Shown here: positions 1 through 64,000 of the stretch, in pieces
Numbering within the stretch: position 1 is the stretch's first letter
How the letters are laid out: each line of letters begins with the position of its first letter
DNA from: Chiloscyllium plagiosum
Lineage: Eukaryota
DNA length: 64,000 bases
Assembly: GCF_004010195.1 (NCBI RefSeq)
Contig: NC_057749.1
Location: forward strand, 16,103,831 to 16,167,830
Direction: 5' to 3'
Made by a program: the position numbers and the translations under genes
The notes under the pieces: generated by a model
What the model was told of the DNA's origin: nothing
Database searches by the model: none
Seen by the model: only the letters and a program-made list of their open reading frames with translations

Positions 1-116
1 CCCTTCAGGCTCTCTGCCTGTATTCCTGATGAAGGGCTTTTGCCCGAAACGTCGATTTTACTTCTCCTCGGATGCTGCCTGAACTGCTGTGCTCTTCCAG
101 CACCACTAATCCAGAT
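1..116 (+). mobile_element. Penelope-like element terminal fragment with minimal hammerhead ribozyme core (26-53)
   Basis: CTGATGA-aGGGC-tttt-GCCC-GAAA-CGTC. The same unit recurs on the minus strand at about 18925-19082 and 21950-22104. Confidence 0.75.
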
Positions 117-261
117 TAAGAAGAAACAAGCGGATACTTTTGTCCTAGACACACGGATACTCAGATTACATGTACTCCACAACTGTCAAACTTTCAGAGA
201 TCAGATCACTCAGAAAATCACAACACCAGAACCTGACGCCTTCTAACAATACGGCTGAATC

Positions 262-1210
262 ACATTAATGATTTCAGCAACCCTGGATGAAGGGATTGGG
301 GGTATTCTGGCGAAGTTCGCCGATGATACCAAGTTAGGCAGACAGGCAGGTACTTCTGAGGCAGGTATTTGGTGGGGAGGCTGCAGAAAGATTTAGACAG
401 TTTACGAGAGTGGTCCAGGAAATGGCCGATGAAATTCAACGTGAGCAAATGAACTTTGGAAAAAAGAATACAGGCGTGGACTATTTTCTAAACGGTGAGA
501 AAATTCATAAAGCCAAAGTACAAAGGGATCTGGGAGTGCTAGTCCAGGATTCTCTATAGGTTGAGTCTCTGGTTAAGAAAGTAAATGTAATGTTGTCATT
601 TATCTCAAGAGGGTTGGAATATAAAAGCAGTCTTGTGCTACTGAGACTTTATAAAGCTCTAGTTAGGCCCCATTTAGAATTCTGTGTCCAATTTTGGGCC
701 CTGCACCTCAGGAAGGACATACTGACACTGCAGTGTGCCCAGCGGAGATTCACACGGATAATCCCTGGAATGGTAGGCCTAACATATGATGAACGGTTGA
801 GGATCCTGGGATTGTATTCATTAAGAGTTTAGAAGGTGGATGGGAGATCTAATAGAAACTTACAAGATAATACATGACTTAGAAAGGGTGGACACTGGGA
901 ACTTGTTTCTGTTAGGCAGGGAGATTGGAACGCATGGGCACAGCCTTAGAACTAGATGGAGTCAATTTAGAACAGAAATGAGGAGACATTTCTTCAGCCA
1001 GAGAATGGTGGGCCTGTGGAATTCATTGCCACAGAGCGCAGTGGAGGCCGGGATTTTAAATGTCTTCAAGGCAGAGATTGATAAATTCTTGATCTCACAA
1101 GGAATTAAGGGCTATAGGGAGAGTTAGTGGAATTGAAATGCCCATTAGCCATGATTGTATGGCGGAGTGGACTTGATGGGCCTTACTTCCACTCCTATGT
1201 CTTATGATCT
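262..1210 (+). mobile_element. CR1 LINE, 5'-truncated and degenerate
   Basis: [17 protein letters not shown] and FFSQRMVGLWNSLP ORF2 C-terminal motifs, then a 3' tail. Confidence 0.92.
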
Positions 1211-2599
1211 CAGGGGAATCAACTAACATATTTAGGTTTTGCTTTACCCCCTATCCCAGTTGTCAAAGAAGAAATTTTTCCAAAGTACAGAAAGGCACCA
1301 TATATGCAGGCCATGACAACTATGTTTTCACTAGAATACAAATGTTAAATGGCCTAGAACCCTCCTAAATAGGATGGTCAGCACAATGTCGGGGGTGTAT
1401 TTACACAAGGAACCATTAGGTGAGCTCAGTCAATTTTCTCCACTCCATATTCTGTATTTTACTAAAAATGTGTAAAGACTGTGTCTTTTTATTTTCCTGT
1501 ATTTTTAGTTTTCTAATTTCAGCCCACAACTATGTTTTTAAAAACAAAGGCTTTCTCGAGGATTGCTGCAAGCTTTGGAAATAATCTGATGCTGAATGTG
1601 AGCTCCTTTTACTCAGCTGGGGCTGAAGTTGGTTGCAGGCAAACTGGTGTCAAAGGTTTGTGTACAGATGGAGCTTTAGTTGGTTCCAAGTGACTAATGG
1701 TTAGTGGACCAGAAACCAGCTAACAGCAGCAAAGGCCTTCTGCCTGCCAATAAATATGTGATGGCTTCTCAGGTAGTTGAATACCATGGGGCTATGAACA
1801 AGTTATGGAGAATCCATCAGATCTCCACCAGCTCAGGAGGTCTCATTTTCTGCAGTAAAAGGCACTTTAAGCCTGAAGAAAACCACTTTGTTCCTTCAGC
1901 AATTGCTGTATGTTGCAGTTGAGACCTTTTATAAAAGTGAGCCAGACATCCTGTGTCTGTTGCAAACCATGAGAGTCTCCAGAGAAGGAAGACCACAAAG
2001 CAGCATGCTGACCAACCCAAGAATTGTAAGAACCATATTAGCAACCCTGTGAACAAGAATCTAAAGTGTCCTTCCGGCCTTTCCCTCTGTCCATAACACC
2101 CATTTTTTTCTCCCGTGTGTATACAGGGGAGTTTCTATGCAGAATAGAGTTTAATTAGTAGAGTTATATGCCAGCTGTTCATAGTTGTTTATCTGTATCT
2201 ACAGTCTAATTACCTGGAATAGTCTGAAATTTTTGACAAGTACAGAAATCTGCCTATGTTTTCTGTCAAGTTGGGTCCAACAGACAGGTAAATTGGCAAA
2301 ATCTGTATACTTTCTAAAAATCTTTAACTTTTGTGATGACTGGGAATAGCTGGTGTTGATTCCTAGTGCACTCCCACCGAGGCAGGGCCCGAAAGGCAAT
2401 CTAATTCTGTTCCATTATTCTGCACACAAGCTTGTACAGATAGGCTCAATCAATGTGACAAAATGCAGTGAAACTGAACTTTTAGAACTTTGCCATTAAA
2501 GTTTAATATAGTAGGTTTTGTGAGCTTAAATGAAAGAACCTACAAAATAGTTGTGATGTTAGCGTTGATATGTGTTGCAGAAATCTAAGTAACATCAAG

Positions 2600-2920
2600 G
2601 AGAGAAACAATGAGCGGATAGTAAAGAGATGCAAATACTGAGATGGATGTATGGACTAACAAGAACATCAAGAGAGTCAGGGAGGTTCATGAAGTACTGA
2701 AGAAGTAAGTAACCAAAAAACTGAAATGCTATGGTCATCTGTTAGAGTTAGAGAAGAAACGTAGTGAGGTAAATAATGGAGGTAGTACTGCCATGTAGAA
2801 GAGGAGGAAGGCCTAAGACCAGATGGAAGAGTGTGGTAGCAAGACAGTTAAGAATAGCAAGATTACATATGAGACTGACAGGATGAGGTGCAGAAGGATA
2901 ATTCCCAAGTAAAATAGGAG
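2600..2920 (+). mobile_element. Decayed RTE-clade LINE 3' fragment
   Basis: Remnant EMQILRWMYG...YGHL...GGRPKTRW motifs. Confidence 0.55.
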
Positions 2921-3964
2921 AAGCTGAAATAGTGGGTTTAACAAGTTTAAGGAAGCGAAAGAAACTTCACTGACAAAATCTCCTCAAAAGATAATTTAGT
3001 TAGTGAATTATGATTAAAGGTTAACACAGTTTTACTCTATTTCGGCATCAATGCTATCATGATAAAGAGTGAGCTAGCAGTGATCCTTAGGTGACGCATG
3101 GCAGACATATACATTTAAACAAAGGACAGTGAGTTTTTCCTCTTTTATCTGTGTGGCTTTTTCTACTCAAACTCTTTCCTAGCACCTCCAAATTGTACAG
3201 CTCGTCAAATCCCTGTCTCAACTCTCTTATCTCTAAAACCCCAGGTCGGAGTTGTGTACTGCTTTGAATTTCACTGCTAGATGCCACTCAATTACAAAGT
3301 TCAAGTACACGGTGAAAAGGCGTCTCAGTGCATTGTGAACCATGATTGCTATATAGTTACTTATTTTTGTTTTCTCTTGATTAAACTACCACAGTACCAA
3401 AGGCAGTTTTCTCAACAAACCAAGTAGGACAACAAGTAGATTAAGCTGTCTGCCTTGTCAACAGATCAGCAGAAAATCTACTAGTGATTTTGAAATTGAA
3501 ATCTAACACTCTTAATTACAGTCACAATCACAATACAAGTTTCACCTTGTTACATTCAAATTCTAGGGATATTTAACAACTTTCATTTTTCAATTAGCTA
3601 AAACTTTGGTTTCTGGTACTCACAGACATCCATGCTGGAACAGTTATGCCTAAGCACTTGTAACACAATACCATAAGCTGCAGATGACTATCCAGCTAAA
3701 GTATGACAGCTGTTCAACTTAATACTCTAACGGAACTTTTAACGCTTTATGTTCCATGTATTGCTCGATTGCTGAAGACCTCAGCCATTTTGGATGTTGT
3801 TTTTAATTGCGGCGAAGACGCACAATCTGCAATCATTCTAGAATGGGATAATTATTAATGTGGAAGTCTTTTTGCATGTAATTGTCACTTTTCAACAGCA
3901 TCAGAAAAAGCTCAATCATCTATCCAGCTCATTACATCGGGTTGTGGTGACTTCAGCATCAAGT

Positions 3965-4390
3965 GTCAGCCTTGGTTCAGTTAGTAGCAGACTGGCAGCT
4001 AAGTCAGAAGGTCAAGTGAGTTAAAGTTCCACTCAAGATGCTGGAGATGAATCACAATGAATGCTACTGAACCATATTGAAGGGGCACTATGCTGTGCTG
4101 TTGGAGGTGCATTCTTTAAGATTAGTGTCCTATGTTAAATCAAGGCCCTGTCTGCCCTCAGCACACCACTGTTTTGAATCAAAGAGGAGTTCTTGCCCAT
4201 TGCCTTTACCAATAGTTACACCTTATGTAATGTCACCAAGACAAACTGGTCGTCTGCTATTTGCGGGAGCTAGCCAATTAAAAATTAGCTGCCACGTTTT
4301 CTAAATTGCAACATTTCGAAAAGTACTGTATTGATTGTAAAATTGTATTGACAGACTGTGGGACATACTGAGGTGCTGAAAGGCATAGTG
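3965..4390 (+). mobile_element. Old tRNA-derived SINE remnant
   Basis: A-box-like ttggttcagttagtagca followed by a degenerate B box and SINE-like body. Confidence 0.45.
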
Positions 4391-5593
4391 TGGGTAGAAT
4401 CTTGTTCCCTGCTTACACACATTCGGTAGCAAAGTAAGGAGAAACGTAATCCTCCTTTCCCACCTCCATCCCAATGTCTGTGGTGGGAATGTCAGTGGAT
4501 GGTCATCCTACTCCAACACCAACTGAAGCCCTTAAATGGGCAGCTAATGCCCACATAAACAGTTCATCCTGTCCCTGCTAGTATTAACCCAGAAGTGGGG
4601 AGGCTCACAAGATGGGGAGCTTAACAGGCAAACCTTATCAGTTTTGCATACAGCCTCTCATAGGAGGTCCCTCATTTGAAAGGCACTCAGGGCCTGATTG
4701 AGGAACCTGGGATGCAAGGGGTAGCTGAAGTCACTTTCCTGCCCTTACTATTAACTCCCCATTCCTCACCTGTGCCTATCTCTTGTCTAAGTCATTTTGT
4801 CCTAATTGTTGTACCAGCAGCTGCCATCACTTTCCCTGGCTGCCAGGACTGCCAGCACCCAGGTGTGGCCAACTGCTCTTGGCAGACAGGCCTTCCCCCT
4901 GGTGTCCTTGATCCCAGGAGAAGGTTGCCACCCTGAATACCCCAAGATGTTGTGGGACTCCCCTAAACGAGGCAGGTGGTGCCTCTCACCAGATCTGCCA
5001 CAAACAGCAGAAATCCCCTTGCATCTGCAAGGTTCCAGTCTACAAGTGCAAACCTCTTTAAGAAACAAATACAATTATTCGGCTGATATTAAACATATCC
5101 TGATAGATACATACAGAATACTGAAAAAGGCAGAGTTTACCTATAACAAAGTTATACTTGACATTTACAAACACTTACTCAAAAACATTTTAAAGTGTGC
5201 CCTCCACTTAAAGGGATCTTCAAAGAACGTTGATTAAAAAGCAAAGAGTATCTACCCTAGGTTTCTGAGATCCTGATACTGTACTGGTTCTTAATGATTT
5301 TACACCCAAAGCCAATTAAAAACAAATACCAAAGTGCAACAGCCTCCAAAAGAATACTGGATTGCAAAAATCTAAAGAAACAGTGCAAAACTCTCGCAAC
5401 TTATTCTCTAGACTCTGGATACATCATATCACATATTAACAACAGGAATATGGATTTAAATTCCTTCTAATGTATTCATACAAAACCAGCTGACGGAAAG
5501 TGTACAATTCCCTTGCTACTGGGTGTAGCTGGGAATATGCAAGGGTTGACTGACATTTCCACAGTCGCAGAGGTTAATATTTCTCTGGGTATC

Positions 5594-6540
5594 ATAAGAC
5601 ATAGGAGTGGAAGTAAGGCCATTCAGCCCATCGAGTCAACTCCGCCATTTAATCATGGCTGATGGGCATTTCAACTCCATTTACCCGCATTCTCCCTGTA
5701 GCCCTTAATTCCTTGTGACATCAAGAATTTATCAATCTCTGCCTTGAAGACATTTAGCGTCATGGCCTCCACTGCACTCCGCGGCAATGAATTCCAGAAA
5801 TGTCTCCGCATTTCTGTTCTGAATTGACCCCCTCTAATTCTAAGGCTGTGCCCACGGGTCCTAGTCTCCTCTCCTAATGGAAACAATTTCCTAGCATCCA
5901 CCCTTTCCAAGGCATGTATTATCTTGTAAGTTTCTATTAGATCTCCCCTTAACCTTCTAAACGCCAATAAATACAATCCCAGGATCCTCAGCCGTTCCTC
6001 GTATGTTAGACCTACCATTTCAGGGATCATCCATGTGAATCTCCGCTAGACACGCTCCAGTGCCAGTATGTCCTTCCTGAGGTGTGGGGCCCAAAACTGG
6101 ACACAGTACTCCAAGTGGGGCCTAACCAGAGCTTTATAAAGTCTCAGTAGCACATCGTTGCTTTTATATTCCAACTCTCGAGATAAATGACAACATTGCA
6201 TTCGCCTTCTTAATCACGGATTCAACCTGCATGTTTACTTTTAGAGAATCCTCAACTAGCATTCCTAGATCCCTTTGTACTTGGCTTTATGAATTTTCTC
6301 ACCGTTTAGAAAGTAGTCCATGCTTGTATTCTTTTTTCCAAAGTGCAAGACCTCGCATTTGCTCACATTGAATTCCATCAGCCATTTCCTGGACCACTCT
6401 CCCAAACTGTCTAGATCCTTCTGCAGCCTCCCCACCTCCTCAGTACTGCCTGCCTGCCCACCTAACTTCGTATCAACGGCAAACATCGATAGAATGCCCC
6501 CAGTCCCTTCATCCAGATCATTAATATATAACGTGAACAG
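5594..6540 (-). mobile_element. CR1 LINE, 5'-truncated
   Basis: ORFs 5671..6030 and 6265..6750 encode RT and C-terminal CR1 motifs (YINDL, FNVSKCEVLHFG). Confidence 0.93.
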
Positions 6541-6599
6541 CTGCATGTTGTGAATTGCTGCGTAGTTCACCAGTGCCACATTTGGCACTGTGGAAGCAG

Positions 6600-7815
6600 A
6601 GATTATTGCCATTGAGAATGATTGAGCAAATTGGGGACTCTCATTAGAAAGGCAATGACGAAGAGGTGACATGATCAAGATCTTTAAAAGGATGAAGGAT
6701 TTGGAAAGAATGAATGTGAACCTAGATATTTCCAATTTTGCAAAAATCAAAAATTAGATAACATAAATTCAAGTTATTTACTAATAAGTCAACAGGAAAA
6801 TGAGGAGGAGGAGAATCTGGAAATTATTCCCACTGGAAATGATTGAGGCAAAACATTTAGATACTTTCAAAAGGAAACTTAGCAAATTCATGAGTGATAA
6901 GGGAATAGGAACGATCGCCTGAACTTAATATCAGCACAGACTAGTTAAGCTGAATGATCAGTTTCTGTGCCATATATTCAATGCCTTTAACTTTCATATA
7001 GTGCATAACGTGAGCAGGGTCCATCTAACGCAAGCAGGAGGGAAACTAGAAAGGAATAATATGGGGAGCACTAACAGGTAAGGGAGTACATGTAGAATGG
7101 TAGGACCCGAGGAGGTACGGAGGATCAGAAGCCCCTCAAGATCAAAGACCTTGAAGGCAACAGGGAAGATAGATAAGGTGATAAAGAAGTCAGTTGAGAT
7201 ACTTGCCTTTATTAGTCAAGGCAATGAATACAAGAGCAAGGAAACTGTATACAACATGAATTAGGTCACAGCTGGAGCACTATATGCAGTTCTGGTCACT
7301 GCACAATAGGAAGGTTGTAATTGCACTAGAGTGTGTACATAAGGGTGCACCAGGATATTACCTGCGTTGGAACAATTCTGTTATGAAGACAGACTAGATA
7401 GGCTTGAGTTGTTTTACTTAGAGCAGAGAAGGCTGGCACCAAAGGGATCAGTTTGGGATGTACAATTTTCTGAGGGGTATAGACAGGATGGACAGGTGTT
7501 AACCTTTCCTCTTAGTTCAGGAATCGATAACTGGGTGCGCACAGTTTTAAGTTAAGGAGCAGGAGGTTTAGAAGGGATTTAAGGAAAATACTTTTCTTTC
7601 AAAGGATTGTGGGTATCTACACTGTCTAAAAGGATGGTAAAGACAGGAACCCTCAAAACATTTAAGAACAAAGATGAACAATTGAAATGCAAACGAATAC
7701 AAGGCTATGAAAGAATACTAGGAAACGCGATGAGAAAAGATGGATTTTTGATGACCAATGCAGACATGATGGACCAAAAGAACTCTGCCCATGCTGTAAA
7801 AACTCTATGGTTGAG
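6600..7815 (+). mobile_element. Two highly decayed CR1 3' fragments
   Basis: YEDRLDRLELFYLEQRRL and related CR1 ORF2 C-terminal remnants. Confidence 0.7.
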
Positions 7816-8955
7816 TTAGATGCAGTAGGGTCATAGGAGGAATGTGGAAATAGACTGCTTGGGCCAATTAACCAGTTTCTATGCTCTGAATAACATACAA
7901 ACCATCTTTCACATAAACTTGGTGAGTGTTTACAATTTCTGAGGAACAAGGGATGAAAATATCAGAATATCGCATAACCTTAATATTCCTTTGACCTTGA
8001 ATTGCGAAACTCCTTAGGAGACAGCCTTATTTCTTATCTAAATCACTGCATCTACATTAAGTGTGTTTGATGGAGACAGTATAGAAGGAGTTTGAAACTA
8101 TTTATCTGTCCTTCCCATGCTTGATGGGAAAATATACAGATAATGTGATTCTTAAAGTATTTTACACTCTGGTAGTGTTTGATAGGTCAGTGTCAAGGAA
8201 GCATTATTTAGCAAATAATCCTACTGTACCTAACCTAAGAGCGTTTGATATGAAATGAAAGGGAACTTTATCTGTGTCTAACAGTTATTAATTAATTTGG
8301 AACACTTGTTGTTGACATGAGATACCCAAAGTGGAAACGACTTCAAATCATAGCACTAACACTCACTTGAATTAGCACAAAAATCATTTAGAATGAACAT
8401 TTTGTCTTGACCTAAAATTAGATAGTAACATTTAACAATGTACTAGTAGATATTTAAAACATTAATATCCAGACTTTCCCACAACTGGGTTTGCCTGACG
8501 TTTGTCTGAATGAGTCAAATCCAACTGTATGGCACGTAAAGCTGAAATCCAGTCTGTGCTTTTGACTGAAAGTTAAGGTTACACACATTGCATCGATAAC
8601 TCTGTATTCCTACAGCCATGAGTTGGGCAGGAGTTTAATGGAAAAAAAGCAGTCTGCTTTATATTCTGCTGTAGCAACTGTAAATTTAATTTTAAAAAAT
8701 ACACACGTCGAGATTGTAAAAACTGCAGTATACAGGTCAGGATGCTACTGATAAAATATACAGATTTTAAAATATCTGCATTAATAATTAAATAACCCTC
8801 ACCCTCGCTGGCTAAATTTTTTTTATTTTAGAATTCACTGAGTTGAGAACTATTTTCACAGTATTATGGAACTGCACCAAGCATTAACAGGTTAACCTTC
8901 ACCAAATTCATTTTAAACAGGTCATATCGTTCAATACATGAACTGCTTCAAGACA

Positions 8956-9164
8956 AAGTTAAAAGTCACACAACACCAGGTTATAGTCCAACAGGTTTAA
9001 CCTCTCCACTTTAAGCCAGCAGTTAGTGGTGTTGATGGTAGTCATGGTTTGGAGATGCCGGTGCTGGACTGGGGTGTACAAAGTTAAAACCTGTGGACTA
9101 TAACCTGGTGTTGCGTGACTTTTAACTTTGTACACCCCAGTCTAACATCGGCATCTCCAAATCA
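8956..9164. mobile_element. Penelope terminal-repeat fold-back insertion
   Basis: 12-bp TSD tgcttcaagaca (8944-8955 and 9165-9176), internal inverted copies of the aaagttaaaa-tcacacaacaccaggttatagtccaacagg terminus. Confidence 0.8.
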
Positions 9165-9204
9165 TGCTTCAAGACAGATTATAGTGGTGTACATGGAGTC
9201 TTCA

Positions 9205-11390
9205 TGACACAGAAGGACCTCCAGACCTCCTCCTCCCTGAGGAAGAACGATCAGTCCGCTAAGGCCTTACCTTCATCCCCCTCCCTCCACACATCAACAA
9301 ATTCAATACGCATTGTGACGTCAAACACTTCTTCCGCTGCCTCCCACCCACCTTCCAAGGATCCCTTTGCCGGCCTCCAACACACTCCATCCACCTGGAC
9401 ACCCCATGCCAGTCTATTACCCACCCTCAACCTCTTTATTTCCAACTGCCGAGACATTAACTGCCTCAACCTGTCTCCCCCCTCCCCCACTCTAACATCT
9501 CACCCTCACAACATGCAGTCCTCCACTCCCTTTGCTCCAATCCCAACCACACCATCAAACCAGTGGACAAAGGGGGTGCAGTGGTGGTTGTGTAGTGCAG
9601 TGTAGTGGTGCACTGGCCTCTACACCGCTGACGCTAGGCACCAACTCGAAGACATCTCTCCTACCACTCCCTCGACCATGATCTCAACATCTCATCACCA
9701 ACTATCATCTCCCAGACCATTCACAACCTCATTACCTCAGGGGAACTCCCACCCAAAACTTCCAACCTCATAGTTCAGAAACCCCACACCACCCGATTCT
9801 ACCTCCTAATCAACATCCACAAGCCTGACTACCCCAGCTGACCCATTGTCTCACCCTGCTCCTGCCGCACCAAATTCATCTCCGCCTACTTTGATACTAT
9901 CCTATTCCCCCCTTGTCCAGGAACTCCCCACATATATTCGGGACACCACCCACGCACTCCACCTCTTCCAAGACTTCCGTTTCCCTGGCCCCCAATGCCT
10001 CATCTTCACCATGGACATCCAGTCCCTCTACACCTCCATCCGCCATGACCAGGGTCTCCAAACCCTCCGTTTCTTCCTCTCCCGACATCCCCAACAGTAC
10101 CCTTCCGCTGACACTTTCATTTGTTTGGCTGAACTGGTCCTCACCCTCAACAATCTCTCCTTCGAATCCTCCCACCTCCTCCAGATGAAAGGGGTAGCCA
10201 TGGCCACCCACATGGGCCCCAGCTATACCTGTCTCTTTGTCGGCAACATAGAGCAATCCATCCTCTGGAGTTACACCGGTACCACACCCCACCTTTTCCT
10301 CCGCTACATTCATGACTGCATCAGCACCACCTTGTACTGCCATGAGGAGGTTGAACAGTTCATCAACTTCACCAACACATTCCACCCCAATCTTAAATTC
10401 ACCTGGACCATCTCTGATACCTCCCTCCTCTTCCTGGACCTCTCCATCTCCATCAACGATGACGGACTCAACACCGACATTTTCTACAAACCCACCAACT
10501 CCGCAAAAATGCTATCCTGTATTCCCAATTCCTCCACCTCCGCTGCATATGCTCCCAGGAGGACCAGTTCCACCACAGAACACATCAGATGGCCTCCTTC
10601 CGGAGGGGCGGCGCAATGGCTCAATGGTTAGCACTGCTGCCTCACAACACCAGGGACCCAGGTTTGATTCCAGCCTCAGGACAACTGTCTGTATGGAGTT
10701 TGCACATTTCCCCGTGTGTGCATGGGTTTCCTCCAGGTGTTCTGGTTTCCCCCCCACAACCAAAAGATGTGCAGGTTAGGTGAATTGGCCATGCTAAATT
10801 GCCCATAGTGTTAGGTTAGTCAGGGGGAAATTGGTCTGGGTGGATTACTCTTTGGGCGGCACGGTGGTTAGCACTGCTGCCTCACAGCGCCAGAGACCCG
10901 GGTTCAATTCCCGCCTCAGGCGACTGACTGTGTGGAGTTTGCACGTTCTCCCCGTGTCTGCGTGGGTTTCCTCCGGGTGCTCCAGTTTCCTCCCACAGTC
11001 CAAAGATGTGCAGGGTCAGGTGAATTGGCCATACTAAATTACCCGTAGTGTTAGGTAAGGAGTAAATGTAGGGGTATGGGTGGGTTTTGCTTCGGCGGGT
11101 CGGTGTGGACTTGTTGGGCCGAAGGGCCTGTTTCCACACTGTAATCTAATCTAATCTTCGGAGGGTCAGTGTGCACTTGTTCGGCCAAAGGGCTTGTCCC
11201 CACACTGTAGGGAATCTAATCTTCTTTAAAGACCGCAATTTCCCCTTCCACGTGGTTGAAGATGCCCTCCAACGCATCTCATCTACGTCCCGTACGTCCA
11301 CCCTCAAACCGCCTTCTTGGTAAAGGGCTTTTGCTGCTCCTCAGATGCTGCCTGACCTGCTGTGCTTTTCTAGCACCACTCTAATCATGA
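9205..11390 (+). mobile_element. Penelope-like retroelement, decayed RT, interrupted by SINEs
   Basis: ORF 9846..10631 has IFTMDIQSLYTSI, GVAMATHMGPSYTCLFVG, FLRYIHDC, FLDL and IFYKPT. Confidence 0.88.
10605..11220 (+). mobile_element. HE1-type (V-SINE) shark SINE containing a second nested copy (about 10854-11156)
   Basis: tRNA A/B boxes (tggctcaatggttagcac...ggtttgattcc), V-domain tgtggagtttgcacgttctccccgtg, taatc tail repeats. Confidence 0.88.
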
Positions 11391-12207
11391 CACAGAAGGA
11401 GGCCATTTGAACCTTCACATTCATGCCTGTTCGCTACTGAGTTTCATTTCCCTACTGTGACCTGAGAGTTTATTTCCCTTAAGCACCAATTTCATAAGAA
11501 ACCAACTGCATTTCAATATGGTGATGTCAGACACTCACCTAAAAAAATGCAATTATAACATCTTTCACAAATCACTTCACAGTTAATTAAGAACAGGTTA
11601 CTTGAAGTGTTATCACTGTTATAATTTAGAAAGCACAGCAACTACCTTGCATACCATAATCTTTCACAAGCAGCTATGAGATAGATAATGAATACATAAT
11701 CTTCTTTGGTGATGCTGATTTAAAAGGATAAATGGGAGAACTTCCCTGATCTTCAAAAGTATAGAAACTGATGACAAAGGTAAAAATTTTAAAAAAATTA
11801 AATAGCTAATTATAACACAAGGATGGAAGTATGGTGACATGTCCCAGCTGCTGGATATGTGATTGTCTGCGTAATGAGGACAAACTTGTCTACAATAAGT
11901 AGATGTAGCTAGAGGAACTTCACCTCAGTTTATGAGCTGGAGGCCAGTCTACAGGAGCTACAGCATATCTGGATGGGGGTACATAGATTGTACTCTGTAT
12001 ACTTTGGAGATACAGAGTACGAATCTCACAGTATACGAATAGGATTTTAAAGAATAGGATTTTAAAAAAGAATAAAGATGAGCAATGACAAAGCTAAATA
12101 ACCATTTGTGATAGCGGTTTACAGGTCACCCAACAGTTTACACACAGTAGTTAGGAGTACAAAGGAAGAACAACTGGAGCTTGTCAGAAAAGCACCACAA
12201 CTTCAGT

Positions 12208-13125
12208 AAGGCGTTCGACAAGGTTCCCTATGGGAGACTGATCAGCAAGGTTAGATCTCATGGAATACAGGGAGAACTAGCCATTTGGATACAGAACTGG
12301 CTCAAAGGTAGAAGGGGGAGGGGATAGTATAAATGTGAGGTGCTGCATTTTGGGAAAACAAATCTTACCAGGACTTATACACTTAATGGTAAGGTCCTAG
12401 GGAGTATTGCTGAACAAAAGAGACCTGGGAGTGCAGATTCAAATCTCCTTGGAAGTGGAATCGCAGGTAGATAGGATAGTGAAGGCGGCGTTTGGTATGC
12501 TTTTCTTTATTGGCCAGAGTATTGAGTACAGGAGTTGGAAGGTCATGTTGTGGCTGTACAGGACATTGGTTAGGCCACTGTTGGAATATTGCATCCAATT
12601 CTGGTCTCCTTCCTATCGGAAAGATGTTGTGAAACTTGAAAGAGTTCAGAAAAGATTTACAAGGATGTTGCCAGGGTTGGAGGATCTGACCTTCAGGAAG
12701 AGGCAGAACAGGCTGGGGCTGTTTTCCCTGGAGCATCGGAGGCTGAGGAGTGACCTTATAGTGGTTTAAAAATTATGAGGGGCATGGATAGGATAAATAG
12801 ACAAAGTCTCTTCCCTGGGGTCAGGGAGTCCAGAACTAGAGGGCCTAGGTTTAGGGTGACAGGGGAAAGATATAAAAGAATCGTAAGGGGCAACGTTTTC
12901 ACACAGAGGGTGGTACGTGTATGGAATGAGCTGCCAGTGGATGTGGAGGAGTCTGGTACAATTGCAACATTTAAGTGGTATTTGGATGGGTATATGAATA
13001 GGAAGGGTTTGGAGGGATATGGGCTGGGCGCTGGCAGGTGGGACTAGATTGGGTTGGGATATCTGGTCGGCATGGACGGGTTGGACCGAAGGGTCTGTTT
13101 CCATGCTGTACATCTCTATGACTCT
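12208..13125 (+). mobile_element. CR1 LINE 3' portion
   Basis: ORFs 12407..12769 and 12775..13047, tail tctctatgactct. Confidence 0.93.
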
Positions 13126-13499
13126 AATAATAGTAGGGGATTTTCATCTACACACAGGCAAAGGTGGCCTAACATTTTAAATTTTGATGACATTTACTAG
13201 CATGGGTCTTAATCCTTCACTTAGGTTGCTTAATAACAAAATTAACCTTGTCTTACCAGTGAATATGTAATATCAGAGACGTGTACTGTGGAGCAGTTTT
13301 TTAGTCAACTCGTTTATAAAAGGGCTTACCAGCAATTGCTGGTATCTGACATACTGTTTTGTAAAAATTTATCACAACAGCTGGCTGTACAGGACCAAGT
13401 CTGGGAATAAATAGTAATCACAGTAGAGGGAAATACTTTTTTAGTTATATTACCCAAATTTCCCAATGGATATCAAAGAAAAAATTCCATCCGCAAAGG

Positions 13500-13830
13500 T
13501 GAATAGCAAAATTCTTTCCCCTAGTGTACTGGAGTTCAAAACTAGAGGGCACAGGTTTAAAGTGAGAGGGGAGAGACGTAAAAGGAACCAGAGGGCCAAC
13601 TTTTTCCACACAGGCGGGTGATGAGTTTATGGCATAAACTGCCACAGAAATATTAAATGCAGGCACAATTATAATACCTAAAATACATTTGGACAGGTAA
13701 ATGAATGGAAAAGATTTAGAGGAATATGAGCCAAATGCAGAAAAATGGGACTAGGGTTTTATTTGGGAAACCTAGTCGGCATGGACCAGTTAGACCAAAG
13801 GGTCGGTTTCCATGCTGTATGACTCCATGA
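13500..13830 (+). mobile_element. CR1 3' end remnant
   Basis: actagagggcacaggtttaaagtgagagggg...ccatgctgtatgactc. Confidence 0.8.
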
Positions 13831-14339
13831 TAGCAACCAACCACTTCAAAATTTCTCAAATTATCACTGCAAATTATTTCCCAAGCAATGATATTGAAAT
13901 GAGTTGGATTTTAATCAAAAGTAATTCACAACACTAAACTGCAGTTGTAGCACAACAATAAAACAAAGAACTGCAGATGCTGGAAATCAACCAAAGACAG
14001 AAATTGCTGGAGAAACTCAGCAGGTCTGGCAGCATTTGTGGAGAGAAATCAGAGTTAACATTGAGTCCAGTGACCCTTGCATATTTTTGTCAAAGTTCTT
14101 ATGCCCATCTCCTTTTTGCAGTGAAACTGGCAATTGTAAGCTCTACTAAACATTCAACAGAAGACAACATAACATAAAAGTATTAAGAGCTTCAAAACCA
14201 TTTGTAGTTGCAGATTAGTTTCACATTTTGTTTTAAGAAAGTTACAAATCTTTAAACATAAACACACACAAGCATTATTAAACTATTTTACAGAATCATT
14301 ACACTTTCTAGGAGACTTCAAGTTGCAATAGTACCAACT

Positions 14340-14612
14340 GCACGGTGGCTCAGTGGTTAGCACTGCTGCATCACAGCACAGGGTTCCAGGCGACTGTCTG
14401 TGTGGAATTTACCCATTTCCCCCTGTGTCTGCGTGGTTTTCCTCCCACAGTCCAAAGATGTGCAGGTCAGGTGAATTGGCCATGCTAAATTGCCCATAGT
14501 GTTAGGTGCATCAGTCAGAGGGAAATGGGTCTGGGTGGGTTACTCTTTGGAGGGTCAGTGTAGACTGGTTGGGCCAAAGGGCCTATTTCCACCCTTTAGA
14601 GAATCTAATCTA
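14340..14612 (+). mobile_element. HE1-type SINE
   Basis: cacggtggctcagtggttagcactgctg head, V-domain, aatctaatct tail. Confidence 0.88.
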
Positions 14613-15053
14613 ACTTAGACAATGGTGTATTTTGTCCTACCATCAGGTTGGAACATCAATTTCAATGATTAAATGGCCACTGAGCCACTCTACGTGGAGA
14701 GAGTGATACATATAATTTGGGAAAGCTTCAATATCAACAACAGAAACCCTAAGCTTGTCAAAAGTCACCCACCCTGCAGCAAACTGCAATATACAGCAAG
14801 TAATCTAACATCATCATCGCAAGGAGTAACATCACGATACATTGCTCACACCATATCAACAGATCAAGGTGAAAGAATTGTCAACACTTATTACTTCTAA
14901 TAAAAACAATTCCAGTTAAAGACGATGAGAAGGAAGTTGATTAATTTTCCAAATTTGCTCATCGTATCAAAAAAAATCTATTTTTTGAGTTTTTAATCTT
15001 AAGCACTCATTACAGGATGGGAGAAGACTAATTTCAAGTGAAGTTCCACTCAC

Positions 15054-15150
15054 CCTCTATAACCTCCATGTTGCTGGCTCCACTCAGCATTTAGGCCCCA
15101 GCTGGAAACTCCCCTAACAACCTCCCGGCCAACCGAACCTGACACCGGAA
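15054..15150 (-). other. Putative first exon of an unidentified leftward-transcribed gene
   Basis: Minus-strand donor GAGG|gtgagt (intron starts at 15053) directly beside the promoter. In-frame ATGs at 15090 and 15069 give MLSGASNMEVIE. The 5' end is approximate. Confidence 0.5.
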
Positions 15151-15325
15151 GTTGCCTCTCGCGTGGTTGACATCCAAACCTGATCGCGGCCGGAGAGCAT
15201 CGCCAGGAAAGGGGCGTGGCCTCTCGGTGACGTCAACCGTCAATCAGAGGCGGCGACCCACCCCAGACTTGACCAAACAGTGCCACTGCTGCTTGGTGGC
15301 GAAGGTCCGTAAGCGCACCCATCGA
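15120..15325. promoter_or_regulatory. CpG-rich housekeeping-type promoter
   Basis: Local CpG cluster with ETS/GABP CCGGAAGT (15145-15152), TCTCGCG (15157-15163), SP/KLF GGGGCGTGGC (15211-15220) and palindromic CRE TGACGTCA (15228-15235). Confidence 0.75.
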
Positions 15326-15438
15326 CATGGCATCAGCCCAGAGTGCCAATTACAAACTTGGCATCAGCCCCCAACTACAATCGTAAACTTAACATTAGCC
15401 TACAGTCTCACATACAGTAGTCACAAACCTGGCATCAT
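15325..15438. repeat. Degenerate copies of the ~38-bp minisatellite unit
   Basis: tggcatcagcccagagt, caaacttggcatcagccc and agtcacaaacctggcatcat match the array at 47660-47946. Confidence 0.75.
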
Positions 15439-15439
15439 A

Positions 15440-17190
15440 GGTGAAAAGACTAGGGAATAGCCAATGTTGTTTCTCTGTTTAAGAAGGGCAACAGGGATAA
15501 TCCAGAAAATTATAAACTATATTAGAGAGGATTCTTAGGGACAAGTTTTACTCATGTTTGGAAGTGAATGGACTTATTACGGATAGTCAGCTTGTCTCAA
15601 ACATTATTGAGTTTGTTGAGGAAGTGATAAAGACGATTGATGAGGTGAGGCAGTGGATGTTTTCTACATGACTTTTGACAAGGTCCCTCATGATTGACTG
15701 GTCCAGAAGATTAAGTTGCATGCAATCAATGGTGAGTTGGCAAGTTAGGTACAAAATTAGTTTGGTCATTGAAAACAAAGGGTAAATGTGGAGGGGTGTA
15801 TTTCTGACTGAACGTCTATGACCAATGGTGGTCAGCAAGGATCAGCGCTGGGACCTCTATTGATAAGGATGAAAATGTAGGTGGGCTGATTAATAAGTTT
15901 ACATATGATATGAAAGTTACAGAGTCAAAGAGTCAAACAGCATGGAAACAGGCCCTACAGCCACGGTGGACAGTGAAGAAGGTTCTCAAAGAATACAACA
16001 GGATATAGATCAGTTGGAAAGTCAGGGAGGGAAATGTCAGACGGAGTTTAATCCACATGTGAGGTGCTGCGTTATGGGAGGTCAAATGCAAGAGAAAAGA
16101 CCCTCCAACCTTGGCAACATCCTTGTAAGTCTTTTCTGAACCTTTTCAAGTTTAGCAACATCTTTCCTATAGCAAGGAGATCAGAATTGAATGCAGGATT
16201 CCAAAAGTGGCCTAACCAATATCCTGTACAGCTGCTTAATGCTTTTGTGTGTTATTGGAGTTGCACTCAACCAGATAGGTGGAAAGTATTCCATCAATCC
16301 TGACTTATGCCTTATTCACAACAGATAGTGAATAGGCTTTGTGGAAACAGAAGATTGCAGGATTCTTATCCTCAGAGCTGCTCTTGTAGTCACAGTAGTT
16401 ATATGGCTAGTTCAGTCCAGTCAATAGTAACTTGATAGTAGGGGATTCCAAGATCGTAATTGAATGTCAAAGGGCAATTACTTAGATCCGATTTTGTTGG
16501 AGATGGTAATTGCCTGGCACTTATCAGCCCAAACCCGGATGTTGCCTGTATTTGGATATGGACTGCTTCAGTATCTGAAGAGTCATGAATGGTGTGGAAC
16601 TTTGTGCAGTAACAAGCAAATAATCCTCTATCTGACTTTGTGATGGAGGGAGGATCAATGACGAAATAGCTGAAGATGATTAGAGCTAGGACACTACCCT
16701 GAGGAACTCTGTAGAGATGTGCTGGAGCTGAAGAGACTGACTTCTAACAACCACAACTATCTTCTTTTTGTGCCAGGTATGACTTCAACCAGCAGAGAGT
16801 TTTCCAATAGCTCTCAAGAAACTTGACACCATCCAGGAAAAGGCGGCACGTTTGATGGGCAACACATTCATAAACATTCACTCCCTCCACTGATAATTCT
16901 CAGTAGCAGCAGTGCATATCATCTGCAAGATACACTGCAGAAATTCGCCAAGGCTCTTTACAGCATATTAAAATAACCCAAGGGCAGCAGATATATGGTA
17001 ACACCACAACCTGCAAGTTCCACTCCAAGGTGCACCCATCCTGACTTGGAATTGTATTGCCATTCTTTTTATGTCTCTGGGTCAAAATCCACCACAATAG
17101 ACTGCAACAGTTCAAGAAAACAGATCACCAGCACCTTCTCAAAGGCATCTAGGGAAGGGCAATGAATGCTGGTCCAGCCAACCCACTCCT
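15440..17190. mobile_element. Cluster of decayed LINE fragments (CR1/L2 clades, mixed orientation)
   Basis: RT motifs such as dfdkvph and ggatcagcgctgggacct, plus a LINE C-terminal remnant aaacttgacaccatccagga. Confidence 0.7.
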
Positions 17191-18924
17191 CATCCTGGGA
17201 ATTGAATTTTAAATATATATATTGTTTTTCTTCTACACTGGTAATTTTTGAAAATCATCCTAATGATTCCAGGATGAAAACCTTTGACAAAATATGTTTT
17301 TGTCAGCAATATTTACCATCAAGTGACTGCTTAGATAACAAAATACTAACATATGAGGAAACCATTGAGCCAGGCTTACTTTATTTCTCTGAAAAATTAC
17401 GTTATTGCAGTATTCCATTGTTTTGAAAAATAATTCTTGTATTCCTATCTTTTTCCTCTGTTGACCACTCAGTGTAAAGATGAACTGTAATCTCAATTTT
17501 CTCTTTGATTAGTTGCAATGATTTTCGCTTGTTCCAAACTCCCCATCATCATGTATGTGAATAGATAGAGTTCCTCTTATTACAAAGACATTTTATAGTA
17601 AATATTGTTTGGATAACTTAAGTTTTGAAGGATTGTAGAAAATGAAGTTATTTCAAGTTTTGCGAAAATATCTGGGGCGGTTTCTTTAAAGTTTACTGTG
17701 GGCTTCAGGATTTTGTTTTAACACAGCATGCTGCAAATCACATAACTGGTTTTAACTGCCTGTTTTGCATTGAGCTCTCCTGTGGACTGGGTTGAACAGT
17801 AACCGGTTTGGACAGGTTCTTGCTTTTATCTGTTCAGTTGGAGGAAAGTAAGCCCAGAATAAGCTACCCAGCTGATCCCTCCCATTCTGGAAAGAAACAC
17901 GTTTTATTAAGTTCAAGGTGAAATCTATCATTCTTTTGAAAGCGTGATTGAAGGAACATCTAAAGATTGTCTGTAAGACTTCAGAGACAACTACGCATGA
18001 GTAATGATATGACATTGTTCGCCAGAGTTTGTTGAGGATGAAACAGGATATAGATCAAAGTAACAAACTCCAAAACATTTTACATTTTACCCTTTTGCCT
18101 TCAAGAACAATCTATTGCTAATAGCTTTTTTTTCAAAAAGCAATTTTTTGCAGGGAAAGTTTAGGGTTTTTTTCATTTCATGAGTGCCTACGTGTTAATG
18201 TGTGTTTTGGTGATATTTCGAGGGATAAACATTATACTTCTATGTTACTATGTATGTTTACCAATTTTTTAATCTTTATTGAATGAATTTTGCTTTGATA
18301 ATGAACCATTGTGTTTATTAAGAATCCTGATTGATAGATCTTGCTTAAAAGCTGTTATCAATATTTAATGCTTCACTGTCATTGGGTCAAAATCCTGGAA
18401 TTCCCACCCTCATTGTGGGTCAACCTACAGCAATATGGACTGAAGTGGTTCAAGAGGCAGCTCACCATCTCAAGGCCAATTAGAGATGGGCAATGAGATG
18501 GACAATAAATGCTGGCCAGCCATCAATGTCTACATCCCAAGAGTAAACTTTTTAACAAAATTATTCTGGTAACTGGAAAAAGTAATTTCATTTAATGCTG
18601 CAATCCATGGAGTAGTGGAACTACAGCAACAGTACACTCCTTCCGCCTTACTCATAACACTGATTTGCTCCATTTTAGCTAAGACACTACCACTTAGCTC
18701 TTTAACTAACAATGGGATTGATGCATTTTATTGTTTGTAGTTTATGTCCAAATGGCACAACCTTGTGGTTTAGGAACCCGTGAGCTTAAGAGACTCAGTA
18801 GACCGATCTCTCTTCATCAGATACCACGTCTCAGTTACAGATTCTCTCCTAAGTTTGATCCTACTCAAGCTCTCCTCCATTCTTTTGGAAGTCCCTTAGT
18901 AGCTGTTCTAGTATACATAGCAGG

Positions 18925-19082
18925 TAAAAACAATGACTGCAGATGCTGGAAACCAGATTCTGGATTAGTGGTGCTGGAAAAGCACTGCATTTCAGGCAGC
19001 ATCCGAGGAACAGTAAAATCAACGTTTCGGGCAAAAGCCCTTCATCAGGAAAACAGGCAGAGTGCCTGAAGGGTGGAGAGAT
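18925..19082 (-). mobile_element. Penelope terminal fragment with hammerhead core (19021-19048)
   Basis: Reverse complement of the unit at 1-116. Confidence 0.8.
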
Positions 19083-21949
19083 GTACCATGTGTTTCTTAT
19101 TTGCCATTCCTGGTCAGTACTGTCCCCCTCCTGATGGTGCACTCAGCTGTCAATAGTCGCCATGTCCAATTGTGAGACATAAAAGTTGACTCCACTACTT
19201 AGTGCTGTCAAAGCTGCAGTGATAGCTGAAAATCAGTGCCTTCCTTCAAGGGTGCTTCATCTGTTCTGGAATTAAAGAATTTCTTCTCAATGATCATTCA
19301 TGCTGCATGATTCTACATGAGCTTCTTTTCCATAGAGTGCAGTTAATGAGGGTGTAACGGGTTGATCTGCACTTCTGCAGAGGTTCATAAAATTATTTTA
19401 GAATAGAGCTTGGAAATGCATGTTGTCTCATCTACTCACTGTCACTATTTCACTACAGATTCCACTTTGTCAATAAAATGAACAAGCAAATGACATTATG
19501 ATCCTTTAGACACAAAAGGAAAAGGTAATTTGGGTATTTTAGAGCAACAGTAACAACAAGAGCATTCTGAAAATCTATCATTTAAGCATGTATGATAAAC
19601 CAGTATGGAATCGCTGAAATGACTGTTCCAGTGAAGCTGCTAATTGTGATCATTTATCTGTAACAGCTTGTATTACCCAACACATGTATGATGACCAAAT
19701 AGGGAAACTGTCATAATCTTTGAAGTGAAATATCAATTTCTGGCATTACTGACAAAAGGTTAGCCCTGGGTACACATTGTGCTATTCCAGAATTGCTATC
19801 GAAATTAAAGTTCCTTTCCCTGAGCTCCTACACTTTCCAAATAAACCCAACTGCTGGACAAGACCTGAGGTTTGATGTGGCCAGGATCAGTGGAGAGGAT
19901 GAGTTTTAAGAATATTGAGAATCAACAATCAGTAAAACCAAAACTAGAAAGGGGGATGATATACCCATAATGAAATGTATTATTTTGATGTTGAATTGGG
20001 AAATCCTTTCATATTCAGTGCAAAACACAGGTAATATGCAAAGAATTTGACGAGTTAATGTATATCTTCAGCTGCTTTGCAAACAAATCACAAAGACATA
20101 CCCTACCCGCATAAAAATAAAATGTTTTCATTTAATGTTGCAATCCATGGAGTAATGGGACAAAAGCATAGTGTATTTACAGCGACTACATATCTCGAAT
20201 GAAATCATAAGCAAAAGACAAACTGTTTGAGGTCGGTCCTCAGTTTGATGGCAGGCGATCCAACATTTCTCTCTCCAAGATTTGTGACTCTTTGGAACTC
20301 TCCAAAGAGAGTTGTGGCTATTTAATTGTTGAATACATTGTTTAATATTTAATTGTTGAATACATTTAAGGTGGGACAGACAGATTTTTGATCTCTCTGG
20401 GAACCAAGGGAAATAGGAAGCAGGTGGAAAAGTGGAGTTGAAGCCCACAATCAGCCATGATCACATTGAATGGCAGAGCAAGCTCAATGGGCTGAATGGT
20501 CTACTGCTGCCTCTCTGTCATGTGTTATTACAGTGGTTTTATCTAAATACTATTACATTTGTTAACTTTTTAAATATGGTTAAACATCTTTGAACATTTC
20601 ATAAACTTTGAAAATTATAAACTTTGAAATTTATCTTAAAACATATTTTAAAATTTCAGAATGGTGAGATACATTAACAAATTCTGAATGTTCGGTGACT
20701 GCCCCAAGAAAAGCGTGGTTACAAACAGTTTTGGTCATATGTGGTAGTGTTTGTAATTCAAAAGATTAAACTATTACTGAAAATGTCTCTTCCAGAAATT
20801 GACACACCCCTAGCCAAGCCTGTAACATTTCTATCTTGATGTGGGTGCCAACATGTCCAAGCATATCTTCTACTCTGAAAAACAGCCAATTACCACCCAA
20901 TCAGTCTACTCTCGATCGTCAGTAAAGTGACGGAAGGTGTCATCAATAGTGCGATCAAGCTAGAACCACTCCTCTCCTGACCCTCTTGCAACCTTGGTTC
21001 ATATATGGACAAAAGAGCTGAATAGCATAAGTACACTGAAACTGTGCTATACAGAAGAGGTTTCTTCCCTGTACCCAACTCTTCACAAATGTAGAATAAG
21101 GATATGAAAAAACTTGGGTTTATAATCCTGATTACAGCTCACTAACATAAAATATTTTCAGAGAAGAAAGTAGTGGAAAACACAAATATTTTGTTTCGTT
21201 TTAATACATTTTATTAACTTCAGTACTGTATTTCAGAAAATATCTTTAAAAATATTTAATTTTAACCCAGTTTGCAACAAATTTGCAGCAGGGAATCTCA
21301 GGATTTTAGTTGTTGACAACGTTTTTGTAAATTCCAGTCAAAATGTATAATTAATTTGACGGACACAAAGAGTAATCTAACATGACCATTCTTATCGCTG
21401 GTTTCTCATGGATAATGCAAACCACATGGGCTGTCCCCCTGCTGTTATTGGCCAAACTAATATTTACAAAAAAAAGCAAAATGAATCTGTCCAAAATGCC
21501 ACATTACAGGTTTAGCCACTCTCTAATTTGCATCTTTCAAATCATGCTATATTCTGTTGGCAAACACTATTAAGTCCACTAGTTGACTCTTACATTTTGT
21601 GCTAATTGTTTTTCTGTTTAATCTATCTGTACAAGACTTTTGACGAGCCTTTGACTGAAGCAGAACTTTTGATCTCAGCTTCTTTTAGCCTGGCTGGATA
21701 AAGGTAAGATTCATCCTGCTCATCGCTCGAGCACTCTTGGATAGTGAATATAAATAATGTTGGATCTTTATCTCCTGTTTCTTTGGTGTCTAAGTTAATT
21801 TTGGTGATCCTTTTCGATTTAAATAGAGGAAAGAATATGGAGAAGTTCGGCTCCTGTGTACCTCAATTTTATCTACTCATTAGATTTAAGCTGAGATGCT
21901 GGTTTAACTGGTTAACTAATTTGTCATGTTTTACTGCTGAGCTATTGTG

Positions 21950-22104
21950 TAAAAACAATGACTGCAGATGCTGGAAACCAGATTCTGGATTAGAGTGGTG
22001 CTGGAAAAACACAGCAGTTCAGGCAGCATCCGCAGGAGAATCGACGTTTCGGGCAAAAGCCCTTCATCAGGAGTACAGGCAGAGTGCCTGAAGGGTGGAG
22101 AGAT
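21950..22104 (-). mobile_element. Penelope terminal fragment with hammerhead core (22043-22070)
   Basis: Near-identical to 18925-19082. Confidence 0.8.
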
Positions 22105-22239
22105 ATTATGCATAACATTTCCAGACAATGTTGCCTTTATCTCAAGAATGGAATAAGTTTTAAGAATAGAACAAGAATTTTTGATACAAGAAATCTAACT
22201 CCCCTTGCCTACGTTTCACCATATTTCCTAATTCAGACA

Positions 22240-22792
22240 TGTTGGTTAGCACTGCTGTCTCACAGATCTGGTTCAATTCCAGCCTCGGGCGACAGTGTGG
22301 AGTTTGCACATTCTCCCCATGCCTGCGTGAGTTTCCACCAGGCGGTGCGGTTTCCTCCCACGGTCTAAATGTGTGCGGGTAGGTGAATTGGACATGTTAA
22401 ATTGCCCATAGTGTTCAGGGACGTGTAGGTTAGGGGCGTTAGTCAGGAGAAATGTAGAGTGTGAGGGTAGGGGAATGGATCTGGCTGGCATACCTTTCGG
22501 AGGGTCGGTGTGTAAAAATGTGCTGTTGGAAAAGCGCAGCAGGTCAGGCAGCATCAAAGGAGCAGGAGAATCGACGTTTCGGGCATAAGCCCTTCTTCAG
22601 GAAGCCCTTCTTCAGGCTTATGCCCGAAACGTCGATTCTCCTGTTCCTTTGATGCTGCCTGACCTGCTGCGCTTTTCCAGCAACACATTTTTAAGCTCTG
22701 ATCTCCGGCATCTTCAGTCCTCACTTTCTCCTAGGAAGGTCGGTGTGGACTTGTTGGGCTGAATGGCCTGCTTCCACACTGTAGGGATTCTA
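22240..22792 (+). mobile_element. HE1-type SINE interrupted by a Penelope fold-back insertion (22513-22733)
   Basis: SINE body on both sides. 14-bp TSD ggagggtcggtgtg/ggaaggtcggtgtg at 22499-22512 and 22734-22747. Confidence 0.85.
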
Positions 22793-23035
22793 TAATATAT
22801 TTGGAATAGTTTGCTCATATAAATACAGGATACTTATGTTAACATACGGGGAAGTAACTCAAAATACAACTTTAAGAAACAATGCTGTTAATACATTCCA
22901 GATTTGGGAATTTGATGAGTGAAGGATTTCAGTGGATGATGGAAGAGGTGCTATTCTGGTTACTAAAAAAGACCAGTTCAAACCAGTATTTTTTCATCAT
23001 GGCCAATTCAAATCTTTGGAATTTGTGATGGCATA

Positions 23036-23820
23036 TGTTACGACAAACCATGAACCCATCTGTTAATTAAACCAAACAACCAGAAAAGCTCACCTCGACA
23101 CGTAATCTGTTAAAGTATGAGTGACAGAGAACTCCTAAATTCCACCATTTAAAGAAAGTAATATCACAAACCTTCACAAACCTTGCATAGTAATATCACT
23201 TTATTACTTAACTCTAAATGTGAACATTAAACAACAACTATTCACAACTCTAAACCCCCTTTCTCTTAACTGCTTGTTATTTGCCTCCAACTCTGTAACA
23301 ATATACTGTTCCAATAAAAACCCACGTTAAAATTACATCAACCTAATTTCAAAACCAGACAGCAGCTGTCATCTCTGGTGTCTTTCTCCTTTCAGCTGAA
23401 GGTCTCTCTGAGTCATCTTGTGTCTTTTATTGTAAAGATGCTTCATATGAAAAGGGTACCTTTGATAGAGTGTTTTGGATGACGGTCATTCTCTATCTAA
23501 CTTTCAAAGTTCCTGCTCTTTTTTATACCCCAAACATTGGATCATCTCATTGGTTCGAGATTGGCTCAAACAGTAAATTCAAACTCGATTAGGTTTTAGA
23601 ATGCTGGGGCATAATTTAAAATGATTGGTTAAATTCAAATTGTTGTCAAAAAAGTAACCAACTCAGGTATCTATTTCACAGCCAAATGTTATATGTTTTC
23701 AATTTTCTAGTACACTCTGAGGCTGCTAACTAGTCATATGACTAGTAAGCTTGTAAGCTGTCAGTGCAAAACAGCATTCACTCTCTTAAAGCTATAATAC
23801 ACACCTTCAACTTCATAACA
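23036..23820. mobile_element. Solo LTR (Gypsy-like), 785 bp
   Basis: Ends TGTTA...TAACA with 4-bp TSD CATA (23032-23035 and 23821-23824). Confidence 0.7.
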
Positions 23821-24436
23821 CATAAGCATGGGACTTGTGTAAATGCGCAGGACACTGTTAATAAGAATACTCTTTGGCAATCAGTTGTCTCAGAGACAAT
23901 ATTTTATGTCTTCGTGGTCAATTCTAGAGTTCAGCAGAATTGCAGAGTCCCCTCTCAGGTACAAACCTGGGCAAAACTAATGGTGATCCTGGGCTTCCCA
24001 AATATCCGGTTCCCCTCTTGACTTCCTTCATTGGATCCAAAGGAATGTAGAACACTAAATTTGGGGAATTTGGTGAGTAGAGGAATTTTCATGGTTGATC
24101 TGATTTTTTCTATTGAGCTTATTAAATTAATTTTAGACTTTATGTACAGTTGCATTCACAATGTTAGTCTGTAAACAATTTGCCAACTACTGGCAGCTGG
24201 CCTCTGTTATAACTAGGTAGCAAGTTTGAACTGGGAGGAGGCAATGGCCCAGAGGCATTGACACCAGACATATAAACCTTGAGAGAGAACCAGGTTATGT
24301 TCTGGAGAAAAACTGAAAGAACTGTGGATGCTGTAAATCAGAAACAAAACTAGAAATTACTGGAAAAGCTCAGCAGGTCTGGCAGCATCTGAAAAGAGAA
24401 ATTATAGTTAGTGTTTCAGGTCCAGTGACCCATCTC

Positions 24437-24645
24437 CCTACAGTATGGAAACAGGCCCTTCAGCCCAACAAGTCCACACCGACCCTCCGAAGAGTAACCC
24501 ACCCAGACCCATTTTCCCTTTGACTAATGCACCTAATCCTGTGGGCAATTTAACATGGCCAATTCACTGACCTGCACATCTTTGGAATTTGGGAGGAAAC
24601 CGGAGCACCCGGAGGAAACCCACGCAGACACTGGGAGAATGCGTA
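24437..24645 (-). mobile_element. HE1-type SINE 3' part
   Basis: Reverse complement of the SINE body seen at 10854-11156. Confidence 0.85.
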
Positions 24646-24889
24646 AATGATAGGTGGGGATACAGCTCATAGAGAGAGAAGAGCAGGTTGACAGACAAAA
24701 GGGTGGATAACAACCAGGCTACGAGAGTGAATAGCTATTAACGGGAACTGTTAGTGGCTAAAATTGGATTATGTGTAACAACAGACAATGTGATATCAAA
24801 GCCCGGTGTGTGAGTGTTGGGGGAAGGACATGGGAGAACTCAAGTCTTAAAATTATTGAACTCGATATTTTATCCAGAAGGATGCATGG

Positions 24890-25630
24890 TTTCCAAGGAG
24901 ACAGAGGATGGTAGGAGACAGAGGGTGGTGGTGGAGGGTTGTTTTTCGGACTGGAGGCCTGTGACCAGTGGTGTTCCACAAGGATTGGTACTGAGTCCAC
25001 TTTTGTTTGTCATTTATATAAACAATTTGGATGAGAATATAGGAGGCATGGTTAGTAAGTTTACGGATGACACCAAAATTGGTGGTGTAGTGGACAGTGA
25101 AGAAGGTTATCTAAGAGTACAAAGAGATCTTCATCAATTGGATCAATGCGCTAAATAATGGCAGATGGAGTTTAATTTGGAAAAAAGCAAGGTATTGTAT
25201 TTTGGTAAAGCAAACAAGGGCAGGACTTTTACAGTTAATGGTTGGGCCCTGGGTAGTGTTGTAGAAGGGAGGACCTACGGTTCAGGTACATAATTCCTTG
25301 AAATTTGCATAACAGGTCGTAGGGTGGTTAAAAAGGTGTTTAGCACGCTTGCCTTCGTTGCTCGGATCTTTGAATATATGAGTTGGGATGTCATGTTGAA
25401 TAGGATGTTGGCAAGATGTCTTCTGGAGCATGCAGTTCTGGTCACCCTGCTATAGAAAGGAGATGATTAAATTGGAGACAGTTCAGAAAAGATTTACCAG
25501 GATGTTGCTGGGAATAGAGGGTTTGATTTATAAAAACAGGCTGGGATTTTTTCACTGGAATATAAGAGGTTGAGGGATGACCTTATAAAAGTCTTGAAAA
25601 TCATGAGGGGCATAGATAAGGTGAATGTGG
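24890..25630 (+). mobile_element. CR1 LINE RT fragment
   Basis: [21 protein letters not shown]...KFTDDTK in ORF 24814..25158. Confidence 0.9.
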
Positions 25631-25634
25631 GTTA

Positions 25635-26790
25635 AAAAAAAGTGTGGTGTTGGAAAAACACAGCCGGTCAGGCAGCATCCAAGGTGCAGGAGGACTGATG
25701 TTTTTAGCATATGTTCTTCATCAATTGGGAGGATGCAGGGGGTGCCAAGGGGGCTGAGAGATAACTGGGAAGGGGAGTGGGGCTAGGGGGAATGTAGCTG
25801 GGAATGCGGTAAGTAGATGAAGATGGAGGGTGATGTTGATAGGTCGGAGTGGAGAGTGGAGTGGATAATTGGGAAGGAGGATGGACAGGTAGGACAGTCC
25901 AAGAGTGTGGTGCTGAGTTGGAGGGTTTGATCTGGGATGAGGTGAAGGGGAAGGGAGATGAGGAAGCTGGTGAAATTGATCCCGTATGGTTGGAGGGTCC
26001 AAAGGTGGAAGATGAGGCATTCTTCCTCTAGGCGTCGGGTGGCTAGGCAGTGGAGGAGGCCCAGGACTTGCATGTCCTTGGCGGAGTGGGAGGGTGAGTT
26101 AAGTGTTTGGCCATAGGGCGGTGGGGTTGTTTAGTGCATGTGTCCCAGAGATATTCTCTGAAACGTTCTGGAAGTTGGCATCCTGTCTCTCCAATGTAGA
26201 GGAGAAGACATCAAGAACAAGGGACACAGTAGATGATGTATGTGGAGGTACAGGAAAGTCTCTGTCAGATGTGGAAGGATCCTTTGGGGCCTTGGATGAA
26301 GGTGAGGGTGAAGGTGTGGACACAGGACACACACACTGTCCCCCTCTCTCTAGGAATAAGAGGGGGACAAGGAACACAGTAGATGATGTATGTGGAGGTA
26401 CAGGAAAGTCTCTGTCAGATGTGGAAGGATCCTTTGGGGCCTTGGATGAAGGTGAGGGTGAAGGTGTGGACACAGGTTTTACACCTCTTACGACAGCAAG
26501 GGAAGGTCAGTGAGTATAGGGTGGGTTAGTGGGGGGGCAGGGGGGGTGCGGGCGTGGACCTAACAAGAGAGTCGCGGAGGGAATGGTCTCTGCGGAATAC
26601 TGAAAGGGGTGGGGAGTGACATATATCTCTGGTGGTGGGGTCTGGACATAGGTGGCATAAATGGCGGAGGATGATGCACTGTATCCGGACGTTGGTGGGT
26701 TGGAAGGTGAGGACCAGGAGGGTTCTGTCCTTGTTGTGATTGGAGGGGTGGGGTTCAAGGGTGGAGGTGCGGGAAATGGAGGAGATCCTG
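25635..26790 (-). mobile_element. Penelope-like element 3' region with an internal ~110-bp tandem duplication
   Basis: [29 protein letters not shown]-type C-terminus. The segment near 26224-26326 repeats near 26374-26476. Confidence 0.85.
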
Positions 26791-27786
26791 CAATCTTTTC
26801 ACATCCGACAGACATTTGGGATGTGGGTGGACCCTCCACATAGGCCACTGAGTGTCTCGAATCACTTCTGCCATTCAATAAGATCATGGCTGATCCTATT
26901 TCTTCTCAACCAGTCTGCAGTTTTTGACACAGTTGAGTGTATCATTCTCCTCCAAAGCCTCTCCACCATTGGCAAACTGTGGGGGGGAGGGAGGCGGTGG
27001 GGATTGCTCTCATCTCGATTCATTCTCATCTACTACATATAGAAAGAAAGTTCATTATGGCTTCTCTTCTGCTAAACCCTGACTTCTGAAGTCCTCATGG
27101 TTCCCCCTTCCAACTCTCCCAGCCACATTAATATCAGCATTTGGTCTGATTTCGGGTAACAGAAAAGTGATTGTAAAAATTTTCTACAGGATTTGAAAAT
27201 GTTCCTGTCACATCCAGCACTCTTGAACAAATCTTGTGAATCCTTAATTCATCTGTTTTGTTCACTGGTATCGACCTGACTTGCAAATGTGCCTGACCCA
27301 CAACCCTGATCCAAGAGACTGAAGGATCTATGTAACGTCTAACCAACATGGTGCTGAAACCAGGGCTCAGTCTGTGTGCCAAGGTCACTATTCATTACAA
27401 CCTTTATTAAACTTTTAAAACCACTAAACATTCATTGCACAATCAAGTTTTGGAATGTATCTCCAGCAGTATTCAGCTTGCAAGTATTCCAATGCATGCC
27501 ACATTCTAATTAAATTCTTATGAACTACTAATAACATACCAGTCTCAACACTATTTTATGCAAATTAGAAAAATGCAATTGAGAACTGATGAGGGTGAGC
27601 AGAAGCATAAGACGTCAGAGTGGCAAACAAAGGGACCTTTTGAAAAGATAAAATCAAGTAAGCAATATCTTTGAATAGTGGATGCCTTAGGACTCACAGC
27701 ACTTCCCTGTCTTTGGAACTCACATCATTCACATCTTTCTACCTTCAGTCTTCTTGCTGCTGTTCTTCCTGCAGGTTGTTCTGAAA

Positions 27787-27929
27787 ATGGCCAGCACTTC
27801 CTTTTTAACCAACAGGAGGACCATTGGCACCCTCATGTTACTGGGGGCTGGCTCTCTGGCCAATGGGTTCTTACTCACAAGGGATTATATGAAAGCAAGG
27901 GCAAAACAGAGGAAATTGTATCCTCCCAG
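27787..27929 (+). CDS. ckmt1-like: Coding exon 1: mitochondrial transit peptide and mature N-terminus ([30 protein letters not shown]...RKLYPPS)
   Basis: aaaATGG Kozak context. GAGSLAxGFLL matches the CKMT1 presequence. Donor AG|gtaag at 27930. Acceptor ttcttcctgcag| ends at 27774. Confidence 0.93.
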
Positions 27930-30900
27930 GTAAGAAAAATATTTACATCTATATAGTTAAAAATCATACAACACCAGGTTATAGTCCAACAGGTTTAATT
28001 GGAAGCACACTAGCTTTCGGAGCGACGCTCCTTCATCAGGTGATCATGACTACATCTATATAGTTTTTTTTCGACAACTGAATGATTCAAAGCACTCTAC
28101 ACTAAATGAGGTATTTGGAAATATAGTCACTGTTGTGGTGTAGCGAACACAGCAGCATTAATCACACTCCAGTCAGCAAGGTGCTAAAGAGAAGGCAATT
28201 AGTTTTTGTTATGTTGATTCAGAGATAGGTATTTGCTCGGATACTCTGAAAAACTCACCTGTTCTTTGTCAAAATAGTGCCACAAAACGTTTATATCTAA
28301 GCTGACAGATATAGCCTTGGTTTAACATTGCATGAAGGTGATGCCTCTCCCACAGTGCAGTACCCCTCACTACTGCTCTGACAGTATCATCCTAGTTTTA
28401 AAAAATCACACAACACCAGGTTATAGTCCAGTAAGTTTATTTGGAAGCACTAGCTTTCAGAGCGCTGCTCCTTCATCAGGTGATTGTGGAGAATAAGATT
28501 GTAAGACACAGAATTTATAGCAAAAGTTTACAGTGTGATTTAACTGAAATTATATATTGAAAAAGACCCGGATTGTTTGTTAAGTCTCTCATCTTTTAGA
28601 ATGACCATGTTGGTTTCAGTTCTTTCATATGTAAATCGCAAAACTTTTTTTACAAGTTATATTCTCAAGTGCACTTTAACAATTGGTGTCATGTCAGCCC
28701 AGATAAGGTATTGAAGGTGTTAACTCCTTGTGAGGCTGTCTGTGCCACAATGGTCAGACTGATTGTAATCTAAAAATCAGATTTACAGAATCTTACATGG
28801 ATTCATGCAGTTTTTGAGCAAAGTAAAATGTAATTCTGCAAGTACAAATTCACCCCACAAACTTATATGTGTATGTGTCATGTGGGTGTGGAGGAGTGGG
28901 GGGTGGGGGTGGAGGTGGTTATGAGTGTCTGTGAGAGGGTGTATGTATGTGTGTGAGTATGAATGTAAAGGGGTTTAAGTCTGTGAAAGGATGTGTGTGT
29001 GAGTGTATGAGAGAGGGTGTGTGTGTATGTGTGTGTGTATATAGTGCAATGGAGGTCACCTATGGTGACCGTCTCCAAATCATCCTAGATTATGTGCTCA
29101 AATCCTAGAATCCATAATCCTGGGATTCAGGTGTAAGGACCAAGTTTAGGCCTATAGAACAAAAATGTGGGATTTTGGTCAGTGAAACTTTCTACAGCTA
29201 CTGGCCAGTTCTCCAGGGAACAAAAAACTTTGAATTTCAGAATTACAGATTGAGCACACTGCCAGTTAACATGGAAATAAATATTTGAGATCATTAATAA
29301 TAACATTTATTGCATTGCATGTTGTATTTTGACAATAGTAAAAAAATTACCCCCATTTTTAAAACCTACTTCTTTAACAAAGATATTTCCCACCCATCCT
29401 AACATCACCTTTGACTCATTGTCAAATCTTGCACTGATTACATTCCCATTAAGTCTCCTTTTGTATCACATTAAAGGTGCTATACATTAAAGGTGCTATA
29501 GAAATACAAATATTGTTGTGGGTGTATATTTATTCTACATTATGCTCTCAGTGCAGAATATCCTGATCTCCAAAAGCACAACAGCTACATGGCAACTTAC
29601 CTGACCCCTGATTTATATGCCAAACTTCATGATAAATCTACATCCAGTGGCTGGACACTGGATCAGTGCATTCAGACTGGAGTGGACAATCCTGGAGAGT
29701 CCATAGGAATAATAGCAGGAGATGAAGAATCATATGCAGTAAGTATAACTGTACTGTGAATATGGCCACTGAAAATACACAGAAAATACTCACATAGTGC
29801 ACAACAAAATCTGTCTATTCCAGGGGAGCATATTTGGATAAACTCAGCCTTGTGTTAGCCAGCCATGATTGCTTCACTTACCTTGTTGTTGTTTGCACTC
29901 TTCCTGAAAGCAAAGCTACCCTGAACTATGACCTCCACCTGGGTTTCTGAGGAAACATATGAATATCCAAAGTTGACAAATGGATCATCAAACCTATCCC
30001 ACTCTTCACTGACCAGAACACAAGGCATTTCTTTTCTTCTGTGAGTCATTGGGTGGGCAACTGATCCACAGGAAATTAATTCATAACCAATGTGCATCAA
30101 AATCCTTTAGAAAATATAATTCAGTAGCACCAGAGAGGTGAAGGAGCACAAGCTGCATTAGGCTCTAGATGTAAAAGGGAATAAATTATTGCTGTAAATA
30201 TCATAATACTGTAAGAGTAATGTATAAGAATAATGTTATAGAGTAATATAATATTACAATAGATTATCAGCAGGAGGTTAGACTGGATCAGGTGGACTTT
30301 GTGGAGAAAAACACTACAGCTGAATGGCTCACCTTTATTCTATAACTTCAGGAGCAGGAAAATGTGGATTGGACACAGCTATTTGAAGGGAAGTCCACAT
30401 TTGAGATGTGGGAGGCTTTCAAAGATAGGTTAACGGTAGTGCAGGATAGGCATGTCCCATTGAAGGCAAAGGATAGGAAAGGCAAGATTCGTGAACCGTG
30501 GATGACAGGAGAAATTGTATGACTAGCCAAGAGAAAAAGGGAAGCGTACATAAGGTCTAGGCAGTTAAGAACAGAACGGGCCCTGGGGAATATCAGAAGA
30601 GTAGGACAAGTCTTAAACAAGGAATCAAGCAGGCTAAAAGAGGTCATGAAATAGCTTTAGCGAGCAGAATTAAGGGAAATCCCAAAGCATTTTATTCTTA
30701 TATAAGAAGCAAGCGGGTAACTAGAGAAAGGATTGGTCCACTAAAAGATAATGAAGGAAGGCTGTGTGCCAAGGGTTGGTGATGATTCGCCATGGCAGAT
30801 TCGCTGCCGATGATTAGCCACTGCCAGTTCTCCACCAGCGTTTCTCCACTGGGGTCGTTTGACCTCTGGAGACTATTTGCTACTGGAAATATATATATGT

Positions 30901-33900
30901 AGTGATTGTTTTCCCTCCCGCCTATTCTTTCATACTTCTCAGTCCCCTTTATTTATACAATTACATACTACGTATTGATAACAAAGAGATAAAATAAATA
31001 TCATTTATTGGTTTATATATAAAATTGAGTTACAAACTTTAACCAGAAAAAGGAAATATATTTTAAAAATCTTTATAATGGCAGTAAAATCTCACATTAA
31101 TATTAAACAGTGAAATTTCAGTTCATTTGATAGTTATGCACTATTCCTCTAAGATATTCCAAACAATCTCTTTCACCATATTCAAGAACAACGCAACGCA
31201 AACACTACCTTAACCAATATAATGACAATTTTATATAGTTTAGATATGCTTGTTCTCTAACATTTTAAACTTTGTAAAATTTTTAAAAATCTATTAACAA
31301 AAATAAATGGTTATTAAAACAAGTAAACGCTACCACCAATATTCAAAATATTGCGGTGGCGAATCGTCTTCAGTGGCCAATGGGCGGTGGCTAAGCGTCC
31401 TCGGTGAACAATGGGCAGTGGCTAATCGTCGGCGGCGAATCTGCTGTGGCGAATGGTGCCATCCCGGTGTGCCAAACCTGAGAGAGTGGGTGAGATTCTG
31501 AATGTTTACTTTGTATCAGTGTTACTGAGGAGAGGAACATGATGAATCTTGAGACTAGAGATAGAAGTTTGATTAGTCTGGATCACGTTGGCATAAGTAG
31601 GGAAGATGTGTTAGGTATGCTAGAGGATATTAAGGTGGACAAATCCTCAGGACCGGATGGGATCTATCCCAGGTTGCTGAGGGAGATGAGAGGGGAAATT
31701 GCTGGGGCCCTGACAGACATCTTTGTGGCATCCTTAAATACAGGTGAGGTGCCGGAGGACTGGAAGGTTGCTCATGTTGTCCTCCTGTACAAGAAGGGTA
31801 GTAGGGATATTCCAGGTAACTACAGACCATTGAGCCTGACGTCGGTGGTGGGGAATTGCTGGTGAGGGGACTGAGAGATAGGCTCTATTTATATTTAGAA
31901 AAGAATGAGCTTATCAGTGATAGGCAACATGGTTTTGTGCGGGGGAGTTCATGCCTTACCAACTTAATACAGTTCTTCGAGGAAGTGACCAAGTTGTTAG
32001 ATGAAGGAAGGGCTGTTGATGTCATATACATGGACTTTAGTAAGGCGTTTGATAAGGTTCCCCATTGTAGACTAATGGAGAAAGTGAAGTCACATGGTGT
32101 GCAGGGTGTTCTAGCGAGGTGGATAAAGAACTGGTTGAGCAGCAGGAGATAGGGAGTAGTAGTTGAAAGGAGTTTCTCAAAATGGAGAAAGGTGACCAGT
32201 GGTGTTCCACAGGGGTCAGTGTTGGGGCCACTGTTGTTTGTAATATACATAAATGATCTAGAAGGGGACACTGTTGGTATGATCAGCAAGTTTGCAGATG
32301 ACACAAAGATTGGTGTAGTAGCAGAAAGCATCAGGGACTGTCAGAGAATACAGGTGAATATAGACTGGAGAGTTGGGCGGAAAAGTGGCAGATGGCTTTC
32401 AATCCAGACAAATGTGAGGTGATGCATTTAGGCAAGTCTAATTATAGAGTGAATTATACAATGAATGGAAGAGCCTTGGGAAAAGTTGATGGGCAGAGAG
32501 ATCTGGGAGTGCAGGTCCATTGTACCCTGAAGGTTGCTGCACAGGTGGATAGAGTGCTCAAGAAGACATATAGTATGCTTGCCTTCATTGGACGGGGTAT
32601 TGAGTAAAAGAGCTCGCAAGTCATGTTAAAATTGTACAAGATGTTGGTTCAGCTGCATTCAGAATACTGTGTACAGTTCTGGTCGCCACATTACCAAAAG
32701 GATGTGGACGCTTTGGAGAGGATGCAGAGTAGGTTTACGAGGATATTGCCTGGTATGGAAGGTGCTAGCTATGAAGAGAGGTTGAGTAGATTAGGTTTAT
32801 TTGCACTAGAAAAAAGGAGATTGAGGGGGGACCTGATTGAGGTTTACAAAATCATGAAGGGTATAAAGTTAAAAATCACACAACACCAGGTTATAGTCCA
32901 ACAGGTTTAATTGGAAGCACTAGCTTTCGGAGCGTCACTCCTTCATCAGGTGATTGTGGAGGGCTCGATCGTAACACAGAATTTATAGCAAAAATTTGCA
33001 GTGTGATGTAACTGAAATTATACATTGAAGAATTGATTGTCTGTTAAGCCTTTCATCTGTTAGAATACAGTGACAGTTTCACTTATTTCATTTGTAAATC
33101 ACAAAACCCTTTTTTTTAAAATTGCATTCTCGGGTTAGCTGTTAACAATGGTGATAACTAGACAATATGNNNNNNNNNNNNNNNNNNNNNNNNNNNNNNN
33201 NNNNNNNNNNNNNNNNNNNNNNNNNNNNNNNNNNNNNNNNNNNNNNNNNNNNNNNNNNNNNNNNNNNNNNNNNNNNNNNNNNNNNNNNNNNNNNNNNNNN
33301 NNNNNNNNNNNNNNNNNNNNTGTGTGTGTGTGTGTGTAGGAATATGTGAGAGTGTGTGTGTGTAGTGCAATGGTGATCACCTGTAATGTGACATGAACCC
33401 AAGGTCCCGGTTGAGGCCCTCCCTATGGGTACCGAACTTAGCTATCAGCCTCTGCTCGGCCACTTTCCTCTGCTGCCTGTCCTGAAGTCCACCTTGGACT
33501 TCGTGGTCCAGGACATTCAGCGTCGGACCTTCGGGTGACCATCCTCCAAGGTGGACTTCGGGAAGGAGGATGGACAGGTAGGACAGTCCAAGAGTGTGGT
33601 GCTGAGTTGGAGAGTTGGATCTGGGATGAGGTGGAGGGGAAGGGAGATGAGGAAGCTGGTGAAATTGATCCCGTATAGTTGGAGGGTCCAAAGGTGGAAG
33701 ATGAGGCATTCTTCCTCTCGGCGTCGGGTGGCTAGGCAGTGGAGGAGGCCCAGGACTTGCATGTCCTTGGCGAAGTGGGAGGGTGAGTTAAGTGTTTGGC
33801 CATAGGGCGGTGGGGTTGTTTAGTGCATGTGTCCCAGAGATATTCTCTGAAACGTTCTGGAAGTTGGCATCCTGTCTCTCCAATGTAGAGGAGAAGACAT

Positions 33901-36900
33901 CAAGAACAAGGGACACAGTAGATGATGTATGTGGAGGTACAGGAACGTCTGTCAGATGTGGAAGGATCCTTTGGGGCCTTGGATGAAGGTGAGGGTGAAG
34001 GTGTGGACACAGGTTTTACACCTCTTTCTCCACTGAACATGCTGAGCTCTTTGGTGCTGCTAACACTTGCTAACAATGTCACCTCCAACCATGCAGGTTT
34101 TTGCTGATATATTCGACCCTGTGATTAGAGAAAAGCACAATGGATACGATCCGAAGATCATGAAACATGTCAAAGATTTGGATGCAAGTAAAGTGAGTAG
34201 AAGCCAAACTGCTATATTCGTATTCAGTTTCTGAAAACAGAGCATTGTCTGCAAAGCTAACATTACTGGAAAACAGAACATAGATGACAGAACAGTACAA
34301 CACAGAAACAGGTTCTTCAGCCCACCACAATCCCATCTGCCTGTACATGATCCATATCCCTCTTTAGCCTGCCTGTTCATGTGTCTATCTAAATGCCTCT
34401 TAAACATTGCTATTGTATCTGCTTCTATCACCTCCCATGACAGTGCTTGTCAGGCACCTCTTTGTAAAAATCTTAACTCACACATCTCATTTAAATTTTC
34501 CACCCTCACCTTAAATCTCTGCCCCTTAATATTTGACATTTCTACCCTGGGAAAAAGACTCCAACTATTCATGCCTCTCATAGTTTATATATTTCTAATA
34601 AGTTGGCCCTCAGCCTCTGATGCTGTAGCATAAATAATCCAAGTATGTCCAATCTTTCCTGATAGCTAATACATTCCAATCCAGACAACGCCTGGTAAAC
34701 CCCCTTGCACCTTCTCTGAAGCCTCCACACCCTTCCCATACTGCAGCAACCAGAACTGCACACAACACTCCAAATGTAGCTTAACTAAAGTTTTATACAG
34801 CTGCAAAATGACCTGCCAACTTTTATACTCAAAGTACCAAGTGATGAAGGCAAATATGCCATATGTCATCTTATCCATTTGTGTTGCCACTTGCAGGAAG
34901 CTATGGACTTGCACCCCAAAATAACATGGAAGCAGCCAAGATAGTGGAAGCTTGAAACAGCTTGGCTGCTTAGCCATTGTTCTCAATGTGCTTTGGTAGG
35001 AAGAATAGAGGAGCAGAATATTATTTAAATGGAGAAACACTGCAGAAAGTTGCATAACCAAGGGATTTGGGAATCCTCATGCATAACTCAGAAAAGGCTA
35101 TCATCCAAGATCAGAAGGTAATAGGGAAGGCAATAGAATTTTGGCCTTATTTCAAAGGAAGTGGTACATAAAATAACGAAATCTTGCTAAAGCTATATAA
35201 GGCACTAGTTACACCACAGGATATTGTCAACAGATTTGGTTCCCTCTGTAAAGAAAGATTCACTGGCATTGGAAACAGTCTAGAAAAATTTCACTAGGTT
35301 GATTCTAGGTATTCCTTCTTACAAGAGGTTGAGTAGGTTAGACCTGTAATCATTAGAGCTTAAGAGAATGAGAAGTGGCCTTATTGAAACATATAAAATT
35401 CTTAAGGGGCTTGATAGAATAGATGCAGTGAAGTTGTTCCCCTTGTGGAACAGTCTAGGACCAGAGAGCATAATTTCACAGTAAGTGATCACCCATTTAA
35501 GAGATAAGAAGAATTTCTTCTCGAAGAGAGTAGGTATTCTTTACCATAGAGCGCTGTTGGGGCTCTATGGTGGTTACTAATAAACAAGGCTGAGATAGAC
35601 AGATTTTTAACCATAAGAAAATAAAGGGTTATAAGGAAAATGCAGGACGGTGGAGTTGAGGATTATCAGATCAACCATGATCTTATTGAGAAGTCTGTAC
35701 GTGATTTGTACGAAGGAATCAATTGGACCAACAGTGGAAATAAAAATTTACAGATAAAACATGAAATGCTGACTGTATTTTTTTTTGTTAGGTATTGAGC
35801 AAAGTCAAGGGGAAACAGGTGGGTAATGGCAATTCACTGTATTTTAATCCAGGCTATTGCTTCAGGTTATAGGATCAATGGCAGCTGCAGAATCCAGAAT
35901 AGAAAGTTAGTTTTAGCGATAGCAATCCGACATGTGATCCCAGACCCACTACAACGTGAGTGAATCTTACCTGCCCTCTGGAAGGCAAACCATTCATTTC
36001 AAGGGAAATTACTTGTGAGCGATGAATCTCTAAAAATAATTTTAAAATCTACCCCCCAGAGGCAGACTTTGTAAAGATTCCAGGCTCAACTATATAGAAA
36101 GCCTGTTAATAAACTGGAAATGGTGCAAAAAAGATTTATAAGGGTGTTTCTGAGACTGGAGGGTTTGCGTTATAAGGAGAGGCTGAATGGGCTGGGGCTT
36201 TTTTTCCTGGAACATAGGAGGCTGAGGGGTGACCTTGTAAAGGTTTATTAAAAAATCATGAGGAGCATGGATAAAGGTGTTTTCCCCAGGGTGGGGGAAT
36301 CCAAAACTGGAGGGCATAGGGTTTAAGATGAGAGGGGAAAGATTTAGAAGGGACACGAGGGACGTTTTCACACAGAGGGTGGTGTGTCTATGGAATGAGC
36401 TGCCGGAGGACATGGTACAGGTGAGTACAATTACAACATTTAAAAGACACTTGTATAGGTATGTTGATAGGAAAGGTATAAAATAATCTGAGCCAAATGC
36501 AAGCAGACGGGACTAGTTCAGTTTTGAAAACCTGGTTGACATGGACAAGTTGAGCAGCAGGGGTCTGTTTCCGTGCCAATAACTCTATGACTCTAATATT
36601 GAGGGAATAAAAGGAAAATACAGCAGATGTTGGAGATCTGAAATTAAATCAGAAAGTGTTGATGAAATTCAACAGGTCTGGCAGTGTCTAAGAAGAGAAA
36701 AACACAGTTAACATTTTTGAGTCTGATACAACTTGTCTTGAGCCAACATTAACAACGTTTCTCTCTTCAGTGTTGCTACGAAACTTGTATTTTCCAGCAC
36801 TTCTTGTTTTTATTTCAACACTGAGGAATAGTGTCACAAAAAAACTGGCTCAGTTAAGCACAAACTATGAAGTTTCCTATCTTTGTTTCCTTTACAGATT

Positions 36901-39900
36901 AGGAATGGACAGTTTGATGAAAACTATGTTCTTTCCTCACGTGTCAGGACTGGTCGAAGTATTCGAGGACTCAGCATGCCTCCTGCCTGCACTCGGGCTG
37001 AGAGGAGAGAGGTGGAGAGGGTGACTGTTGAGGCATTAGCTGGATTAAAGGGAGATCTAGCTGGAAAATACTACAGTCTGAGCAGTATGACAGATAAAGA
37101 GCAGCAACAGCTCATTGATGTAAGACAATGAACCACAATTCATCTTGGTTAGAAGGAACTGGCTGGTGCAGTGACCAGTGGCTTCCACACTAGCATTTCC
37201 AATGTGTCCTGAATGTTTCTTATATCTGCAAGGATTCAATATTGTAAGATTTTGTTAAATAATCACCAAGCTCCTGGGACCCTGCAGTATCGCACTGTCC
37301 CTCATTCTATGTGAATTGACAAAAAACATTCAGAACACTGTTGGTCAGTACAGATAGAGCTCTACTCTGTCTAGCTTTGGTCTAACTAACCTTGAAGTAT
37401 TTGATGGAAACAGTTGTTATGACCCACTTAAGAAAGTCTGTTGATTCTCAAGCCCCACTATTTTCAGGGTCACCACAACAATTAATGATTTAATCAAAGT
37501 AGGAAAAGTCCCAAAATATCTGCCTGGAGGAATCAGGATCTGGCACTTAATGCGAACTACAGTTTATTTCAAAAAGATATGTTTTAGCCAAATTATGAGC
37601 TATCAATTCTAACCCCCTTTTTGAACCCCTACACCCACCATACACAGAGTGGGACAAACAAAGAAAAAAAATTGGAATCACAGTTTAATTTTCCTGGTCG
37701 ACAGACGTCAAGAATGCAGTCCTTTTCTCTTCCCAAGTGTTTCTCTTCTGCTAATTCCTTCCTTCCAGATTCTCAGTTATTTGTCACAGACACAGGGGAT
37801 TTACACTTCAATTGTTAATTTCACAGTTAGAGGAAACAACTGACAGTAAATGAGAGGAGAGAATAGTTGACAATCTTAAAGTTTGGGTTATTTGGCTACA
37901 GAGAGATATGGACATATCCTGCTTCTTCCAGTCTTAAAACCTTTGGTCCCTGTGTCAATTCATCCCTAGTCATTGGCTTTAGAAATAGTTATTTTCTACT
38001 TTAGATCACAATCAATTAGTCAGAGAAATAATAAGATGCGGCCTCCACATGTCTCCAATTCCCACACCTGCAGAGGTCATCATGAAGGTCCATCCTCTCC
38101 AACGCGTTCCTTGCCTGAGATATATTGACTCTCAGGTTAAACCACCACTAGTTGTCTCTATGTAATGAGAGAGAAAGACTATGGTCCTTTGGGACTATTG
38201 CAACTTTACCTTGTACCTTTATATATCGTTACACAAAAAAAAATGCAGTCTTTATACATGTGTACAGGAAACTTTACTCTATATCTTAATCTCATGTTGT
38301 ATATCTTTCTATAGGATCACCTCTTGTTTAACAAACCAGCATCACCTTTCCACTTGTCTTCAGGGATGGCCAGGGATTGGCCCGATGCTCGGGGCATTTG
38401 GTAAGTTTGGATTCAGGAAAAAGGAGAGGATTGTGGCCAGGAAGGAAGGTAAACATGAAGTTTGCAATACTGAATTCCAAAACATCTGGAGATCTGAAAG
38501 TAATGCAGGTCAGCAGAGACAAGGTGGTGCAGGAAAATGATCATGCCAAGATGAGTGTTTCTGGGTCTAAATACAAGTGATGTTTTAAAAATAACCAAAC
38601 CATTCTGTTCCCACGTATCTACAGGTATAATAATGAGAAGACTTTCTCAATCTGGATCAATGAGGAGGACCATATTCGAATTATCTCCATGGAAAAAGGC
38701 GGTAACATGAAGAAAGTGTTTGAGAAATTCTGCCGGGGTCTCAAAGAGGTAAACAGTTATAAGAGCAACCGATCCATTAGGATCCTCCCGCCACTGTTGC
38801 ACAATCTGGAGCAGGCTATTCAGCCCAACATATCTGTCCGGGCTGTTTGAGAAAGTTATGCTGTTAGTCCTAATATTGAAGCCCCTCATCCTAACTCCCT
38901 CCTCACACAGCCCTGTAAATTTTCCCCTTTCAAATGTACCTCCAATTTTAACAGAATAAAAATAAGACCTATTTCAGAAGGAAACATTTCTCCACTAGAC
39001 ACCTTACCTCCTCCTCACTTTTACAAGCTGCCTTTTGTTTCAGTCACTTCCTCTTGAAACTTTGATTTATCCTGCTTCTTTGTTACTTTTGATGAAAATT
39101 GTTGAATTTTCCATGTTTTCCTGGCTTTTCTGTGCCTCATTGTTGAGCATTCATTAACATATGGAGTGGTTCAGGTGAATAGTATAGATTACATTTCGGG
39201 GAAAACGAGTGAACAAACTGAAGAGAAAGGAATGGAGAATGTTATCTTGATGGGGTTAGGTGAAGGTGAAAGGGGGCTGGGAAATCTGGTGTAGACAATA
39301 AGCTGCAGCACAAAATCAAATGCCCTGTTTTCATATTGTACACTCAATGTAACTCTATGACTCCATTCATCCTTGCCACTGTTAGAAAAACAGAATACAA
39401 TGCTGAGATTTGAAACAAAAATGTTTTTTCCAGATTGAGAAACTTATCGCTGAGAAAGGCTGGGAGTTTATGTGGAATGAGAGAATTGGCTACATCCTGA
39501 CATGCCCATCAAACCTGGGCACTGGACTCCGAGCTGGGGTACACATCAAACTACCCATGCTCAGCAAGGTACCAGCTCAATCTCATTTTCCAACTGGGCT
39601 TCAATTCTAATGGACATCATTTACTCTCCATTGTACATGACGCTGAAATCAGTTAGTCCTGATACACAAAACATTCGCAAACTACATGCTGAGAATACCA
39701 GTGAAAGGAAAGGGAATAAGGTAGGTCTCTCTCCTTTAGACGATGATAGAGAACTCCTTGTGAAATTAAGTGACAAATTAGGGGGCTGAGATTCCACAGG
39801 GATTCCTGCTCACAAGAAACAAAACAGAGGCTGCTTTAACATGGAACAGGACTAAACAGAACCTGACATGAACAGCCCACAGGTTAGCTGGTATAAGAAA

Positions 39901-42688
39901 TGGTAATGATCACAAAGACATTACAAGAGTTTGACTGGGGTAAGGGCTGGGGCTCATTGAAGAGGACAGTGCAGAAGGAGCTTTACTGTGCATTGTATCT
40001 CATGCTGTCCCTGCCCTGGGAGTGTAAAAGGAGCTTTACTCTGTCTCTAACCCAGCGCTGTCCCTGTTTAATGAAGACAGTAGAGAGGGAGTTTTACTAT
40101 GTCCAAGTTGTCTTGGGAGTTATTGAAATAAAAATTTTTCTTACCTGGTAGTGAAGCCTCTTGCTGTAACGAGCAGAAAACCACACAGGGAAAAAAAACC
40201 TCTCAAAATTAGAAGAGCCGATGGTATATGTTGACTAGTAGAGTAGAAGGACTGCCATAGATGCAATTACATTACACATACCACAGTATAAAGGGTGTAT
40301 GGTAGGAGTGACCAATGCACAGTGCTTGTGGACACCATTTCCTGTCTTCTCTTTGAGGATACACTCCATCATGCCGTGTGGCACTATCACCTTTATAACT
40401 GGGGTGGAAGAGGTCTAGTAACTCAAGACTGGGCATCTATGAGACTGTGGGCGATCAGCAAAAACAGGACTGCACTCAAACATAATCTGTAACCTCATAG
40501 TCCAGCAGATCCCTCACTGTATCATTACTATCAAGCTACAGGACCAAGTTTGTTCCATTAAAAATGTGAAAGGAGTTGCCGGATGTTCTCATGGAATACA
40601 GGGAGAACTAGCCATTTGGATACAGAACTGGCTCAAAGATTGAAGACAGAGGGTGGTGGTGGAGGGTTGTTTTTCAGACTGGAGGACTGTGACCAGTGCA
40701 GTGCCATAAGGAACGGTGCTGGGTCCTCTACTTTTTGTCAGTTACATAAATGATTTGGATGCGAGCATAAGAGGTACAGTTAGTAAGTTTGCAGATGACA
40801 CCAAAATTGGAGGTGTAGTGGACAGCGAAGAGGGTTACCTCAGATTACAACAGGATCTGGACCAGATGGGCCAATAGGCTGAGAAGTGGCAGATGGAGTT
40901 TAATTCAGATAAATGCGAGGTGCTGCATTTTGATAAATCAAACCTTAGTAGGACTTATACACTTAATGGTAGGGTCCTAGGGAATGTTGCTGAACAAATA
41001 GACACTGGAGTGCAGGTTCCTAGCTCCTTGAAAGTGAAGTCGCAGGTAGATGGGATAGTGAAGAAGGNNNNNNNNNNNNNNNNNNNNNNNNNNNNNNNNN
41101 NNNNNNNNNNNNNNNNNNNNNNNNNNNNNNNNNNNNNNNNNNNNNNTTATGAGAGGCATGGATAGGATAAATAGACAAATTCTTTTCCCTGGGGTGGGGG
41201 AGTCCAGAACTGGAGGGCACAGGTTTAGGGTGAGAGGGAAAAGATATAAAAGAGACCTAAGGGGCAACTTTTTCACGCAGAGGGTGGTACATGTATGGAA
41301 TAAGCTGCCAGAGGATGTGGTGGAGTCTGGTACAATTGCAACATTTAAGAGGCATTTTGGATGGGTAATGAATAGGAAGGGTTTGGAGGGATATGGGCCG
41401 TGTGTTGGCAGGTGGGACTAGATTGGGTTGGAATATCTGGTCGGCATGGACGGGTTGGACCGAAGGGTCTGTTTCCATGCTATACAACTCTATGACTCTA
41501 TACTATCGGGCATAGCCAAAAATGAGGTGTCAATCTGATGGTGCCACAAAGAGGGCTGTTTCGCCTTTCAAACAGCATAAGCAGCAAGTGATAAACAAAG
41601 CTAACAAATTCCTCAATCAACAAGTCAGATCTAAGCTCAGCAATTCTGCCACATCCATTTGCAAATAGTGGACAATTAAACAATTCAATAGAGGAGTAGG
41701 TTCCACAAATATTCCCATTCTTAACAATGGGGGACCCCAGCATTTCATTGCAAAGGATAAGGCTGAGGCAGCCACAACAATCTTAACTTAGTCTTTGGCC
41801 AATGCAATTCACTCCACTTGATATCAAGGAAAGGCAGAAGACACTGAATACTGCAAAGGGTGCTGACAATATTTCAATATTAGTACTGAAGATTTACTCT
41901 CCAAAATGTGGCATACCCTGTAGCCATACTGTTCTAATACAACTGCAATACCGGTATTAATCTAACAATGTTGGACTATAACCTGGTGTTGTGTGATTTT
42001 TAATTTGGATGTTAACAGACAGCTTTTTGTTTGATAGAAGCTCCCTGTTATCTTTAATTTCTGATTCAGGATCCTCGCTTCCCGAAGATCCTGGAGAACC
42101 TGCGACTGCAGAAACGAGGGACAGGGGGAGAGGACACCGAAGCTGTGGACAGCGTGTTTGATATCTCAAACCTGGACCGTCTGGGGAAATCTGAGGTGAG
42201 TTACCACAGTTTATTATACAGTGGTTATGTAATGGGGAAGGCACAAGGGGGCAGTAGGGGAGAGAAAAGTGTACATGAATAGGTTTCCTTGAAGGGATCT
42301 CGAGATAACAAAGGGAGAATTTGTGGGAGGGGTCAGGATTCATTGGGGAAGTGAAGGGGGGAATACAGGGAAATTGGAACAGAAGAAGGGGAGGATATCA
42401 GTTCAGGGATAGATTTCCTTTGGGAAGTGAAGGAAGGATCAAGCATGGCAATTGGACGGGAAAAGAGGCATGGAGAGGGGATTATCTTTCCAAAACAAAA
42501 ATAGGATTCTCCCTCCCCCTTTTGATAATGTAAAAGTCTAATCTTGAATGTCTTGTTCCTTTCTTCAGGTGGAGCTTGTTCAATTAGTGATTGATGGAGT
42601 CAACTATTTAATTGAGTGTGAGAAGAGACTCCAGCAAAGTCACGATATCCAAATCCCACCCGCCCTACGCATAAACAGTTACCATTGA
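27787..42688 (+). CDS. ckmt1-like: Mitochondrial creatine kinase U-type-like phosphagen kinase, 9 coding exons, 412 aa, divergent substrate pocket
   Basis: Hand-spliced exons 27787-27929, 29552-29738, 34097-34192, 36898-37119, 38315-38400, 38625-38748, 39434-39568, 42070-42195, 42569-42688 total 1239 nt in one open frame with GT-AG introns. U-type diagnostic strings: [50 protein letters not shown]. Confidence 0.96.
27959..28050 (-). mobile_element. 92-bp Penelope terminal fragment with hammerhead core, in intron 1
   Basis: 15-bp TSD tacatctatatagtt (27944-27958 and 28051-28065). Minus strand reads cac-CTGATGA-aGGAGC-gtc-GCTCC-GAAA-GCTA-gtg. Confidence 0.85.
28396..29078 (-). mobile_element. 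Penelope 3' UTR fragment with hammerhead core and TG microsatellite
   Basis: 10-bp TSD atcatcctag (28386-28395 and 29079-29088), same terminus as 27959. Confidence 0.85.
29552..29738 (+). CDS. ckmt1-like: Coding exon 2 ([19 protein letters not shown]...[20 protein letters not shown])
   Basis: ctctcag| acceptor and |gtaagt donor. 187 nt, 12 nt shorter than the equivalent human CKMT1 segment. Confidence 0.95.
30350..32865 (+). mobile_element. CR1 LINE ORF2 fragment, interrupted by a DNA transposon
   Basis: ORFs 31539..32910 with [40 protein letters not shown] and FADD. Confidence 0.93.
30773..31466 (-). mobile_element. Non-autonomous Mutator/MULE-like DNA transposon
   Basis: 9-bp TSD gtgtgccaa (30764-30772 and 31467-31475), ~55-bp imperfect TIRs built of ttcgcc/ggcgaa repeats, internal remnant [21 protein letters not shown] (31118-31195, minus). 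Confidence 0.8.
32866..33559 (-). mobile_element. Penelope 3' end with hammerhead core (32921-32949), spans a gap
   Basis: [33 protein letters not shown]-terminus, same terminus family as 28396. Confidence 0.85.
33560..34026 (-). repeat. Near-identical copy of the Penelope segment starting at 25871
   Basis: Long stretches read base-for-base identical with only scattered differences. Confidence 0.85.
34097..34192 (+). CDS. ckmt1-like: Coding exon 3 ([32 protein letters not shown])
   Basis: catgcag| acceptor with upstream gctaac branch-like motifs, |gtgagt donor, 96 nt. Confidence 0.95.
34280..35690. mobile_element. Two decayed CR1 fragments (minus 34280-34920, plus 34990-35690)
   Basis: [17 protein letters not shown] on minus, degenerate CR1 C-terminus and tail on plus. 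Confidence 0.8.
36110..36596 (+). mobile_element. CR1 3' end
   Basis: [14 protein letters not shown], tail ctctatgactct. Confidence 0.88.
36898..37119 (+). CDS. ckmt1-like: Coding exon 4 ([24 protein letters not shown]...EQQQLID)
   Basis: tttacag| and |gtaag, 222 nt, seen in ORF 36883..37131. Confidence 0.97.
38315..38400 (+). CDS. ckmt1-like: Coding exon 5 ([29 protein letters not shown])
   Basis: ttctatag| and |gtaagt, 86 nt, [13 protein letters not shown] motif. Confidence 0.96.
38625..38748 (+). CDS. ckmt1-like: Coding exon 6 ([41 protein letters not shown])
   Basis: tctacag| and |gtaaac, 124 nt, catalytic NEED motif at 38659-38670. Confidence 0.96.
39434..39568 (+). CDS. ckmt1-like: Coding exon 7 ([45 protein letters not shown])
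   Basis: ttttttccag| and |gtacc, 135 nt, CPSNLGT signature with reactive Cys at 39503-39505. Confidence 0.97.
40585..41500 (+). mobile_element. CR1 LINE 3' portion (spans a gap)
   Basis: [13 protein letters not shown] and [15 protein letters not shown], tail ctctatgactct. Confidence 0.92.
42070..42195 (+). CDS. ckmt1-like: Coding exon 8 ([42 protein letters not shown])
   Basis: ctgattcag| and |gtgagt, 126 nt. Confidence 0.96.
42569..42688 (+). CDS. ckmt1-like: Coding exon 9 ([39 protein letters not shown])
   Basis: ctttcttcag| acceptor, TGA at 42686-42688. Confidence 0.95.
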
Positions 42689-42700
42689 GATGTATATCTC

Positions 42701-42706
42701 ATTAAA
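42701..42706 (+). terminator. Candidate polyadenylation signal ATTAAA
   Basis: First poly(A) hexamer after the stop, just before an antisense CR1 3' end. Confidence 0.4.
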
Positions 42707-42708
42707 CA

Positions 42709-43880
42709 TAGAGTCATAGTCATACAGATGTACAGCACGGAAACAGACTCTTTGGTCCAACTCGTCCATGCCAATCACATATCCTAACCTAGTCTAGTCC
42801 CATTTGCCAGGTCTTGGCCCATACCCTATTCATAAACCCTTCCAGATGCCTTTAAATGTTGCAATTGTATCAGCCTCCACCACTTCCTCTGGTAGCTTAT
42901 TCCATACACACACCACCCTCTGTGTGAAAATGTTGTCCTTTAGGTCCCTTTTATATCTTTCGCCTCTCTCCCTAAACCTATGCCCTCTAGTTCTGGACTC
43001 CCCGACCCCAGGGAAAAGACTTTGACTATTTACCCTATCCATGCCCCTCAATATTTTATAAACCTCTATAAGGTCCCCCCTCAACCTTCGACACTCCAGG
43101 GAAAACAGCCCCAGCCTATTCAGTCTCTCCCTATAGCTCAAATGCTCCAACCCTGGCAACATTCTTGTAAATCCGTTCTGAATCCTTTCAAGTTTCACAA
43201 CATCCTTTCAATAGGAAGGAGACCAGAATTGCACGCAGTATTCCAAAAGTGGCCTAACCAATGTCCTGTACAGCCGCAACATGACCTCCCAACTCCTGTA
43301 CTCAATACTCTGACCAATAAAGGAAAGCATACCAAACACCTTCTTCACTATCCTATCTATCTGCGACTCTACTTTCAAGGAGCTATGAACCTCCACTCCA
43401 AGGTCTCTTTGTTCAACAACACTCTCTAGGACCTTATCATTGAGTGTAAAAGTCTTGCTAGGATTTGCTTTTCCAAAATGCAGCACCTTGCATTTATCTG
43501 AATTAAACTCCATCTGCCACTTCTCAGCCCATTGGTCCATCTGATCAAGAACCCATTGTAATCTGAGGTAACCTTCTTTGCAATCCACTACACCTCCAAT
43601 TTTGATATAATCTGCAAACTTACTAACTATACCTCCTATGTTCACATCCAAACTGTTTATGTAAAAGACAAAAAGTAGTGACCCAGCACTGATCCTTGTG
43701 GCATTCCACTGGTCACAGGCCTCCAGTCTGAAAAACAACTCTCCACCTTCTGCCTTAAAGCCAGTTTTGTATCCAAATGGCTAGTTGTCCCTGTGTTCCA
43801 TGAGATTTAACCTTGCTAACCAGTGTCCTATGGAAAACCTTGTAGAACACCTTACTGAAGTCCATATAGATCACGTCCAC
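42709..43880 (-). mobile_element. CR1 LINE 3' portion
   Basis: ORFs 42830..43198 and 43208..43738. Confidence 0.93.
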
Positions 43881-43899
43881 AATACTCTCAATGAATTCT

Positions 43900-45830
43900 A
43901 GCATTTTCCCCATTACCAGTGTCAGGCTAACCAGTCTACTAATTCCTTGTTTCCTCTCTACCTTTTTTTAAATAGTGGTTTTATATCAGCTAACCACTCC
44001 AAAAGGACCATTCCAGAGGATCTTGACAATGACCACCAGTGCATTTATTTTATCCAGGACCCTCTTTAAATACTTTGAGATGTGGATTATCAGAGTTGGA
44101 GGAAATTATCAGCCATTAATCCCATCAACTTCCCCAACACACTTTCCCTACTAAGACTGAGCTGAAAATGTGTTGCTGGAAAAGCGCAGCAGGTCAGGTG
44201 CATCCAAGGAACAGGAGAATCGACGTTTCGGGCATAAGCCCTTCTTCAAGACTGACTCAGTTTCTCCCTCTCACTGGATCCTGTATTCCCCAATTTTTGG
44301 GACATTATTTGTGTTCTCCTTTGTAATGATAAATCCAAAGTATGTATTGAATTGGGCTGCCATCATAACTGGCTTTGTTTCTGATACTAAAGGACCTACA
44401 TTTGTCATTAAACCTATCCTCTTCACATACCAATAGAAAATTTTACAAGCAGTGTGTATGTTCCCCTGATTCGGAGATGCCGGTGTTGGACTGGGGTGTA
44501 CAAAGATAAAAATCACACAACACCAGGTTATAGCCCAACAGGTTTAACTGGAAGCACTAGCTTTTGGAGCGCCGCTCCTTCATCAGGTGGTTGTATGTTC
44601 CCCATAAGCTTACTCCCATACTCTAGTTTCCGTTTCTTAATAAATCCCTTTGTCCTCTTTTACTGAAATCTGAAATGCAACCTATTGTCAAGTCTACTGC
44701 TGGTTTTGGCCAATTTGTACCCCTTCATTGCATCTAATACTAAGCCTACTTTCCCTTGCCAGCCATCATTGGGCCCCCCTTTCTGTTTTCTGTTTATGCC
44801 AGATAGGAATGAACATTTGTTGCAGTTCATCCACGTGCTCTTTAAATATTTACCATTGCTGATTCACCATCATTCCTTTAAGTGGCATCCCCAAATTTAT
44901 CATTGCCAGATCGTGCTTCATGCATCATACTTTTCTGCATTCAGATTCAGGACTCTAGTCTCAGAGTCACTCTCCATCCTATTGAAGAATTCTATCATAT
45001 TATGGTCAGTCTTCCCCAAGAGGCTTCATACAGTTCGATTGCCAATTATTCCAATCTCATTCCACAGTACCCAGTCTGAGTTGGTCTTTTCTCAGATTCG
45101 GAGATGCCGGTGTTGGACTGGGGTGTACAAAGTTAAAAATCACACAACACCAGGTTATAGTCCAACAGGTTTAATTGGAAGCACTAGCTATAGGAGCGTC
45201 GCTCCTTCATCAGATCTTTTCTCTAGTTGGTTCCTCAATTTATTAATCCAGAAAACCATCCTGTACATACTCCAGGAATTCCTCCTAAAGTATTGTTACT
45301 GATTTGACTGATCCAATCTTTTTCAGATTATAGTCACCCATAATTAGAGATATACTTTTATTGCTTGCATCTCTAACTCCCTGTTTATTGCCTTCCCCAA
45401 CAGTACAATTATTTGAATAATTCCTGGAATGTCATATTCTTTTATGAGGAAAGGTTGTACAGGCTAGACTTGTATCCATTGGAATTTCGAAGAGTAAGAG
45501 GGCGACTTTATTTAAAACGATAAGATCCTGAGGGGTCTTGATAGGGTGAATGTGGAAAGTATATTTTCTCATGTGGGAGGATAAAGAAGAAGTCATGGTT
45601 TAAAAGTAAAGGGGTTATCCATTTAAGACTGAAAAGAGGAAAAATAACTTTTTTTCAGAGGGTCATGAGTCTCTGGATCTCACTTTCCCAAAGATGTTAG
45701 AATCAGAGGCTTTGAATATTTTTAAGACAGAGATGGACTCACTTGATAAGCAAAGGGGTGCATGTTTATTAGGGGTGGGTGGGAATGAGGAGGAATCAAA
45801 TCAGCCATGAAGAATGGAGTAGGCTCAAAG
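43900..45830. mobile_element. Old CR1 debris carrying three short Penelope terminal insertions (44161-44247, 44467-44591, 45094-45214)
   Basis: TSDs aagactga, tgtatgttcccc and tcttttctc. Each insert has a hammerhead-like core on the minus strand. Confidence 0.75.
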
Positions 45831-46629
45831 CAAACCATTCCTGGTTCAAATTTGTACACTTGTAAATATACTCACACAACGAATTGTCAGAGGCTGCAAT
45901 ATACTGCCCGAGAGTGTAGAGGAGACAGATGCTGACAATACATTTTACAGGGAGTCAGAGTGTTGTATGAACAGAATGAACATGAAGGGCTCTTTGGAGG
46001 GAAAGGACTGAATAGCACAGAGTGAACTGGTCATTCAGAAAGCCAGCACAGACACAAAGGGCTAAATGTTCATCTGTGCTAAAGGCATCCACCATGTGGG
46101 GGAACCATGCACACACACCAAGTTCTTCACACTGTGTTTGACTTTAAAAGGGAAGAAAGTCTCTCAGTCACTCCATCAGAAGGAGATATCAATTTCAGAA
46201 GTCCAGGACCCAATAAACCCTGAATGAAATTGTATCACCTACACATCTACCCCATGCCAACTATCTGTCAAAAACCCTGTTGATGTTCAACACTGTCCTA
46301 TTCACAATTCAAAATATTTCCACTGTGTATCCAGGAAAATAATAATATTAAAACATAAACAAAAATTGCCGGGTATGTTTTTCCATACTATGTAACTCTA
46401 TGATAGGCAACATCTGAGGAGAGAAAGCAGAGTTAAAATTCTGGAGCCAGTCACTGCAGGAATAAACTCTGCCAACCCTGTAGAGTTTCACCAGCAATTT
46501 CTGTTTCTCATTTCCAGCATTTGCAGTTCTTTGTTTGAAATAATAATGCTATATCTGTTTTTAAATCTTAGATACTCACCACAGGATTTTTATTTTATCT
46601 CAAAAATAGACTTTATTCCTAAACTAGAC

Positions 46630-47159
46630 AAAAGTGAAGATTGCAGATGCTGGAGATTAGAGTCGAGTGTGGTGCTGGAAAAGCACAGCTGGTCAGGCAG
46701 CATCCAAGGAGCAGGAGAAATGACGTTTCAGGCAAAAGCCCTTCATCAGGAATGAGGCTGTGAGCTGAGGGGCTGGTGAGATAAATGGGAGGGGAGGTAG
46801 GGCTGGGGGCGAAGGCAGCTGAGAGTGCGAGAGGTAGATGAAGGTGGGGGGTAATGGTGATAGGTCAGAGAGGAGGGTGGAGCAGATAGGTCAGAAGGAA
46901 GATGGACAGGTAGGACAGGTCATGAGGGCAGGGCTGGGTTGGAAAGTTGGAACTGGGATAAGGTGGGGGAAGGGGAAATGAGAAAACTGATGAAATCCAC
47001 ATTGACGCTGTGGGGTTGAAAGCTCCTGAGGTGGAAGATGAGGCGTTTTTCCTCTCTGCGTCAGGTGGTTAGGGAGTGGCAATGGAGGAGTCCCAGGATC
47101 TGATTCTCATGCTCCTCAGATGCTGCCTGACATTTCCAGCACCACATTCTCAACTTTAT
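46630..47159 (-). mobile_element. Penelope 3' end with hammerhead-like core (46722-46749)
   Basis: Same family as 25635-26790. Confidence 0.8.
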
Positions 47160-47659
47160 NNNNNNNNNNNNNNNNNNNNNNNNNNNNNNNNNNNNNNNNN
47201 NNNNNNNNNNNNNNNNNNNNNNNNNNNNNNNNNNNNNNNNNNNNNNNNNNNNNNNNNNNNNNNNNNNNNNNNNNNNNNNNNNNNNNNNNNNNNNNNNNNN
47301 NNNNNNNNNNNNNNNNNNNNNNNNNNNNNNNNNNNNNNNNNNNNNNNNNNNNNNNNNNNNNNNNNNNNNNNNNNNNNNNNNNNNNNNNNNNNNNNNNNNN
47401 NNNNNNNNNNNNNNNNNNNNNNNNNNNNNNNNNNNNNNNNNNNNNNNNNNNNNNNNNNNNNNNNNNNNNNNNNNNNNNNNNNNNNNNNNNNNNNNNNNNN
47501 NNNNNNNNNNNNNNNNNNNNNNNNNNNNNNNNNNNNNNNNNNNNNNNNNNNNNNNNNNNNNNNNNNNNNNNNNNNNNNNNNNNNNNNNNNNNNNNNNNNN
47601 NNNNNNNNNNNNNNNNNNNNNNNNNNNNNNNNNNNNNNNNNNNNNNNNNNNNNNNNNNN

Positions 47660-47946
47660 GTCCCAACTACTGTCACAAACCTGGCATCAGCCCACAGTCC
47701 CAACTACAGTCACAAATCTGACAAATTCCCACATTCCCAACTAAAGTCACAAACCTGGCATCAGCCCAGAGTTCCAAATACAGTCACAAACCTGGCATCA
47801 TCCCAGACTCCCAACTACAGTCACAAACCTGGCATCATCCCACAGTCCCAAATACAATCACAAACCTGGCCTCACTCCACCATCCCAACTACAGTCACAA
47901 ACCTGGCATCAGCCCAGAATCCCAAATATAGTCACAAACCTGGCAT
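47660..47946. repeat. ~38-bp tandem minisatellite (cagtcacaaacctggcatcagcccacagtcccaacta), 7-8 visible units next to a gap
   Basis: Direct reading of repeated units. Confidence 0.92.
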
Positions 47947-47949
47947 CTC

Positions 47950-48205
47950 AGTGGAGGTGGTGCCTCGTGGTATTCTCTCTGACTATTTATCCAAGAAATG
48001 CAGCTTATGTTCTGTGGACTTGGTTTCAAATCCTGCCATGGCAGCTGGATTCGGTAAAACAAAATCTAGAATTACGAATCTACTAATGACCATGAAACCA
48101 TTGTCAATTGTCAAACACACCCATCTGATTCACTAATGGCCTTCAGGAAAGGAAACTGCCATCCTCACCTGGTCTGGCCTACGTGTGACTCCAGACCCAC
48201 AGCAG
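47950..48205 (+). mobile_element. DeuSINE/SacSINE1-like SINE
   Basis: tRNA-like head followed by the Deu-domain-like cactaatg-ccttcaggaaaggaaactgccatcctcacctggtctggcctac-tgtgactccagacccac. Confidence 0.7.
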
Positions 48206-49129
48206 AGATGGAATCTGGGATGACATAACCTGCAGTTCCAATGTGGTGAAGATGAACGATATGTAAGACCAATGAGGTGCCTCTTCAATAAGTCGACTAT
48301 GACTTATCACTTGTTAACAGTCTCTGAGAGAAGAAGTGCTTTGACCAGCATCTTGTTCCTGGCCATGCCCCTGCCCCTACAGTGTAAGTGATTAAAGGTT
48401 TCCCAGCCTGTCAGTCTCCCTGAAGAAATCATCACAATTGCCCACATATTTCGACAGCTCAGGAAAAAAAATATCCGGGGTGTCAAATCCAGAACTGAGG
48501 ACAAAACTATGCATTACCATCATTTATTTGAATTGTTTAATTACTGAGTTGAGAAATACTTGGGTGTTTACTGCTTAGTGAAAGCCAGCCTGGAAAGGGC
48601 AGGACAATTCTGGAATCTGAGAGGCTAGAACTGTTCAAATAGAAGTTCCTAAATTGTGACCTTAGTGCCCGGCACACCTCATGAAGCATTTACAGCTCCC
48701 ATTGTGTAGCATGTAGTCAGTTACAAAGGCTTGGGCTGTGTTTCTATGATACTTTCCAAACAAATCGCACCCTTATCTTATCGGGTATCATGGTGAAGGC
48801 TGGTACCTGGGAAATGAAGCTGAACGTGTTTAAAGTGCAAAACCAATTAGACAAACTGGTCAGACTTTTATGAAGGCTGGTTTAAACGGACAAGCAACTG
48901 TCCAGCTGAAGACACAGTCCAGTGCCTGATATATCCTGCTGACTGATCCCTTTAAGGTGGGAGCAGACATTTGCCATTGGTCGAGGTGAGAGAGAATATT
49001 AAGCCACCTGGGTTCCTGTGCCTGATATCTGCAGAAGGCAGCACCCTGACTGGGAATACTCAATGAAGAAAGCCCGGAATTTACCTGTTTAACGTCACCT
49101 CAGGTGCCCCAAATGACATTCTGTATCTA

Positions 49130-49605
49130 CAAAGAACAAAACAGCATAGGAACAGGCCATTCAGCCTTTCAGGCCTGCGCCAACATATTTTGCATAATAA
49201 AACTGTCTTCTCTTACAGGATTCATATCCCTCTATTCTCTACCTGTGCATGTGTTTGTCCAGGTGTTTCTTGAACGCTGCTATTGAGTCTGCTTCCACCA
49301 CCTCCTCCAGCAGCATGTTCCAGCTACTCACCATTCTTGCCTCTCACATCTCTTTTAAACCTACCCCTCGCACCTTGAACCTGTGTCCCCTAGTAATCGT
49401 CCCCTCCACCTTGGGAAACAGCCTCATTCTTTCCACTCTATCCATGCCATTACAACCTAACAAACTTCTATCAGGTTGCCTCTCGACCTCCTGTGGTCCA
49501 GTGAAAACAAACCCAACCTTTCTTCATAGCCAAAATCCCTCATACCTGGCAACATCCTGAAAAACCTTTTTTAAGTACCTCTCCAAAGTATCCACATCCT
49601 TCAGT
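49130..49605 (-). mobile_element. Decayed CR1 3' end
   Basis: ggaacaggccattcagcc tail and gcttccaccacctcctcc...accttgaacctgtgtcccctag. Confidence 0.75.
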
Positions 49606-51539
49606 ACCCTGGGCTGCCCTTTGAGAAACTGATGGAATCAGGTGCAGTGATCATTTTTGTTAAATTTGCTGTATTTTTGCCCCATCCCTCCACCATCTCT
49701 AGGGCCACGTTTGATAAGATCCTATGAGATAGCAGAGGAGCAGCGAACGCATGGAAATGCATTCCAGCCAGAATCAGTATGTTCAAGACAGAGAGGGAGA
49801 AAAGGCTTAAATATTAGTCCAAAGCAGAACATAAATAAGGGATTAAATGCATTATTTAAACAACATTTGAGTTAGGTTTTCATCTTGATCTTTTTAAGAG
49901 ATCACAAATTGGTAAGAGATGGGCAATACATTTGGAAATCCGAGATCTTAAGGGGGTCAGAGATAGGTCTCTATCCATCAAATACCACACCTCAATCACA
50001 ACGTCTCTCATGAGTTTGATAACCATAAGATGTAAAAGCAGATGTAGACCATTCAGCGTATCAGCGTAGTCCACCATTCAATATGATCGTGATTGATCTG
50101 ATATTCTTCAACTCCACCTTCCTGCTTTTTCCCAATAACACTTGATTCCATTACTGATTAAAAATCTATCTTAGTCTTGAATGTACGTAGTGACCCAGCC
50201 TCTGCAGCCCTCCGTGGTAAAATTATTCCACAGATTCACAACCCTCTGTTCCTCATCTCTGTCTTGATTGAGCAACCCCTTACTCTGAGATTATGTCCTC
50301 TTGTCCCCGACTCTAACAGCCTGTATGCATCCATCCTGTCAAACTTCCTAAGAATCTGTTCTGGAGCTCTGTTCTCAATTATCATTCATGTGACAAAATT
50401 CTGCATGAGCTTTTGTTTTCCACAGTGCACTAGTAACAGGCGTGTGACTAGTTAGCTTAGTCTTCTGTTGCTGAAACTAAAATGTTTTTTTCTGAGCTCC
50501 CCCTTTCCAAACAAACTCAATTGGTTAAGAGCCCCAACTGACAGGTGACGAGGGGAAATACACACATCTTCAGGCTTGAAGTGTTTTTACTGCACGGAAT
50601 ATTTTCCGAATTGCTGAAATAAAAGCAGAAAAGCAGAAACCCAGCAGGTCTAGCAGAATTTGGGAGAGAAAAACAGGGTTAATGCTTCAAATACGATTTG
50701 ACTTTTGCTCAGAACTCATACGCTGGAGATGACCCGAGTTTGGCAGGGCCAGGATCAATGAGTGGGTGAAATTTAAGAATACAGGGAACCTACAATAAGT
50801 AAAATCAAATCTACAAAGAGCGACAGTATGGCAGTGATAAAATGGATTACTGTATAGTTGAAAGGGTGATAAAATTGTATACTCAGGGTCAAAGTACATC
50901 TGGTATGCAAAGATTGTAACCAGTTAATGCACGCCTTCACCTACTTTGTAAATACAACAAGAAGCTCTGCCTTTCCTAAAGAAAAGGAAAATTCTTTCAG
51001 TTCTATTTTAAAGCAATTTATTGTAAACCTGGTGGAATTTCACATTATAAACACATAATTCAACACCCTGATGGTTTCTGTGGGTCATGCTGGATGTGGT
51101 GCCCAGTCATGGGAAGCAGGAGATTCCGGTTCAATCTCGGACCTATCGAATTGGTCAATCCCATTTGTGGAGGTGACTCAGGTATTACACTTGAGCTCTA
51201 TCCTTTTGAGCATAAGAAAGACTTCAAAGCTTACAACAAAAATGGAGGCCATTTGGTCCATCATACCTGTACCAGTTGTTTAACAGAATCATTCAATCAG
51301 TCCCACTCTCTCTGCTCTTTCTGCATAGCCCACAATGTTTAGCCTTGTCACATATTTAGCCCATTCCCTTTTGGAAGGTCTGATTGAATCTGTTCCCATT
51401 GCCCTTCCACTTGACACAATCTAAAACTCAATAACTCCAATTTCAGGGGAGGGCGCATTAAGTAAGAGAAGGTCAAGATGTTTATTAGGGACACAAATTA
51501 TGGAATAAACTCATGCAAATTCAAACAAATTAGCTTTTA

Positions 51540-53500
51540 TAGAACATGGAACAGTACAGCACAGTACAGGCTTTTTGGGCCTCAATGTTGTATCAGCCTT
51601 TTATCCCACTCTAAGATCAGACTAACCTATATACCCTTCATTTTACTATCTTCCATGTGCCTATCCAAGATTTGTTTAAATGTCCCTAATGTATCTGACT
51701 CTATTACCACTGCTGGCAGTGCATTCCAGGCACCCACCACTCTCTGTGTAAAGAACCTACCTCTGACATCGCCCCTAAACCTTCCTCCAAACACCTTAAA
51801 ATTATGCCTCCTCGTGATAGCCATATTCACCTGGGAAAAAGTCTCTGGCTATCCGTTCTACCAATGCCTCTCATCATCTTGGACACCTTGATCAAATTGC
51901 CTCTCATCCTTCTTTGCTGCAATGAGAAAAGCCCTAGCTCCCTCAACCTTTCTTCATAAGACATGCCCTCCAGTCCAGGCAACATCCTGGTAAATCCCCT
52001 CTGCACTCTCTCTAAAGCTTCCACATCTTTCCTATAATGACGTGACCAGAACTGAACACCATATTCCAAGTGTGGTCTAACTTGGGCTTTATAGAGCTGC
52101 AGCATAACCTTGTGGCTCTTAAACTCAAACACCCTGTTAATGAAAACCAACATACCGTACTCCTTCTTAACAACCCTACCAACTTGGGTGGCAACTTTGA
52201 GGGATCTACGTACATGGACTCCAAGATCCCTCTGTTCCTCCACACTGCCAAGAATCCTGCCTTTAACTCTGTATTCTGCATTCAAATTCAACCTTCCAAA
52301 GTGAATCACTTCACACTTTTCCAGGTTGAACTCCATCTGCCTCTTCTCAGCCAAAGTTAAAAATCACACAACACCAGGTTATAGTCCAACAGGTTTAATT
52401 GGAAGCCCACTATCTTTCACTGTTGGACTATAACCTGGTGTTGTGTGATTTTTAACTTTGTACACCCCAGTCCAACACCGGCATCTCCAAATCATTCTCA
52501 GCCCAGTTCCGCATCCTGTCAATGTCCCAATGAAACTTACAACAGCTGTCCACACTATCCGCAACTCCACCAACTTTTGTATCATTGGCAAACTAACCCA
52601 TCCTTCTACTTCCTCATCCAAGTCATTTATAAAAGTCACAAGGAGCAAAGGTCCCAAGAACAGATCCCTGCAGAACACCACTGGTGACTGAGATCCAGGC
52701 TGAATACTTTCCATATACCACCAACCTCTGTCTTCTATGGGTGAGCCAATTCTGTATCCAGACAGCCAGATTTCCCTGTATCCTATGCCTCCTTACTTTC
52801 TGAATGAGCCTATCATGGGAAACCTTATAAAATACCTCGCTAAAATCCAGGTACACCACATCACTGCTCTACCTTCATCAATGTTTATTGTCACATCCTT
52901 ATAGAATTCAATAAGGTTTGTGAGGCATGGCCTACCCCTCACAAAGCCATGCTGACTATCTCTAATCAAACTATGGTTTTCCAAGTAATCATAAATCCTG
53001 TCTCTCAGAATCCTCTCCAATATTTTGCCCACCACTGATGTAAGACTGACTGGTCTGTTATTCCCAAGATTATCCCTATTCCCTTTCTTGAACAAGGGAA
53101 TAACATTTACCACCCTCCAATCATCTGGCACTACTCTAATAGACAGTGAGAACGCAAAGGCACAGCAATCTCTTCCCTCATTTTTTGCATTATCCTTGGG
53201 TATATCCCATCCGGCCCAGGTTATTTATCTATTCTTAGGTTTTTCAAAGTTTTCAGCGCATACTCCTTCCTAACATCAACCTGTTTGAGCATATCAATCG
53301 GTTTCATGCTGTCCTCAGAAACGTCAGGTCCCTCTCAGTAGTGAATATTGATGCAAAGTATTCATTAAGGTCTTCCCCTTCCTCCTCCTACTCCAGGCAC
53401 AAGTTCCCTCCATTCTCCCTGATCAGCCCTACCCTCACTCTGGCCATCCTCTTGTTCCTCACTTAAGGGTAGAAAGCATTAGGGTTTTTGTTAATCCTTG
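51540..53500 (-). mobile_element. CR1 LINE ORF2 with a nested Penelope fold-back insert (52353-52494)
   Basis: ORFs 51627..53131 carry CR1 RT motifs. The insert is flanked by TSD ttctcagcc (52344-52352 and 52495-52503). Confidence 0.92.
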
Positions 53501-56500
53501 ATTCTGAGTAATTCAAGATGGAGGATGGGAAAAATGTCTGGGTGTAACAGGCTGCTCTTTTTTTGAGGTATTTTAGGTGCTGGATGTGATTTCCTCGAAT
53601 TCCAGGAGCAGCAATTCCTGTTTTATATGCTGTTGCATTATTTTGGAACTTTGGAGAAAAAATCAGTCAAATCAACAGCACTTTTAAAATGGAGAGGAAC
53701 AGACAAATGCAGCACCTGGTCTGTGCAGAGAGACACCCACACTGCTAACTGACACAGCAGTGAACCTGCGCAGTTACTGCCTTTGCTGTTTGAATTCTTG
53801 CATCGCTGGATATCGAAGTGTGTTTGGGAAAATTAACCAACAGTGAAATTCACAACTGACCTTGGAGGAACCTGTTTAGGAGAGGTCACAGCACAGAAAC
53901 ACATAAGTAAATATTTTTAAGGGTGGCCTTGCTGTAAGTCTGCTGTATTGAGTATATGGGTGCTTTCTTGATTATATATTTTATTGAGATCTGTCTTTTG
54001 ATTAAACCTAAAAATATAAACCATAAGTGTGAAGTTAGCCTGGAGTATTGTTTTGTAGAGGAATAACACGGCGCTATTTTTTGGGTCTGCAGATTTGAAG
54101 AAGCAAAAATGGCCCTTAGTAGAGTGATGTGCTCTTCTTGTCGGATGTGGAAGTTCAGTGAGAGTTTACGTGGCACTGAGAATTATATCTGCAATAAATG
54201 CCATTGGTTGCAAATCCTATCAAATCGAATGGATCGGATGGAGCAACATTCAGAAGCAATGAAGAATTTACAAGTGCAAGGGGACGTGATGGATGGCAGT
54301 TATAGGAAGGGAAAAGAGTCGCCAATACAGTCACATAGATGAGTTAACTCCAGGAAAGTTAAGAAATTTAGGCAGGAAGTGCAGGAGCCTTCTGTGGCTA
54401 TCTCCATTTCAAATAAGTATGCTGTTTCGGAAAATGTAGGGGATATGGATTTTCAGGGGAACGTAGCACAAGCAGCTAAGTTTCTGGTATCAAGACAGAC
54501 TCTAACGTAATGAGGGGTATGTTGGGTTCCAAGAAATCAATCATATTAGGAGACCCTCTAGTCCGAGGCACAGACAGATGATTCTGTGGCCAGCAGCAAA
54601 ATATCAGAATGGTGTGTTGCCTCCCTAGTGCCAGGATCAAAGATGTCTCAGAGAGGGTGCAGAATGTTCTCAAAGGGGAGAGGGACCAGCAGGAGGTCAT
54701 TGTACACATTGGAATTAATGACGTAGGAAGGAAAAAGAATGAGATCTGAAGGGAGATTATAGAAAGTTAGGCAGGAATTTAAAAAGGAAATCATCAAGAG
54801 TAGTACTATCTGGATTACTCCTGGTGCTACGGGCTAGTAAGGATAGGAATAGGAGGACAGAGCAGATGAATGCATAGCTGAGGAGCTGGTGTATGGGAGA
54901 AGGATTCACATTTTTGGATCATTGGAATCTCTTCTGGGGTAGAAGTGACCTGTACAAGAAGGACAGATTGCTCCTGAATTGGAAGGGGGCTAGTATATTG
55001 GCTGGGAGCTGCCCAGGAGGATTTAAACTAGTAAGGTGGGGGGGGGGGGGGGGGGTGGGATCCAGGGAGATAGTGAGAAAAGAGATCAATCTGAGACTGG
55101 TACAGTTGAGAAAATAAGTGAGTCAAACAGTCAGGGCAGACAGGAACAAAGCAGAGAGCAAGGCAGGATGGATAAATTCAACTGAATTTATTTCAATGCA
55201 AGGGGCCTAACAGGGAAGGCAGATGAGCATGGTTAGGAACATGGGACTGGGATATCATAGCAATTACAGAAACATGGCTCAGGGATGGCTTAATGTTCCA
55301 GGATACAAATGCTACAGGAAGGACAGAAAGGGAGGCAAGAAAGGAGGGGGAAATGGGTTTTTGATAAGGGATAGCATTACAGCTGTACTGAGGGAGGACA
55401 TTCCCGGAAATACATCCAGGGACGTTATTTGGGTAGAACTGAGAAATAAGGAATGGATGATCACCTTATTGGGATTGTATAAGAGATCCCTTAATAGGCA
55501 GCGGGAAATTGAGAAACAAATTTGTGAAGAGATTTCAGTTATCTATAAGAATAATAGAGTGGTTATGGTAGGGGATTTCAACTTTCCAGACATAGAAAGG
55601 AACTGCCATAGTGTTAAGGGTTTGATGGAGAGGAATTTGTTAAGTGTGTACAAGAAAATTTTCTGATTCAGTATGTGGATGTACCTACTAGAGAAGGTGC
55701 AAAACTTGACCTACTCTTGGGAAATAAGGCAGGGCAGGTGACTGAGGTGTCAGTGGGGGAGCACTTTGTGGCCAGCGACCATAAGTCTATTAGATTTAAA
55801 ATAATGATGGAAAAGGATAGACCAGATCTAAAGAAGTTCTAAATCGGAGGAAGGCTAATTTTGATGGTATTAGGCAAGAACTTTCAAAAGCTGATTGGGG
55901 GCAGATGTTTGCAGGTAAAGGGACGGTTGTAAAATGGGAAGCCTTCAGAAATGAGATAACTAGAATCCAGAGAAAGTATATTTCTGTTAGGGTGGAAGGG
56001 AAGGCTGGTAGGTATTGGGAATGCTGGATGACTAAAGAAATTGAGGGTTTGGTTATGAAAAAGAAGGAAGCATATGTCAGGTACAAACAGGATGTTTCAA
56101 GTGAATCTTTAGAAGAGTATAAAATCAGTAGGAGTATACTTAAGAGGGAAATCAGGAGGGCAAATAGGGGACATGAGATAGCTGTGGCTAATAGAGTTAA
56201 GGAGAATCCAAAGACTTTTTACAAATACATTAAGGACAAAAGGTTAACTAGGGAGAGAGTGGGGCTCCTTAAAGATCAGCAAGGGGGCTTTTGTGTGGAG
56301 CCACAGGAGATGGGGGAGATACTAAATAAGTATTTTGCATCGGTGTTTACTGTGTAAAAGGACATGGAAGATATAGAAAGTAGGGGAAAAGATGGTGACA
56401 TCTTAAAAAATGTCCATACCTACAGAGGAGGAAGTGCTGGATGTCTTGAAATGCATAAAAGTGGATAAATCCCCAGGACTTGATCAGGTGTACCTGAGAA

Positions 56501-58020
56501 TTCTGTGGGAAGCTAGAGAAGTGATTGTTGGGCCCTTGCTGAGATATTTGTATCATCGATAGTCACAGGTGAGGTGCCGGAAGACTGGAGGTTGGCAAAC
56601 TTGGTGCTACTATTTAAGAAAGGTGGTAAAGACAAGCCAGGGAACTATAGACCAGTGAGCCTGACATCGGCGGTGGGCAAGTTGTTGGAGTGAATCCTGA
56701 GGGACATGATGTACATAAATTTGGAAAGGCAAAGACTGATTAGGGATAGTCAACATGGCTTTGTGCGTGGGAAATCATGTCTCACAAATTTGATTGAGTT
56801 TTTTGAAGAAGTAACAAGAAGAACTGATGAGGGCAGAGCAGTAGATGTGATCTATATGGACTTCAGTAAAGCATTCAACAAGGTTCCCCATGGGAGACTG
56901 ATTAGCAAGGTTAGATCTCATGGAATACAGGGAGAACTAGTCATTTGGATACAGAACTGGCTCAGTGGTAGAAGACAGAGGGTGGTGGTGGAGGGTTGTT
57001 TTTCAGACTGGAGGCCTGCTACCAGTGCAGTGCCACAAGGATTGGTGCTGGGTCCACCGGTTTTTGTCATTTATATAAATGATTTGGATGCGAGCATAAG
57101 AGGTACAGTTAGTAAGTTTGTAGATAACACCAAAATTTGAGGCGTAGTGGACAATGAGAAAGGTTACCTCGGATTACAACAGGATCTTGATCAGATGGGC
57201 CAATGGACTGAGAAGTGGCAGATGGAGTTTAATTTTGATAAATGCGATGTGTTGCATTTTGGGAAAGCAAATCTTAGCAGGACTTAGACCTTAATGGTAA
57301 GGTCCTAGGGAGTGTTGCTGAACAAAGAGACCTTGGAGTGCAGATTCATAGCTCCTTGAAAGTGGCGTCGCAGGTAGATAGGATAGTGAAGAAGGCGTTT
57401 GGTGTGCTTTCCTTTATTGGTCAGAGTATTGAGTACAGGAGTTGGGAGGTCATGTTGTGGCTGTACAGGACGTTAGTTAGACCACTTTTGGAATATTGCG
57501 TGCAATACTGGTCTCCTTCCTATCGGAAGGATGTTGTGAAACTTGAAAGGGTTCAGAAAAGATTTATGAGGATATTGCCAGGGTTGGAGGATTTGAGGTA
57601 TAGGGAGAGGCTGAACAGGCTGGGGCTGTTTTCCCTGGAGCATTGGAAACTGAGGGGTGACCTTATAGAGGTTTATAAAATCATGAACGGCATGGATAGG
57701 ATAAATATACAAGGTATTTTCCCTGGGTCCAGAACTAGAGGGCATAGGTTTAGGGTGAGAGGGGAAAGATATAAAAGAGACCTAAGGGGCAAACTTTTCA
57801 CACAGAGGGTGGTACGTGTATGGAATGAGCTGCCAGAGGATGTGGCGGAGGCTGGTACAATTGCAACATTTAGAAGGCATTTGGATGGGTATATGAATAG
57901 GAAGGGTTTGGAGGGATATGGGCCAGGTGCTGGCAGGTGGGTCTAGATTGGGTTGGGATATCTGGTCGGCATGGATGGGTTGGACCGAAGGGTCTGTTTC
58001 TGTACATCCCTATGACTCTT
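53500..58020 (+). mobile_element. Near full-length CR1 LINE (5'UTR, zinc-finger/esterase ORF1, APE-RT ORF2), inactivated
   Basis: ORF1 MALSRVMCSSCRMW...ICNKC, esterase-like GD...[34 protein letters not shown], 3' tail. Many stops and frameshifts. Confidence 0.93.
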
Positions 58021-58024
58021 TGAT

Positions 58025-59770
58025 TCTACCCACTGAAGCTTTTTCATGCCTGCCCTCTAGCTCTCCTCAGTTCCTCCCTGGCTACCTTGTAACCCTCTGG
58101 AACCCTGTCTCTTCTATGCCTCCTTAACCTTAAGTAGGCATCCTGCTTCCTCTTGACGAGACGTTCTTCATCCCATGTTACCCAAAGTTCTTTCAACCTA
58201 CCATCCCCTCCTTGTCTCAGTAGGACAAACCTGTCCAGCACTATCTGCAATTGCTTCCTAAATACCCTCTGCAAGTCTATCATGCATTTCCCTGAGAATA
58301 TCTGTTCCCAGTTTAGGCACCCCAATTCCTGCCTAAGCATTGTAATTCCCCCTCACCCACTTAAATAATTTCCCATACCGTCTGCTGCTATCCCTCTCTG
58401 TAAGTATAGTAACGGCCAGGGAGTTGTGATCACTATCACCGAAATGCTCTTCCACCGAGAAATCTGACACCTAGCCTGGTTCGCTGCCAAGTACCAAATC
58501 CAATATGGCCTCCCTTCTAGTTGGCCTATCTACATATTGAATCAGGAACCCTTCTGTATCCTTCTGACAAAAACTGCTCCATCCAAACTACTTGAACTAA
58601 GGAGGTTCCAATCAATATTAGGGAAGTTGCAGTCACCCATGACAACAACTCTGTTACTTCTGCACCTTTCCAAAACCTGCTTCCCACTCTGCTCCTCCAT
58701 GTCTCTGTTGCTATTGGGGGTTCTGTAGAAAACTCCCCAACAAAGTGACTGCTCCTTTCCTGTTTCTGACTTCCACCCATACCGACTCTATAGACAAACC
58801 CTCCTCGGCGACCTCCCTTTCTGCAGTAGTGATACTATCTCTGATTAGCAATGCCACTCTGCCACCTCTTTGAAACATCTACATCCTGGAACATGCAGCA
58901 ACCATTCCTGCCCCTGTGAAATCCAAGTCTCCATAACGGCCACATAGTTCCAAGTACTGATCCATGCTCTAAGTGCATCACCCTTATTCCTGATACTTCT
59001 TGCATTACACTTCAACCCATCACACTGACTGCACCTTTGCCCTATCAAGTGCCTTTCCCTCCTCATAGACTCTCTACAAACTGTATCTGGCTGTTCACTA
59101 CCTACTTCATCATCTGATCGATAGCTCAGGTTCCCACTCCCCTCTTAATCTAGTTTATAATTTCCTGAAGAGCTGTAGCAAACCTCCTGCCCAGGGTATT
59201 GGTGCCCCTCCAGTTCAGGTGCAACCCACCCTTCACGTACAGGTTCCTCCTTCCCCAGAAGGTATCCCAATGATCCACCCATCTGAAGCCCTCCCTCCTA
59301 CACCAGTCCTGTAGCCACGTATTAATCTGCACAAATTCTCTGTTCCTAGCCTCACTAACCCGTGACACCGGTAGCAATCCTGAGATTACTACTCTGCTTG
59401 TCCTTCCTTCTAGCTTCCAACCTAACTCCTTACATTCACTTTTCAGATCCTCATCCCTTTCCCTACCTATGTCATTGGTACCGATGTGTACCACAACTTC
59501 TGGCTGCTCTCCCTCCCCCTTAAGAATCCTGTAGACTCGATTTGAGACACCCATGACCCTGGCACCCAGGAGGCATCATACCATCTGGGAGTTTCACTCA
59601 CAATCACAGAATCTCCTGTCTGCTCCTCTCACCACTGAATCTCCTATCACTATCGCTCTCCTATTCTCTCCCCTTCCCTTCTGAGCCACAGAGCCAGGCT
59701 CAGTGCCAGAAACCTGGCCACTGTGGCTTTCCCCTGGTAGGTCGTCTCCCTCAACAGTACCCAGAATGGA
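58025..59770 (-). mobile_element. CR1 5'/central fragment (esterase ORF1 plus endonuclease)
   Basis: IVIGDSVVRG, VVVHIGTND, GGLHLNWRG and CNARSIRNK. Confidence 0.9.
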
Positions 59771-60639
59771 TTTTGGCATGATTACTTTTCAGAAGCATTC
59801 AATACTTCAGTGAGTCAACATTTCAGCACTCTCAAAAATCCATACTTTATGAGGTTCATATAAAACCATCTTTGTATCAGCTTGGCAATTTGACATGCTC
59901 AAAGCGAGTACCTAGAAATACCAATTCTGAGGAGAACTGAGAAGAAACACAAATTCAAAGTTCAGACAGCAATATAATTAGAAACTCAGAATAAAGATCG
60001 CATGTTATTATTTTTCTGTATGTTTGATTGTGGACTGAAGTGGCAAACAGACTGTTTTAAAAATACAGGATTGTGGAAAGGATTGCTGCACTTTTTAAAA
60101 GCAAGTTTCCCAATACTCAGTGTCAGTGATGCTTACACTATTGCTTGTTCAAGGAGTTATGGAGGAGCTTTATTGCAGATGAGCTGGAGCTGAGGAATAG
60201 TGTGTACAAGGGAAATTTGGCTGACAAAAAGTAAATGATTGGTCTGTGGAGTACTGAGCAATTGTCAATGACAAAGGCTTCTGCCTTTGTGATTGTTCCC
60301 AGGTCATTGAATAACTCGTGTATTCACTCAAAAGCCATCAAATCCCCAAGAAGGAAGGAGTGTAAAACCCTCCAGCTGAAGGAGGCTAGTATATTTTCCC
60401 TCATCACCCTGTAAGATGTGGCTCTTAACTAGTCAGAGACTTCATAAGTTGTGAATCAATTGCCCTGTGGCTCCTGCAGGCAAGTGAAAAAGCCTGAAGA
60501 AGGAAGGTCAAGGATCAGTGCCCTGGTAAGCCAAAAGGATCATCTCAGCAATGCTGTAGACAGGTTCCATTGGCCTGTTTTCCCAGTCTTTCTCTCCACT
60601 CATGACACCCTTATTTTCTTGTGTCTTTCTTGTGGAAGA

Positions 60640-63190
60640 GAGGATTAACAAAATTATTCTGAGTAGGAGTGAAAGGAACAGGGTGGTCATTATGGGGGAC
60701 TTTAACTTCCCCAACATTGACTGGAAATGTAATAGCTCTAGTATGTCGGATGGATCAGGTTTTGTCTGATGTGTACAGGAAGGTTTCCTGACACAGTATG
60801 TCGAAGGGCTGGATCTGGTGCTTGGTAATGAACTAGGCCAGGTGTTTGATTTAGTTGTAGGTGAGCACTTTGGAGAGAGTGACCATAATTCAGTTACGTT
60901 TAGTTTAGTGATGGAAAGGGATAGGTACATGCCACAGGTCAAGAGTTATCGATGGGGCAAGGGCAATTATAATGTGATTAGGTAAGAATTAGGATGCATA
61001 GAATGGGGTAGCAAAATGCAGGGGATGCAGATAATCGAAATATGGAGCTGGTTTAGGGAATAGATATTGTGTGTCCTTGGTAAGTATGTCCCTGTCAGGC
61101 AGGGAGGAAGTGATAAGGTAAGGGAACCATGGTTTACTACAGAAACTGCATCTCTTGTTAAGAAGAAGGAGGCTTATGTGTTGATGAGACAAGATGGTTC
61201 AGATGAGGTGACGGAGAGTTACAGATCAGTTAGGAAGGATTTAAAGAGAGAGTTAAGAAGAGCAAAGTGAGGACACGAGCAGTCCTTAGCAAATAGAATA
61301 AAGGAGAACCTTTCTATAGGTATGTGAGGACTAAAAGTTTGATTAGGGTAGGAATAGGGCCAATCACAGACAGAAGTGGGACATTGAGTGTGGACCCTGT
61401 ATAGAGCAGAGAGGTGCTAAATGAACATTTCTCATCGGTGTTCACTCAGGAAAAGGAGAATATTGTAGAGGAGAAGAATGAGGTATGAGATAATAGGCTA
61501 GGAACGATCGAGGTTAGTTACGCACAGGTGTTATCAATTCTAGAAGGAGTGAAAGTAGACAAGTCCCCTGGGCCGGATGGGATTTATCCGAGGATTCTCT
61601 GGGAAGCTAGGGAGGAGATAGCGAACTGAAAAATGTGTTGCTGGAAAAGCGCAGCAGGTCAGGCAGCATCCAAGGAGCAGGAGAATCGACGTTTCATGCA
61701 TAAGCCCTTCTTCAGGAGATAGCGAGCCTTTGATATTTGAGTCATCATTGTCTATAGGTTTAGTACCTGAGGACTGGAGGATTTCAAATGTTGTGACCTT
61801 GTTCAAGAAGGGCAGCAGAGATGACCCAGGTAATTATAGACCAGTGAGCCTTACTTCTGTTGTAGGAAAGATTTTGGAAAGGATTATAAGAGATAAGATT
61901 TATAATCATCTTGCAAGCAACAATTTGATTTCAGATAGTCATCATGGTTTCGTCAAGGGCAGGTCGTGTCTCACAAATCTCATTGACTTTTTTGAGAAGG
62001 TGACCAAGCATGTGGATGAGGTTAGGGCAGTTGACATGGTATACATGGACTTCAGTAAAGCCTTTGATAAGGTTCCACGTGATAGGCTGATGGAGAAAAT
62101 GCAGAGGCATTGAGGGTGATTTAGCAGTTTGAATTAGAAACTGGCTTTCTGAAAAAAGGCAGCGAGTGGTGGTTGATGGAAAATATTCAGTCTGGAGTCC
62201 AGTTACTAGTGGTGTGCCACAAGAATCTGTTTTGGGACCACTGCTGTTTGTCATGTTTATAATGAGTTAGACGCAGGCATAAGTGAATGGATTAGTAAAT
62301 TTGCAGACGATACTAAAGTCGGTGAAGTAGTGGACAGTGTGGAAGAATGTTGCAGTGGACTTGGATAAACTGCAGAATTGGGCTGAGAGGTGGCAAATGG
62401 AATTCAATGCGGCTAAATATGAGGTGATGAACTTTGGGGAGAATAACAGAAAAGCAGAGTACTGGGTCAATGGAAAGATTCTTGGTAGTGTGGATGTGCA
62501 GAGGGATCTTGGAATCCATATACATAGATACCTGAAAGTTGCCACCCAGGTGGACAGTGCTGTTAAGAAGGCATATGGTGTGTTAGGTTTCATTGGTAGA
62601 GGGATTGAGTTCCGGAACCGCAATATCATGTTGCAACTATACAAAATACTGGTGCGGCCACACTTGGAATATTGTGTACAGTTCTGGTCGCCCAATTACC
62701 GGAAGGATGTGGAAGCATTGGAAAAGGTGCAGAGGAGATTTACCAGGATGTTGCCTGATCTGGAGGGAAGGTCGTATGAGGAAAGGCTGAGAGACTTGGG
62801 TCTGTTCTTATTGGAAAGAAGAAGGCTAAGAGGGGATTTGATAGAGACATACAAGATGATCCGAGGATTAGATAGGGTAGACAGTGAAAGACCTTTTCAT
62901 AGGATGATGACATCAGCTTGTACGAGAGGGCATAACTACAAATTGAGGGGTGATTGATTTAAGACAGATGTCAGAGGCAGGTTCTTTACGCAGAGAGTGG
63001 TAAGGGGGTGGAATGCCCTACCTGCCAATGTAGTCAACTCAGCCACATTAGGGAGATTTAAACAATCCTTAGATAAGCACATGGATAATTTTGGGATAGT
63101 GTAGGGGGACGAGCTGAGAATAGTTCACAGGTTGGCACAACATCGAGGGCCAAAGGACCTTTCTTTCTTGTTCTCTGTTGTATGTTCTAT
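60640..63190 (+). mobile_element. CR1 LINE ORF2 (APE end through RT to tail) with a Penelope mini-insert (61625-61713)
   Basis: ORFs 61730..62113 and 62337..62957. The insert has TSD aggagatagcga (61613-61624 and 61714-61725). Confidence 0.92.
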
Positions 63191-63604
63191 TTTCTGTATG
63201 AATATAGGGGAGGGTTATAGGAGGATTAGAGTTATAACTAGCAGAGTCTATATGGATTGTTCATAATCATTTATCTGTAGTTAAATTCTATTTATTTATA
63301 ACAAATAGTAACCCTTGTTAAGCACAGATACCTCAGGATTAGGCTTTCTGTAAACCTGGGTCTAGAATGATCGTCAATTGGGAAACTTTATGTGCTTTTT
63401 AAAATCTTTAACTTCAGTGATGACCCCAGGAATAGTGAGGCTTGGTTTCCAGTGCGCTACCCCAGTGAGGTGCAACATCATTTAATACTAAATTAGCAAA
63501 CCTTTAGCTTGTCTGAGCACAGTGTAAATTACATAGAATCCAACAGAGGACTCCTGTTAAATTATTGATTTTGAAGTTGATGGAATTCAGGTCAATCTGC
63601 AATT

Positions 63605-64000
63605 ATAGGGTCATAGAGATGTACAGCATTGAAACAGACCCTTCGTTCAACTCGTCTATGCTGACCAGATATCCCAACCCAATCCAGTCCCATCTGCCAG
63701 TACCTGGCCCATATCCTTCCAAACCCTTCCTATTCATATATCCATCCAGATGCCTCTTAAATGTTGCAATTGTACCAGCCTCCACTACTTCCTCTGGCAG
63801 CTCATTCCATACATGTACCACGCTCTGTATGAAAAAGTTGCCCCTTAGGTCTCTTTTATATCTTTTCCCTCTCATCCTAAACCTATGCCCTCTAGTTCTG
63901 GACTCTCCCACCCCAAGGAAAAGACCTTGTCCATTTATCCTATCCATGCCCCTCATGATTTTATAAACCTCTATAAAATCACCCCTCAGCCCCCAACGCT
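63605..64000 (-). mobile_element. CR1 3' end, runs off the window
   Basis: ORF 63603..63956. Confidence 0.92.

What the first reader, a model, noticed from the sequence alone, without database searches (positions are those of the whole stretch)
18780..50990. Ancient ~31-kb-period tandem duplication predicts a sister CKMT1 copy downstream
Seen: four collinear, same-strand blocks of non-coding homology. (1) ~18786-18859 matches ~49947-50020 (catcagataccacgtctcagttaca / catcaaataccacacctcaatcaca). (2) ~19261-19360 matches ~50356-50450 (ttctcaatgatcattcatg / ttctcaattatcattcatg). (3) ~19801-19950 matches ~50473-50523 plus ~50722-50820 (ctgagctcc...ctttccaaataaacccaa). (4) ~20035-20086 matches ~50904-50956 (tatgcaaaga...agttaatg...cttca). 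Each side has independent TE insertions. Inference: the gene's upstream region is duplicated after its 3' end, so a second, probably canonical, CKMT1 should follow beyond 64 kb. That would explain how this copy was free to diverge.
Basis: partly seen in the sequence, partly recalled or inferred. Interest (0 to 1): 0.72.

Follow-up and report, generated by a model that had tools for sequence, protein, structure and literature searches.

The report
Shark tandem creatine-kinase pair, respecified twin
The matching non-coding stretches are real traces of an old side-by-side duplication of a shark mitochondrial creatine kinase gene; in sharks and rays the two copies seem to keep overwriting each other except at the parts that choose the substrate, which suggests that the copy here works on something other than creatine.

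Summary
All four blocks are real (69-79% identity, far above shuffles). A fifth collinear block, a 37-bp unit at 15.3 and 47.7 kb, moves the unit's start to the CpG island at 15.1 kb; the downstream counterpart of that island would fall in a 500-N gap. Blocks 3b-4 have single-copy-level depth in two DNA runs. The gene equals Chiloscyllium plagiosum XP_043536382. No sister exon lies in the window and no genome was held, so the downstream CKMT1 was not seen. Five other sharks and rays carry a canonical (Val325) and a diverged (Glu325) copy on one contig. Exon-partitioned trees group the Glu325 copies together in substrate-loop exons 2, 5 and 8, but beside their own lineage's canonical gene elsewhere (AU p=6e-6): concerted evolution sparing the specificity exons. 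The window enzyme keeps its catalytic residues but has a lombricine-kinase-like signature (4-residue loop deletion, Lys96, Glu325). Eels and frogs also have Glu325 copies. Reviews call creatine kinase the only vertebrate phosphagen kinase. The scan had not noted this on other DNA; a note on this window flagged Lys96.

The parts
15050..15350 (+). CpG-rich promoter-like island; probable 5' end of the first (diverged) unit
   Evidence: Most CpG-rich 200-nt windows of the 64 kb. Promoter role and strand are inferred, not shown.
15325..15437 (+). Block 0, upstream: about three degenerate copies of the 37-bp unit
   Evidence: 92/110 identical to 47753-47874, 0 of 500 shuffles
18522..18628 (+). Partial local copy of the tail behind block 4 (matches 20058-20168; 43-bp core 88%)
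18769..18859 (+). Block 1, upstream
   Evidence: 67/90 identical to 49931-50020
18924..19082 (.). Multi-copy SINE-like insertion, upstream side only
   Evidence: many self-hits
19239..19399 (+). Block 2, upstream
   Evidence: 107/152 identical to 50331-50489
19793..19855 (+). Block 3a, upstream
   Evidence: 46/58 identical to 50468-50525
19844..20133 (+). Block 3b+4, upstream
   Evidence: 197/285 identical to 50713-50999; blastn E 1e-19
21637..21703 (+). Candidate non-coding 5' exon (AG..GT by eye)
   Evidence: Sequence only; no RNA test; no downstream counterpart found
27787..27929 (+). CKMT1-like coding exon 1 (ATG, transit peptide)
29552..29738 (+). Exon 2: guanidino-specificity loop, four residues shorter than in creatine kinases
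34097..34192 (+). Exon 3: Lys at the Arg96 position
36898..37119 (+). Exon 4: 0 of 74 residues differ from the canonical C. punctatum paralogue
38315..38400 (+). Exon 5: diverged active-site loop (8 of 28 residues differ)
38625..38748 (+). Exon 6: NEEDH catalytic motif kept
39434..39568 (+). Exon 7: active-site cysteine (CPSN) kept
42070..42195 (+). Exon 8: Glu at the Val325 position (codon 42130-42132)
42569..42688 (+). Exon 9 to the stop codon; the 412-aa product equals P0121 (XP_043536382.1)
47160..47659 (.). 500-N assembly gap where the second unit's promoter region is predicted
   Evidence: content not recovered
47660..47947 (+). Block 0, downstream: 37-bp tandem array, 7.8 copies, abutting the gap
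   Evidence: high-depth contigs show more copies than assembled
49931..50020 (+). Block 1, downstream
50038..50171 (-). Repeat-end insertion, downstream side only
   Evidence: self-hits to 20378-20510 and 35597-35689
50331..50525 (+). Blocks 2 and 3a, downstream (adjacent)
50525..50712 (.). SINE-like insertion, downstream side only
   Evidence: self-hits at 50524-50563 and 50635-50682
50713..51002 (+). Block 3b+4, downstream; single-copy-level depth
51051..64000 (.). LINE-rich stretch where the second unit continues; no CK exon
   Evidence: 54% covered by self-hits; tblastn and blastn negative

Best explanation
The blocks are what remains alignable of the 5' region of a head-to-tail duplication of the mitochondrial creatine kinase gene CKMT1. 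Unit 1 runs from the CpG island at about 15.1 kb through the nine coding exons to about 43-47 kb. Unit 2 begins in or near the 500-N gap and is stretched by LINE insertions, so its coding exons, most likely the canonical Val325 CKMT1, start beyond 64 kb. The duplication is old: at least as old as the common ancestor of Pristis and skates for the ray copy, and probably the shark-ray ancestor. Since then, non-allelic gene conversion between the neighbours has repeatedly homogenised exons 1, 3, 4, 6, 7 and 9, while selection removed conversions in exons 2, 5 and 8, which carry the substrate loops. The window copy is a mitochondrially targeted phosphagen kinase with intact catalytic residues whose pocket has been rebuilt (shortened loop, Lys96, Glu325), most likely for an unmethylated and bulkier guanidino compound such as taurocyamine rather than creatine. 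Shown: blocks, gene structure, residues, paired copies in relatives, discordant exon trees. Inferred: position of the sister gene, promoter in the gap, conversion as the mechanism, the substrate.
For: Five collinear same-strand blocks, each 0 of 500 shuffles, one partner each for the 7 intervals tested. Depth in bin 50711-51040 is 14.4 (X1) and 33.2 (X4), like unique bins (11.1/23.1, 15.1/44.2), against about 3,000 to 6.9 million in repeat bins. Canonical and Glu325 copies share a contig length in C. punctatum, Heterodontus (two Glu, one Val), Pristis, Amblyraja and Rhinoraja; accessions are near-consecutive in Pristis (XP_051898695-99 / 700-03), Amblyraja (XP_032870950-52 / 956-57) and Heterodontus (XP_067871669 / 673-74). 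Differences within a species cluster in exons 2, 5, 8: Pristis 6/67, 6/28, 9/42 against 0/49, 1/74, 0/45, 1/38 in exons 1, 4, 7, 9. Tree of exons 2+5+8: all 8 elasmobranch Glu copies form one clade (97/95); tree of the other exons: each sits by its own lineage's canonical gene, and holding them together is rejected, p-AU 6e-6. Pristis shares a two-residue loop insertion with both skates. Lineage-private residues shared by both paralogues: 4 in Heterodontus, 3 in Amblyraja, 3 in Rhinoraja, 4 in carpet sharks, 0 in Pristis. Loop length equals lombricine kinase (3jpz, 21 residues for 21; creatine kinases 25); lombricine and taurocyamine kinases have Glu at the 325 site; residue 95/96 is Arg in CK, Lys in LK and mitochondrial TK (PMC3836730, passages); Ile69 and Val325 form the creatine pocket (PMC12387690, passage).
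Against: The sister gene was not seen: no CK exon in 42.7-64 kb, no genome, C. plagiosum canonical record not among the listed members. No further homology was found downstream for 20.2-27.8 kb, including the candidate 5' exon (42 region pairs, none convincing). Accessions are not adjacent in C. punctatum (XP_072408815 / 923-26) or Rhinoraja (XP_078286140 / 202-03), and accession order gives no direction. The depth test ran at 85% likeness while the two copies are only 69-79% alike, and the bins holding blocks 1 and 2 (93/233 and 104/285) also contain repeat pieces. The 37-bp unit lies in high-depth contigs, so block 0 may be a repeat family member. After dropping 30 convergence-prone columns, the shark+ray Glu clade is unresolved (41% of bootstrap trees; the ray clade stays at 82/82), so separate origins in sharks and rays remain possible. 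No Glu copy appeared for whale, zebra, lamnid or cat sharks, stingrays, Narcine or the chimaera in the listed hits (best 120 of each of three searches). No enzyme assay exists; conversion was tested on proteins only.
Confidence: 0.74

Rival explanations
1. The tandem duplication is real, but the downstream unit is a decayed remnant or a second diverged copy, and the canonical CKMT1 lies elsewhere, for example upstream of the window.
For: Heterodontus has three copies, two of them Glu325. Homology stops after block 4, and 13 kb follow without a CK exon. Direction cannot be read from accessions.
Against: No CK exon in the first 27 kb either, so an upstream copy would end more than 15 kb before the CpG island, whereas unit 1 ends only about 5 kb before unit 2 begins. 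Only one Glu-type gene per hemiscylliid species appears in the cluster. The 13 kb are mostly LINE sequence.
Confidence: 0.12
2. Blocks 1-4 are a small (about 1.5 kb) local duplication or two relics of an old, low-copy transposable element, unrelated to the gene duplication; block 0 is a dispersed minisatellite.
For: Blocks 1-4 span only 1.4 kb; the upstream copy is bracketed by a 43-bp direct repeat (18586-18628 / 20126-20168); the 37-bp unit is multi-copy in read data; the depth test cannot see a family under 85% likeness.
Against: Every tested block has one partner only; block 3b-4 has single-copy-level depth while old LINE pieces beside it draw thousands; no Pfam or Rfam hit; order, strand and spacing of two unrelated elements (37-bp unit, blocks 1-4) agree, and the geometry fits a gene pair known from five relatives.
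Confidence: 0.1
3. Assembly artefact: an uncollapsed haplotype or a misjoin at the 500-N gap places an unlinked paralogous region here.
For: The second unit begins exactly at a round 500-N gap, of the kind that scaffolding programs insert at joins of unknown size (own knowledge); no listed contig spans it.
Against: 71% identity with independent insertions is no haplotype pair; contigs of two other DNA runs match 48175-51566 with 0-5 differences. A misjoin would change the distance, not the paralogy.
Confidence: 0.04
4. On function only: the diverged copy is still a creatine kinase with altered kinetics, or a weakly active partner in mixed octamers, and the Glu325 copies of sharks, rays, eels and frogs are separate recent duplicates that converged.
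For: The whole-protein tree needs 5 changes of the Glu label, at least 4 forced by starred branches. The eel Glu and Val genes lie on contigs of different length and the sister of the eel Glu clade has Val, so at least the eel case is convergent. Reviews know only phosphocreatine in vertebrates.
Against: All three known creatine determinants are changed at once while catalytic residues are invariant; 203 of 229 single-domain CK-like proteins held have Val, 20 have Glu, 6 did not match the pattern; the shared insertion in Pristis and skates cannot be a recent species-level duplicate.
Confidence: 0.35

Closest known systems
Human CKMT1A/CKMT1B tandem duplication on 15q15.3 (recalled, not looked up)
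   Same: Same gene family, two head-to-tail copies in a segmental duplication
   Different: The human pair is young and encodes the same protein; this pair is 71% alike in non-coding DNA, 83% in protein, and one copy has a rebuilt substrate pocket
Tandem pairs under gene conversion with a protected specificity exon, such as primate OPN1LW/OPN1MW or RHD/RHCE (recalled)
   Same: Most exons homogenised within a lineage, function-defining exons kept apart
   Different: Here the pattern spans shark and ray orders, involves a metabolic enzyme, and was tested on protein sequences only
Annelid lombricine kinase (PDB 3jpz) and mitochondrial taurocyamine kinase
   Same: Evolved from creatine-kinase-like ancestors (PMC3836730, passages); short specificity loop, Lys95/96 and Glu at the 325 site, as in the window protein
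   Different: The window protein nests inside vertebrate CKMT1, so the likeness is convergent; no activity measured
Glycocyamine kinase (PDB 3l2d, 3l2e) and the engineered Val325Glu creatine kinase (Novak et al. 2004, recalled; Jourden et al. 2007, title seen in a reference list)
   Same: Loss of the hydrophobic pocket for creatine's methyl group; the Heterodontus, ray and frog copies keep a full-length or longer loop and Arg96, which fits this model better
   Different: The window protein's loop is five residues shorter than glycocyamine kinase's and has Lys, not Ile, at 95/96
RefSeq 'creatine kinase U-type, mitochondrial-like' XP_043536382.1 (Chiloscyllium plagiosum)
   Same: Identical protein, 412 of 412
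   Different: Automatic annotation only; it does not note the tandem origin, the conversion pattern or the changed pocket

Membership tests
Tandem gene duplication with concerted evolution | Collinear, same-strand homology of flanking non-coding DNA | tested here: met
   five blocks, 0 of 500 shuffles each
Tandem gene duplication with concerted evolution | Second gene copy directly adjacent in this genome | not testable with these tools
   no genome held; none within the window; same-contig pairs in five relatives
Tandem gene duplication with concerted evolution | Paralogues more alike within a lineage than orthologues across lineages over part of the gene | tested here: met
   (protein level)
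Tandem gene duplication with concerted evolution | Conversion tracts in synonymous sites or introns | not testable with these tools
   no DNA of the canonical copy was available
Interspersed repeat (transposable element) | Many copies in either orientation | tested here: not met
   one partner per block in the window; single-copy-level depth for block 3b-4 at 85% likeness
Interspersed repeat (transposable element) | Old family with copies under 85% alike | tested here: inconclusive
   below the threshold; blocks 1, 2 share bins with repeat pieces; block 0 is multi-copy
Interspersed repeat (transposable element) | Transposon protein or structured-RNA signature | tested here: not met
   no Pfam hit above cut-off in 95 frames; 0 Rfam hits
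Ubiquitous mitochondrial creatine kinase (CKMT1) | Phylogenetic position and N-terminal transit peptide | tested here: met
   nested among chondrichthyan CKMT1, apart from CKMT2; exon 1 matches U-type MtCK
Ubiquitous mitochondrial creatine kinase (CKMT1) | Catalytic residues (NEEDH, active-site Cys, ATP-binding arginines) | tested here: met
Ubiquitous mitochondrial creatine kinase (CKMT1) | Creatine determinants: full 60-70 loop with His66/Ile69, Arg96, Val325 | tested here: not met
   four-residue deletion, Lys, Glu
Lombricine / mitochondrial taurocyamine kinases | Short specificity loop, Lys95, Glu at the 325 site | tested here: met
   (loop length compared with lombricine kinase only)
Lombricine / mitochondrial taurocyamine kinases | Descent from the annelid clade | tested here: not met
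   groups inside vertebrate CKMT1 (annelid enzymes were not in the tree)
Lombricine / mitochondrial taurocyamine kinases | Activity on taurocyamine or lombricine | not testable with these tools
   needs an assay
Glycocyamine kinase | Long specificity loop and Ile95 | tested here: not met
   3l2d/3l2e span five residues more than the window loop; Ile in GK per PMC3836730

The most novel reading that the evidence does not exclude
Vertebrates have a second mitochondrial phosphagen kinase. A tandem CKMT1 twin has been kept since the shark-ray ancestor (possibly since early jawed vertebrates, since frogs also carry a same-contig pair), hidden from gene trees by gene conversion and from annotation by the name 'CKMT1-like'. 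It phosphorylates a non-creatine guanidino compound (taurocyamine-like in bamboo sharks, glycocyamine-like elsewhere), and eels evolved the same change independently.
Probability: 0.4. Interest if true: 0.85.

Novelty: new variant of a known kind. Interest (0 to 1): 0.64.

Why it matters
The duplication as such is an ordinary kind of event, and both genes are already present in automatic annotations of relatives. It matters because it explains and dates a diverged enzyme. Three reviews read here state that creatine kinase and phosphocreatine are the only phosphagen system of vertebrates (PMC6429109, PMC3836730, PMC11492440; passages). A conversion-protected paralogue with the Glu325 signature in sharks, rays, frogs and eels makes that statement directly testable with one recombinant protein and a substrate panel. 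It is also a clear case of old paralogues looking young in whole-gene trees, and it tells assemblers what the 500-N gap probably hides.

Tried and rejected
Whole genome requested: none held. A profile of the canonical 5'-exon peptide found no significant match; the candidate at 15276 ranked 127 of 127,924, so homology of the CpG island to that exon is not shown. Search for more homology blocks: 42 region pairs, two marginal scores that vanished under strict scoring (115 and 26 of 500 shuffles). Neighbour genes: 97 upstream and 95 downstream reading frames gave 1 and 3 Pfam hits, all below cut-off; four recalled PPIP5K1 motifs were not found, so the flanking genes are unidentified. Rfam: 0 hits. 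Read laying did not recover the gap's content: tables were swamped by repeats (14,128 loose ends and 6,467 joints not shown). No RNA holder was listed for the downstream blocks. Raw RNA run X21 (about 2% read) had no depth on the unique exon-8 bin: no verdict on expression. A second contig at exon 8 in X4 could be the canonical gene but cannot be assigned. AlphaFold model from a 10-row alignment was poor (mean pLDDT 44.6) and was not used; no fold search was run. The profile search for more Glu325 copies was crowded by two-domain kinases and added one (P0315). Searches failed on a display error and were re-shown. Trees: 53 rows chosen by hand; 15 rows dropped for (38 rows), 24 rows. Paper searches (9 of 10 used) listed nothing on a duplicated or respecified CKMT1 in sharks; subscription journals, where most phosphagen-kinase work appeared, are not covered, and no supplements were read. 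I did not date the duplication from K80, for lack of a calibrated rate.
Full report
Observation. They are 67/90, 107/152, 46/58 and 197/285 identical, same-strand and in order, and none of 500 shuffles reached any of them. Each of the seven intervals tested has a single partner in the window. Insertions differ between the sides. A fifth block was missed: three degenerate copies of a 37-bp unit at 15325-15437 match a 7.8-copy array at 47660-47947. Upstream it directly follows the most CpG-rich spot of the window; downstream it directly follows a 500-N gap. The period therefore includes a gap of unknown true size.

The gene. Nine coding exons with canonical splice sites (27787-42688) give a 412-residue protein identical to Chiloscyllium plagiosum XP_043536382.1. 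It is 96% identical to proteins of C. punctatum and Hemiscyllium and 83% to the canonical CKMT1 of C. punctatum. No other CK exon lies in the window, and no other coding gene was detected in 97 upstream and 95 downstream frames. No genome was held, so the predicted sister gene could not be looked at.

Repeat or duplication. Contigs of two DNA runs laid at 85% likeness gave depth 14.4 and 33.2 over block 3b-4, like unique bins (11.1/23.1 and 15.1/44.2), against thousands to millions over repeats. The tool warns that depth is no copy number, and the threshold is above the 69-79% likeness of the two copies, so this excludes a young or middle-aged family, not a very old one. The bins with blocks 1 and 2 are mixed with repeat pieces. 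The 37-bp unit lies in 3-5 contigs of high depth, so it has more copies than assembled, probably an array running into the gap; this weakens block 0 as independent evidence. In run X23 (RNA by guess) the depth of bin 42131-42460, 0.74, equals one contig of depth 3.76 covering only the 65 exon bases, which suggests a spliced transcript of one of the two paralogues. Run X21 gave no verdict.

Relatives. A canonical copy (Val325) and a diverged copy (Glu325) lie on contigs of identical length in C. punctatum, Heterodontus (two diverged), Pristis, Amblyraja and Rhinoraja; accessions are near-consecutive in three of the five. The canonical C. plagiosum record was not among the 15 of 26 members listed. 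Glu325 copies also occur in eels and three frogs; of 229 single-domain CK-like proteins held, 203 have Val, 20 Glu and 6 did not match. The tailed frog Ascaphus has two copies with consecutive accessions on one contig, both Val. The eel Glu and Val genes are on different contigs and the eel Glu clade has a Val sister, so that case is best read as convergence after the teleost genome duplication (inference). No Glu copy appeared for several other sharks and rays in the listed hits, which may be loss or incomplete listing.

Concerted evolution. The whole-protein tree scatters the Glu copies (5 changes). Split by exon, the picture resolves. Within a species, differences cluster in exons 2, 5 and 8: Pristis 6/67, 6/28 and 9/42 against 0/49, 1/74, 0/45 and 1/38 in exons 1, 4, 7 and 9; the window protein and canonical C. 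punctatum differ at 0 of 74 in exon 4. Exons 2+5+8 put all eight elasmobranch Glu copies in one clade (97/95); the other exons put each beside its own lineage's canonical gene and reject the clade (p-AU 6e-6). Pristis shares a two-residue loop insertion with both skates although it is almost identical to its own canonical gene elsewhere. Both paralogues share lineage-private residues in four of five lineages tested. Against a single origin: removing 30 columns where bony-vertebrate Glu copies carry the same change leaves the shark+ray clade unresolved (41% of bootstrap trees), while the ray clade persists (82/82). Conversion within rays is thus well supported, one origin for sharks and rays likely but unproven. 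The hemiscylliid copy also has a long branch in the other exons (0.13), so exchange there has slowed.

Function. Catalytic residues are kept. The three creatine determinants are all changed: the 60-70 loop is four residues shorter, the same length as in lombricine kinase; Arg96 is Lys (first flagged in note e1-7858549), the residue of lombricine and mitochondrial taurocyamine kinases (PMC3836730, passages); Val325, which with Ile69 forms the pocket (PMC12387690, one passage), is Glu as in lombricine and taurocyamine kinases and arginine kinase Glu314 (PMC11492440, passages). That a Val325Glu mutant prefers glycocyamine is recalled, not read. My estimate for the window enzyme: prefers a non-creatine guanidino substrate 0.55, altered creatine kinase 0.3, weakly active or regulatory 0.15. 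PMC12467219 (passages) added nothing.

Prior art. Nine paper searches listed no description of this pair; I saw only listings for papers not named above, and subscription journals are not covered. PMC6429109, PMC3836730 and PMC11492440 (passages) state that creatine kinase or phosphocreatine is the only vertebrate system.

Verdict. Observation confirmed; interpretation partly supported, with the sister gene probable (about 0.75) but unseen. The duplication is an ordinary kind of event. The interest lies in what it exposes: an old paralogue disguised by conversion, with a rebuilt substrate pocket. Novelty: new variant of a known kind. Interest 0.64.

Noticed in passing
window 25871-26326 and 33560-34013: A 456-bp, 98%-identical pair of Penelope-like pieces in introns 0 and 2 of the gene, plus a 110-bp 99% internal duplicate at 26217-26476: a recent local copy or conversion event.
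   Followed up: no
window 30760-30860 and 31353-31460: Inverted, CpG-rich arms (30785-30836 with 31403-31454, 85%) enclosing an AT-rich core of about 500 bp, inserted into a LINE in intron 2; looks like a small DNA transposon with a 31-bp internal repeat.
   Followed up: no
window 9200-10620: Penelope-like reverse-transcriptase remnant (273-aa frame at 9810-10631) followed by two tandem 240-bp SINE-like units at 10625-11056.
   Followed up: no
window 9030-9164, 44467-44594, 45095-45213, 52352-52498: A family of short elements that often occurs as inverted pairs of the same 45-bp end; very high copy in read data.
   Followed up: partly
window 18586-18628 and 20126-20168: A 43-bp direct repeat (88%) brackets the upstream copy of blocks 1-4, perhaps a remnant of an older 1.5-kb local tandem duplication.
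   Followed up: partly
window 42196 onward; P0124: RefSeq isoform X2 (378 aa) ends shortly after exon 8 with a different tail, so a truncated splice form is annotated.
   Followed up: no
P0044 (Synaphobranchus): This eel Glu325 copy also has a four-residue deletion in the specificity loop, the same loop length as the bamboo-shark enzyme, apparently gained independently.
   Followed up: partly
P0216 and P0345 (Ascaphus truei): Two CKMT1 copies with consecutive accessions on one contig; the second keeps Val325 but has a long branch in exons 2, 5, 8, a possible intermediate state.
   Followed up: partly
P0017, P0140 (Amblyraja): Two annotated isoforms of the Glu325 gene have different first exons, which may reflect a further partial duplication.
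   Followed up: no
window 42084: A synonymous G/A difference in exon 8 appears in contigs of runs X1, X4 and X23; allele or paralogue could not be told apart.
   Followed up: partly

What the first reader, a model, noticed from the sequence alone, without database searches (positions are those of the whole stretch)
27787..42688. A CKMT1-derived vertebrate phosphagen kinase that appears to have abandoned creatine (lombricine/taurocyamine-kinase-like signature)
Seen: an intact 412-aa spliced ORF with CKMT1 exon structure. It retains the NEED motif, CPSNLGTG, the five phosphate-binding arginines (SSRVR, DHIR, GLRAG, QKRG) and a transit peptide. Three separate exons each carry a change at a specificity determinant: a 4-aa loop deletion, R96K and V325E (muscle CK numbering). 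Established: His66/Ile69, Arg96 and Val325 are near-invariant in creatine kinases. A short loop plus Glu325 marks arginine, lombricine and taurocyamine kinases. Lys at position 95/96 is typical of annelid lombricine kinase and mitochondrial taurocyamine kinase. Vertebrates are generally held to use only phosphocreatine. Inference: changes clustered in the guanidino pocket on a conserved scaffold suggest convergent neofunctionalisation towards a larger, non-N-methylated guanidine. Taurocyamine is one plausible substrate, and this would imply an unrecognised mitochondrial phosphagen system in sharks. I cannot tell from sequence alone whether it has been reported.
Basis: partly seen in the sequence, partly recalled or inferred. 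Interest (0 to 1): 0.96.

Follow-up and report, generated by a model that had tools for sequence, protein, structure and literature searches.

The report
Rewired mitochondrial creatine kinase paralogue
A bamboo-shark gene copied from mitochondrial creatine kinase is intact and transcribed, but the residues that recognise creatine are replaced by those used by kinases of other guanidine compounds, so some vertebrates may have a second, unrecognised energy-buffer enzyme.

Summary
Window 27787-42688 (+) holds an intact 9-exon, 412-aa gene (all introns GT-AG), identical to a database protein labelled "creatine kinase U-type, mitochondrial-like". It carries the 4-residue loop deletion, R96K and V325E.

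New here:
- A canonical CKMT1 copy (full loop, Arg96, Val325) lies about 31 kb downstream on the same strand.
- The two copies are old (dS about 0.8 in exons 1-3, 5, 9). Exons 4 and 7 with their flanking intron are 97-100% identical, which indicates gene conversion.
- A spliced transcript contig matches exons 1, 2, 4 and 6 almost exactly.
- Glu325 copies also occur in horn shark, skates, sawfish, eels and frogs. They share changes at columns invariant in 31 canonical MtCKs and still avoid most invariant columns.
- In printed PDB alignments, Glu at this position is seen in arginine, taurocyamine and glycocyamine kinases, and Val in creatine kinases.

Best reading (about 0.5): a functional mitochondrial phosphagen kinase retuned to a guanidine without the N-methyl group. 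The substrate is unknown and taurocyamine is untested. Rivals are an altered creatine kinase, a non-catalytic subunit, or decay. Five literature searches found no report. This is a new variant of a known kind and of high interest, but the biochemistry is unproven.

The parts
27787..27929 (+). Coding exon 1: start codon and N-terminal presequence (residues 1-47 and two bases of codon 48).
   Evidence: It aligns with the presequence of the canonical copy. pLDDT is below 50 for residues 1-34. A transcript contig of run X1 covers 27773-27926 with 0 differences.
29552..29738 (+). Coding exon 2: N-terminal domain and guanidino-specificity (GS) loop, with a 12-nt in-frame deletion (site at about 29694-29699, Gly96-Glu97).
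   Evidence: Exon length is 187 nt against 199 nt in the canonical copy. There is a 4-residue gap against CK chains. An X1 contig covers 29549-29738 with 0 differences.
34097..34192 (+). Coding exon 3, holding Lys123 (= CK Arg96), codon 34133-34135 AAG.
   Evidence: The canonical copy has AGA (Arg).
36898..37119 (+). Coding exon 4 (SSRVRTGRS phosphate-binding arginines). Its DNA is identical to exon 4 of the canonical copy.
   Evidence: 0 of 222 nt differ. There is a second 100% match in the genome.
36852..37322 (.). Gene-conversion tract 1: exon 4 plus 46 bp of upstream and 203 bp of downstream intron, 99.4% identical to the canonical copy.
   Evidence: blastn. Elsewhere the introns do not align and the exons are 71-84% identical.
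38315..38400 (+). Coding exon 5 ([29 protein letters not shown]). It carries five changes at canon-invariant columns.
38625..38748 (+). Coding exon 6 with the NEEDH catalytic motif (residues 257-261), followed by Ile where canonical copies have Thr.
   Evidence: An X1 contig covers 38624-38745 with 1 difference.
39434..39568 (+). Coding exon 7 with CPSNLGTG (39503-39526) and GLRAG.
   Evidence: 3 of 135 nt differ from the canonical copy.
39141..39901 (.). Gene-conversion tract 2: exon 7 plus about 290 bp and 330 bp of flanking intron, 96.6% identical to the canonical copy.
   Evidence: blastn.
42070..42195 (+). Coding exon 8: C-terminal specificity loop [13 protein letters not shown], with Glu352 (= CK Val325 = arginine kinase Glu314), codon 42130-42132 GAG.
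   Evidence: An X1 contig joins 39566 to 42068 (GT..AG) and covers 42068-42195 with 1 difference.
42569..42688 (+). Coding exon 9 and stop codon. The C-terminal tail is changed ([14 protein letters not shown] against DIKIPAPIAQSRR).

Best explanation
This is a transcribed, selectively maintained tandem paralogue of the mitochondrial creatine kinase gene CKMT1. It keeps the whole phosphoryl-transfer machinery and the mitochondrial presequence, but its guanidine-binding pocket has been rebuilt.

In creatine kinase, Ile69 and Val325 form a hydrophobic pocket for the N-methyl group of creatine. Here Val325 is Glu, the residue that in arginine kinase (Glu314) binds the guanidinium. A glycocyamine kinase and a taurocyamine kinase also carry Glu at this position. 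The His66-Pro-Phe-Ile69 stretch of the specificity loop is deleted, which gives the loop length of arginine kinases. Arg96 is Lys, as in lombricine kinase and mitochondrial taurocyamine kinase.

The likely result is an enzyme in the mitochondrial intermembrane space that disfavours creatine and phosphorylates a guanidine without the N-methyl group. Guanidinoacetate is the simplest candidate for the wider Glu325 class. A bulkier substrate such as arginine, taurocyamine or a guanidino acid is possible for the short-loop bamboo-shark form.

Shown: gene structure, tandem arrangement, gene conversion, splicing, conservation, and the residue states. Inferred: catalytic activity, substrate and cellular location.
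For: - Intact gene. All catalytic and phosphate-binding motifs are present. Both Pfam domains match at E 7.7e-79 and 5.1e-31. The AlphaFold2 model has mean pLDDT 90.3, and its top fold matches are MtCKs with TM 0.87/0.97.
- Tandem paralogue. A canonical CKMT1 with the same exon phases lies downstream on the same strand. dS is 0.78 with omega 0.21 in exons 2, 3, 5 and 9, against dS 0.012 in exons 4 and 7. The conversion tracts include intron sequence.
- Asymmetric but constrained change. 47 changes fall on this copy's lineage against 7 on the canonical lineage, and 21 of the 47 are at columns invariant in 31 canonical MtCKs. Variation within E-type clades avoids the invariant columns: 6 of 18 (p 0.017), 30 of 76 (p 1e-4), 26 of 66 (p 3e-4) and 11 of 56 (p 3e-10), against 61% expected.
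- Transcription. A 952-nt contig of run X1 lies on exons 1, 2, 4 and 6 with 0-1 differences and skips the introns. A 475-nt contig joins exon 7 to exon 8 at GT..AG.
- Recurrence. Glu325 is in all 13 E-type rows from sharks, batoids, eels and frogs. They share further changes in both specificity loops, in the [11 protein letters not shown] segment and next to NEED.
- Meaning of Glu. Exon 8 aligns without gaps so that this Glu falls on residue 314 of arginine kinase 1m15. Glu314 binds the guanidino substrate (PMC11492440 passage). Printed alignments show Glu in arginine kinase 4rf6, taurocyamine kinase 4wo8 and glycocyamine kinase 3l2d, and Val in creatine kinases 1crk and 4z9m.
- Family census. 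Among 248 domains of 150 family representatives, the commonest classes are Glu + 10-residue loop + Tyr96 (27 domains) and Val + 14-residue loop + Arg96 (15 domains). This protein is Glu + 10 + Lys.
- Residue 95/96 and loop deletions are reported to track the substrate (PMC3836730 passages).
Against: - No enzyme activity, metabolite or protein-level evidence exists.
- Most Glu325 copies keep a full-length or longer loop and Arg96. The three changes are therefore not one conserved package, and substrates may differ between lineages.
- The residue triple Glu/10/Lys was found in none of the other 248 domains, so no characterised enzyme predicts its substrate.
- Residue 96 is said not to contact the substrate directly (PMC3836730 passage).
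- Omega on this lineage is raised (about 0.37 by my apportioning, assuming equal dS on both branches). This also fits partial relaxation.
- Transcript evidence comes from one run, whose RNA nature is the index's guess. The contigs of X4 and X6 belong to the canonical gene.
- For frogs and eels I could not establish that a canonical CKMT1 coexists with the Glu325 gene (could not be made). If it is their only U-type gene, Glu325 might be compatible with creatine kinase function.
- The mutational data on CK Val325 that I recall (Novak et al. 2004, Biochemistry) could not be read here.
Confidence: 0.5

Rival explanations
1. It is still a creatine kinase. The pocket changes alter kinetics, regulation or stability (for example lower creatine affinity or a different pH or osmolyte tolerance) without changing the substrate. 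It would serve as the second mitochondrial isoform of a lineage that seems to lack a separate sarcomeric-type gene.
For: - All catalytic residues are kept.
- Its nearest relatives and fold matches are MtCKs at 74-78% identity.
- No separate S-type MtCK locus was found in the window's genome: the best matches to an S-type query are the two C40 copies (a lower bound).
- Most Glu325 copies keep Arg96 and a CK-length loop.
Against: - Val at 325 was found in 397 of 420 motif instances in 316 fetched CK-family proteins (the set is biased by my queries). It is present in all 31 canonical rows.
- Every named non-creatine kinase whose alignment was printed has Glu there.
- His66 and Ile69 are deleted.
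- S-type MtCKs of bony vertebrates keep Val325, Arg96 and the full loop.
Confidence: 0.22
2. It is a catalytically weak or inactive subunit. It co-assembles with canonical MtCK (dimer or octamer) or occupies contact sites, and so modulates the canonical enzyme rather than making a phosphagen itself.
For: - The interface-rich core is conserved and partly homogenised with the canonical copy by gene conversion at exons 4 and 7.
- The two genes are tandem.
- The C-terminal tail is changed.
- Another CK-like locus in the same genome (C9) has lost catalytic motifs, so non-catalytic CK relatives may exist in this genome.
Against: - A pseudoenzyme would not need NEED, the CPSN cysteine and all phosphate-binding arginines. 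All are kept in all 13 E-type rows, apart from conservative changes beside them.
- The changes are concentrated in substrate-specificity elements, and the same Glu recurs.
- No test of assembly was made.
Confidence: 0.13
3. It is a duplicate on its way to loss. Constraint relaxed after duplication, and the pocket changes are damage that has not yet been followed by frame disruption.
For: - The rate is 47 against 7 changes, and 21 of the 47 hit invariant columns.
- No E-type copy was seen for whale shark, zebra shark, lamniform, carcharhiniform or hexanchiform sharks or for the chimaera in the lists. This is weak: each list was cut at 120 rows.
Against: - Open frames are intact in 12 named species.
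- Identity is 96% between Chiloscyllium and Hemiscyllium.
- Within-clade variation is depleted at invariant columns in all five tests.
- Omega is 0.17-0.21 in unconverted exons.
- The gene is spliced and transcribed.
- The identical Val-to-Glu change recurs in four lineages.
Confidence: 0.05

Closest known systems
Ubiquitous mitochondrial creatine kinase (CKMT1; PDB 1qk1, 9b04, 7u5i)
   Same: It has the same gene lineage, the same nine coding exons and phases, a presequence, and the same catalytic and phosphate-binding residues. Identity is 76-78% and the fold TM-score is 0.85-0.87/0.94-0.96. It sits in tandem with the canonical copy.
   Different: It has Glu for Val325 and Lys for Arg96, and the His66-Ile69 stretch is deleted. 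It also carries changes at 21 columns invariant in 31 canonical MtCKs.
Glycocyamine kinase of the polychaete Namalycastis (PDB 3l2d/3l2e)
   Same: It is an enzyme of the creatine-kinase clade with KRGTGGE at the 325 position. Its substrate is creatine without the N-methyl group. It is 55% identical by fold search.
   Different: Glycocyamine kinase has a loop one residue longer than CK and Ile at position 96. It is an annelid lineage and is not mitochondrial CKMT1-derived.
Arginine kinases, including those close to the CK clade (Anthopleura 4rf6, dimeric sea-cucumber AK 3ju5)
   Same: They have Glu at the 325/314 position and a 10-residue GS loop. 3ju5 is 57% identical. As I recall, not read here, 3ju5 is a precedent for a CK-like scaffold that uses arginine.
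   Different: They have Tyr (or Trp in some representatives) at position 96, where this protein has Lys. This protein nests inside vertebrate MtCKs.
Annelid lombricine kinase (3jpz) and mitochondrial taurocyamine kinase
   Same: They have Lys at position 95/96 according to the literature. Lombricine kinase has the same GS-region length by ungapped coordinates and is 57% identical.
   Different: Their residue at the 325 position was not seen here. They are annelid lineages. Their substrates are not known from vertebrates as phosphagens.

Membership tests
Phosphagen (ATP:guanidino) kinase superfamily | N-terminal and C-terminal catalytic Pfam domains (PF02807, PF00217) | tested here: met
   107.4 and 264.2 bits, against cut-offs of 25.7 and 22.4.
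Phosphagen (ATP:guanidino) kinase superfamily | Catalytic Glu (NEED), reactive Cys (CPSN) and phosphate-binding arginines | tested here: met
   NEEDH 257, CPSNLGTG 310, SSRVRTGRS 155, DHIR 260, GLRAG 317, QKRG 345, NLDR 365.
Phosphagen (ATP:guanidino) kinase superfamily | Two-domain phosphagen kinase fold | tested here: met
   (pLDDT 90.3, pTM 0.87). (97 PDB matches at E<=0.001; all 50 printed rows are phosphagen kinase entries).
CKMT1 gene lineage (mitochondrial creatine kinase genes) | Groups with MtCK genes and shares their exon structure | tested here: met
   it lies inside the chondrichthyan MtCK clade (97*); same nine exons and phases, in tandem with the canonical copy.
CKMT1 gene lineage (mitochondrial creatine kinase genes) | Mitochondrial presequence | tested here: inconclusive
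   The N-terminus aligns with the canonical presequence and is disordered in the model. No targeting predictor or experiment was available.
Creatine kinase as an enzyme (EC 2.7.3.2) | Ile69/Val325 pocket for the N-methyl group | tested here: not met
   Ile69 is deleted. Glu is at 325. The role of the pocket is taken from PMC12387690 passages.
Creatine kinase as an enzyme (EC 2.7.3.2) | Arg at position 95/96 and a full-length GS loop with His66 | tested here: not met
   Lys123. The loop has 10 residues against 14. Arg in CK is according to PMC3836730.
Creatine kinase as an enzyme (EC 2.7.3.2) | Phosphorylates creatine | not testable with these tools
   This needs an enzyme assay.
Arginine kinase | Glu at the Glu314 position and a short GS loop | tested here: met
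   (ungapped alignment, query 21 = residue 314 of 1m15). (10-residue loop, Glu).
Arginine kinase | Tyr at the position-96 equivalent, and membership of an AK clade | tested here: not met
   Lys is present. 27 of the 37 Glu+10-loop domains have Tyr. The protein nests in vertebrate MtCKs.
Lombricine kinase / mitochondrial taurocyamine kinase (annelids) | Lys at 95/96 and a shortened GS region | tested here: met
   Lys123. Literature. Same length as 3jpz by coordinates.
Lombricine kinase / mitochondrial taurocyamine kinase (annelids) | Residue at the 325 position, and annelid clade membership | not tested
   The alignment to 3jpz was never among the printed ones. The protein is plainly a vertebrate MtCK derivative, so at most it works like these kinases and is not a member.
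Glycocyamine kinase | Glu at the 325 position | tested here: met
   3l2d reads KRGTGGESS.
Glycocyamine kinase | Ile at 96 and a GS loop one residue longer than CK | tested here: not met
   for glycocyamine kinase. This protein has Lys and a loop four residues shorter than CK.

The most novel reading that the evidence does not exclude
Several vertebrate lineages (elasmobranchs, eels, frogs) keep a second class of mitochondrial phosphagen kinase. It is derived from CKMT1, protected from homogenisation by selection on its specificity loops, and phosphorylates a guanidine other than creatine: guanidinoacetate in the general case, and something larger in bamboo and epaulette sharks. Vertebrates would then not be restricted to the phosphocreatine system. 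The Glu325 state would be either an ancient tandem paralogue maintained for hundreds of millions of years under gene conversion, or a repeated convergent switch.
Probability: 0.4. Interest if true: 0.9.

Novelty: new variant of a known kind. Interest (0 to 1): 0.82.

Why it matters
Textbooks and reviews hold that creatine kinase is the only phosphagen kinase of vertebrates (PMC6429109 passage). Here a vertebrate enzyme keeps the kinase machinery but carries the pocket residues of non-creatine kinases. It is conserved and transcribed, and counterparts with the same Glu occur in other vertebrate groups.

If its substrate is not creatine, there is an unrecognised mitochondrial phosphagen, or guanidine-metabolising step, in vertebrates. 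It would also be a natural experiment on how phosphagen kinase specificity switches, and a clear case of functional divergence kept up against gene conversion between tandem genes. The question can be tested directly with one recombinant protein and a substrate panel.

Tried and rejected
- a coordinate slip, corrected.
- **First structure model:** built from a 7-row alignment and useless (mean pLDDT 39). It was replaced by an 85-row alignment.
- **Regex census of representatives:** too brittle, replaced by an HMM alignment.
- **Third homology search:** used a 59-residue E-type profile and was crowded by long multi-domain proteins. It gave no new single-domain E-type cluster. The only single-domain E-type rows were seven already known (P0006, P0023, P0042, P0045, P0196, P0094, P0179).
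- **Sequencing-run search:** no RNA holder was listed; the runs laid were 'RNA?' by guess.
- **Laid runs:** for X4, X6 and X8 the pieces listed over the exons carried the canonical gene's letters or lay on the near-identical exons 4 and 7. They give no support for this copy. Parts of the stretch without cover are not interpreted.
- **Papers wanted but not held:** PMC3058953 (lombricine kinase structure), PMC3519428 (glycocyamine kinase structure), PMC21096 (arginine kinase transition state) and PMC4432309 (Schistosoma taurocyamine kinase).
- **Search for V325E, V325A or I69A mutants:** nothing relevant. What I recall of Novak et al. 2004 is unverified.
- **Third cluster look-up:** could not be made because the database was switched off. 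It was meant to show whether frogs and eels with a Glu325 gene also have a canonical CKMT1, so this stays open.
- **The search of earlier findings:** nothing returned.
- **One clade of all 13 E-type proteins:** considered and set aside. It is disfavoured (p-AU 0.045; 0.010 with Ascaphus), though gene conversion could produce the same result.
- **Assembly duplication as the source of the identical exon 4:** considered and rejected. The flanks beyond about 0.5 kb do not align, and the other exons differ by 16-29%.
- **Complex prediction:** not used. I make no binding claim.

Full report
**1.

Three-frame reading and anchor-based mapping give nine coding exons on the + strand between 27787 and 42688. 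All eight introns are GT-AG. The CDS is 1239 nt and encodes 412 aa. The spliced product is letter for letter the stored database protein P0121. NCBI labels P0121 [quoted passage not shown]. Pfam finds both phosphagen kinase domains. The [35 protein letters not shown] and NLDR motifs are all present.

The three claimed changes are present:
- HMMER puts a 4-residue gap in the loop against every creatine kinase chain: GVDNPG....[11 protein letters not shown].
- Codon 34133-34135 is AAG (Lys), where the canonical copy has AGA (Arg).
- Codon 42130-42132 is GAG (Glu), where the canonical copy has GTG (Val).

**2. A canonical copy lies next door, and the pair is a mosaic**

The window's genome holds a second, 100% identical exon 4 about 48.8 kb downstream. 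I fetched 50 kb beyond the window and found a canonical CKMT1 on the same strand. It has [36 protein letters not shown] and RGTGGVDTAAV. Its model has nine exons and 417 aa, with the same phases. Exon lengths are 149/199/96/222/86/124/135/126/117 nt, against 143/187/96/222/86/124/135/126/120 nt in the window's gene. Its start codon lies about 31 kb beyond the stop codon of the window's gene.

Nei-Gojobori distances differ sharply by exon:

| Exon | dS |
|---|---|
| 1 | 0.93 |
| 2 | 0.79 |
| 3 | 0.90 |
| 4 | 0 (0 of 222 nt differ) |
| 5 | 0.85 |
| 6 | 0.34 |
| 7 | 0.03 (3 of 135 nt differ) |
| 8 | 0.40 |
| 9 | 0.66 |

blastn shows that the near-identity extends into the introns. Window 36852-37322 is 99.4% identical and 39141-39901 is 96.6% identical to the canonical copy. 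Elsewhere only the exons align, at 71-84%. This is the signature of gene conversion between old tandem paralogues. It is not an assembly duplicate. In the unconverted exons 2, 3, 5 and 9, dS is 0.78 and omega is 0.21.

**3. It is transcribed and spliced as modelled**

- Of four runs laid, run X1 has a 952-nt contig whose listed pieces lie on 27773-27926, 29549-29738, 36898-37119 and 38624-38745, with 0, 0, 0 and 1 differences.
- The unlisted stretches of that record are 96 and 85 letters long. These are the sizes of exons 3 and 5 (my inference).
- A 475-nt contig joins 39566 to 42068 (GT..AG) and covers exon 8 with one difference. The canonical exon 8 differs at 14 of 126 positions.
- The exon 2 piece includes the 12-nt deletion, so these contigs come from this copy.
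- The index only guesses that X1 is RNA. A contig that skips the introns at the exact splice sites is itself the evidence.
- The listed exon contigs of X4 and X6 belong to the canonical gene: 10 differences in exon 6, and loose ends at 29692, 36898 and 37120 that match the canonical copy's exons 2, 3 and 5 as printed. I do not count them.

**4. Orthologues and a wider class**

I ran three homology searches:
- exon 2 as query, 573 hits among 577 candidates, 120 listed.
- a profile of seven E-type proteins, 3038 hits among 8000 scored, 120 listed.
- a 59-residue profile, 918 hits among 4420, 120 listed.

Together with two cluster look-ups, these gave the following E-type proteins:
- Hemiscyllium ocellatum and Chiloscyllium punctatum have orthologues with all three changes, 96% identical.
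- Heterodontus francisci has two copies with a full-length loop (GQPFVKSIGIV), Arg96 and RGTGGEDT.
- The skates Amblyraja and Rhinoraja and the sawfish Pristis have a loop two residues longer (GHEHSFIKSIGIV), Arg96 and RGPRGENT, RGPQGENT or RGTRGENT.
- The eels Anguilla rostrata and A. anguilla have GQPFVESVGMV with RGSGGEDT or ENT. Synaphobranchus has an independent 4-residue shorter loop (GHTVGIV) with RGPGGENT.
- The frogs Phyllobates and Leptobrachium also carry RGTGGEDT.

Among 420 KRGxxGx motif instances in the 316 proteins fetched by then, 397 have Val, 22 Glu and 1 Arg. That set is biased by my queries. The E-type and canonical proteins sit on contigs of the same length in C. punctatum, Heterodontus, Amblyraja and Rhinoraja, which suggests the same contig. 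No E-type protein appeared for whale shark, zebra shark, basking or white shark, catsharks, Mustelus, Heptranchias or Callorhinchus. Because each list was cut at 120 rows, this is weak evidence of absence.

**5. A recurrent set of changes under constraint**

I compared 13 E-type rows with 31 canonical CKMT1/CKMT2 rows. Columns that are at least 93% conserved in the canonical set but changed in two or more E-type groups cluster in five places:
- the GS loop (His66 to Gln or deleted; Lys, Val72 and Met changed);
- the segment [11 protein letters not shown] (Asp to Asn/His/Glu/Lys, Leu to Phe, and the next Leu changed);
- the residue after NEEDH (Thr to Ile);
- the 320s loop (Val325 to Glu in all 13 rows; Asp326 to Asn in batoids and eels);
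- the N-terminal HNNC motif.

On the bamboo-shark pair, 47 changes map to the E-type lineage and 7 to the canonical lineage, with 4 ambiguous. Of the 47, 21 are at columns invariant in all 31 canonical rows. Yet within the E-type clades, variation avoids those invariant columns, against 61% expected:

| Clade | Variable columns at invariant positions | p |
|---|---|---|
| Hemiscylliidae | 6 of 18 | 0.017 |
| Heterodontus copies | 1 of 6 | 0.033 |
| Batoids | 30 of 76 | 1e-4 |
| Eels | 26 of 66 | 3e-4 |
| Frogs | 11 of 56 | 3e-10 |

The copies evolve faster than the canonical gene but under purifying selection. A deep-alignment AlphaFold2 model is confident (mean pLDDT 90.3, with low confidence only for residues 1-34 and the tail). 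Its best fold matches are the mitochondrial creatine kinases.

**6. One origin or several?**

- The whole-protein tree puts each E-type group beside its own lineage's canonical gene.
- After dropping the presequence and the converted exons 4 and 7, all eight elasmobranch E-type rows form one clade (SH-aLRT 88.9, not starred).
- On the whole mature protein that clade is not rejected (p-AU 0.20).
- When the recurrent columns are also dropped, it is disfavoured (p-AU 0.026), and the skate E-type joins the skate canonical genes (96*).
- One clade of all 13 E-type rows is marginally rejected (p-AU 0.045; 0.010 with Ascaphus).

So the signal that unites E-type genes lies in the specificity elements, and the rest of the protein follows the local canonical gene. 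Two histories fit this. One is an old tandem pair homogenised by gene conversion except where selection protects the differences. The other is repeated duplication with convergent change. Conversion is directly shown in this genome, and the unconverted exons are old (dS about 0.8). I cannot decide between the two without the DNA of the other species. Either history argues for function.

**7. What the changed residues mean**

- A review describes Ile69 and Val325 as the hydrophobic specificity pocket formed by the two mobile loops of creatine kinase (PMC12387690 passages).
- Exon 8 aligns without gaps to arginine kinase 1m15 so that the new Glu falls on residue 314. Glu314 binds the guanidino group of arginine (PMC11492440 passages).
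- In printed alignments the same position is Glu in Anthopleura arginine kinase 4rf6 (both domains), Schistosoma taurocyamine kinase 4wo8 (both domains) and Namalycastis glycocyamine kinase 3l2d (KRGTGGESS). It is Val in creatine kinases 1crk and 4z9m.
- Glycocyamine is creatine without the N-methyl group. Its kinase belongs to the creatine-kinase clade. This is the closest precedent for Glu at this site on a CK-like scaffold.
- Among 248 domains in the 150 best family representatives, the two commonest classes are Glu + 10-residue loop + Tyr96 (27 domains) and Val + 14-residue loop + Arg96 (15 domains). The window's protein is Glu + 10 + Lys, a combination found in no other domain of that set.
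- The literature gives Arg for CK, Ile for glycocyamine kinase, His for cytoplasmic taurocyamine kinase, Lys for lombricine kinase and mitochondrial taurocyamine kinase, and Tyr for arginine kinase at position 95/96. It also relates loop deletions to substrate size (PMC3836730 passages).

**8. Mechanism proposed**

Shown:
- an intact, spliced, conserved tandem paralogue with complete catalytic machinery;
- a pocket whose three known determinants are in non-creatine states.

Inferred:
- Glu352 pairs with the catalytic Glu of NEED to clamp an unsubstituted guanidinium, as in arginine kinase, and penalises the N-methyl group of creatine.
- Loss of His66-Ile69 removes the other wall of the methyl pocket and opens room for a longer substrate.
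- Lys123 retunes the hydrogen-bond network beside the site.

The common denominator of the wider class is Glu325 alone, with a CK-length loop and Arg96. This points to guanidinoacetate as the simplest candidate substrate. The bamboo and epaulette shark form, and independently the eel Synaphobranchus, went further by shortening the loop. I put this reading at about 0.5. The rivals are:
- an altered creatine kinase (0.22). This is helped by the apparent lack of a separate S-type MtCK locus in this genome.
- a non-catalytic or regulatory subunit (0.13);
- decay (0.05).

**9. Novelty**

The protein is in public databases only under an automatic name. Five full-text searches found no paper that describes such a paralogue. 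The term sets were:
- creatine kinase / elasmobranch / paralog;
- phosphagen kinase / vertebrates / shark;
- mitochondrial creatine kinase / cartilaginous fish / gene duplication / CKMT2;
- glycocyamine kinase / vertebrate / evolution;
- CKMT1 / shark.

[quoted passage not shown] The library lacks most subscription journals, so an earlier report cannot be excluded.

**10. Limits**

- There is no biochemistry, no tissue information, and no DNA from the other species.
- Transcript evidence comes from one run.
- Whether frogs and eels also keep a canonical CKMT1 is open (could not be made).
- The per-lineage omega of about 0.37 against about 0.05 is my apportioning, assuming equal dS on both branches.

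Noticed in passing
G000:C40:16177717-16207957 (about 10-40 kb beyond the window's right end; loci L005-L009): Canonical CKMT1 gene: nine coding exons, 417 aa, same strand, in tandem with the gene in the window.
   Followed up: yes
Whole genome G000: A search with a bony-fish S-type MtCK found no separate sarcomeric-type (CKMT2-like) locus. The best matches were the two C40 copies. The other CK-like loci are on C10 (about 39.65-39.67 Mb), C41 (about 6.34-6.355 Mb) and C9. The search is heuristic, so this is a lower bound.
   Followed up: partly
L012-L013 (G000:C9:39660001-39680000), exons at about 2571-14302 of the joined stretch: A divergent CK-like gene, 38-55% identical to the canonical MtCK, with catalytic motifs changed: NKEDH for NEEDH, QVSTGRN for RVRTGRS, KKPTGT for KRGTGG, CPSDLGT for CPSNLGT. 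It may be a pseudoenzyme or a pseudogene.
   Followed up: partly
window 30346-32910, 40562-41420, 42830-43780, and many places in 1-27000 and 43000-64000: Fragments of reverse-transcriptase (LINE-like) ORFs on both strands fill the introns and flanks. No other host gene with long exons was evident in the flanks.
   Followed up: no
window 33170-33320, 41068-41146, 47160-47659: Runs of N (151, 79 and 500 bases), which are assembly gaps. Two lie in introns 2 and 7 of the gene, and none touches an exon or a conversion tract.
   Followed up: yes
window 28830-29085 and 33320-33370: TG/CA-rich microsatellite stretches in introns 1 and 2 (His/Thr/Cys/Val-rich ORF translations). Read laying flagged 28991-29047 and 33321-33367 as skipped repeats.
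   Followed up: no
window 27773 (upstream of the start codon): The X1 transcript contig begins to match at 27773, just after a CAG acceptor, and has 83 further letters that lie nowhere in 27600-43000. This suggests a non-coding first exon further upstream.
   Followed up: no
P0124 (database isoform X2 of the same gene): A predicted 378-aa isoform ends after exon 8 with a short read-through (…GKSEWFYIS) and lacks exon 9. It is unsupported by anything seen here.
   Followed up: no
P0114 (unnamed, JGI/Logan, 407 aa): A protein with an N-terminal extension resembling a presequence. Of single-domain PDB chains it matches Namalycastis glycocyamine kinase best (554 bits). It has the same GNKFYGKKTG loop, Ile at position 96 and KRGTGGEAT, so it is probably a mitochondrial glycocyamine-kinase-like enzyme of an invertebrate.
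   Followed up: partly
P0209 (Ascaphus truei): A divergent CKMT1-like protein that groups with the frog Glu325 proteins. It has an altered loop (NHGHPFSMSVGMV) and VDVSN for FDISN but keeps Val325. It may be an intermediate or a sister state of the frog E-type lineage.
   Followed up: partly
P0327 (representative, 1084 aa, two domains): Both domains combine Lys at position 96, Glu at 325, Asn at 326 and a 15-residue loop. Its origin and function are unknown.
   Followed up: no

Follow-up and report, generated by a model that had tools for sequence, protein, structure and literature searches.

Vertebrates have creatine kinase (CK) as their sole known phosphagen kinase, and no non-creatine phosphagen is known from any of them (PMC6429109, in the passages available). 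Within the family, the mass of the substrate correlates with how much is deleted from the guanidino-specificity (GS) region, as is stated in passages of both PMC3836730 and PMC11492440, and this agrees with the inverse relation between loop length and substrate size that an earlier, sequence-only reading of the present DNA had put forward. According to excerpts of PMC3836730, five residues are missing in the annelid cytoplasmic taurocyamine kinases (TKs), trematode TKs have fewer residues still than arginine kinases (AKs), and position 96 of CK holds Arg, where AK has Tyr and lombricine kinase (LK) has Lys. His61 of human ubiquitous mitochondrial CK (uMtCK, the CKMT1 type) forms a pair with Asp321, and the substitutions H61A and H61K strongly lower the binding of creatine and phosphocreatine (bioRxiv 10.1101/2024.06.18.598884, in part). 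The pocket that receives the N-methyl group of creatine is described, in the part of PMC12387690 available, as formed by Ile69 and Val325.

Here we describe a CKMT1-like paralogue of the shark Chiloscyllium plagiosum, situated in a stretch of 64,000 nucleotides that was analysed as a whole (the window), in which these sites differ from those of ordinary mitochondrial CKs (mtCKs). We combined its gene structure, its loop and pocket residues, its evolution and its relation to a neighbouring canonical CKMT1 gene, and weighed what the encoded protein may do.

Gene structure and tandem arrangement

The features of the paralogue, and its two tracts of gene conversion with the neighbour, are as follows.

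27787..42688, + strand: whole CKMT1-like paralogue, nine coding exons from ATG to stop, the coding sequence being that of P0217
27787..27929, + strand: exon 1, N-terminal presequence-like region, which aligns with the canonical presequence
29552..29738, + strand: exon 2, which carries the shortened GS loop
29679..29729, + strand: short GS loop, 17 residues
34097..34192, + strand: exon 3, with the Lys123 codon at 34133-34135 (CK Arg96 position)
36898-37119, + strand: exon 4, inside the gene-conversion tract 36852..37322
36852..37322, + strand: gene-conversion tract 1, 471 bp, 99.4% identical to canonical, exon 4 and intron flanks
38315..38400, + strand: exon 5, with Phe to Leu219, Val to Ala225, Leu to Phe228 and Leu to His229 at sites that are otherwise invariant
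38625..38748, + strand: exon 6, NEED box Glu258, Glu259 and Asp260 retained; Leu to Ser253
39434-39568, + strand: exon 7, catalytic Cys310 in CPSNLGT, inside the gene-conversion tract 39141..39901
39141..39901, + strand: gene-conversion tract 2, 762 bp, 96.6% identical to canonical, spanning exon 7
42070..42195, + strand: exon 8, C-terminal specificity loop of 16 residues
42569..42688, + strand: exon 9 and stop codon, diverged C-terminal tail, DIKIP changed to DIQIP

Spliced at GT-AG introns, the nine exons give exactly the translation P0217 (412 aa, Chiloscyllium plagiosum); all nine exons have AG/GT borders, and in the window the open reading frame and 16 of 16 splice sites are intact. Both Pfam domains of the family are essentially complete in P0217 (PF02807, 5e-31, profile positions 1-67 of 67; PF00217, 8e-79, 1-202 of 203). 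The N-terminus, aligned with the canonical presequence, differs at 5 sites between the three hemiscylliid orthologues discussed below. The AF2 model of P0217 has a mean pLDDT of 87.2, with 92 over the block that holds the loop and less than 50 for residues 1-36, and a Foldseek search with this model returned uMtCK 1qk1 as top match at 77% identity. In the remainder of the window, Pfam searches on 36 of the 64 long open reading frames gave LINE-type fragments only.

An ordinary CKMT1 gene lies approximately 31 kb downstream on the same strand, so that the two form a tandem pair of which the paralogue is the upstream member. This canonical gene, with a full-length loop, is a separate gene of the same genome. 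The likeness between the two copies varies strongly from exon to exon. Exon 4 is identical to its canonical counterpart over 222 of 222 nt, with 197 of 200 nt shared in the downstream intron, and for exon 7 the identity is 97.8%, its two flanks agreeing over 188 of 193 and 197 of 198 nt. For exons 1, 2, 3, 5 and 9, dS ranges from 0.66 to 1.0 (0.73 for exon 2) and dN/dS from 0.12 to 0.34. Exons 4 and 7 have been homogenised by recent gene conversion and the loop exons 2 and 8 are still diverged. In a 29-row maximum likelihood tree, the paralogue falls in the CKMT1 clade (95/93) and in its chondrichthyan subclade (99/98). To judge from these comparisons, the paralogue is an old duplicate that stays distinct from its neighbour despite conversion, and the locus displays gene conversion and selection exon by exon, with the specificity exons kept apart.

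The shortened loop and the other specificity sites

Positions 29679-29729 (+) had been read as coding for a GS loop four codons shorter than that of CK, and the exact translation agrees with this: a phmmer search against the PDB opened a 4-residue gap (hpfi) against 16 of 16 matched CK sequences and aligned the loop at equal length with LK 3jpz, sea-cucumber AK 3ju5, sea-anemone AK 4rf6 and ordinary AKs. The deletion falls between Gly96 (29694-29696) and Glu97 (29697-29699), i.e. at 29696/29697, inside exon 2, whose AG acceptor is 145 nt away and whose GT donor is 39 nt (13 codons) away; the claim that it is located mid-exon, in frame, and is no splice artefact is thus borne out as well. Where canonical CKMT1 of the same genome has the codons GGG CAC CCT TTC ATA AAG ACT GTG GGC ATG GTT GCA, the paralogue has GGA GAG TCC ATA GGA ATA ATA GCA, a clean difference of 12 nt. 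The absent codons correspond to uMtCK His61-Ile64 (His66-Ile69 in cytosolic CK), and the Lys, Thr and Val that follow them have become Glu, Ser and Ile. The full-length G-HPFIKTV-G loop, with its latch His and methyl-pocket Ile, is absent from the paralogue.

With respect to what this loss means, two roles named in the sequence-only reading find support in the literature, namely that of the His as a latch (His61 pairs with Asp321/326, and H61A and H61K weaken creatine binding; bioRxiv 10.1101/2024.06.18.598884, in part) and that of the Ile in the N-methyl pocket, which it forms with Val325 (part of PMC12387690). The statement that AK, LK and TK loops are all four residues shorter than that of CK stood in part: LK and the CK-lineage AKs match exactly, whereas the passages on TKs differ (five residues in annelids).

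The identical short loop is found in 3 of 3 hemiscylliids, C. plagiosum (P0217), C. punctatum (P0219) and Hemiscyllium ocellatum (P0003), whose proteins are predicted from separately assembled species. The C. punctatum model lacks the first 16 residues and is otherwise open throughout. Moreover, a 952-nt contig of run X15, from an organism coded B, covers exon 2 with 0 gaps and runs on to exon 4; between these exons it spans a stretch of the length of exon 3, and it therefore represents a spliced transcript. A further contig carries exon 8 directly after exon 7, spliced at GT..AG, with 0 and 1 mismatches. Transcription is read here solely from such exon-exon joins, the RNA status of run X15 being itself a guess; none of the runs that contain matching sequence is recorded as RNA. 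Runs X17, X18 and X20 mainly hold canonical CKMT1 contigs that cross-map at 90% likeness, and a loose end reading G-H-P-F-I-K-T-V-G at 29692 (run X20) is such a cross-mapped canonical transcript. In run X18, exon 2 is without cover, which is uninformative on expression in that organism. The analysis as a whole shows that the deletion is real, fixed in Hemiscylliidae, transcribed and spliced, in a gene under some purifying selection.

Two further specificity sites are altered. Lys123 occupies the column of CK Arg96 and AK Tyr89, and Glu352 (42130-42132) that of CK Val325 (Val320/325); these positions hold Arg and Val, respectively, in 32 of 32 ordinary mtCKs. In the same C-terminal loop, Glu355 (42139-42141) replaces an Ala of CK and Asp358 (42148-42150) replaces Gly331, and Asp353, equivalent to CK Asp326, is retained. 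When a 22-residue stretch of this loop was compared with the PDB, LK scored best at 25.9 bits, essentially level with muscle CK at 25.8 bits; the corresponding 22 residues of LK 3jpz and of the shark have in common a Glu and an Asp where CK has Val and Gly. In TK 4wo8 and in AK-like representatives, the residue opposite Glu352 is also Glu, that of the Gly-Glu-His-Thr motif of AK. Among 34 single-domain representatives covering both loops, a short GS loop nearly always goes with Gly-Glu in the C-terminal loop and a loop of CK length mostly with Gly-Val, P0358 being one exception to this pairing. The PDB entries nearest to the representatives P0297, P0305 and P0278 are the two-domain AK 4rf6 and TK 4wo8, and LK is near to none of them.

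At 14 sites, a residue that no fewer than 31 of the 32 ordinary mtCKs have in common is replaced in all three hemiscylliid copies; exons 2, 5 and 8 account for 11 of these, and another is the Arg96 site. The changed specificity states are seen in 0 of the 32 ordinary mtCKs, from sponge to mammal. On the catalytic side, the paralogue retains 15 of 15 columns that are invariant in an alignment of 56 phosphagen kinases, as well as the near-invariant Cys310, Glu258/259 and Arg157/159/263/347/368. All three known creatine-specificity determinants (the His66-Ile69 loop, Arg96 and Val325) are thus changed, and the phosphagen-kinase fold and the catalytic residues, including the CPSNLGT Cys, the NEED box and the phosphate-binding arginines, are kept.

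Evolution, related duplicates and possible functions

Over 396 residues of the paralogue, C. plagiosum and C. punctatum differ at 15, versus 2 of 417 in the canonical neighbour, an approximately 7 times faster divergence, and the hemiscylliid stem branch measures 0.17 changes/site compared to 0.007-0.04 on canonical end branches. Several crown changes occur at positions otherwise invariant in mtCKs (D128N, P129L, G271S, R275K, L304I, G397S and D399N). The distribution of the crown changes is uneven: exons 2 and 8 contain 0 of the 23 positions at which the three hemiscylliids differ (P = 0.001), and the crown substitutions are more conservative than random nonsynonymous ones (mean BLOSUM62 score +0.33 vs -0.35 to -0.47; P = 0.01-0.02). 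Outside the loop exons, near-neutral evolution is compatible with a k-mer-based guess of neutral divergence, which is a rough one.

Copies with Glu at the Val325 position (Glu325-type) were also found in other vertebrates, namely in Heterodontus francisci (P0015 and P0221), Pristis (P0029), the skates Amblyraja (P0161) and Rhinoraja (P0175), the frogs Phyllobates (P0160) and Leptobrachium (P0168), the eel Conger (P0440) and the perciform Scortum (P0449). Their annotation goes no further than 'creatine kinase U-type, mitochondrial-like' or hypothetical protein, and wherever contigs are known they sit on the same contig as the canonical copy. The frog and eel copies were recovered by a pattern scan that followed a protein search with the exon-8 peptide; the search itself returned mostly multi-domain flagellar CKs and no named LK or TK. 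Like the hemiscylliid copies, all these Glu325-type copies have Glu in place of Val325, Ser where Thr71 is expected, in most cases Asp in place of Gly331, and altered SPLLT and AAG motifs. They differ from the hemiscylliid copies in having full-length loops, none with the 4-residue deletion, and in keeping Arg96 (8 of 8 compared); in the batoids, the same loop carries a 2-residue insertion (HEHSF.KSIG).

Among the best 120 of 3646 matches, no Glu325 copy was present for Stegostoma, Rhincodon, Cetorhinus, Carcharodon, Scyliorhinus, Heptranchias, Hemitrygon, Narcine or Callorhinchus. In view of this patchy distribution, the gene is either dispensable in many lineages or merely unannotated there. 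A single Glu325 clade across all jawed vertebrates was rejected by the AU test on the whole protein (p = 0.0017); within elasmobranchs, a single clade was not rejected (p = 0.162). The recurrence of Glu325 could reflect either recurrent origin or concerted evolution with the neighbour, two histories that are indistinguishable here, and such recurrence in mtCK duplicates argues for a selected alternative function.

The reading we favour, to which we give almost but not quite an even chance, is that the paralogue encodes an active kinase shifted off creatine to a larger, non-methylated guanidino substrate. In CK, the lost residues His61-Ile64 include the His that holds the two loops closed over creatine as a latch, as well as the Ile of the N-methyl pocket; Val325 of that pocket is now Glu, two more acidic residues have appeared in the same C-terminal loop, and the Arg beside the pocket (Arg96) is Lys. 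The protein would then be a mitochondrial phosphotransferase with a much weakened affinity for creatine, and its preferred substrate a guanidino compound larger than creatine and lacking an N-methyl group. Candidates may be sought in arginine, taurocyamine, lombricine-like compounds and other guanidino acids.

It is rather unlikely, though a serious contender, that we are instead looking at a relaxed or decaying duplicate, which lost creatine binding with the His61 latch and methyl pocket and is now drifting, weakly active or inactive. Since the paralogue evolves some 7 times faster than its neighbour, such a loss of function stays alive as a reading, and the long stem branch, the crown substitutions at otherwise invariant positions, the conversion tracts over exons 4 and 7 and the absence of the copy from the annotated proteins of many elasmobranchs (among the best 120 of 3646 matches) fit with it. 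Because His61 mutants of uMtCK lose creatine affinity in the portion of the preprint available, removal of His61 may simply cripple substrate binding. The reading frame, open in the predicted proteins of three species and intact with its 16 splice sites in the window, would under decay have been preserved only by slow shark evolution and repeated conversion from the healthy neighbour. All invariant catalytic residues are present, however, and the altered loop exons are the best conserved parts of the gene within this trio of species, with 0 of the 23 variable sites. Moreover, the conservative nature of the crown substitutions, the clustering of changes in substrate loops towards states found in working enzymes, the correct splicing of the transcript and the return of the Glu325 signature in other vertebrate lineages all speak against decay.

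CK-family enzymes are often somewhat promiscuous, and the paralogue could still be a creatine kinase with altered kinetics (a higher Km, or another tolerance of pH or osmolytes), serving as a tissue- or condition-specific isoform; we regard this as improbable. Its position inside the vertebrate CKMT1 clade, its 77% identity to human uMtCK, and the retention of Asp326, of a Ser/Ile pair at the Thr71/Val72 positions and of all catalytic residues would suit such an isoform, as would the annelid enzymes of low substrate specificity described in passages of PMC3836730. Against it, the His66-Ile69 loop, Arg96 and Val325 are all gone at once, to states seen in 0 of 32 ordinary mtCKs from sponge to mammal, whereas in uMtCK single His61 substitutions alone strongly lower creatine binding (bioRxiv 10.1101/2024.06.18.598884, in part) and the methyl pocket is built of Ile69 and Val325 (PMC12387690, in part).

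The sequence-only reading had cautioned against an assembly error and a private allele. That the short loop is an artefact of either kind, or one of annotation, has a negligible probability, since the sole HPFIKTV-type reading at the site (29692, run X20) was traced to the transcript of the canonical gene, which exists separately 31 kb downstream, and the short loop recurs in three species and three assemblies and in a gap-free spliced contig of a coded relative.

If the favoured shift in substrate is correct, hemiscylliids may possess a working mitochondrial LK-, TK- or AK-like kinase that no longer prefers creatine and that arose convergently from CKMT1, a first for vertebrates, with the Glu325 duplicates as a second class; this broader proposal we put forward as possible and somewhat doubtful. 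The Glu325-type duplicates of elasmobranchs, frogs and teleosts would be recurrently evolved guanidino kinases for non-methylated substrates such as guanidinoacetate, and the hemiscylliid loop deletion would be a further step, within that class, toward a larger substrate. Epaulette and bamboo sharks are known for their hypoxia tolerance, and a link with the paralogue is conceivable. In a limited literature collection, we found no relevant report on a shark or elasmobranch mtCK paralogue or a third mitochondrial creatine kinase, and nothing relevant on V325A, V325E, I69A or valine 325 in specificity-pocket work.

Comparison with known guanidino kinases

This natural vertebrate enzyme has all three mapped creatine determinants changed together, to the states of invertebrate enzymes with larger substrates. 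If active, it opens the search for an unrecognised vertebrate phosphagen and offers a second, independent replay of the CK-to-LK/AK transition, informing how specificity is encoded.

The closest relatives are the mtCKs themselves. The nine-exon structure is common to the paralogue and the shark canonical CKMT1, the fold is that of human uMtCK (1QK1/9B04; 77% identity to 1QK1), and the paralogue has in common with mtCK the catalytic Cys, the NEED box, the arginines and Asp326. The paralogue differs from ordinary mtCKs, beyond the specificity sites, in four exon-5 residues and Leu253, which are invariant in these enzymes (32/32 or 31/32) and changed here.

LK is a worm enzyme of the CK lineage, which departed from creatine starting from a CK-like ancestor. 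The loop of Urechis caupo LK (3JPZ residues 49-69) aligns with that of the paralogue without gaps, 21 to 21 residues, so that both have the same loop length, and the C-terminal pattern GGE.T.AVD (Gly-Gly-Glu ... Ala-Val-Asp) of LK is matched. Lys at the Arg96/Tyr89 position is likewise common to both, the LK residue being taken from passages of PMC3836730 and not from an alignment. Overall identity to LK is only 57%, however, and LK has His where the shark keeps Asp326. As the paralogue nests in vertebrate CKMT1, without common descent with annelid LK, TK and GK, its likeness to LK is convergent.

The sea-cucumber dimeric AK (3JU5/3JU6) and the sea-anemone two-domain AK (4RF6) are precedents for a CK-like scaffold that came to accept a larger substrate. 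The 3JU5 loop (GVDNP-DFHL-GLLAGDEE) aligns gap-free with the 17 residues of the shark loop, at 57% identity between the proteins. At the loop start, Asp (Asp62) in AKs corresponds to Gly96 in the shark, and ordinary AKs have Tyr (Limulus Tyr89) at the position of the shark Lys123. At the position of CK Asp326, LK, AK and TK all have His, whereas the paralogue keeps Asp. With Asp326 kept and Gly at the site of the AK loop-start Asp, its pocket therefore copies that of no known enzyme.

A transcribed CKMT1 paralogue with a shortened specificity loop

Upstream of the canonical CKMT1, the window carries a CKMT1-like paralogue whose guanidino-specificity loop is shortened within exon 2.

Features of the paralogue (window positions)
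27787-42688, + strand: CKMT1-like paralogue, nine exons, GT-AG borders at every intron
29552-29738, + strand: exon 2, site of the shortened loop (spliced coding sequence)
29679-29729, + strand: shortened loop, within exon 2 (translation)

The spliced coding sequence equals, letter for letter, the 412-residue protein P0217 ('creatine kinase U-type, mitochondrial-like isoform X1 [Chiloscyllium plagiosum]'). Its two ATP:guanidino phosphotransferase domains give full-length Pfam matches. The top Foldseek match of its AlphaFold2 model (mean pLDDT 87.2) is human ubiquitous mitochondrial creatine kinase (1qk1, 77% identity). In a second annotated isoform, X2 (P0220, 378 residues), the exon-8 donor is read through and a stop follows after nine intron-encoded residues (window 42196 onward). 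Intron 1 contains a CA/TG-rich low-complexity stretch with His-Thr and Cys-Val repeat translations (about 28780-29110), where Tandem Repeats Finder called no repeat, and intron 2 an RT-like ORF (about 30346-30780). LINE-type retroelement fragments encoding reverse transcriptase, an endonuclease/exonuclease/phosphatase domain and a GDSL-esterase-like ORF lie at 52793-53224 (-), 55211-55666 (+), 56694-57140 (+), 59150-59575 (-) and 61622-62113 (+).

The sequence-only reading had described an in-frame, mid-exon loop four residues shorter than that of creatine kinases (CKs), with loss of His66 and Ile69; this observation is confirmed and extended here. All 16 CK sequences matched in the PDB need a four-residue gap against the shark loop, and the residues opposite the gap are HPFI, that is His61-Ile64 of ubiquitous mitochondrial CK (uMtCK) or His66-Ile69 in cytosolic numbering. 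Lombricine kinase (LK, 3jpz), the dimeric arginine kinase (AK) of a sea cucumber (3ju5, aligned loop QNGVDNPDFHLGLLAGDEETY), a sea-anemone AK (4rf6, SGVVNLDSGVGVYAGDEESY) and ordinary AKs align at equal length, and glycocyamine kinase (GK) has one residue more than CK across the loop range. Compared with the canonical gene of the same genome, the change is a clean 12-nt difference, 145 nt from the exon 2 acceptor and 39 nt from the donor.

The loop is neither an assembly error nor a private allele: three species with assemblies of their own, C. plagiosum, C. punctatum (P0219) and Hemiscyllium ocellatum (P0003), have it in identical form in their predicted orthologues. Window 29300-42900 was compared with four small sequencing runs whose RNA nature is a guess. 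In run X15 (coded organism B), a 952-nt contig spans exon 2 with no gaps and two differing letters and runs on into exon 4 with none, the 96 contig letters in between matching the length of exon 3; a second contig joins exons 7 and 8 at GT..AG (0 and 1 differing letters). The exon joins mark these contigs as spliced products, so the short-loop gene is transcribed in a close relative. A contig of run X20 departs from the window at 29692 and continues with the codons G-H-P-F-I-K-T-V-G; this full-loop reading is canonical CKMT1 message cross-mapping at 90% likeness and does not contradict the deletion.

Changed specificity sites and conserved catalytic residues

At 14 positions the three hemiscylliid copies share a residue other than the one retained by at least 31 of 32 ordinary mitochondrial CKs, which range from sponge to mammal.

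Hemiscylliid-specific positions
Exon 2: 59, 97, 99, 101, 102
Exon 3: 123, 136
Exon 5: 219, 225, 228, 229
Exon 6: 253
Exon 8: 352, 355

An alignment column check places Lys123 at the CK Arg96 / AK Tyr89 column, a site at which CK is reported to carry Arg, GK Ile, taurocyamine kinase (TK) His and LK Lys, and where changing Lys95 of an LK switched its substrate (PMC3836730). Glu352 replaces CK Val325, which with Ile69 is described as one of two inward-turning hydrophobic residues building the specificity pocket (PMC12387690). Asp358 replaces Gly331 (numbered from the CK alignment) and falls outside the 14 because fewer than 31 of the 32 retain Gly there. The C-loop 22-mer matches LK best in the PDB, essentially tied with muscle CK (25.9 and 25.8 bits), and this Glu and Asp are exactly what it has in common with LK. 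In 34 single-domain representatives that span both loops, Gly-Glu accompanies nearly all short loops and Gly-Val most CK-length ones; P0358 is one exception. In a 56-sequence alignment the paralogue matches each of the 15 invariant columns, and it retains the near-invariant Cys310, Glu258/259 and arginines as well as Asp353 (CK Asp326).

Tandem origin and Glu325-type copies in other vertebrates

The window corresponds to G000:C40:16103831-16167830. About 31 kb downstream of the paralogue, also on the + strand, is an intact nine-exon CKMT1 with a full-length specificity loop and the C-loop GGVDTAAVGS. Between the two genes, dS is 0.66-1.0 and dN/dS 0.12-0.34 in exons 1, 2, 3, 5 and 9, dS is 0.34-0.40 in exons 6 and 8, overall dN/dS is 0.24, and exon 4 is identical at 222/222 nt. 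Two tracts extend into the introns, which are barely alignable elsewhere.

Conversion tracts (window against the canonical copy, same contig)
Exon 4 and intron flanks: 36852-37322 against G000:C40:16189481-16189951, 471 bp, 99.4% identity
Exon 7 and intron flanks: 39141-39901 against G000:C40:16203679-16204431, 762 bp, 96.6% identity

From this exon-by-exon mosaic and the poorly alignable introns we conclude that the tandem duplication is old and that gene conversion has been recent and local; exons 2, 5 and 8, which encode the specificity regions, are still diverged. Three further CK-like loci of the genome (G000:C41:6342453-6355144 (+), C10:39652301-39666631 (-) and C9:39655110-39674308 (+)), with 38-75% identity to CKMT1 exon by exon, are presumably cytosolic CKs and one more divergent member; none of the scored candidates showed CKMT2-like closeness.

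A pattern scan of 471 proteins listed 17, with representatives P0223-P0370 kept outside the list. In other vertebrates there are copies in which CK Val325 is Glu (Glu325-type), the Thr71 position is Ser and the SPLLT motif is altered, most of them also with Asp at Gly331; outside hemiscylliids their loops are full length, and among the copies found the deletion and Lys123 occur in hemiscylliids only. Heterodontus francisci has two (P0015, P0221) on the contig of its canonical CKMT1 (P0381), and Pristis pectinata (P0029), Amblyraja radiata (P0161/P0222) and Rhinoraja longicauda (P0175) share a two-residue insertion (HEHSF.KSIG). This batoid insertion (GHEHSF.KSIG) falls in the loop that hemiscylliids have shortened, and batoid C-loops are further changed (RGENT, QGENT). 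Copies also occur in the frogs Phyllobates (P0160) and Leptobrachium (P0168/P0445), the eel Conger (P0440) and the perciform Scortum (P0449), with Ser in the specificity loop in all three that cover it. The Conger conger model, in which an unrelated stretch of ~130 residues replaces the presequence, is probably fused or mis-started, and an Ascaphus truei 'U-type-like' protein (P0182) is intermediate (loop HPFSMSVG, Ser at the Thr71 position, Val kept at 325). The best 120 of 3646 hits include no Glu-type copy from Stegostoma, Rhincodon, Cetorhinus, Carcharodon, Scyliorhinus, Heptranchias, Hemitrygon, Narcine or Callorhinchus, which may reflect loss or missing annotation.

In whole-protein trees (29 rows with a careful search; 45 rows with a quick one), Glu-type copies group with the ordinary CKMT1 of their own lineage, with shark and batoid Glu-type clades at 99/97 and 89/99 in the 29-row tree. 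The AU test does not reject a single clade uniting all Glu-type copies of elasmobranchs (p = 0.162); it does reject one across all jawed vertebrates (p = 0.0017). Frog, eel and perciform copies fall with the CKMT1 or CKMT2 of their own lineage, apart from the shark copies, which points to recurrent or concerted evolution. This implies either repeated origins of the type or homogenisation of old tandem pairs by conversion of the kind seen directly at this locus. Under either origin, the recurrence of the signature speaks for an alternative function under selection.

Selection, expected function and comparison with known enzymes

A cryo-EM preprint on uMtCK (bioRxiv 10.1101/2024.06.18.598884) reports that the His61 loop closes specifically for creatine, that a His61-Asp321 salt bridge latches the two loops, and that the H61A and H61K mutants bind creatine and phosphocreatine substantially less well. 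The paralogue has neither this latch His nor the Ile of the methyl pocket. Deletion size in the guanidino-specificity region is reported to correlate with substrate mass (PMC3836730, PMC11492440). Taken together, these points predict poor creatine binding by the enzyme. The pocket, we infer, would be acidic and more open, of the kind used for larger non-methylated guanidino compounds. The reading we tentatively favour, at slightly below even confidence, is an active kinase whose specificity has moved away from creatine.

A relaxed or decaying duplicate is an unlikely but serious alternative. Between C. plagiosum and C. punctatum, 15 of 396 residues differ in the paralogue against 2 of 417 in the canonical copy, the hemiscylliid stem branch measures 0.17 changes per site, and some crown changes hit otherwise invariant positions. 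On the side of selection, reading frames and splice sites are intact, and none of the 23 positions variable among the three species lies in exons 2, 4 or 8 (probability of none in exons 2 and 8, 0.001; 0.00015 with exon 4 set aside). Moreover, the 24 changes inferred score as more conservative than nonsynonymous single-base changes placed at random in this coding sequence (mean BLOSUM62 +0.33 against -0.35 to -0.47; P = 0.010-0.023). Less probable again is an altered creatine kinase. Other roles take the little probability that is left.

According to a review (PMC6429109), CK is the sole phosphagen kinase known in vertebrates. The literature that we searched contained no description of the shark, frog or fish Glu-type copies, which public records name only 'creatine kinase U-type, mitochondrial-like', and whether the paralogue has a non-creatine specificity is a directly testable question. 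By descent the paralogue is a CKMT1; at its three specificity sites it departs from creatine kinases and agrees with LK. Retention of Asp326 sets it apart from LK, AK and TK, and absence of the loop Asp and the Tyr sets it apart from AKs. The nearest precedents are invertebrate enzymes of the CK lineage that left creatine, namely annelid LK and TK and the AKs of sea cucumber and sea anemone.

Follow-up and report, generated by a model that had tools for sequence, protein, structure and literature searches.

Lysine at creatine kinase position 96 beside a rebuilt specificity pocket in an extra mitochondrial creatine kinase copy of Chiloscyllium plagiosum

An extra gene for a mitochondrial creatine kinase (MtCK) in the shark Chiloscyllium plagiosum encodes a lysine at the position where creatine kinases (CKs) carry Arg96, raising the question of whether the enzyme still serves creatine. 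The window, that is, the whole stretch of 64,000 nucleotides analysed (contig NC_057749.1), reads VIREKHNGY at 34121-34147 on the + strand, with AAG at 34133-34135 directly preceding HNGY and in frame in exon 3, as first described in a first-pass annotation of this DNA. This AAG is codon 123 of the precursor (Lys123), and it aligns with the arginine of ERHNGY in human ubiquitous MtCK (uMtCK) and, in the DRHGGY motif of human CKB, with Arg96; the CK numbering used here was counted on the alignment with CKB.

The lysine lies within a complete gene with the following layout:

27787..42688, + strand: extra CKMT1 copy of Chiloscyllium plagiosum, nine coding exons, all introns GT-AG, 412-aa open reading frame (ORF)
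27787..27929, + strand: exon 1, coding, with the ATG and the mitochondrial presequence
29552..29738, + strand: exon 2, coding, N-terminal domain with the guanidino-specificity (GS) loop; 187 nt long (canonical copy: 199 nt)
34097..34192, + strand: exon 3, coding, 32 codons, AG/GT borders, phase 0; holds Lys123
36898..37119, + strand: exon 4, coding, 74 codons
38315..38400, + strand: exon 5, coding
38625..38748, + strand: exon 6, coding, catalytic NEEDH motif kept
39434..39568, + strand: exon 7, coding, reactive-cysteine motif CPSNLGT kept
42070..42195, + strand: exon 8, coding, C-terminal flexible specificity loop
42569..42688, + strand: exon 9, coding, includes the stop codon

The extra copy is an intact, spliced and transcribed gene. 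Its conceptual protein shows no differences from the NCBI model XP_043536382.1 ("creatine kinase U-type, mitochondrial-like", Chiloscyllium plagiosum), and the ORF is open in three hemiscylliid species. The evidence for transcription consists of spliced contigs among those of four sequencing runs, the kinds of which were guessed ("RNA?" or "?"). Exon 2 is covered by contigs of all four runs without a mismatched letter, and in contigs of runs X1, X3 and X4 it is spliced to exon 1 with no other letters at the junction. Exon 1 begins in the RNA contigs at 27773, after an AG, and contig pieces covering 27773-27926 abut exon 2 directly, while record 8 of run X3 reads exon 1, exon 2, 96 more letters and then exon 4. 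Across the window's 69 other long ORFs, a Pfam scan detected nothing but repeat pieces with reverse-transcriptase or GDSL/OSK matches, and no paper on the extra-copy gene was found in the literature searched.

The Lys123 substitution is real and fixed in Hemiscylliidae. The same lysine is carried by Hemiscyllium ocellatum and C. punctatum, so it is not noise, and it does not vary across the three species. Bona fide shark CKs, in which a lysine would have spoken against the proposal, have Arg96 in every one of the 31 canonical chondrichthyan rows, and the two cytosolic CK loci in the C. plagiosum genome likewise carry arginine. Residue 96 is arginine in 166 of 177 MtCK-like rows, lysine in five (hemiscylliid only), a gap in four, and proline and isoleucine in one each. 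The earlier description of a conservative one-base change stands as to its conservative nature; the codon itself differs from the AGA of the canonical neighbour by two bases. The lysine does occur together with two further changes, as had been claimed: a deletion in the GS loop and Val325Glu.

29688..29723, + strand: GS loop, 12 residues, four shorter than in CK (NPGHPFIKTVGMVAGD)
42130..42150, + strand: EDTEAVD loop, in which Glu352, Glu355 and Asp358 correspond to Val325, Ala328 and Gly331 of CK

The four-residue deletion removes the equivalent of Ile69 and leaves a loop of the length found in the arginine kinase (AK) class; the literature gives a shortening of five residues for cytoplasmic taurocyamine kinases (TKs) (PMC3836730). 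In the second loop, the Glu352 codon is GAG, against GTG in the canonical paralog, and three acidic residues have been gained relative to that paralog. Ile69 and Val325 are described as forming the creatine specificity (methyl) pocket (PMC12387690). Of the creatine signature, a full GS loop with Ile69, Arg96 and Val325, the predicted protein keeps none of the three elements. It has 11 departures from columns that are at least 95% conserved. Besides the deletion, five of these are at residue 96, within the GS loop or next to it (V99I, V102I, E110A and R123K, with T136K nearby). A basic residue 94 was considered as compensating for Glu325 and was discarded, as Lys94 occurs in 61 rows with Val325.

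The features of the phosphagen kinase family (domains, fold, catalytic residues) are all present. Both Pfam domains are well above their cut-offs (PF02807, 107.4 bits against 25.7; PF00217, 264.2 bits against 22.4), and residues that are invariant or nearly so in a 53-sequence alignment are kept, including R157, R159, R162, R236, E258, E259, D260, C310, R319 and R347. The AlphaFold2 model has a pLDDT of 86.7 and a pTM of 0.84, with pLDDT below 50 over residues 1-36 in the presequence exon. Foldseek matches it best to MtCK, at a TM-score normalised by target of 0.94-0.98, and to MtCK, CK, AK, glycocyamine kinase (GK) and lombricine kinase (LK) chains at 0.86-0.98. The extra copy has its presequence, fold, nine exons and catalytic residues in common with uMtCK (1qk1, 7u5i, 9b04) and with its canonical shark neighbour CKMT1. 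What sets the extra copy apart from CKMT1 is its GS loop, four residues shorter and lacking Ile69, together with Lys96, Glu325 and Asp331.

These features suggest a mitochondrial phosphagen kinase that has been retuned away from creatine, with Lys96 adjusting the pocket beside the shortened loop, a reading in which we place moderate confidence. The phosphoryl-transfer machinery has been kept whole, and all three parts of the protein that receive the guanidino substrate have been rebuilt: the GS loop (four residues deleted, Ile69 lost), the 325 loop (Val325Glu and Gly331Asp) and residue 96 (Arg96Lys). Because the Ile69/Val325 pocket and the water-held Arg96 have both changed, the enzyme is most likely not optimised for creatine; this loss, the role of the lysine and any new substrate are what we infer from the sequence, and what we observe is the transcription, structure and rate of change of the gene, its conservation across species, the gene conversion and the joint presence of the three changes. 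The candidate substrate is probably a different and likely longer guanidino compound, unless specificity has been broadened. Lys96 itself most plausibly fine-tunes, from the second shell, the water molecules and hydrogen bonds next to the short loop, and would not by itself specify an anionic tail. Against this reading, Arg to Lys is a conservative replacement, and K95R in earthworm LK reportedly bettered the affinity for both lombricine and taurocyamine (Tanaka and Suzuki, in 2004), which argues that choosing Lys or Arg has little effect by itself.

The wider family provides a background for this combination. Among 248 phosphagen-kinase domains from 140 proteins, a CK-length loop, Arg96 and Val325 travel together, as do a short loop, Tyr or Trp at 96 and Glu325. 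Arg96 is found with 44 of 121 CK-length loops against 5 of 77 loops that are four residues shorter (Fisher p 6.5e-7, for domains that are not phylogenetically independent); the short-loop domains have Glu325 in 37 cases and Tyr96 in 33. Nine domains combine Lys96 with a GS loop of CK length, and none of the 77 short-loop domains has Lys96. Named bearers are one orthonectid and one dinoflagellate protein, and the names of Lys96-bearing domains hold no functional information. A short loop, Lys96 and Glu325 occur together in none of the 248 domains, and the combination is without a characterised precedent.

Characterised enzymes each match the extra copy in part. Namalycastis GK (3l2d, 3l2e, 4v7n) has Glu325 and Asp331 in a GGE......D arrangement that matches the shark GGEDTEAVD, but it has Ile96 and, in the alignment with CKB, a GS loop that exceeds the CKB loop by one residue, whereas the shark copy has Lys96 and a loop four shorter than in CK. 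AKs (1bg0, 4rf6) and a trematode TK (4wo8) share its GS-loop length and Glu325; however, they belong to other family branches, with Tyr96 (Trp in some domains) and GEH in place of the Lys96 and GED of the shark copy. Two of the three elements of the AK signature are thus matched (loop length and Glu325), and residue 96 is not.

Among the 177 MtCK-like rows, Lys96 with the four-residue GS deletion is found only in the three hemiscylliid sharks. Val325 is kept in 152 of these rows, and also in 31 of 31 canonical rows of cartilaginous fishes. Extra copies with Glu325/Asp331 also occur in Heterodontus, Amblyraja, Rhinoraja, Pristis, Anguilla, Conger, Synaphobranchus, Scortum, Phyllobates and Leptobrachium, and those of elasmobranchs share a contig with the canonical copy. 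Position 331 is Asp or Asn in 19 of 21 Glu325 rows, against none of the 152 Val325 rows. The Glu325 copies of other vertebrates have Arg96 throughout and none has the four-residue deletion; the hemiscylliid copy differs in both respects. Loop length among Glu325 copies is labile (two residues longer in batoids, four shorter in hemiscylliids, five shorter in one eel model). Since the Glu325 copies of Heterodontus, skate, sawfish, eel and frog combine Arg96 with a full or longer loop, the three changes do not form an obligatory package.

The alternative that survives best is that the enzyme is still a creatine kinase, as a tissue- or condition-specific MtCK isoform in which the three changes tune Km, kcat or regulation. 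An identity of 76-78% to human uMtCK (the best PDB match, 715 bits), the retention of all catalytic residues and the unchanged charge of the Arg-to-Lys replacement are all compatible with this. Also, no S-type MtCK locus is among the 37 matches listed from the shark's own genome (counts are lower bounds), so a second MtCK isoform could be needed. However, the creatine methyl pocket has lost its two residues, the arginine and valine given up here are the state of every canonical chondrichthyan row and of most MtCK-like rows, and Glu325 is what glycocyamine and arginine kinases carry. We therefore consider continued creatine kinase function rather unlikely.

The first-pass annotation had pointed instead to a taurocyamine- or lombricine-type enzyme, with Lys96 marking a preference for guanidines whose tail is a sulfonate or a phosphodiester. 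Its premise, that residue 96 tracks enzyme class, is supported and had already been published: CK has Arg at this site, AK has Tyr, GK has Ile and LK has Lys, and for TK, cytoplasmic or mitochondrial, His or Lys is given (PMC3836730). This makes lysine the residue of both LK and mitochondrial TK, and the same paper reports a shortened GS loop for TKs too. Annelid LK and mitochondrial TK are likewise of CK lineage, with Lys at 95/96 and a shortened GS region according to the description given there, and LK 3jpz matches the fold of the extra copy (TM 0.95, 57% identity). However, these enzymes form an annelid clade, and the extra copy arose independently of them within shark CKMT1. Taurine is abundant in the tissues of elasmobranchs, which would suit a taurocyamine substrate.

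The step from Lys96 to an anionic tail is not supported. Residue 96 is described as making no direct contact with the substrate (PMC3836730), and in CKB Arg96 reaches creatine via a water, with R96P keeping 17.6% of kcat/Km (PMC10557616); the contact is second-shell and water-mediated. TKs carry His, Lys or Tyr, so the residue is no substrate code. Moreover, Lys96 also sits in the nine CK-length-loop domains of the family survey and in none of those with a short loop, and the Glu325 relatives are all Arg96. The 325 loop has turned more acidic and gives no sign of an anion site, which weakly argues in the same direction. Taken with the nesting of the extra copy in shark CKMT1, outside the annelid group, this makes a taurocyamine- or lombricine-type enzyme unlikely.

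By its sequence, the extra copy is a fast-evolving tandem duplicate of the canonical CKMT1, which lies on the same strand with the same nine-exon layout and starts about 31 kb after the stop codon of the extra copy. In the protein tree it nests within the shark U-type (CKMT1) clade. Two stretches of the canonical gene are still being copied to or from it:

36852..37322, + strand: gene-conversion tract 1, 471 bp, 99.4% identical, exon 4 and flanking intron
39141..39901, + strand: gene-conversion tract 2, 762 bp, 96.6% identical, exon 7 and flanking intron

None of the 74 codons of exon 4 differs between the paralogs, and exon 7 has three differences in 45 codons. Exon 3, which holds the lysine, is 83.6% identical over 110 bp and so has not been homogenised by conversion (dS 0.896, dN 0.103); exon 5 has a dN of 0.174. 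Over the whole gene, dS is 0.406, dN 0.096 and omega 0.237. Unique replacements number 39-48 in the extra copy and 6-9 in the canonical one (chi-square 18.8-30.6). The stem branch measures 0.19 for the former and 0.035 for the latter, and the protein of the extra copy has evolved 5-7 times faster. Between C. plagiosum and C. punctatum there are 15 replacements in the extra copy and two in the canonical one. If about 85% of the replacements are its own, omega on the extra-copy branch would be roughly 0.4, a value that also fits simple relaxation.

A copy drifting under relaxed constraint, as a poorly active enzyme or as a subunit that joins MtCK oligomers without being catalytic, in which Lys96 and the deletion are tolerated damage, would account for this rate, for the replacements between the two Chiloscyllium species and for the labile loop length, but is very unlikely given an omega of 0.24 between paralogs, an ORF and splice sites intact in three species, a spliced and transcribed gene, untouched catalytic residues, and a GS loop, residue 123 and 325 loop that are invariant across those species.

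Gene conversion can hide an old duplication in protein trees. Over 210 columns outside the conversion tracts and trait sites, the tree is unresolved (a single clade of the eight elasmobranch Glu325 copies is not rejected, p-AU 0.568), and therefore one old duplication and several recent ones are not separable. It is possible, and we suggest it tentatively, that the hemiscylliid mitochondrial phosphagen kinase uses a non-creatine guanidine (glycocyamine, taurocyamine, arginine or a related compound), and that the scattered Glu325/Asp331 copies of elasmobranchs, eels, perch and frogs are an overlooked, old, retuned class kept CKMT1-like by gene conversion.

Vertebrates are said to have no phosphagen kinase other than creatine kinase (PMC3018575). 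The extra copy is a vertebrate member of the family that has neither the two methyl-pocket residues nor the pocket arginine, yet its reading frame is open, its transcripts are spliced and purifying selection acts on it. Should the substrate indeed have changed, the extra copy would be a natural, recent and traceable case of a substrate switch in a phosphagen kinase, with intermediates in other fishes that have only Glu325, or Glu325 and a longer loop. Sharks would then have an energy-buffer metabolite that is not yet known, and theirs would be the first vertebrate phosphagen system based on a compound other than creatine.

The first-pass annotation had read VIREKHNGY at window positions 34121-34147 of the plus strand, with its lysine codon, AAG, at 34133-34135, and translation bears out both. 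Around this codon the plus strand carries a series of creatine-kinase-like peptides among its stop-to-stop open reading frames (ORFs), and the ORF coordinates give the following gene model:

27787-27929, 29552-29738 and 34097-34192, plus strand: coding exons 1-3
36898-37119, 38315-38400 and 38625-38748, plus strand: coding exons 4-6
39434-39568, 42070-42195 and 42569-42688, plus strand: coding exons 7-9

All introns are GT-AG, and the frame stays open for 412 residues, the AAG falling in phase at codon 123. The translated model is identical to P0223, which NCBI lists for Chiloscyllium plagiosum as "creatine kinase U-type, mitochondrial-like isoform X1". In alignment, residue 123 is the counterpart of the Arg in ERHNGY of human uMtCK and counts to Arg96 of human CKB, the numbering used below for the lysine. 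Counted likewise, CKB Val325, Ala328 and Gly331 are Glu352, Glu355 and Asp358 of the window protein, while the residues missing from its guanidino-specificity (GS) loop are His66-Ile69 of CKB. Exon 9 (window 42569-42688) encodes a C-terminal tail of 20 residues that differs from RLQRGQDIKIPAPIAQSRR in the canonical copy, with most basic residues gone. The C-terminal basic residues of mitochondrial creatine kinases (MtCKs) aid cardiolipin binding, and the membrane binding of the window protein may therefore differ.

Both Pfam phosphagen-kinase domains are found in the window protein. Its predicted structure has a pLDDT of 86.7, with values under 50 confined to the presequence (residues 1-36) and the final three positions, and mitochondrial creatine kinases head the structural comparison (TM 0.94-0.98, normalised by target). 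Residues that are invariant or nearly so across 53 aligned family sequences are kept, among them the arginines that bind phosphate, the acids of NEEDH and the reactive cysteine; the phosphoryl-transfer machinery is intact.

None of the sequencing runs that contain exon 2 is recorded as RNA, and contigs of four were aligned to the window. Contigs of runs X1, X3 and X4 join 27773-27926 straight to 29549-29738 with no differing letters, those of X6 cover exon 2, and record 8 of X3 leaves exon 2, crosses another 96 letters, the exact length of exon 3, and enters exon 4. Such contigs show that a correctly joined form of the gene without introns exists in two studies; a processed copy is unlikely, because a search of the shark's own genome gave exon-by-exon matches only. 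The contigs open the first coding exon at window 27773, directly after AG, and their roughly 80 letters upstream of this point have no place in window 27700-27772, so a non-coding 5' exon must lie further upstream. RNA contigs also stack, at very high summed depth, on LINE-type repeats. Reverse-transcriptase fragments and one GDSL-lipase/OSK-like ORF mark debris of such repeats in the introns and flanks:

24814-25155, 31494-32910, 56694-57137 and 61622-62110: repeat-debris ORFs
42830-43780, 52796-53224 and 59153-59575, minus strand: repeat-debris ORFs

One repeat, whose copies share near-identical long ORFs on each strand, occurs twice, upstream of the gene (25700-26510) and in intron 2 (33380-34015); the intron 2 copy ends about 80 bp ahead of exon 3.

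In its own assembly (G000) the window lies at C40:16103831-16167830, and another MtCK gene lies beyond it in the same orientation (C40:16177678-16207954, plus), starting about 31 kb past the stop codon of the window gene. Reconstructed from six loci (L009, L001, L003, L011, L006 and L012), this neighbour has nine exons in the same layout, carries HPFIKTVG, ERHNGY and GGVDTAAVG, and differs at 2 positions from the canonical C. punctatum protein; the window gene is thus a duplicate, in tandem, of canonical CKMT1. In the canonical C. plagiosum copy, DQSIQ stands in place of the DQCIQ of C. punctatum and nearly all MtCKs, a difference that may be genuine or may stem from misassembly. The 37 own-genome matches to a shark MtCK, counts that are lower bounds, comprise two MtCK genes (the tandem pair), two cytosolic-type CK genes on C41 and C10 (DRHGGY, hence Arg96) and, on C9, a single very divergent CK-like gene; no sarcomeric (S-type) MtCK locus was seen among these matches. 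The divergent gene (C9:39655000-39669000; L015 and L016; about 40% identity) has Tyr at the residue-96 position (ELYHRDY), and a conserved 12-residue arginine motif is replaced by ICQVSTGRNVDDF, which could make this gene a non-catalytic relative.

Two stretches of the window gene have been converted with the canonical neighbour:

36852-37322: conversion tract 1, 471 bp, 99.4% identical
39141-39901: conversion tract 2, 762 bp, 96.6% identical

Both tracts extend into introns. Exon 4 differs at 0 of 74 codons and exon 7 at 3 sites, the remaining exons having dS of 0.34-0.93; outside the tracts exons are 71-84% identical and introns do not align. The Lys-bearing exon 3 lies outside them (83.6% over 110 bp). 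Because of gene conversion, the protein tree pairs each lineage's extra copy with its own canonical copy. A tree on 210 columns, with tracts and trait sites removed, does not resolve the branching, and a constrained tree that holds the eight extra copies of elasmobranchs together as a single clade is not rejected (log-likelihood 2.94 higher, p-AU 0.568). On these alignments, a single old tandem duplication with later conversion would fit as well as several recent duplications.

The three changes were tallied over 177 MtCK-like rows of 340-480 residues, isoforms counted. Position 96 is R in 166, K in 5, a gap in 4, P in 1 and I in 1, and the five K rows, the window protein and isoforms among them, are hemiscylliid only, as is the 4-residue GS loop deletion. 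Lys96 and the loop deletion arose together. Position 325 has V in 152 rows, E in 21, a gap in 2, Q in 1 and I in 1, and Glu325 is found more widely:

Heterodontus: two copies, full-length loop
Amblyraja, Rhinoraja and Pristis: loop two residues longer, AK-like RGxRGENT motif
Anguilla, Conger and Synaphobranchus
Scortum
The frogs Phyllobates and Leptobrachium
One unnamed GK-like protein

Asp or Asn stands at 331 in 19 of the 21 Glu325 rows versus 0 of the 152 Val325 rows, and Val325Glu coupled to Gly331Asp/Asn is seen repeatedly in additional MtCK copies (P0023, P0242, P0017, P0175, P0042, P0094, P0445, P0044, P0454, P0045 and P0168), from Heterodontus, skates, sawfish, eels, a perch and frogs. 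The batoid copies carry RGxRGENT, near the arginine-kinase motif, and a GS loop longer by two residues. Lys96 does not occur in bona fide shark CKs: Arg96 and Val325 stand in every one of 31 canonical chondrichthyan rows, and Arg96 in each of the 6 elasmobranch Glu325 rows from outside the hemiscylliids (isoforms included in both). On conservation across orthologues, a check named in the first-pass annotation, Lys96 is fixed in one shark family and possible orthologues outside it have Arg96.

A search of representative proteins returned 7015 at E up to 0.001; from the best 150, 140 contributed 248 domains, each spanning over 250 positions of the profile. Two loop classes dominate: 121 domains have a loop of CK length and 77 a loop with four residues fewer. 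Residue 96 is Arg in 44 and Lys in 9 of the former, and Tyr in 33, Trp in 14, Leu in 7, Arg in 5 and Lys in 0 of the latter. Arg96 is linked to the long loop (44/121 versus 5/77, Fisher p 6.5e-7, a descriptive value as the domains are related); Glu325 goes with short loops in 37 domains, and Val325 with long loops and Arg96 in 14. With its short loop, Glu325 and lost Arg96, the shark protein has thus departed from CK at each of the three coupled sites, and its exact combination of short loop, Lys96 and Glu325 is found in 0 of the 248 domains from the best 150 of 7015 proteins. The domains with Lys96 come from an orthonectid protein of two domains, a dinoflagellate protein and unnamed transcripts, all uncharacterised.

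That residue 96 tracks enzyme class is stated in print, in passages of PMC3836730 that give residue 95 as Tyr in arginine kinase (AK), Arg in CK, Ile in glycocyamine kinase (GK), Lys in lombricine kinase (LK), His in cytoplasmic taurocyamine kinase (TK) and Lys in mitochondrial TK (MiTK). The residue does not bind substrate directly and, lying close by, organises a hydrogen-bond network; K95Y shifted earthworm LK toward taurocyamine, and larger substrates go with shorter GS regions (PMC3836730). The specificity pocket of Torpedo CK is Ile69 plus Val325 (PMC12387690), and in CKB a water links Arg96 to creatine, R96P leaving 17.6% of kcat/Km (Km 9.1 versus 2.05 mM; PMC10557616). In our alignments a GK PDB sequence has Ile at position 96 and the loop GGESSLATD, and Schistosoma TK has Tyr at 96 with GEH. 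The shark protein matches GK in the loop motif GGE......D, AK-type enzymes in loop length and Glu325, and LK and MiTK in the Lys; no known class matches on all three sites. In the papers searched for shark or Chiloscyllium MtCK paralogs, nothing concerned the window gene.

The proposal that Lys96 selects an anionic tail is not supported by these data: TKs carry three different residues there, Lys96 is also found with CK-type loops, and the 325 loop grew more acidic. The creatine-fitting parts are rebuilt, with both methyl-pocket residues gone and the water-bridging arginine replaced, and Lys96 would be a second-shell adjustment alongside the shortened loop. A CK isoform with altered kinetics, the better of two alternatives, would suit the kept catalytic residues and is nonetheless rather unlikely. 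A copy drifting under relaxed constraint would suit the rates: relative-rate counts with four outgroups give 39-48 unique replacements against 6-9 in the canonical gene (chi-square 18.8-30.6), the hemiscylliid stem is 0.19 versus 0.035 for the canonical lineage, and the Chiloscyllium species pair differs at 15 positions versus 2. This alternative is improbable, with dS 0.406, dN 0.096 and omega 0.237 for paralog against paralog over 411 codons. The copy's own omega would be about 0.4 if some 85% of replacements are its own, and it appears to evolve faster than the canonical gene, yet far under neutrality.

The Lys96 observation is confirmed and beyond chance. As the first-pass annotation held, Lys96 alone is a conservative change whose weight comes from co-occurring with the other two. 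Modest by itself, it is part of a three-site departure from the CK signature in a live, selected duplicate. CK is described as the sole phosphagen kinase of vertebrates (PMC3018575); the window enzyme has most likely been retuned away from creatine, to a longer or different guanidine or to broader specificity.

Follow-up and report, generated by a model that had tools for sequence, protein, structure and literature searches.

The window, a stretch of 64,000 nt from Chiloscyllium plagiosum (NC_057749.1, 16,103,831-16,167,830, forward strand), contains a tandem paralogue of the ubiquitous-type mitochondrial creatine kinase (CK), here called PAR, and not an ordinary copy of that gene. As judged from its sequence, PAR is probably an active mitochondrial phosphagen kinase whose specificity has moved off creatine, and the probability of this reading is put at roughly 0.55. 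The narrower proposal, that PAR would be an elasmobranch mitochondrial phosphagen kinase acting on a non-creatine guanidino compound, such as arginine or guanidinoacetate, and that it evolved from CK by loop remodelling like the sea-cucumber arginine kinase (AK) and the annelid kinases, is tentative and falls somewhat short of an even chance.

Gene structure and expression of PAR

The PAR gene lies at 27787-42688 on the + strand and consists of nine exons encoding 412 aa, where all introns are GT-AG and the open reading frame is unbroken in the model built from tblastn matches and splice sites. The spliced product is identical, letter for letter, to the database protein P0400 (412 aa), and the public annotation of PAR is only "creatine kinase U-type, mitochondrial-like". 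The features of the gene are as follows.

27787..27929, + strand: exon 1, with the start codon, an N-terminal presequence-like region and a GT donor (tblastn and splice model)
29552..29738, + strand: exon 2, with the N-terminal flexible (Ile69 or "GS") loop, bounded by AG and GT; covered by spliced contig record 1 of RNA run X1 with 0 other letters
29688..29720, + strand: remodelled N-terminal specificity loop of 11 residues, 4 fewer than the invariant NPGHPFIKTVGMVAG (translation and alignments)
34097..34192, + strand: exon 3, 96 nt, the size of an unlisted gap in X1 record 1
36898..37119, + strand: exon 4, which encodes Arg130 and Arg132; no protein difference from the canonical copy (dS 0)
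36852..37322, + strand: gene-conversion tract 1, a 471-bp match to the tandem canonical gene at 99.4% identity that extends into the flanking introns (blastn)
38315..38400, + strand: exon 5, with SPFHL at 38342-38356 and a Phe codon (38348-38350) at the invariant Leu201, numbered from the 1vrp alignment
38625..38748, + strand: exon 6, with NEEDH; Glu231, Glu232, Asp233 and Arg236 kept
39434..39568, + strand: exon 7, with Cys283, Ser285, Asn286, Arg292 and His296 kept
39141..39901, + strand: gene-conversion tract 2, a 762-bp match to the canonical gene at 96.6% identity, again extending into the flanking introns (blastn)
42070..42195, + strand: exon 8, with the C-terminal flexible loop; 84% DNA identity to the canonical exon, hence unconverted
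42130..42132, + strand: GAG, coding for Glu352 of P0400 and aligned to Val325; GTG in the canonical copy
42569..42688, + strand: exon 9 and stop codon, with a divergent C-terminal tail

The canonical mitochondrial CK, which has NPGHPFIKTVGMVAG and RGTGGVDTAA, is located about 31 kb downstream of PAR on the same strand. PAR is 80-81% identical to the shark canonical proteins, and its N-terminal residues (about 40) align with the canonical presequences. PF02807 and PF00217 are listed in Pfam for the protein P0010 and other PAR proteins, and one exon matches solved CKs with E-values down to 2e-17. The search of the C. plagiosum genome gave, as a lower bound, two genes on C40 and a single gene on each of C41, C10 and C9. 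Among these matches no separate gene for the sarcomeric mitochondrial CK (MtCK) was seen, nor a retrocopy of PAR, which matched exon by exon only. A Pfam scan of the 78 of 132 stop-free stretches of >=85 aa that lie outside the PAR gene found only LINE-type domains, and no synteny was gained from these flanks.

PAR is transcribed and correctly spliced, as shown by run X1, which is the one of the four RNA runs examined in which PAR contigs appeared, at low depth. In this run, exons 1, 2 and 4 are linked in a contig of 952 nt that has 0 other letters relative to the window, and another of 475 nt spans the junction of exons 7 and 8 (joint 39566>42068). At position 42131, A is kept in a contig of depth 9.52 and T is found in a canonical-type contig of depth 5.2; the A>T difference occurs only in canonical-type contigs. 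In runs X6, X4 and X8, the contigs on exon 8 were of the canonical type only, with none of the PAR type.

Substrate pocket and catalytic core

The region 42115-42144 reads CGA GGG ACA GGG GGA GAG GAC ACC GAA GCT, in frame within exon 8, so the Glu that the initial annotation had placed in the active-site loop is confirmed from the window sequence and the unbroken gene model. The residue, Glu352 of P0400, aligns gaplessly to Val325 of solved CKs (RGTGGVDTAA in 7u5i, 1qk1, 1crk and 9b04). A survey of this codon in orthologues had been proposed, in which Val in related sharks would count against the reading; all 9 PAR sequences, shark and batoid alike, have Glu at the site, versus Val in each of the 23 other mitochondrial CKs in the alignment, and this objection therefore fails. 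Since these counts are accompanied by Val in the canonical tandem copy and by the A kept at 42131 in the independent X1 spliced contig, the Glu is more than chance or a sequencing error.

The gene had been regarded as the CK of this species with a single changed residue. The Glu is real, but it belongs to a separate paralogue beside the canonical gene, and larger changes of the pocket had been overlooked, namely a 4-residue deletion in the Ile69 loop, L201F, V72I and M74I. The TE downstream of the Glu, which had been said to resemble arginine kinase as well, is not diagnostic: DTEA occurs in a cytosolic CK of the same genome and in the sarcomeric MtCK of Heterocephalus, and P or V is found in 6 of the 9 PAR sequences.

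In the N-terminal loop of the window gene, His66 and Ile69 are gone, T71S, V72I and M74I are present, and the full-length invariant CK loop GHPFIKTVGMVAG is absent. The loop peptide aligns without gaps to arginine and lombricine kinases and is 4-5 residues short of CK and glycocyamine kinase. V72I, M74I and L201F occur in 9/9 PAR versus 0/23 non-PAR mitochondrial CKs, where H66, I69, V72, M74, L201 and V325 are present in all 23. According to a passage of PMC12387690, the creatine specificity pocket is formed by Ile69 and Val325. Ile69 is deleted in the window gene and is V or T in three other PAR sequences, and the Ile69/Val325 pocket of a strict creatine kinase (EC 2.7.3.2) is not found in PAR. 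The length of the loop varies across PAR, from −4 in hemiscylliids to 0 in Heterodontus (GQPFVKSIG) and +2 in batoids (GHEHSFIKSIG), and batoid PAR also carries D326N and G323R/Q. This variation fits lineage-specific substrates and equally a loop that has no remaining role.

The catalytic and nucleotide-binding residues, in contrast to these pocket positions, are kept: all 14 that were checked (R130, R132, E231, E232, D233, R236, C283, S285, N286, R292, H296, R320, D335 and R341) are present in all nine PAR sequences. The marks of the phosphagen kinase family, which are the reactive Cys in CPSNLGT, the catalytic Glu in NEEDH and the nucleotide-binding arginines, are likewise found. No conclusion was drawn from the AlphaFold2 model of P0400 (31-row alignment), which was poor, with a mean pLDDT of 65.7 and values below 50 in both loops, the 201 segment and the Cys283 region.

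In the proposed mechanism, three walls of the guanidino-substrate pocket have been rebuilt: the C-terminal loop carries Glu in place of Val325, the N-terminal Ile69 loop is remodelled, and Leu201 in the 201 segment has given way to Phe. The phosphoryl-transfer and nucleotide-binding machinery is kept whole. The protein would be imported into mitochondria and be active there as a phosphagen kinase, and its preference may have shifted from creatine towards a guanidino compound without an N-methyl group. The loop of arginine- or lombricine-kinase length in C. plagiosum would suggest a substrate, arginine for example, that exceeds glycocyamine in size.

Comparison with other phosphagen kinases

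In a family-wide survey of 56 well-formed domains, the 325 site was Glu in 36 and Val in 12. The Val domains have a 19-residue loop and Leu201 in 11 of 12 cases, and the Glu domains have a 14-15-residue loop in 32 of 36. The state of the window gene (Glu, 15 residues, Phe) is the modal class of the survey, with 17 domains including proteins named arginine kinase by their sources, where the Phe201 match to arginine kinases hinges on the HMM placement of a one-residue gap. The assertion that phosphagen kinases other than CK have Glu at this site was thus borne out, both by the survey and by the solved arginine kinase 3ju5 (RGTSGEFTES) and taurocyamine kinase 4wo8 (RGTHGEHTES and RGLYGEHTES).

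PAR resembles ubiquitous MtCK (the canonical neighbour; 1qk1, 7u5i, 9b04 and 1crk) in its PF00217/PF02807 family, its nine exons, its presequence-like region and its catalytic and nucleotide-binding residues, and differs from it by Val325 to Glu, Leu201 to Phe, V72I, M74I, T71S, the remodelled Ile69 loop and the divergent C-terminal tail. The arginine kinase 3ju5 (370 aa), which we take to be that of a sea cucumber, is a CK-lineage protein acting on a non-creatine substrate; it shares with the window PAR the Glu and the length of the N-terminal loop (40 to 40, gapless), and it is the best solved match of the C-terminal loop peptide of Pristis PAR. However, it is an invertebrate, cytoplasmic enzyme with GEF at the site, where PAR has GED or GEN. 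The AK of Stichopus is described as "related to the CK gene" in a passage of PMC11492440. In addition, the annelid and trematode enzymes, as described in part of PMC3836730, provide a precedent for the retargeting of phosphagen kinases to new guanidino substrates by loop indels and a few substitutions.

The window PAR also shares Glu, the length of the N-terminal loop and the Phe in the 201 column with typical arginine kinases (1m15, 1bg0 and 4rf6), but the identity is only about 40-45%, and in these enzymes the Glu is followed by His and the loop is made up of different residues (DSGVGIYA). The trees place this likeness as convergent, not by descent. Of the arginine-kinase marks, the Glu is thus present together with a short N-terminal loop, the latter in hemiscylliid PAR only and not in Heterodontus (0) or batoids (+2), whereas the GEH motif of the surveyed AK-named and AK-like domains and the AK-type loop residues are absent. 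Among other invertebrate enzymes, taurocyamine kinase 4wo8 resembles PAR in the Glu, and lombricine kinase 3jpz has an N-terminal loop of the same length as the window PAR (gapless), while that of glycocyamine kinase 3l2d is longer.

The engineered V325E human muscle CK, for which a shift of preference from creatine to glycocyamine was reportedly described by Novak et al. in Biochemistry in 2004, has the same substitution at the same site as PAR; its CK pocket is otherwise intact, while PAR carries further changes. Considering the Glu in 9/9 PAR sequences, the Glu in non-CK kinases and the role of Ile69 and Val325 in the pocket, the earlier suggestion of a substrate without the N-methyl group is reasonable. 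Glycocyamine in particular, however, is disfavoured in C. plagiosum because the shortened loop has the arginine/lombricine-kinase length and the glycocyamine-kinase loop is as long as that of CK or longer. The CK-length loop that marks glycocyamine kinase is absent from the window PAR (its aligned peptide has 39 residues where 3l2d and 3l2e span 44) and is found in Heterodontus PAR. As stated in passages of PMC3836730 and PMC11492440, substrate size and the extent of the GS-region deletion are correlated.

Evolutionary history and alternative explanations

PAR was found in 8 species, as 9 sequences from sharks and batoids, and the open reading frames are intact in all 8 species. No PAR-type protein was found among the database matches for Stegostoma, Rhincodon, Cetorhinus, Hemitrygon, Narcine and Callorhinchus, which may point to repeated loss and hence dispensability. 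By the present evidence, PAR is confined to elasmobranchs, and its place inside the chondrichthyan MtCK group in the trees, in tandem with the canonical gene, puts it in the mitochondrial CK lineage by descent.

Two recent gene-conversion tracts span exons 4 and 7 and leave the pocket exons untouched; outside the tracts, the exons show 71-84% identity to the canonical gene, compared with 99.4% and 96.6% within them. The tree of exons 2, 5 and 8 gives a PAR clade at 100/99, or 91/75 without the loop columns, and these exons reject the topology with sharks together (p-AU 0.014 and 0.048). In the whole-protein tree, PAR groups with the canonical copies of its own lineage; a PAR clade is not rejected on the whole protein (p-AU 0.18) and is rejected on the remainder of the gene (p-AU 0.00015). 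The groups in these topology tests were defined with a tree already in view. The whole-protein phylogeny was accordingly discarded as an orthology test, since the gene is a mosaic and such a tree is misleading. The most likely history would be a single duplication before the split of sharks and batoids, followed by repeated gene conversion elsewhere in the gene, with selection keeping the pocket exons distinct; independent duplications with convergence are a possible alternative.

In the non-converted exons, PAR and the canonical copy differ with dS 0.66, dN 0.135 and omega 0.20. Protein change has been faster in PAR than in the canonical copy, with 39 (+11 probable) polarised changes on PAR versus 3 (+6) on the canonical copy. 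Between the hemiscylliid PAR proteins P0400 and P0010, none of the 15 residue differences falls within the 134 residues of exons 2, 5 and 8 (P = 0.0024, post-hoc test).

Guanidinoacetate is produced by a mitochondrial amidinotransferase, and PAR could be a glycocyamine (guanidinoacetate) kinase, in which replacement of Val325 by Glu abolishes the N-methyl pocket and gives preference to this precursor of creatine. The Glu fixed in PAR, the loop of CK/glycocyamine-kinase length in Heterodontus and the reported preference of V325E human muscle CK agree with such an enzyme. It is nevertheless quite unlikely, considering the window loop, which is 4 residues shorter and of AK/lombricine-kinase length, and the association of GS-region deletions with larger substrates in passages of PMC3836730 and PMC11492440. 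It is unlikely, too, that PAR is still a creatine kinase whose altered pocket adjusts kinetics, pH or regulation, or sets it apart as a tissue-specific isoform like the sarcomeric and ubiquitous MtCKs of bony vertebrates. Every catalytic residue is kept, PAR could fill the role of the sarcomeric MtCK, of which none was seen separately in the genome (a lower bound), and passages of two reviews (PMC11492440, PMC6429109) call creatine the sole known phosphagen of vertebrates; however, both MtCKs of bony vertebrates keep all the examined pocket residues (23/23), which are exactly those altered in PAR, Ile69 and His66 are deleted in C. plagiosum PAR, and Val goes with a CK-type loop in 11 of the 12 surveyed domains.

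The variable length of the loop (−4, 0 and +2 by lineage), D326N in batoids, the patchy distribution in elasmobranchs and the faster evolution of PAR are consistent with a weak or inactive subunit, which assembles together with the canonical enzyme, or serves some other nucleotide-binding purpose, while its substrate loops drift. This is improbable in view of Cys283, Glu232 and the residues facing the guanidino substrate, kept in 9/9 sequences, and of the same four derived pocket residues fixed across all PAR; furthermore, the hemiscylliid pocket exons are more conserved than the remainder (0/15 differences) and were not erased by gene conversion. That PAR is a decaying duplicate, whose Glu is neutral or deleterious and has no functional meaning, is highly improbable, even if its protein evolves faster than the canonical copy and is absent from the database matches for several elasmobranchs. 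The pseudogene reading was rejected on the intact reading frames in 8 species across sharks and batoids, the omega of 0.20 relative to the canonical copy, the transcription and correct splicing, and the Glu in 9/9 sequences.

A literature search found no paper describing PAR, which is a weak sign of its being unpublished, as most subscription journals were outside the scope of the search. In vertebrates, CK is the sole phosphagen kinase and phosphocreatine the sole phosphagen known, according to passages of PMC6429109 and PMC11492440. A vertebrate gene in which otherwise invariant residues of the creatine pocket are altered and the catalytic core is kept makes this creatine-only statement directly testable. 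If the reading of PAR as a phosphagen kinase moved off creatine is true, it would be the first non-creatine phosphagen system in a vertebrate, and PAR would have stayed distinct from its canonical tandem twin over hundreds of millions of years in the face of ongoing gene conversion. PAR would then repeat, in nature, the CK-to-AK type of switch in specificity, and the pair may represent a clear case in which tandem duplicates swap sequence by gene conversion while selection shields the exons that define the new function.

Glutamate codon and gene model

The codon at 42130-42132 is GAG, and the stretch 42115-42144 (CGA GGG ACA GGG GGA GAG GAC ACC GAA GCT) encodes Glu at the position of Val325, as read in the initial annotation. 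The 42-residue exon peptide aligns without gaps to solved mitochondrial creatine kinases (CKs; E = 2e-17), so the Glu faces the Val of RGTGGVDTAA. The gene model, built using tblastn and a splice-site search, has nine exons, GT-AG at all introns and an unbroken 412-codon ORF.

Exons of the gene
27787-27929, + strand, exon 1
29552-29738, + strand, exon 2
34097-34192, + strand, exon 3
36898-37119, + strand, exon 4
38315-38400, + strand, exon 5
38625-38748, + strand, exon 6
39434-39568, + strand, exon 7
42070-42195, + strand, exon 8
42569-42688, + strand, exon 9

The product is identical to protein P0400, named at its source 'creatine kinase U-type, mitochondrial-like'. A public isoform, P0403, reads through the exon-8 donor (42196 onward) and ends in ...GKSEWFYIS without the last exon.

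The window spans C40:16103831-16167830. The own-genome search places a canonical neighbour at C40:16177717-16207957, on the same strand, approximately 31 kb downstream and outside the window, which carries the standard NPGHPFIKTVGMVAG and RGTGGVDTAA. Because this second mitochondrial CK gene exists, the Glu is hosted by a tandem paralogue and is not, as had been supposed, a change in the creatine kinase of the shark. Among the best-scored candidates, which give a lower bound, the own-genome matches are only the two C40 genes and those on contigs C41, C10 and C9. The C41 and C10 genes carry GGVDT and, from their last exons, appear to be cytosolic, and the C9 gene is divergent; no separate sarcomeric-type mitochondrial CK was therefore seen among these candidates (again a lower bound). 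One C10/C41 gene reads GGVDTEA, which indicates that 'TE' occurs in ordinary CKs too, and the 'TE' after the Glu is not diagnostic of a likeness to arginine kinase (AK).

The very divergent CK-like gene on C9 (~39655113-39674302, locus L015), outside the window, is ~47% identical around the last exon; the C-terminal loop of this gene, VGAVNASA, keeps the Val, has Asn for Asp326 and is followed by a 2-residue gap. The paralogue is flanked by LINE-type fragments with reverse transcriptase, endonuclease and GDSL/OSK-like domains, and its interspersed repeats are also present in the introns of the canonical neighbour. No further host gene was recognised in the long stop-free stretches of the window.

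Repeats in the window
24814-25155, 55211-55663, 56694-57137, 61622-62110, LINE-type fragments
52796-53224, 59153-59575, - strand, LINE-type fragments
41147-41501, 42707-43173, 27941-28486, 32862-32969, both orientations, interspersed repeats inside or just past the paralogue
47660-47947, tandem repeat (37-bp unit, 7.8 copies, 83% match) within 47042-48133, which is stop-free in several frames

Pocket residues in orthologues and in the family

Protein searches and a cluster look-up collected paralogue-type proteins in eight species, belonging to Chiloscyllium (two species), Hemiscyllium, Heterodontus, Pristis, Amblyraja, Leucoraja and Rhinoraja. Heterodontus has two copies on one contig, P0020 and P0404, which share the Glu and GQPFVKSIG and differ mainly in the C-terminal tail. 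In a 32-row alignment, the Glu is present in 9/9 paralogue rows and Val in 23/23 other mitochondrial CKs, which range from chimaera to mammals; the proposed survey of orthologues thus bears the substitution out. V72I, M74I and L201F split in the same way (9/9 vs 0/23), and T71S is also found in 9/9, with Ile at 71 in one canonical ray. R130, R132, E231, E232, D233, R236, C283, S285, N286, R292, H296, R320, D335 and R341 are retained in all nine.

The C-terminal loop is RGTRGENTPD in Pristis, RGPRGENTVD in Amblyraja and Leucoraja, and RGPQGENTPD in Rhinoraja, the batoid proteins having D326N. The N-terminal loop lacks four residues in the three hemiscylliids (window 29688-29720), His66 and Ile69 among them; Heterodontus keeps the usual length (GQPFVKSIG), and batoids have two extra residues (GHEHSFIKSIG). 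No paralogue-type protein was found for Stegostoma, Rhincodon, Cetorhinus, Hemitrygon, Narcine or Callorhinchus among the matches listed, which suggests losses of the gene, short of proving absence.

The Hemiscyllium protein, P0010, was searched against 1.84 billion representative proteins, and 297 domains from 148 representatives, among the matches listed, were aligned to the profile. Fifty-six of them were well formed, with R320, G324, C283 and E232 kept and the N-terminal loop present. Among these listed matches the site residue is Glu in 36, Val in 12 and another in 8; the Val domains have a 19-residue loop and Leu201 in 11/12, and the Glu domains a 14-15-residue loop in 32/36. With 17 domains among the matches listed, the combination found in the window (Glu, 15 residues, Phe) forms the commonest class, its named members being arginine kinase, arginine kinase-like and taurocyamine kinase-like, although the Phe column is given less weight because it hinges on a one-residue gap placement in AK-type sequences. 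The Glu that the initial annotation gave for non-CK phosphagen kinases is likewise found in AK 3ju5 (RGTSGEFTES) and taurocyamine kinase (TK) 4wo8 (RGTHGEHTES), which are, in this order, the best solved matches of the Pristis C-terminal loop peptide. The window N-terminal loop peptide aligns 40-to-40 with AKs 4rf6 and 3ju5 and lombricine kinase 3jpz, whereas CKs span 44 residues against its 40 and glycocyamine kinase 44 against 39.

Gene conversion, constraint and expression

DNA identity between the paralogue and its canonical neighbour is 71-84% in exons 1, 2, 3, 5, 6, 8 and 9. Two tracts are nearly identical, intron flanks included, and are recent gene conversion between the tandem duplicates.

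Conversion tracts
36852-37322, around exon 4, 99.4% over 471 bp
39141-39901, around exon 7, 96.6% over 762 bp

With p-AU values that are indicative only, because the tested groups were named after the tree had been seen, the whole-protein tree clusters the paralogues with the canonical genes of their own lineages without rejecting a paralogue clade (0.18); exons 2+5+8 join the paralogues at 100/99 (91/75 once both loops are removed) and reject the sharks-together topology (0.014; 0.048 without loops); and the remaining exons reject the paralogue clade (0.00015) and group the sharks at 97/94. A single duplication ahead of the shark/batoid split, followed by concerted evolution outside the pocket exons, explains this most simply; separate duplications that then converged are a less simple alternative. 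Under both histories, selection must have acted on the pocket.

Between the paralogue and its canonical neighbour, dS is 0.66, dN 0.135 and omega 0.20 in the non-converted exons. Polarised with bony-vertebrate and chimaera sequences, 39 (+11 probable) replacements fall on the paralogue and 3 (+6) on its neighbour; thus, the paralogue evolves several-fold faster, yet is still constrained. Between two hemiscylliid genera the paralogue differs at 15/412 residues, and exons 2, 5 and 8, which encode 134 residues, hold 0/15 of these differences (hypergeometric P = 0.0024, post-hoc test).

In RNA run X1, a 952-nt contig covers exons 1, 2 and 4 with no other letters and an unlisted gap of 96 nt, the length of exon 3, and a 475-nt contig links exon 7 to exon 8 over the GT..AG intron. 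At least one sample thus contains transcripts of the gene, spliced as the model has it. Place 42131 is A in a contig of depth 9.52 and T in one of depth 5.2 with canonical differences; in three further runs, exon 8 gave canonical-type contigs only. In each of the four runs examined, contigs pile up to great depth on the interspersed repeats of the gene.

Substrate specificity

The specificity pocket is formed by Ile69 and Val325, according to the available text of one paper (PMC12387690), and substrate size is tracked by the size of the deletion in the 'GS region' in that of two others (PMC3836730, PMC11492440). The paralogue would be imported as its neighbour is, since its N-terminus aligns with canonical presequences, and would transfer phosphoryl between ATP and a guanidino compound. 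Replacement of Val by Glu would remove the hydrophobic seat for the N-methyl group of creatine and may offer a carboxylate to N-H, as in AK and TK, while the loop changes may alter the enclosure of the rest of the substrate. The predicted structure model was too poor for use.

The catalytic core is intact, the gene is expressed, and the pocket has been remodelled at positions that are invariant elsewhere, in a form that is itself conserved. As judged from sequence, the paralogue is probably an active kinase with its specificity moved off creatine (probability roughly 0.55). That it is still a creatine kinase is doubtful. A glycocyamine kinase specifically, which would also lack the N-methyl seat, is unlikely: the N-terminal loop of the window shark is short, and its length argues for a substrate larger than glycocyamine. 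The N-terminal loop differs from lineage to lineage, which would allow either for different substrates or for a loop of lesser importance. A weakly active or regulatory subunit is rather improbable, and a decaying duplicate, for all the faster replacement, is hardly credible.

No description of the paralogue was found in the literature searched, which takes in only a minority of subscription journals. Echinoderms and annelids have kinases that arose from CK and whose loops were retargeted; to our knowledge, no vertebrate is known to have one. An active kinase moved off creatine would stand beside CK, the sole phosphagen kinase known in vertebrates according to the available text of two reviews (PMC6429109, PMC11492440).
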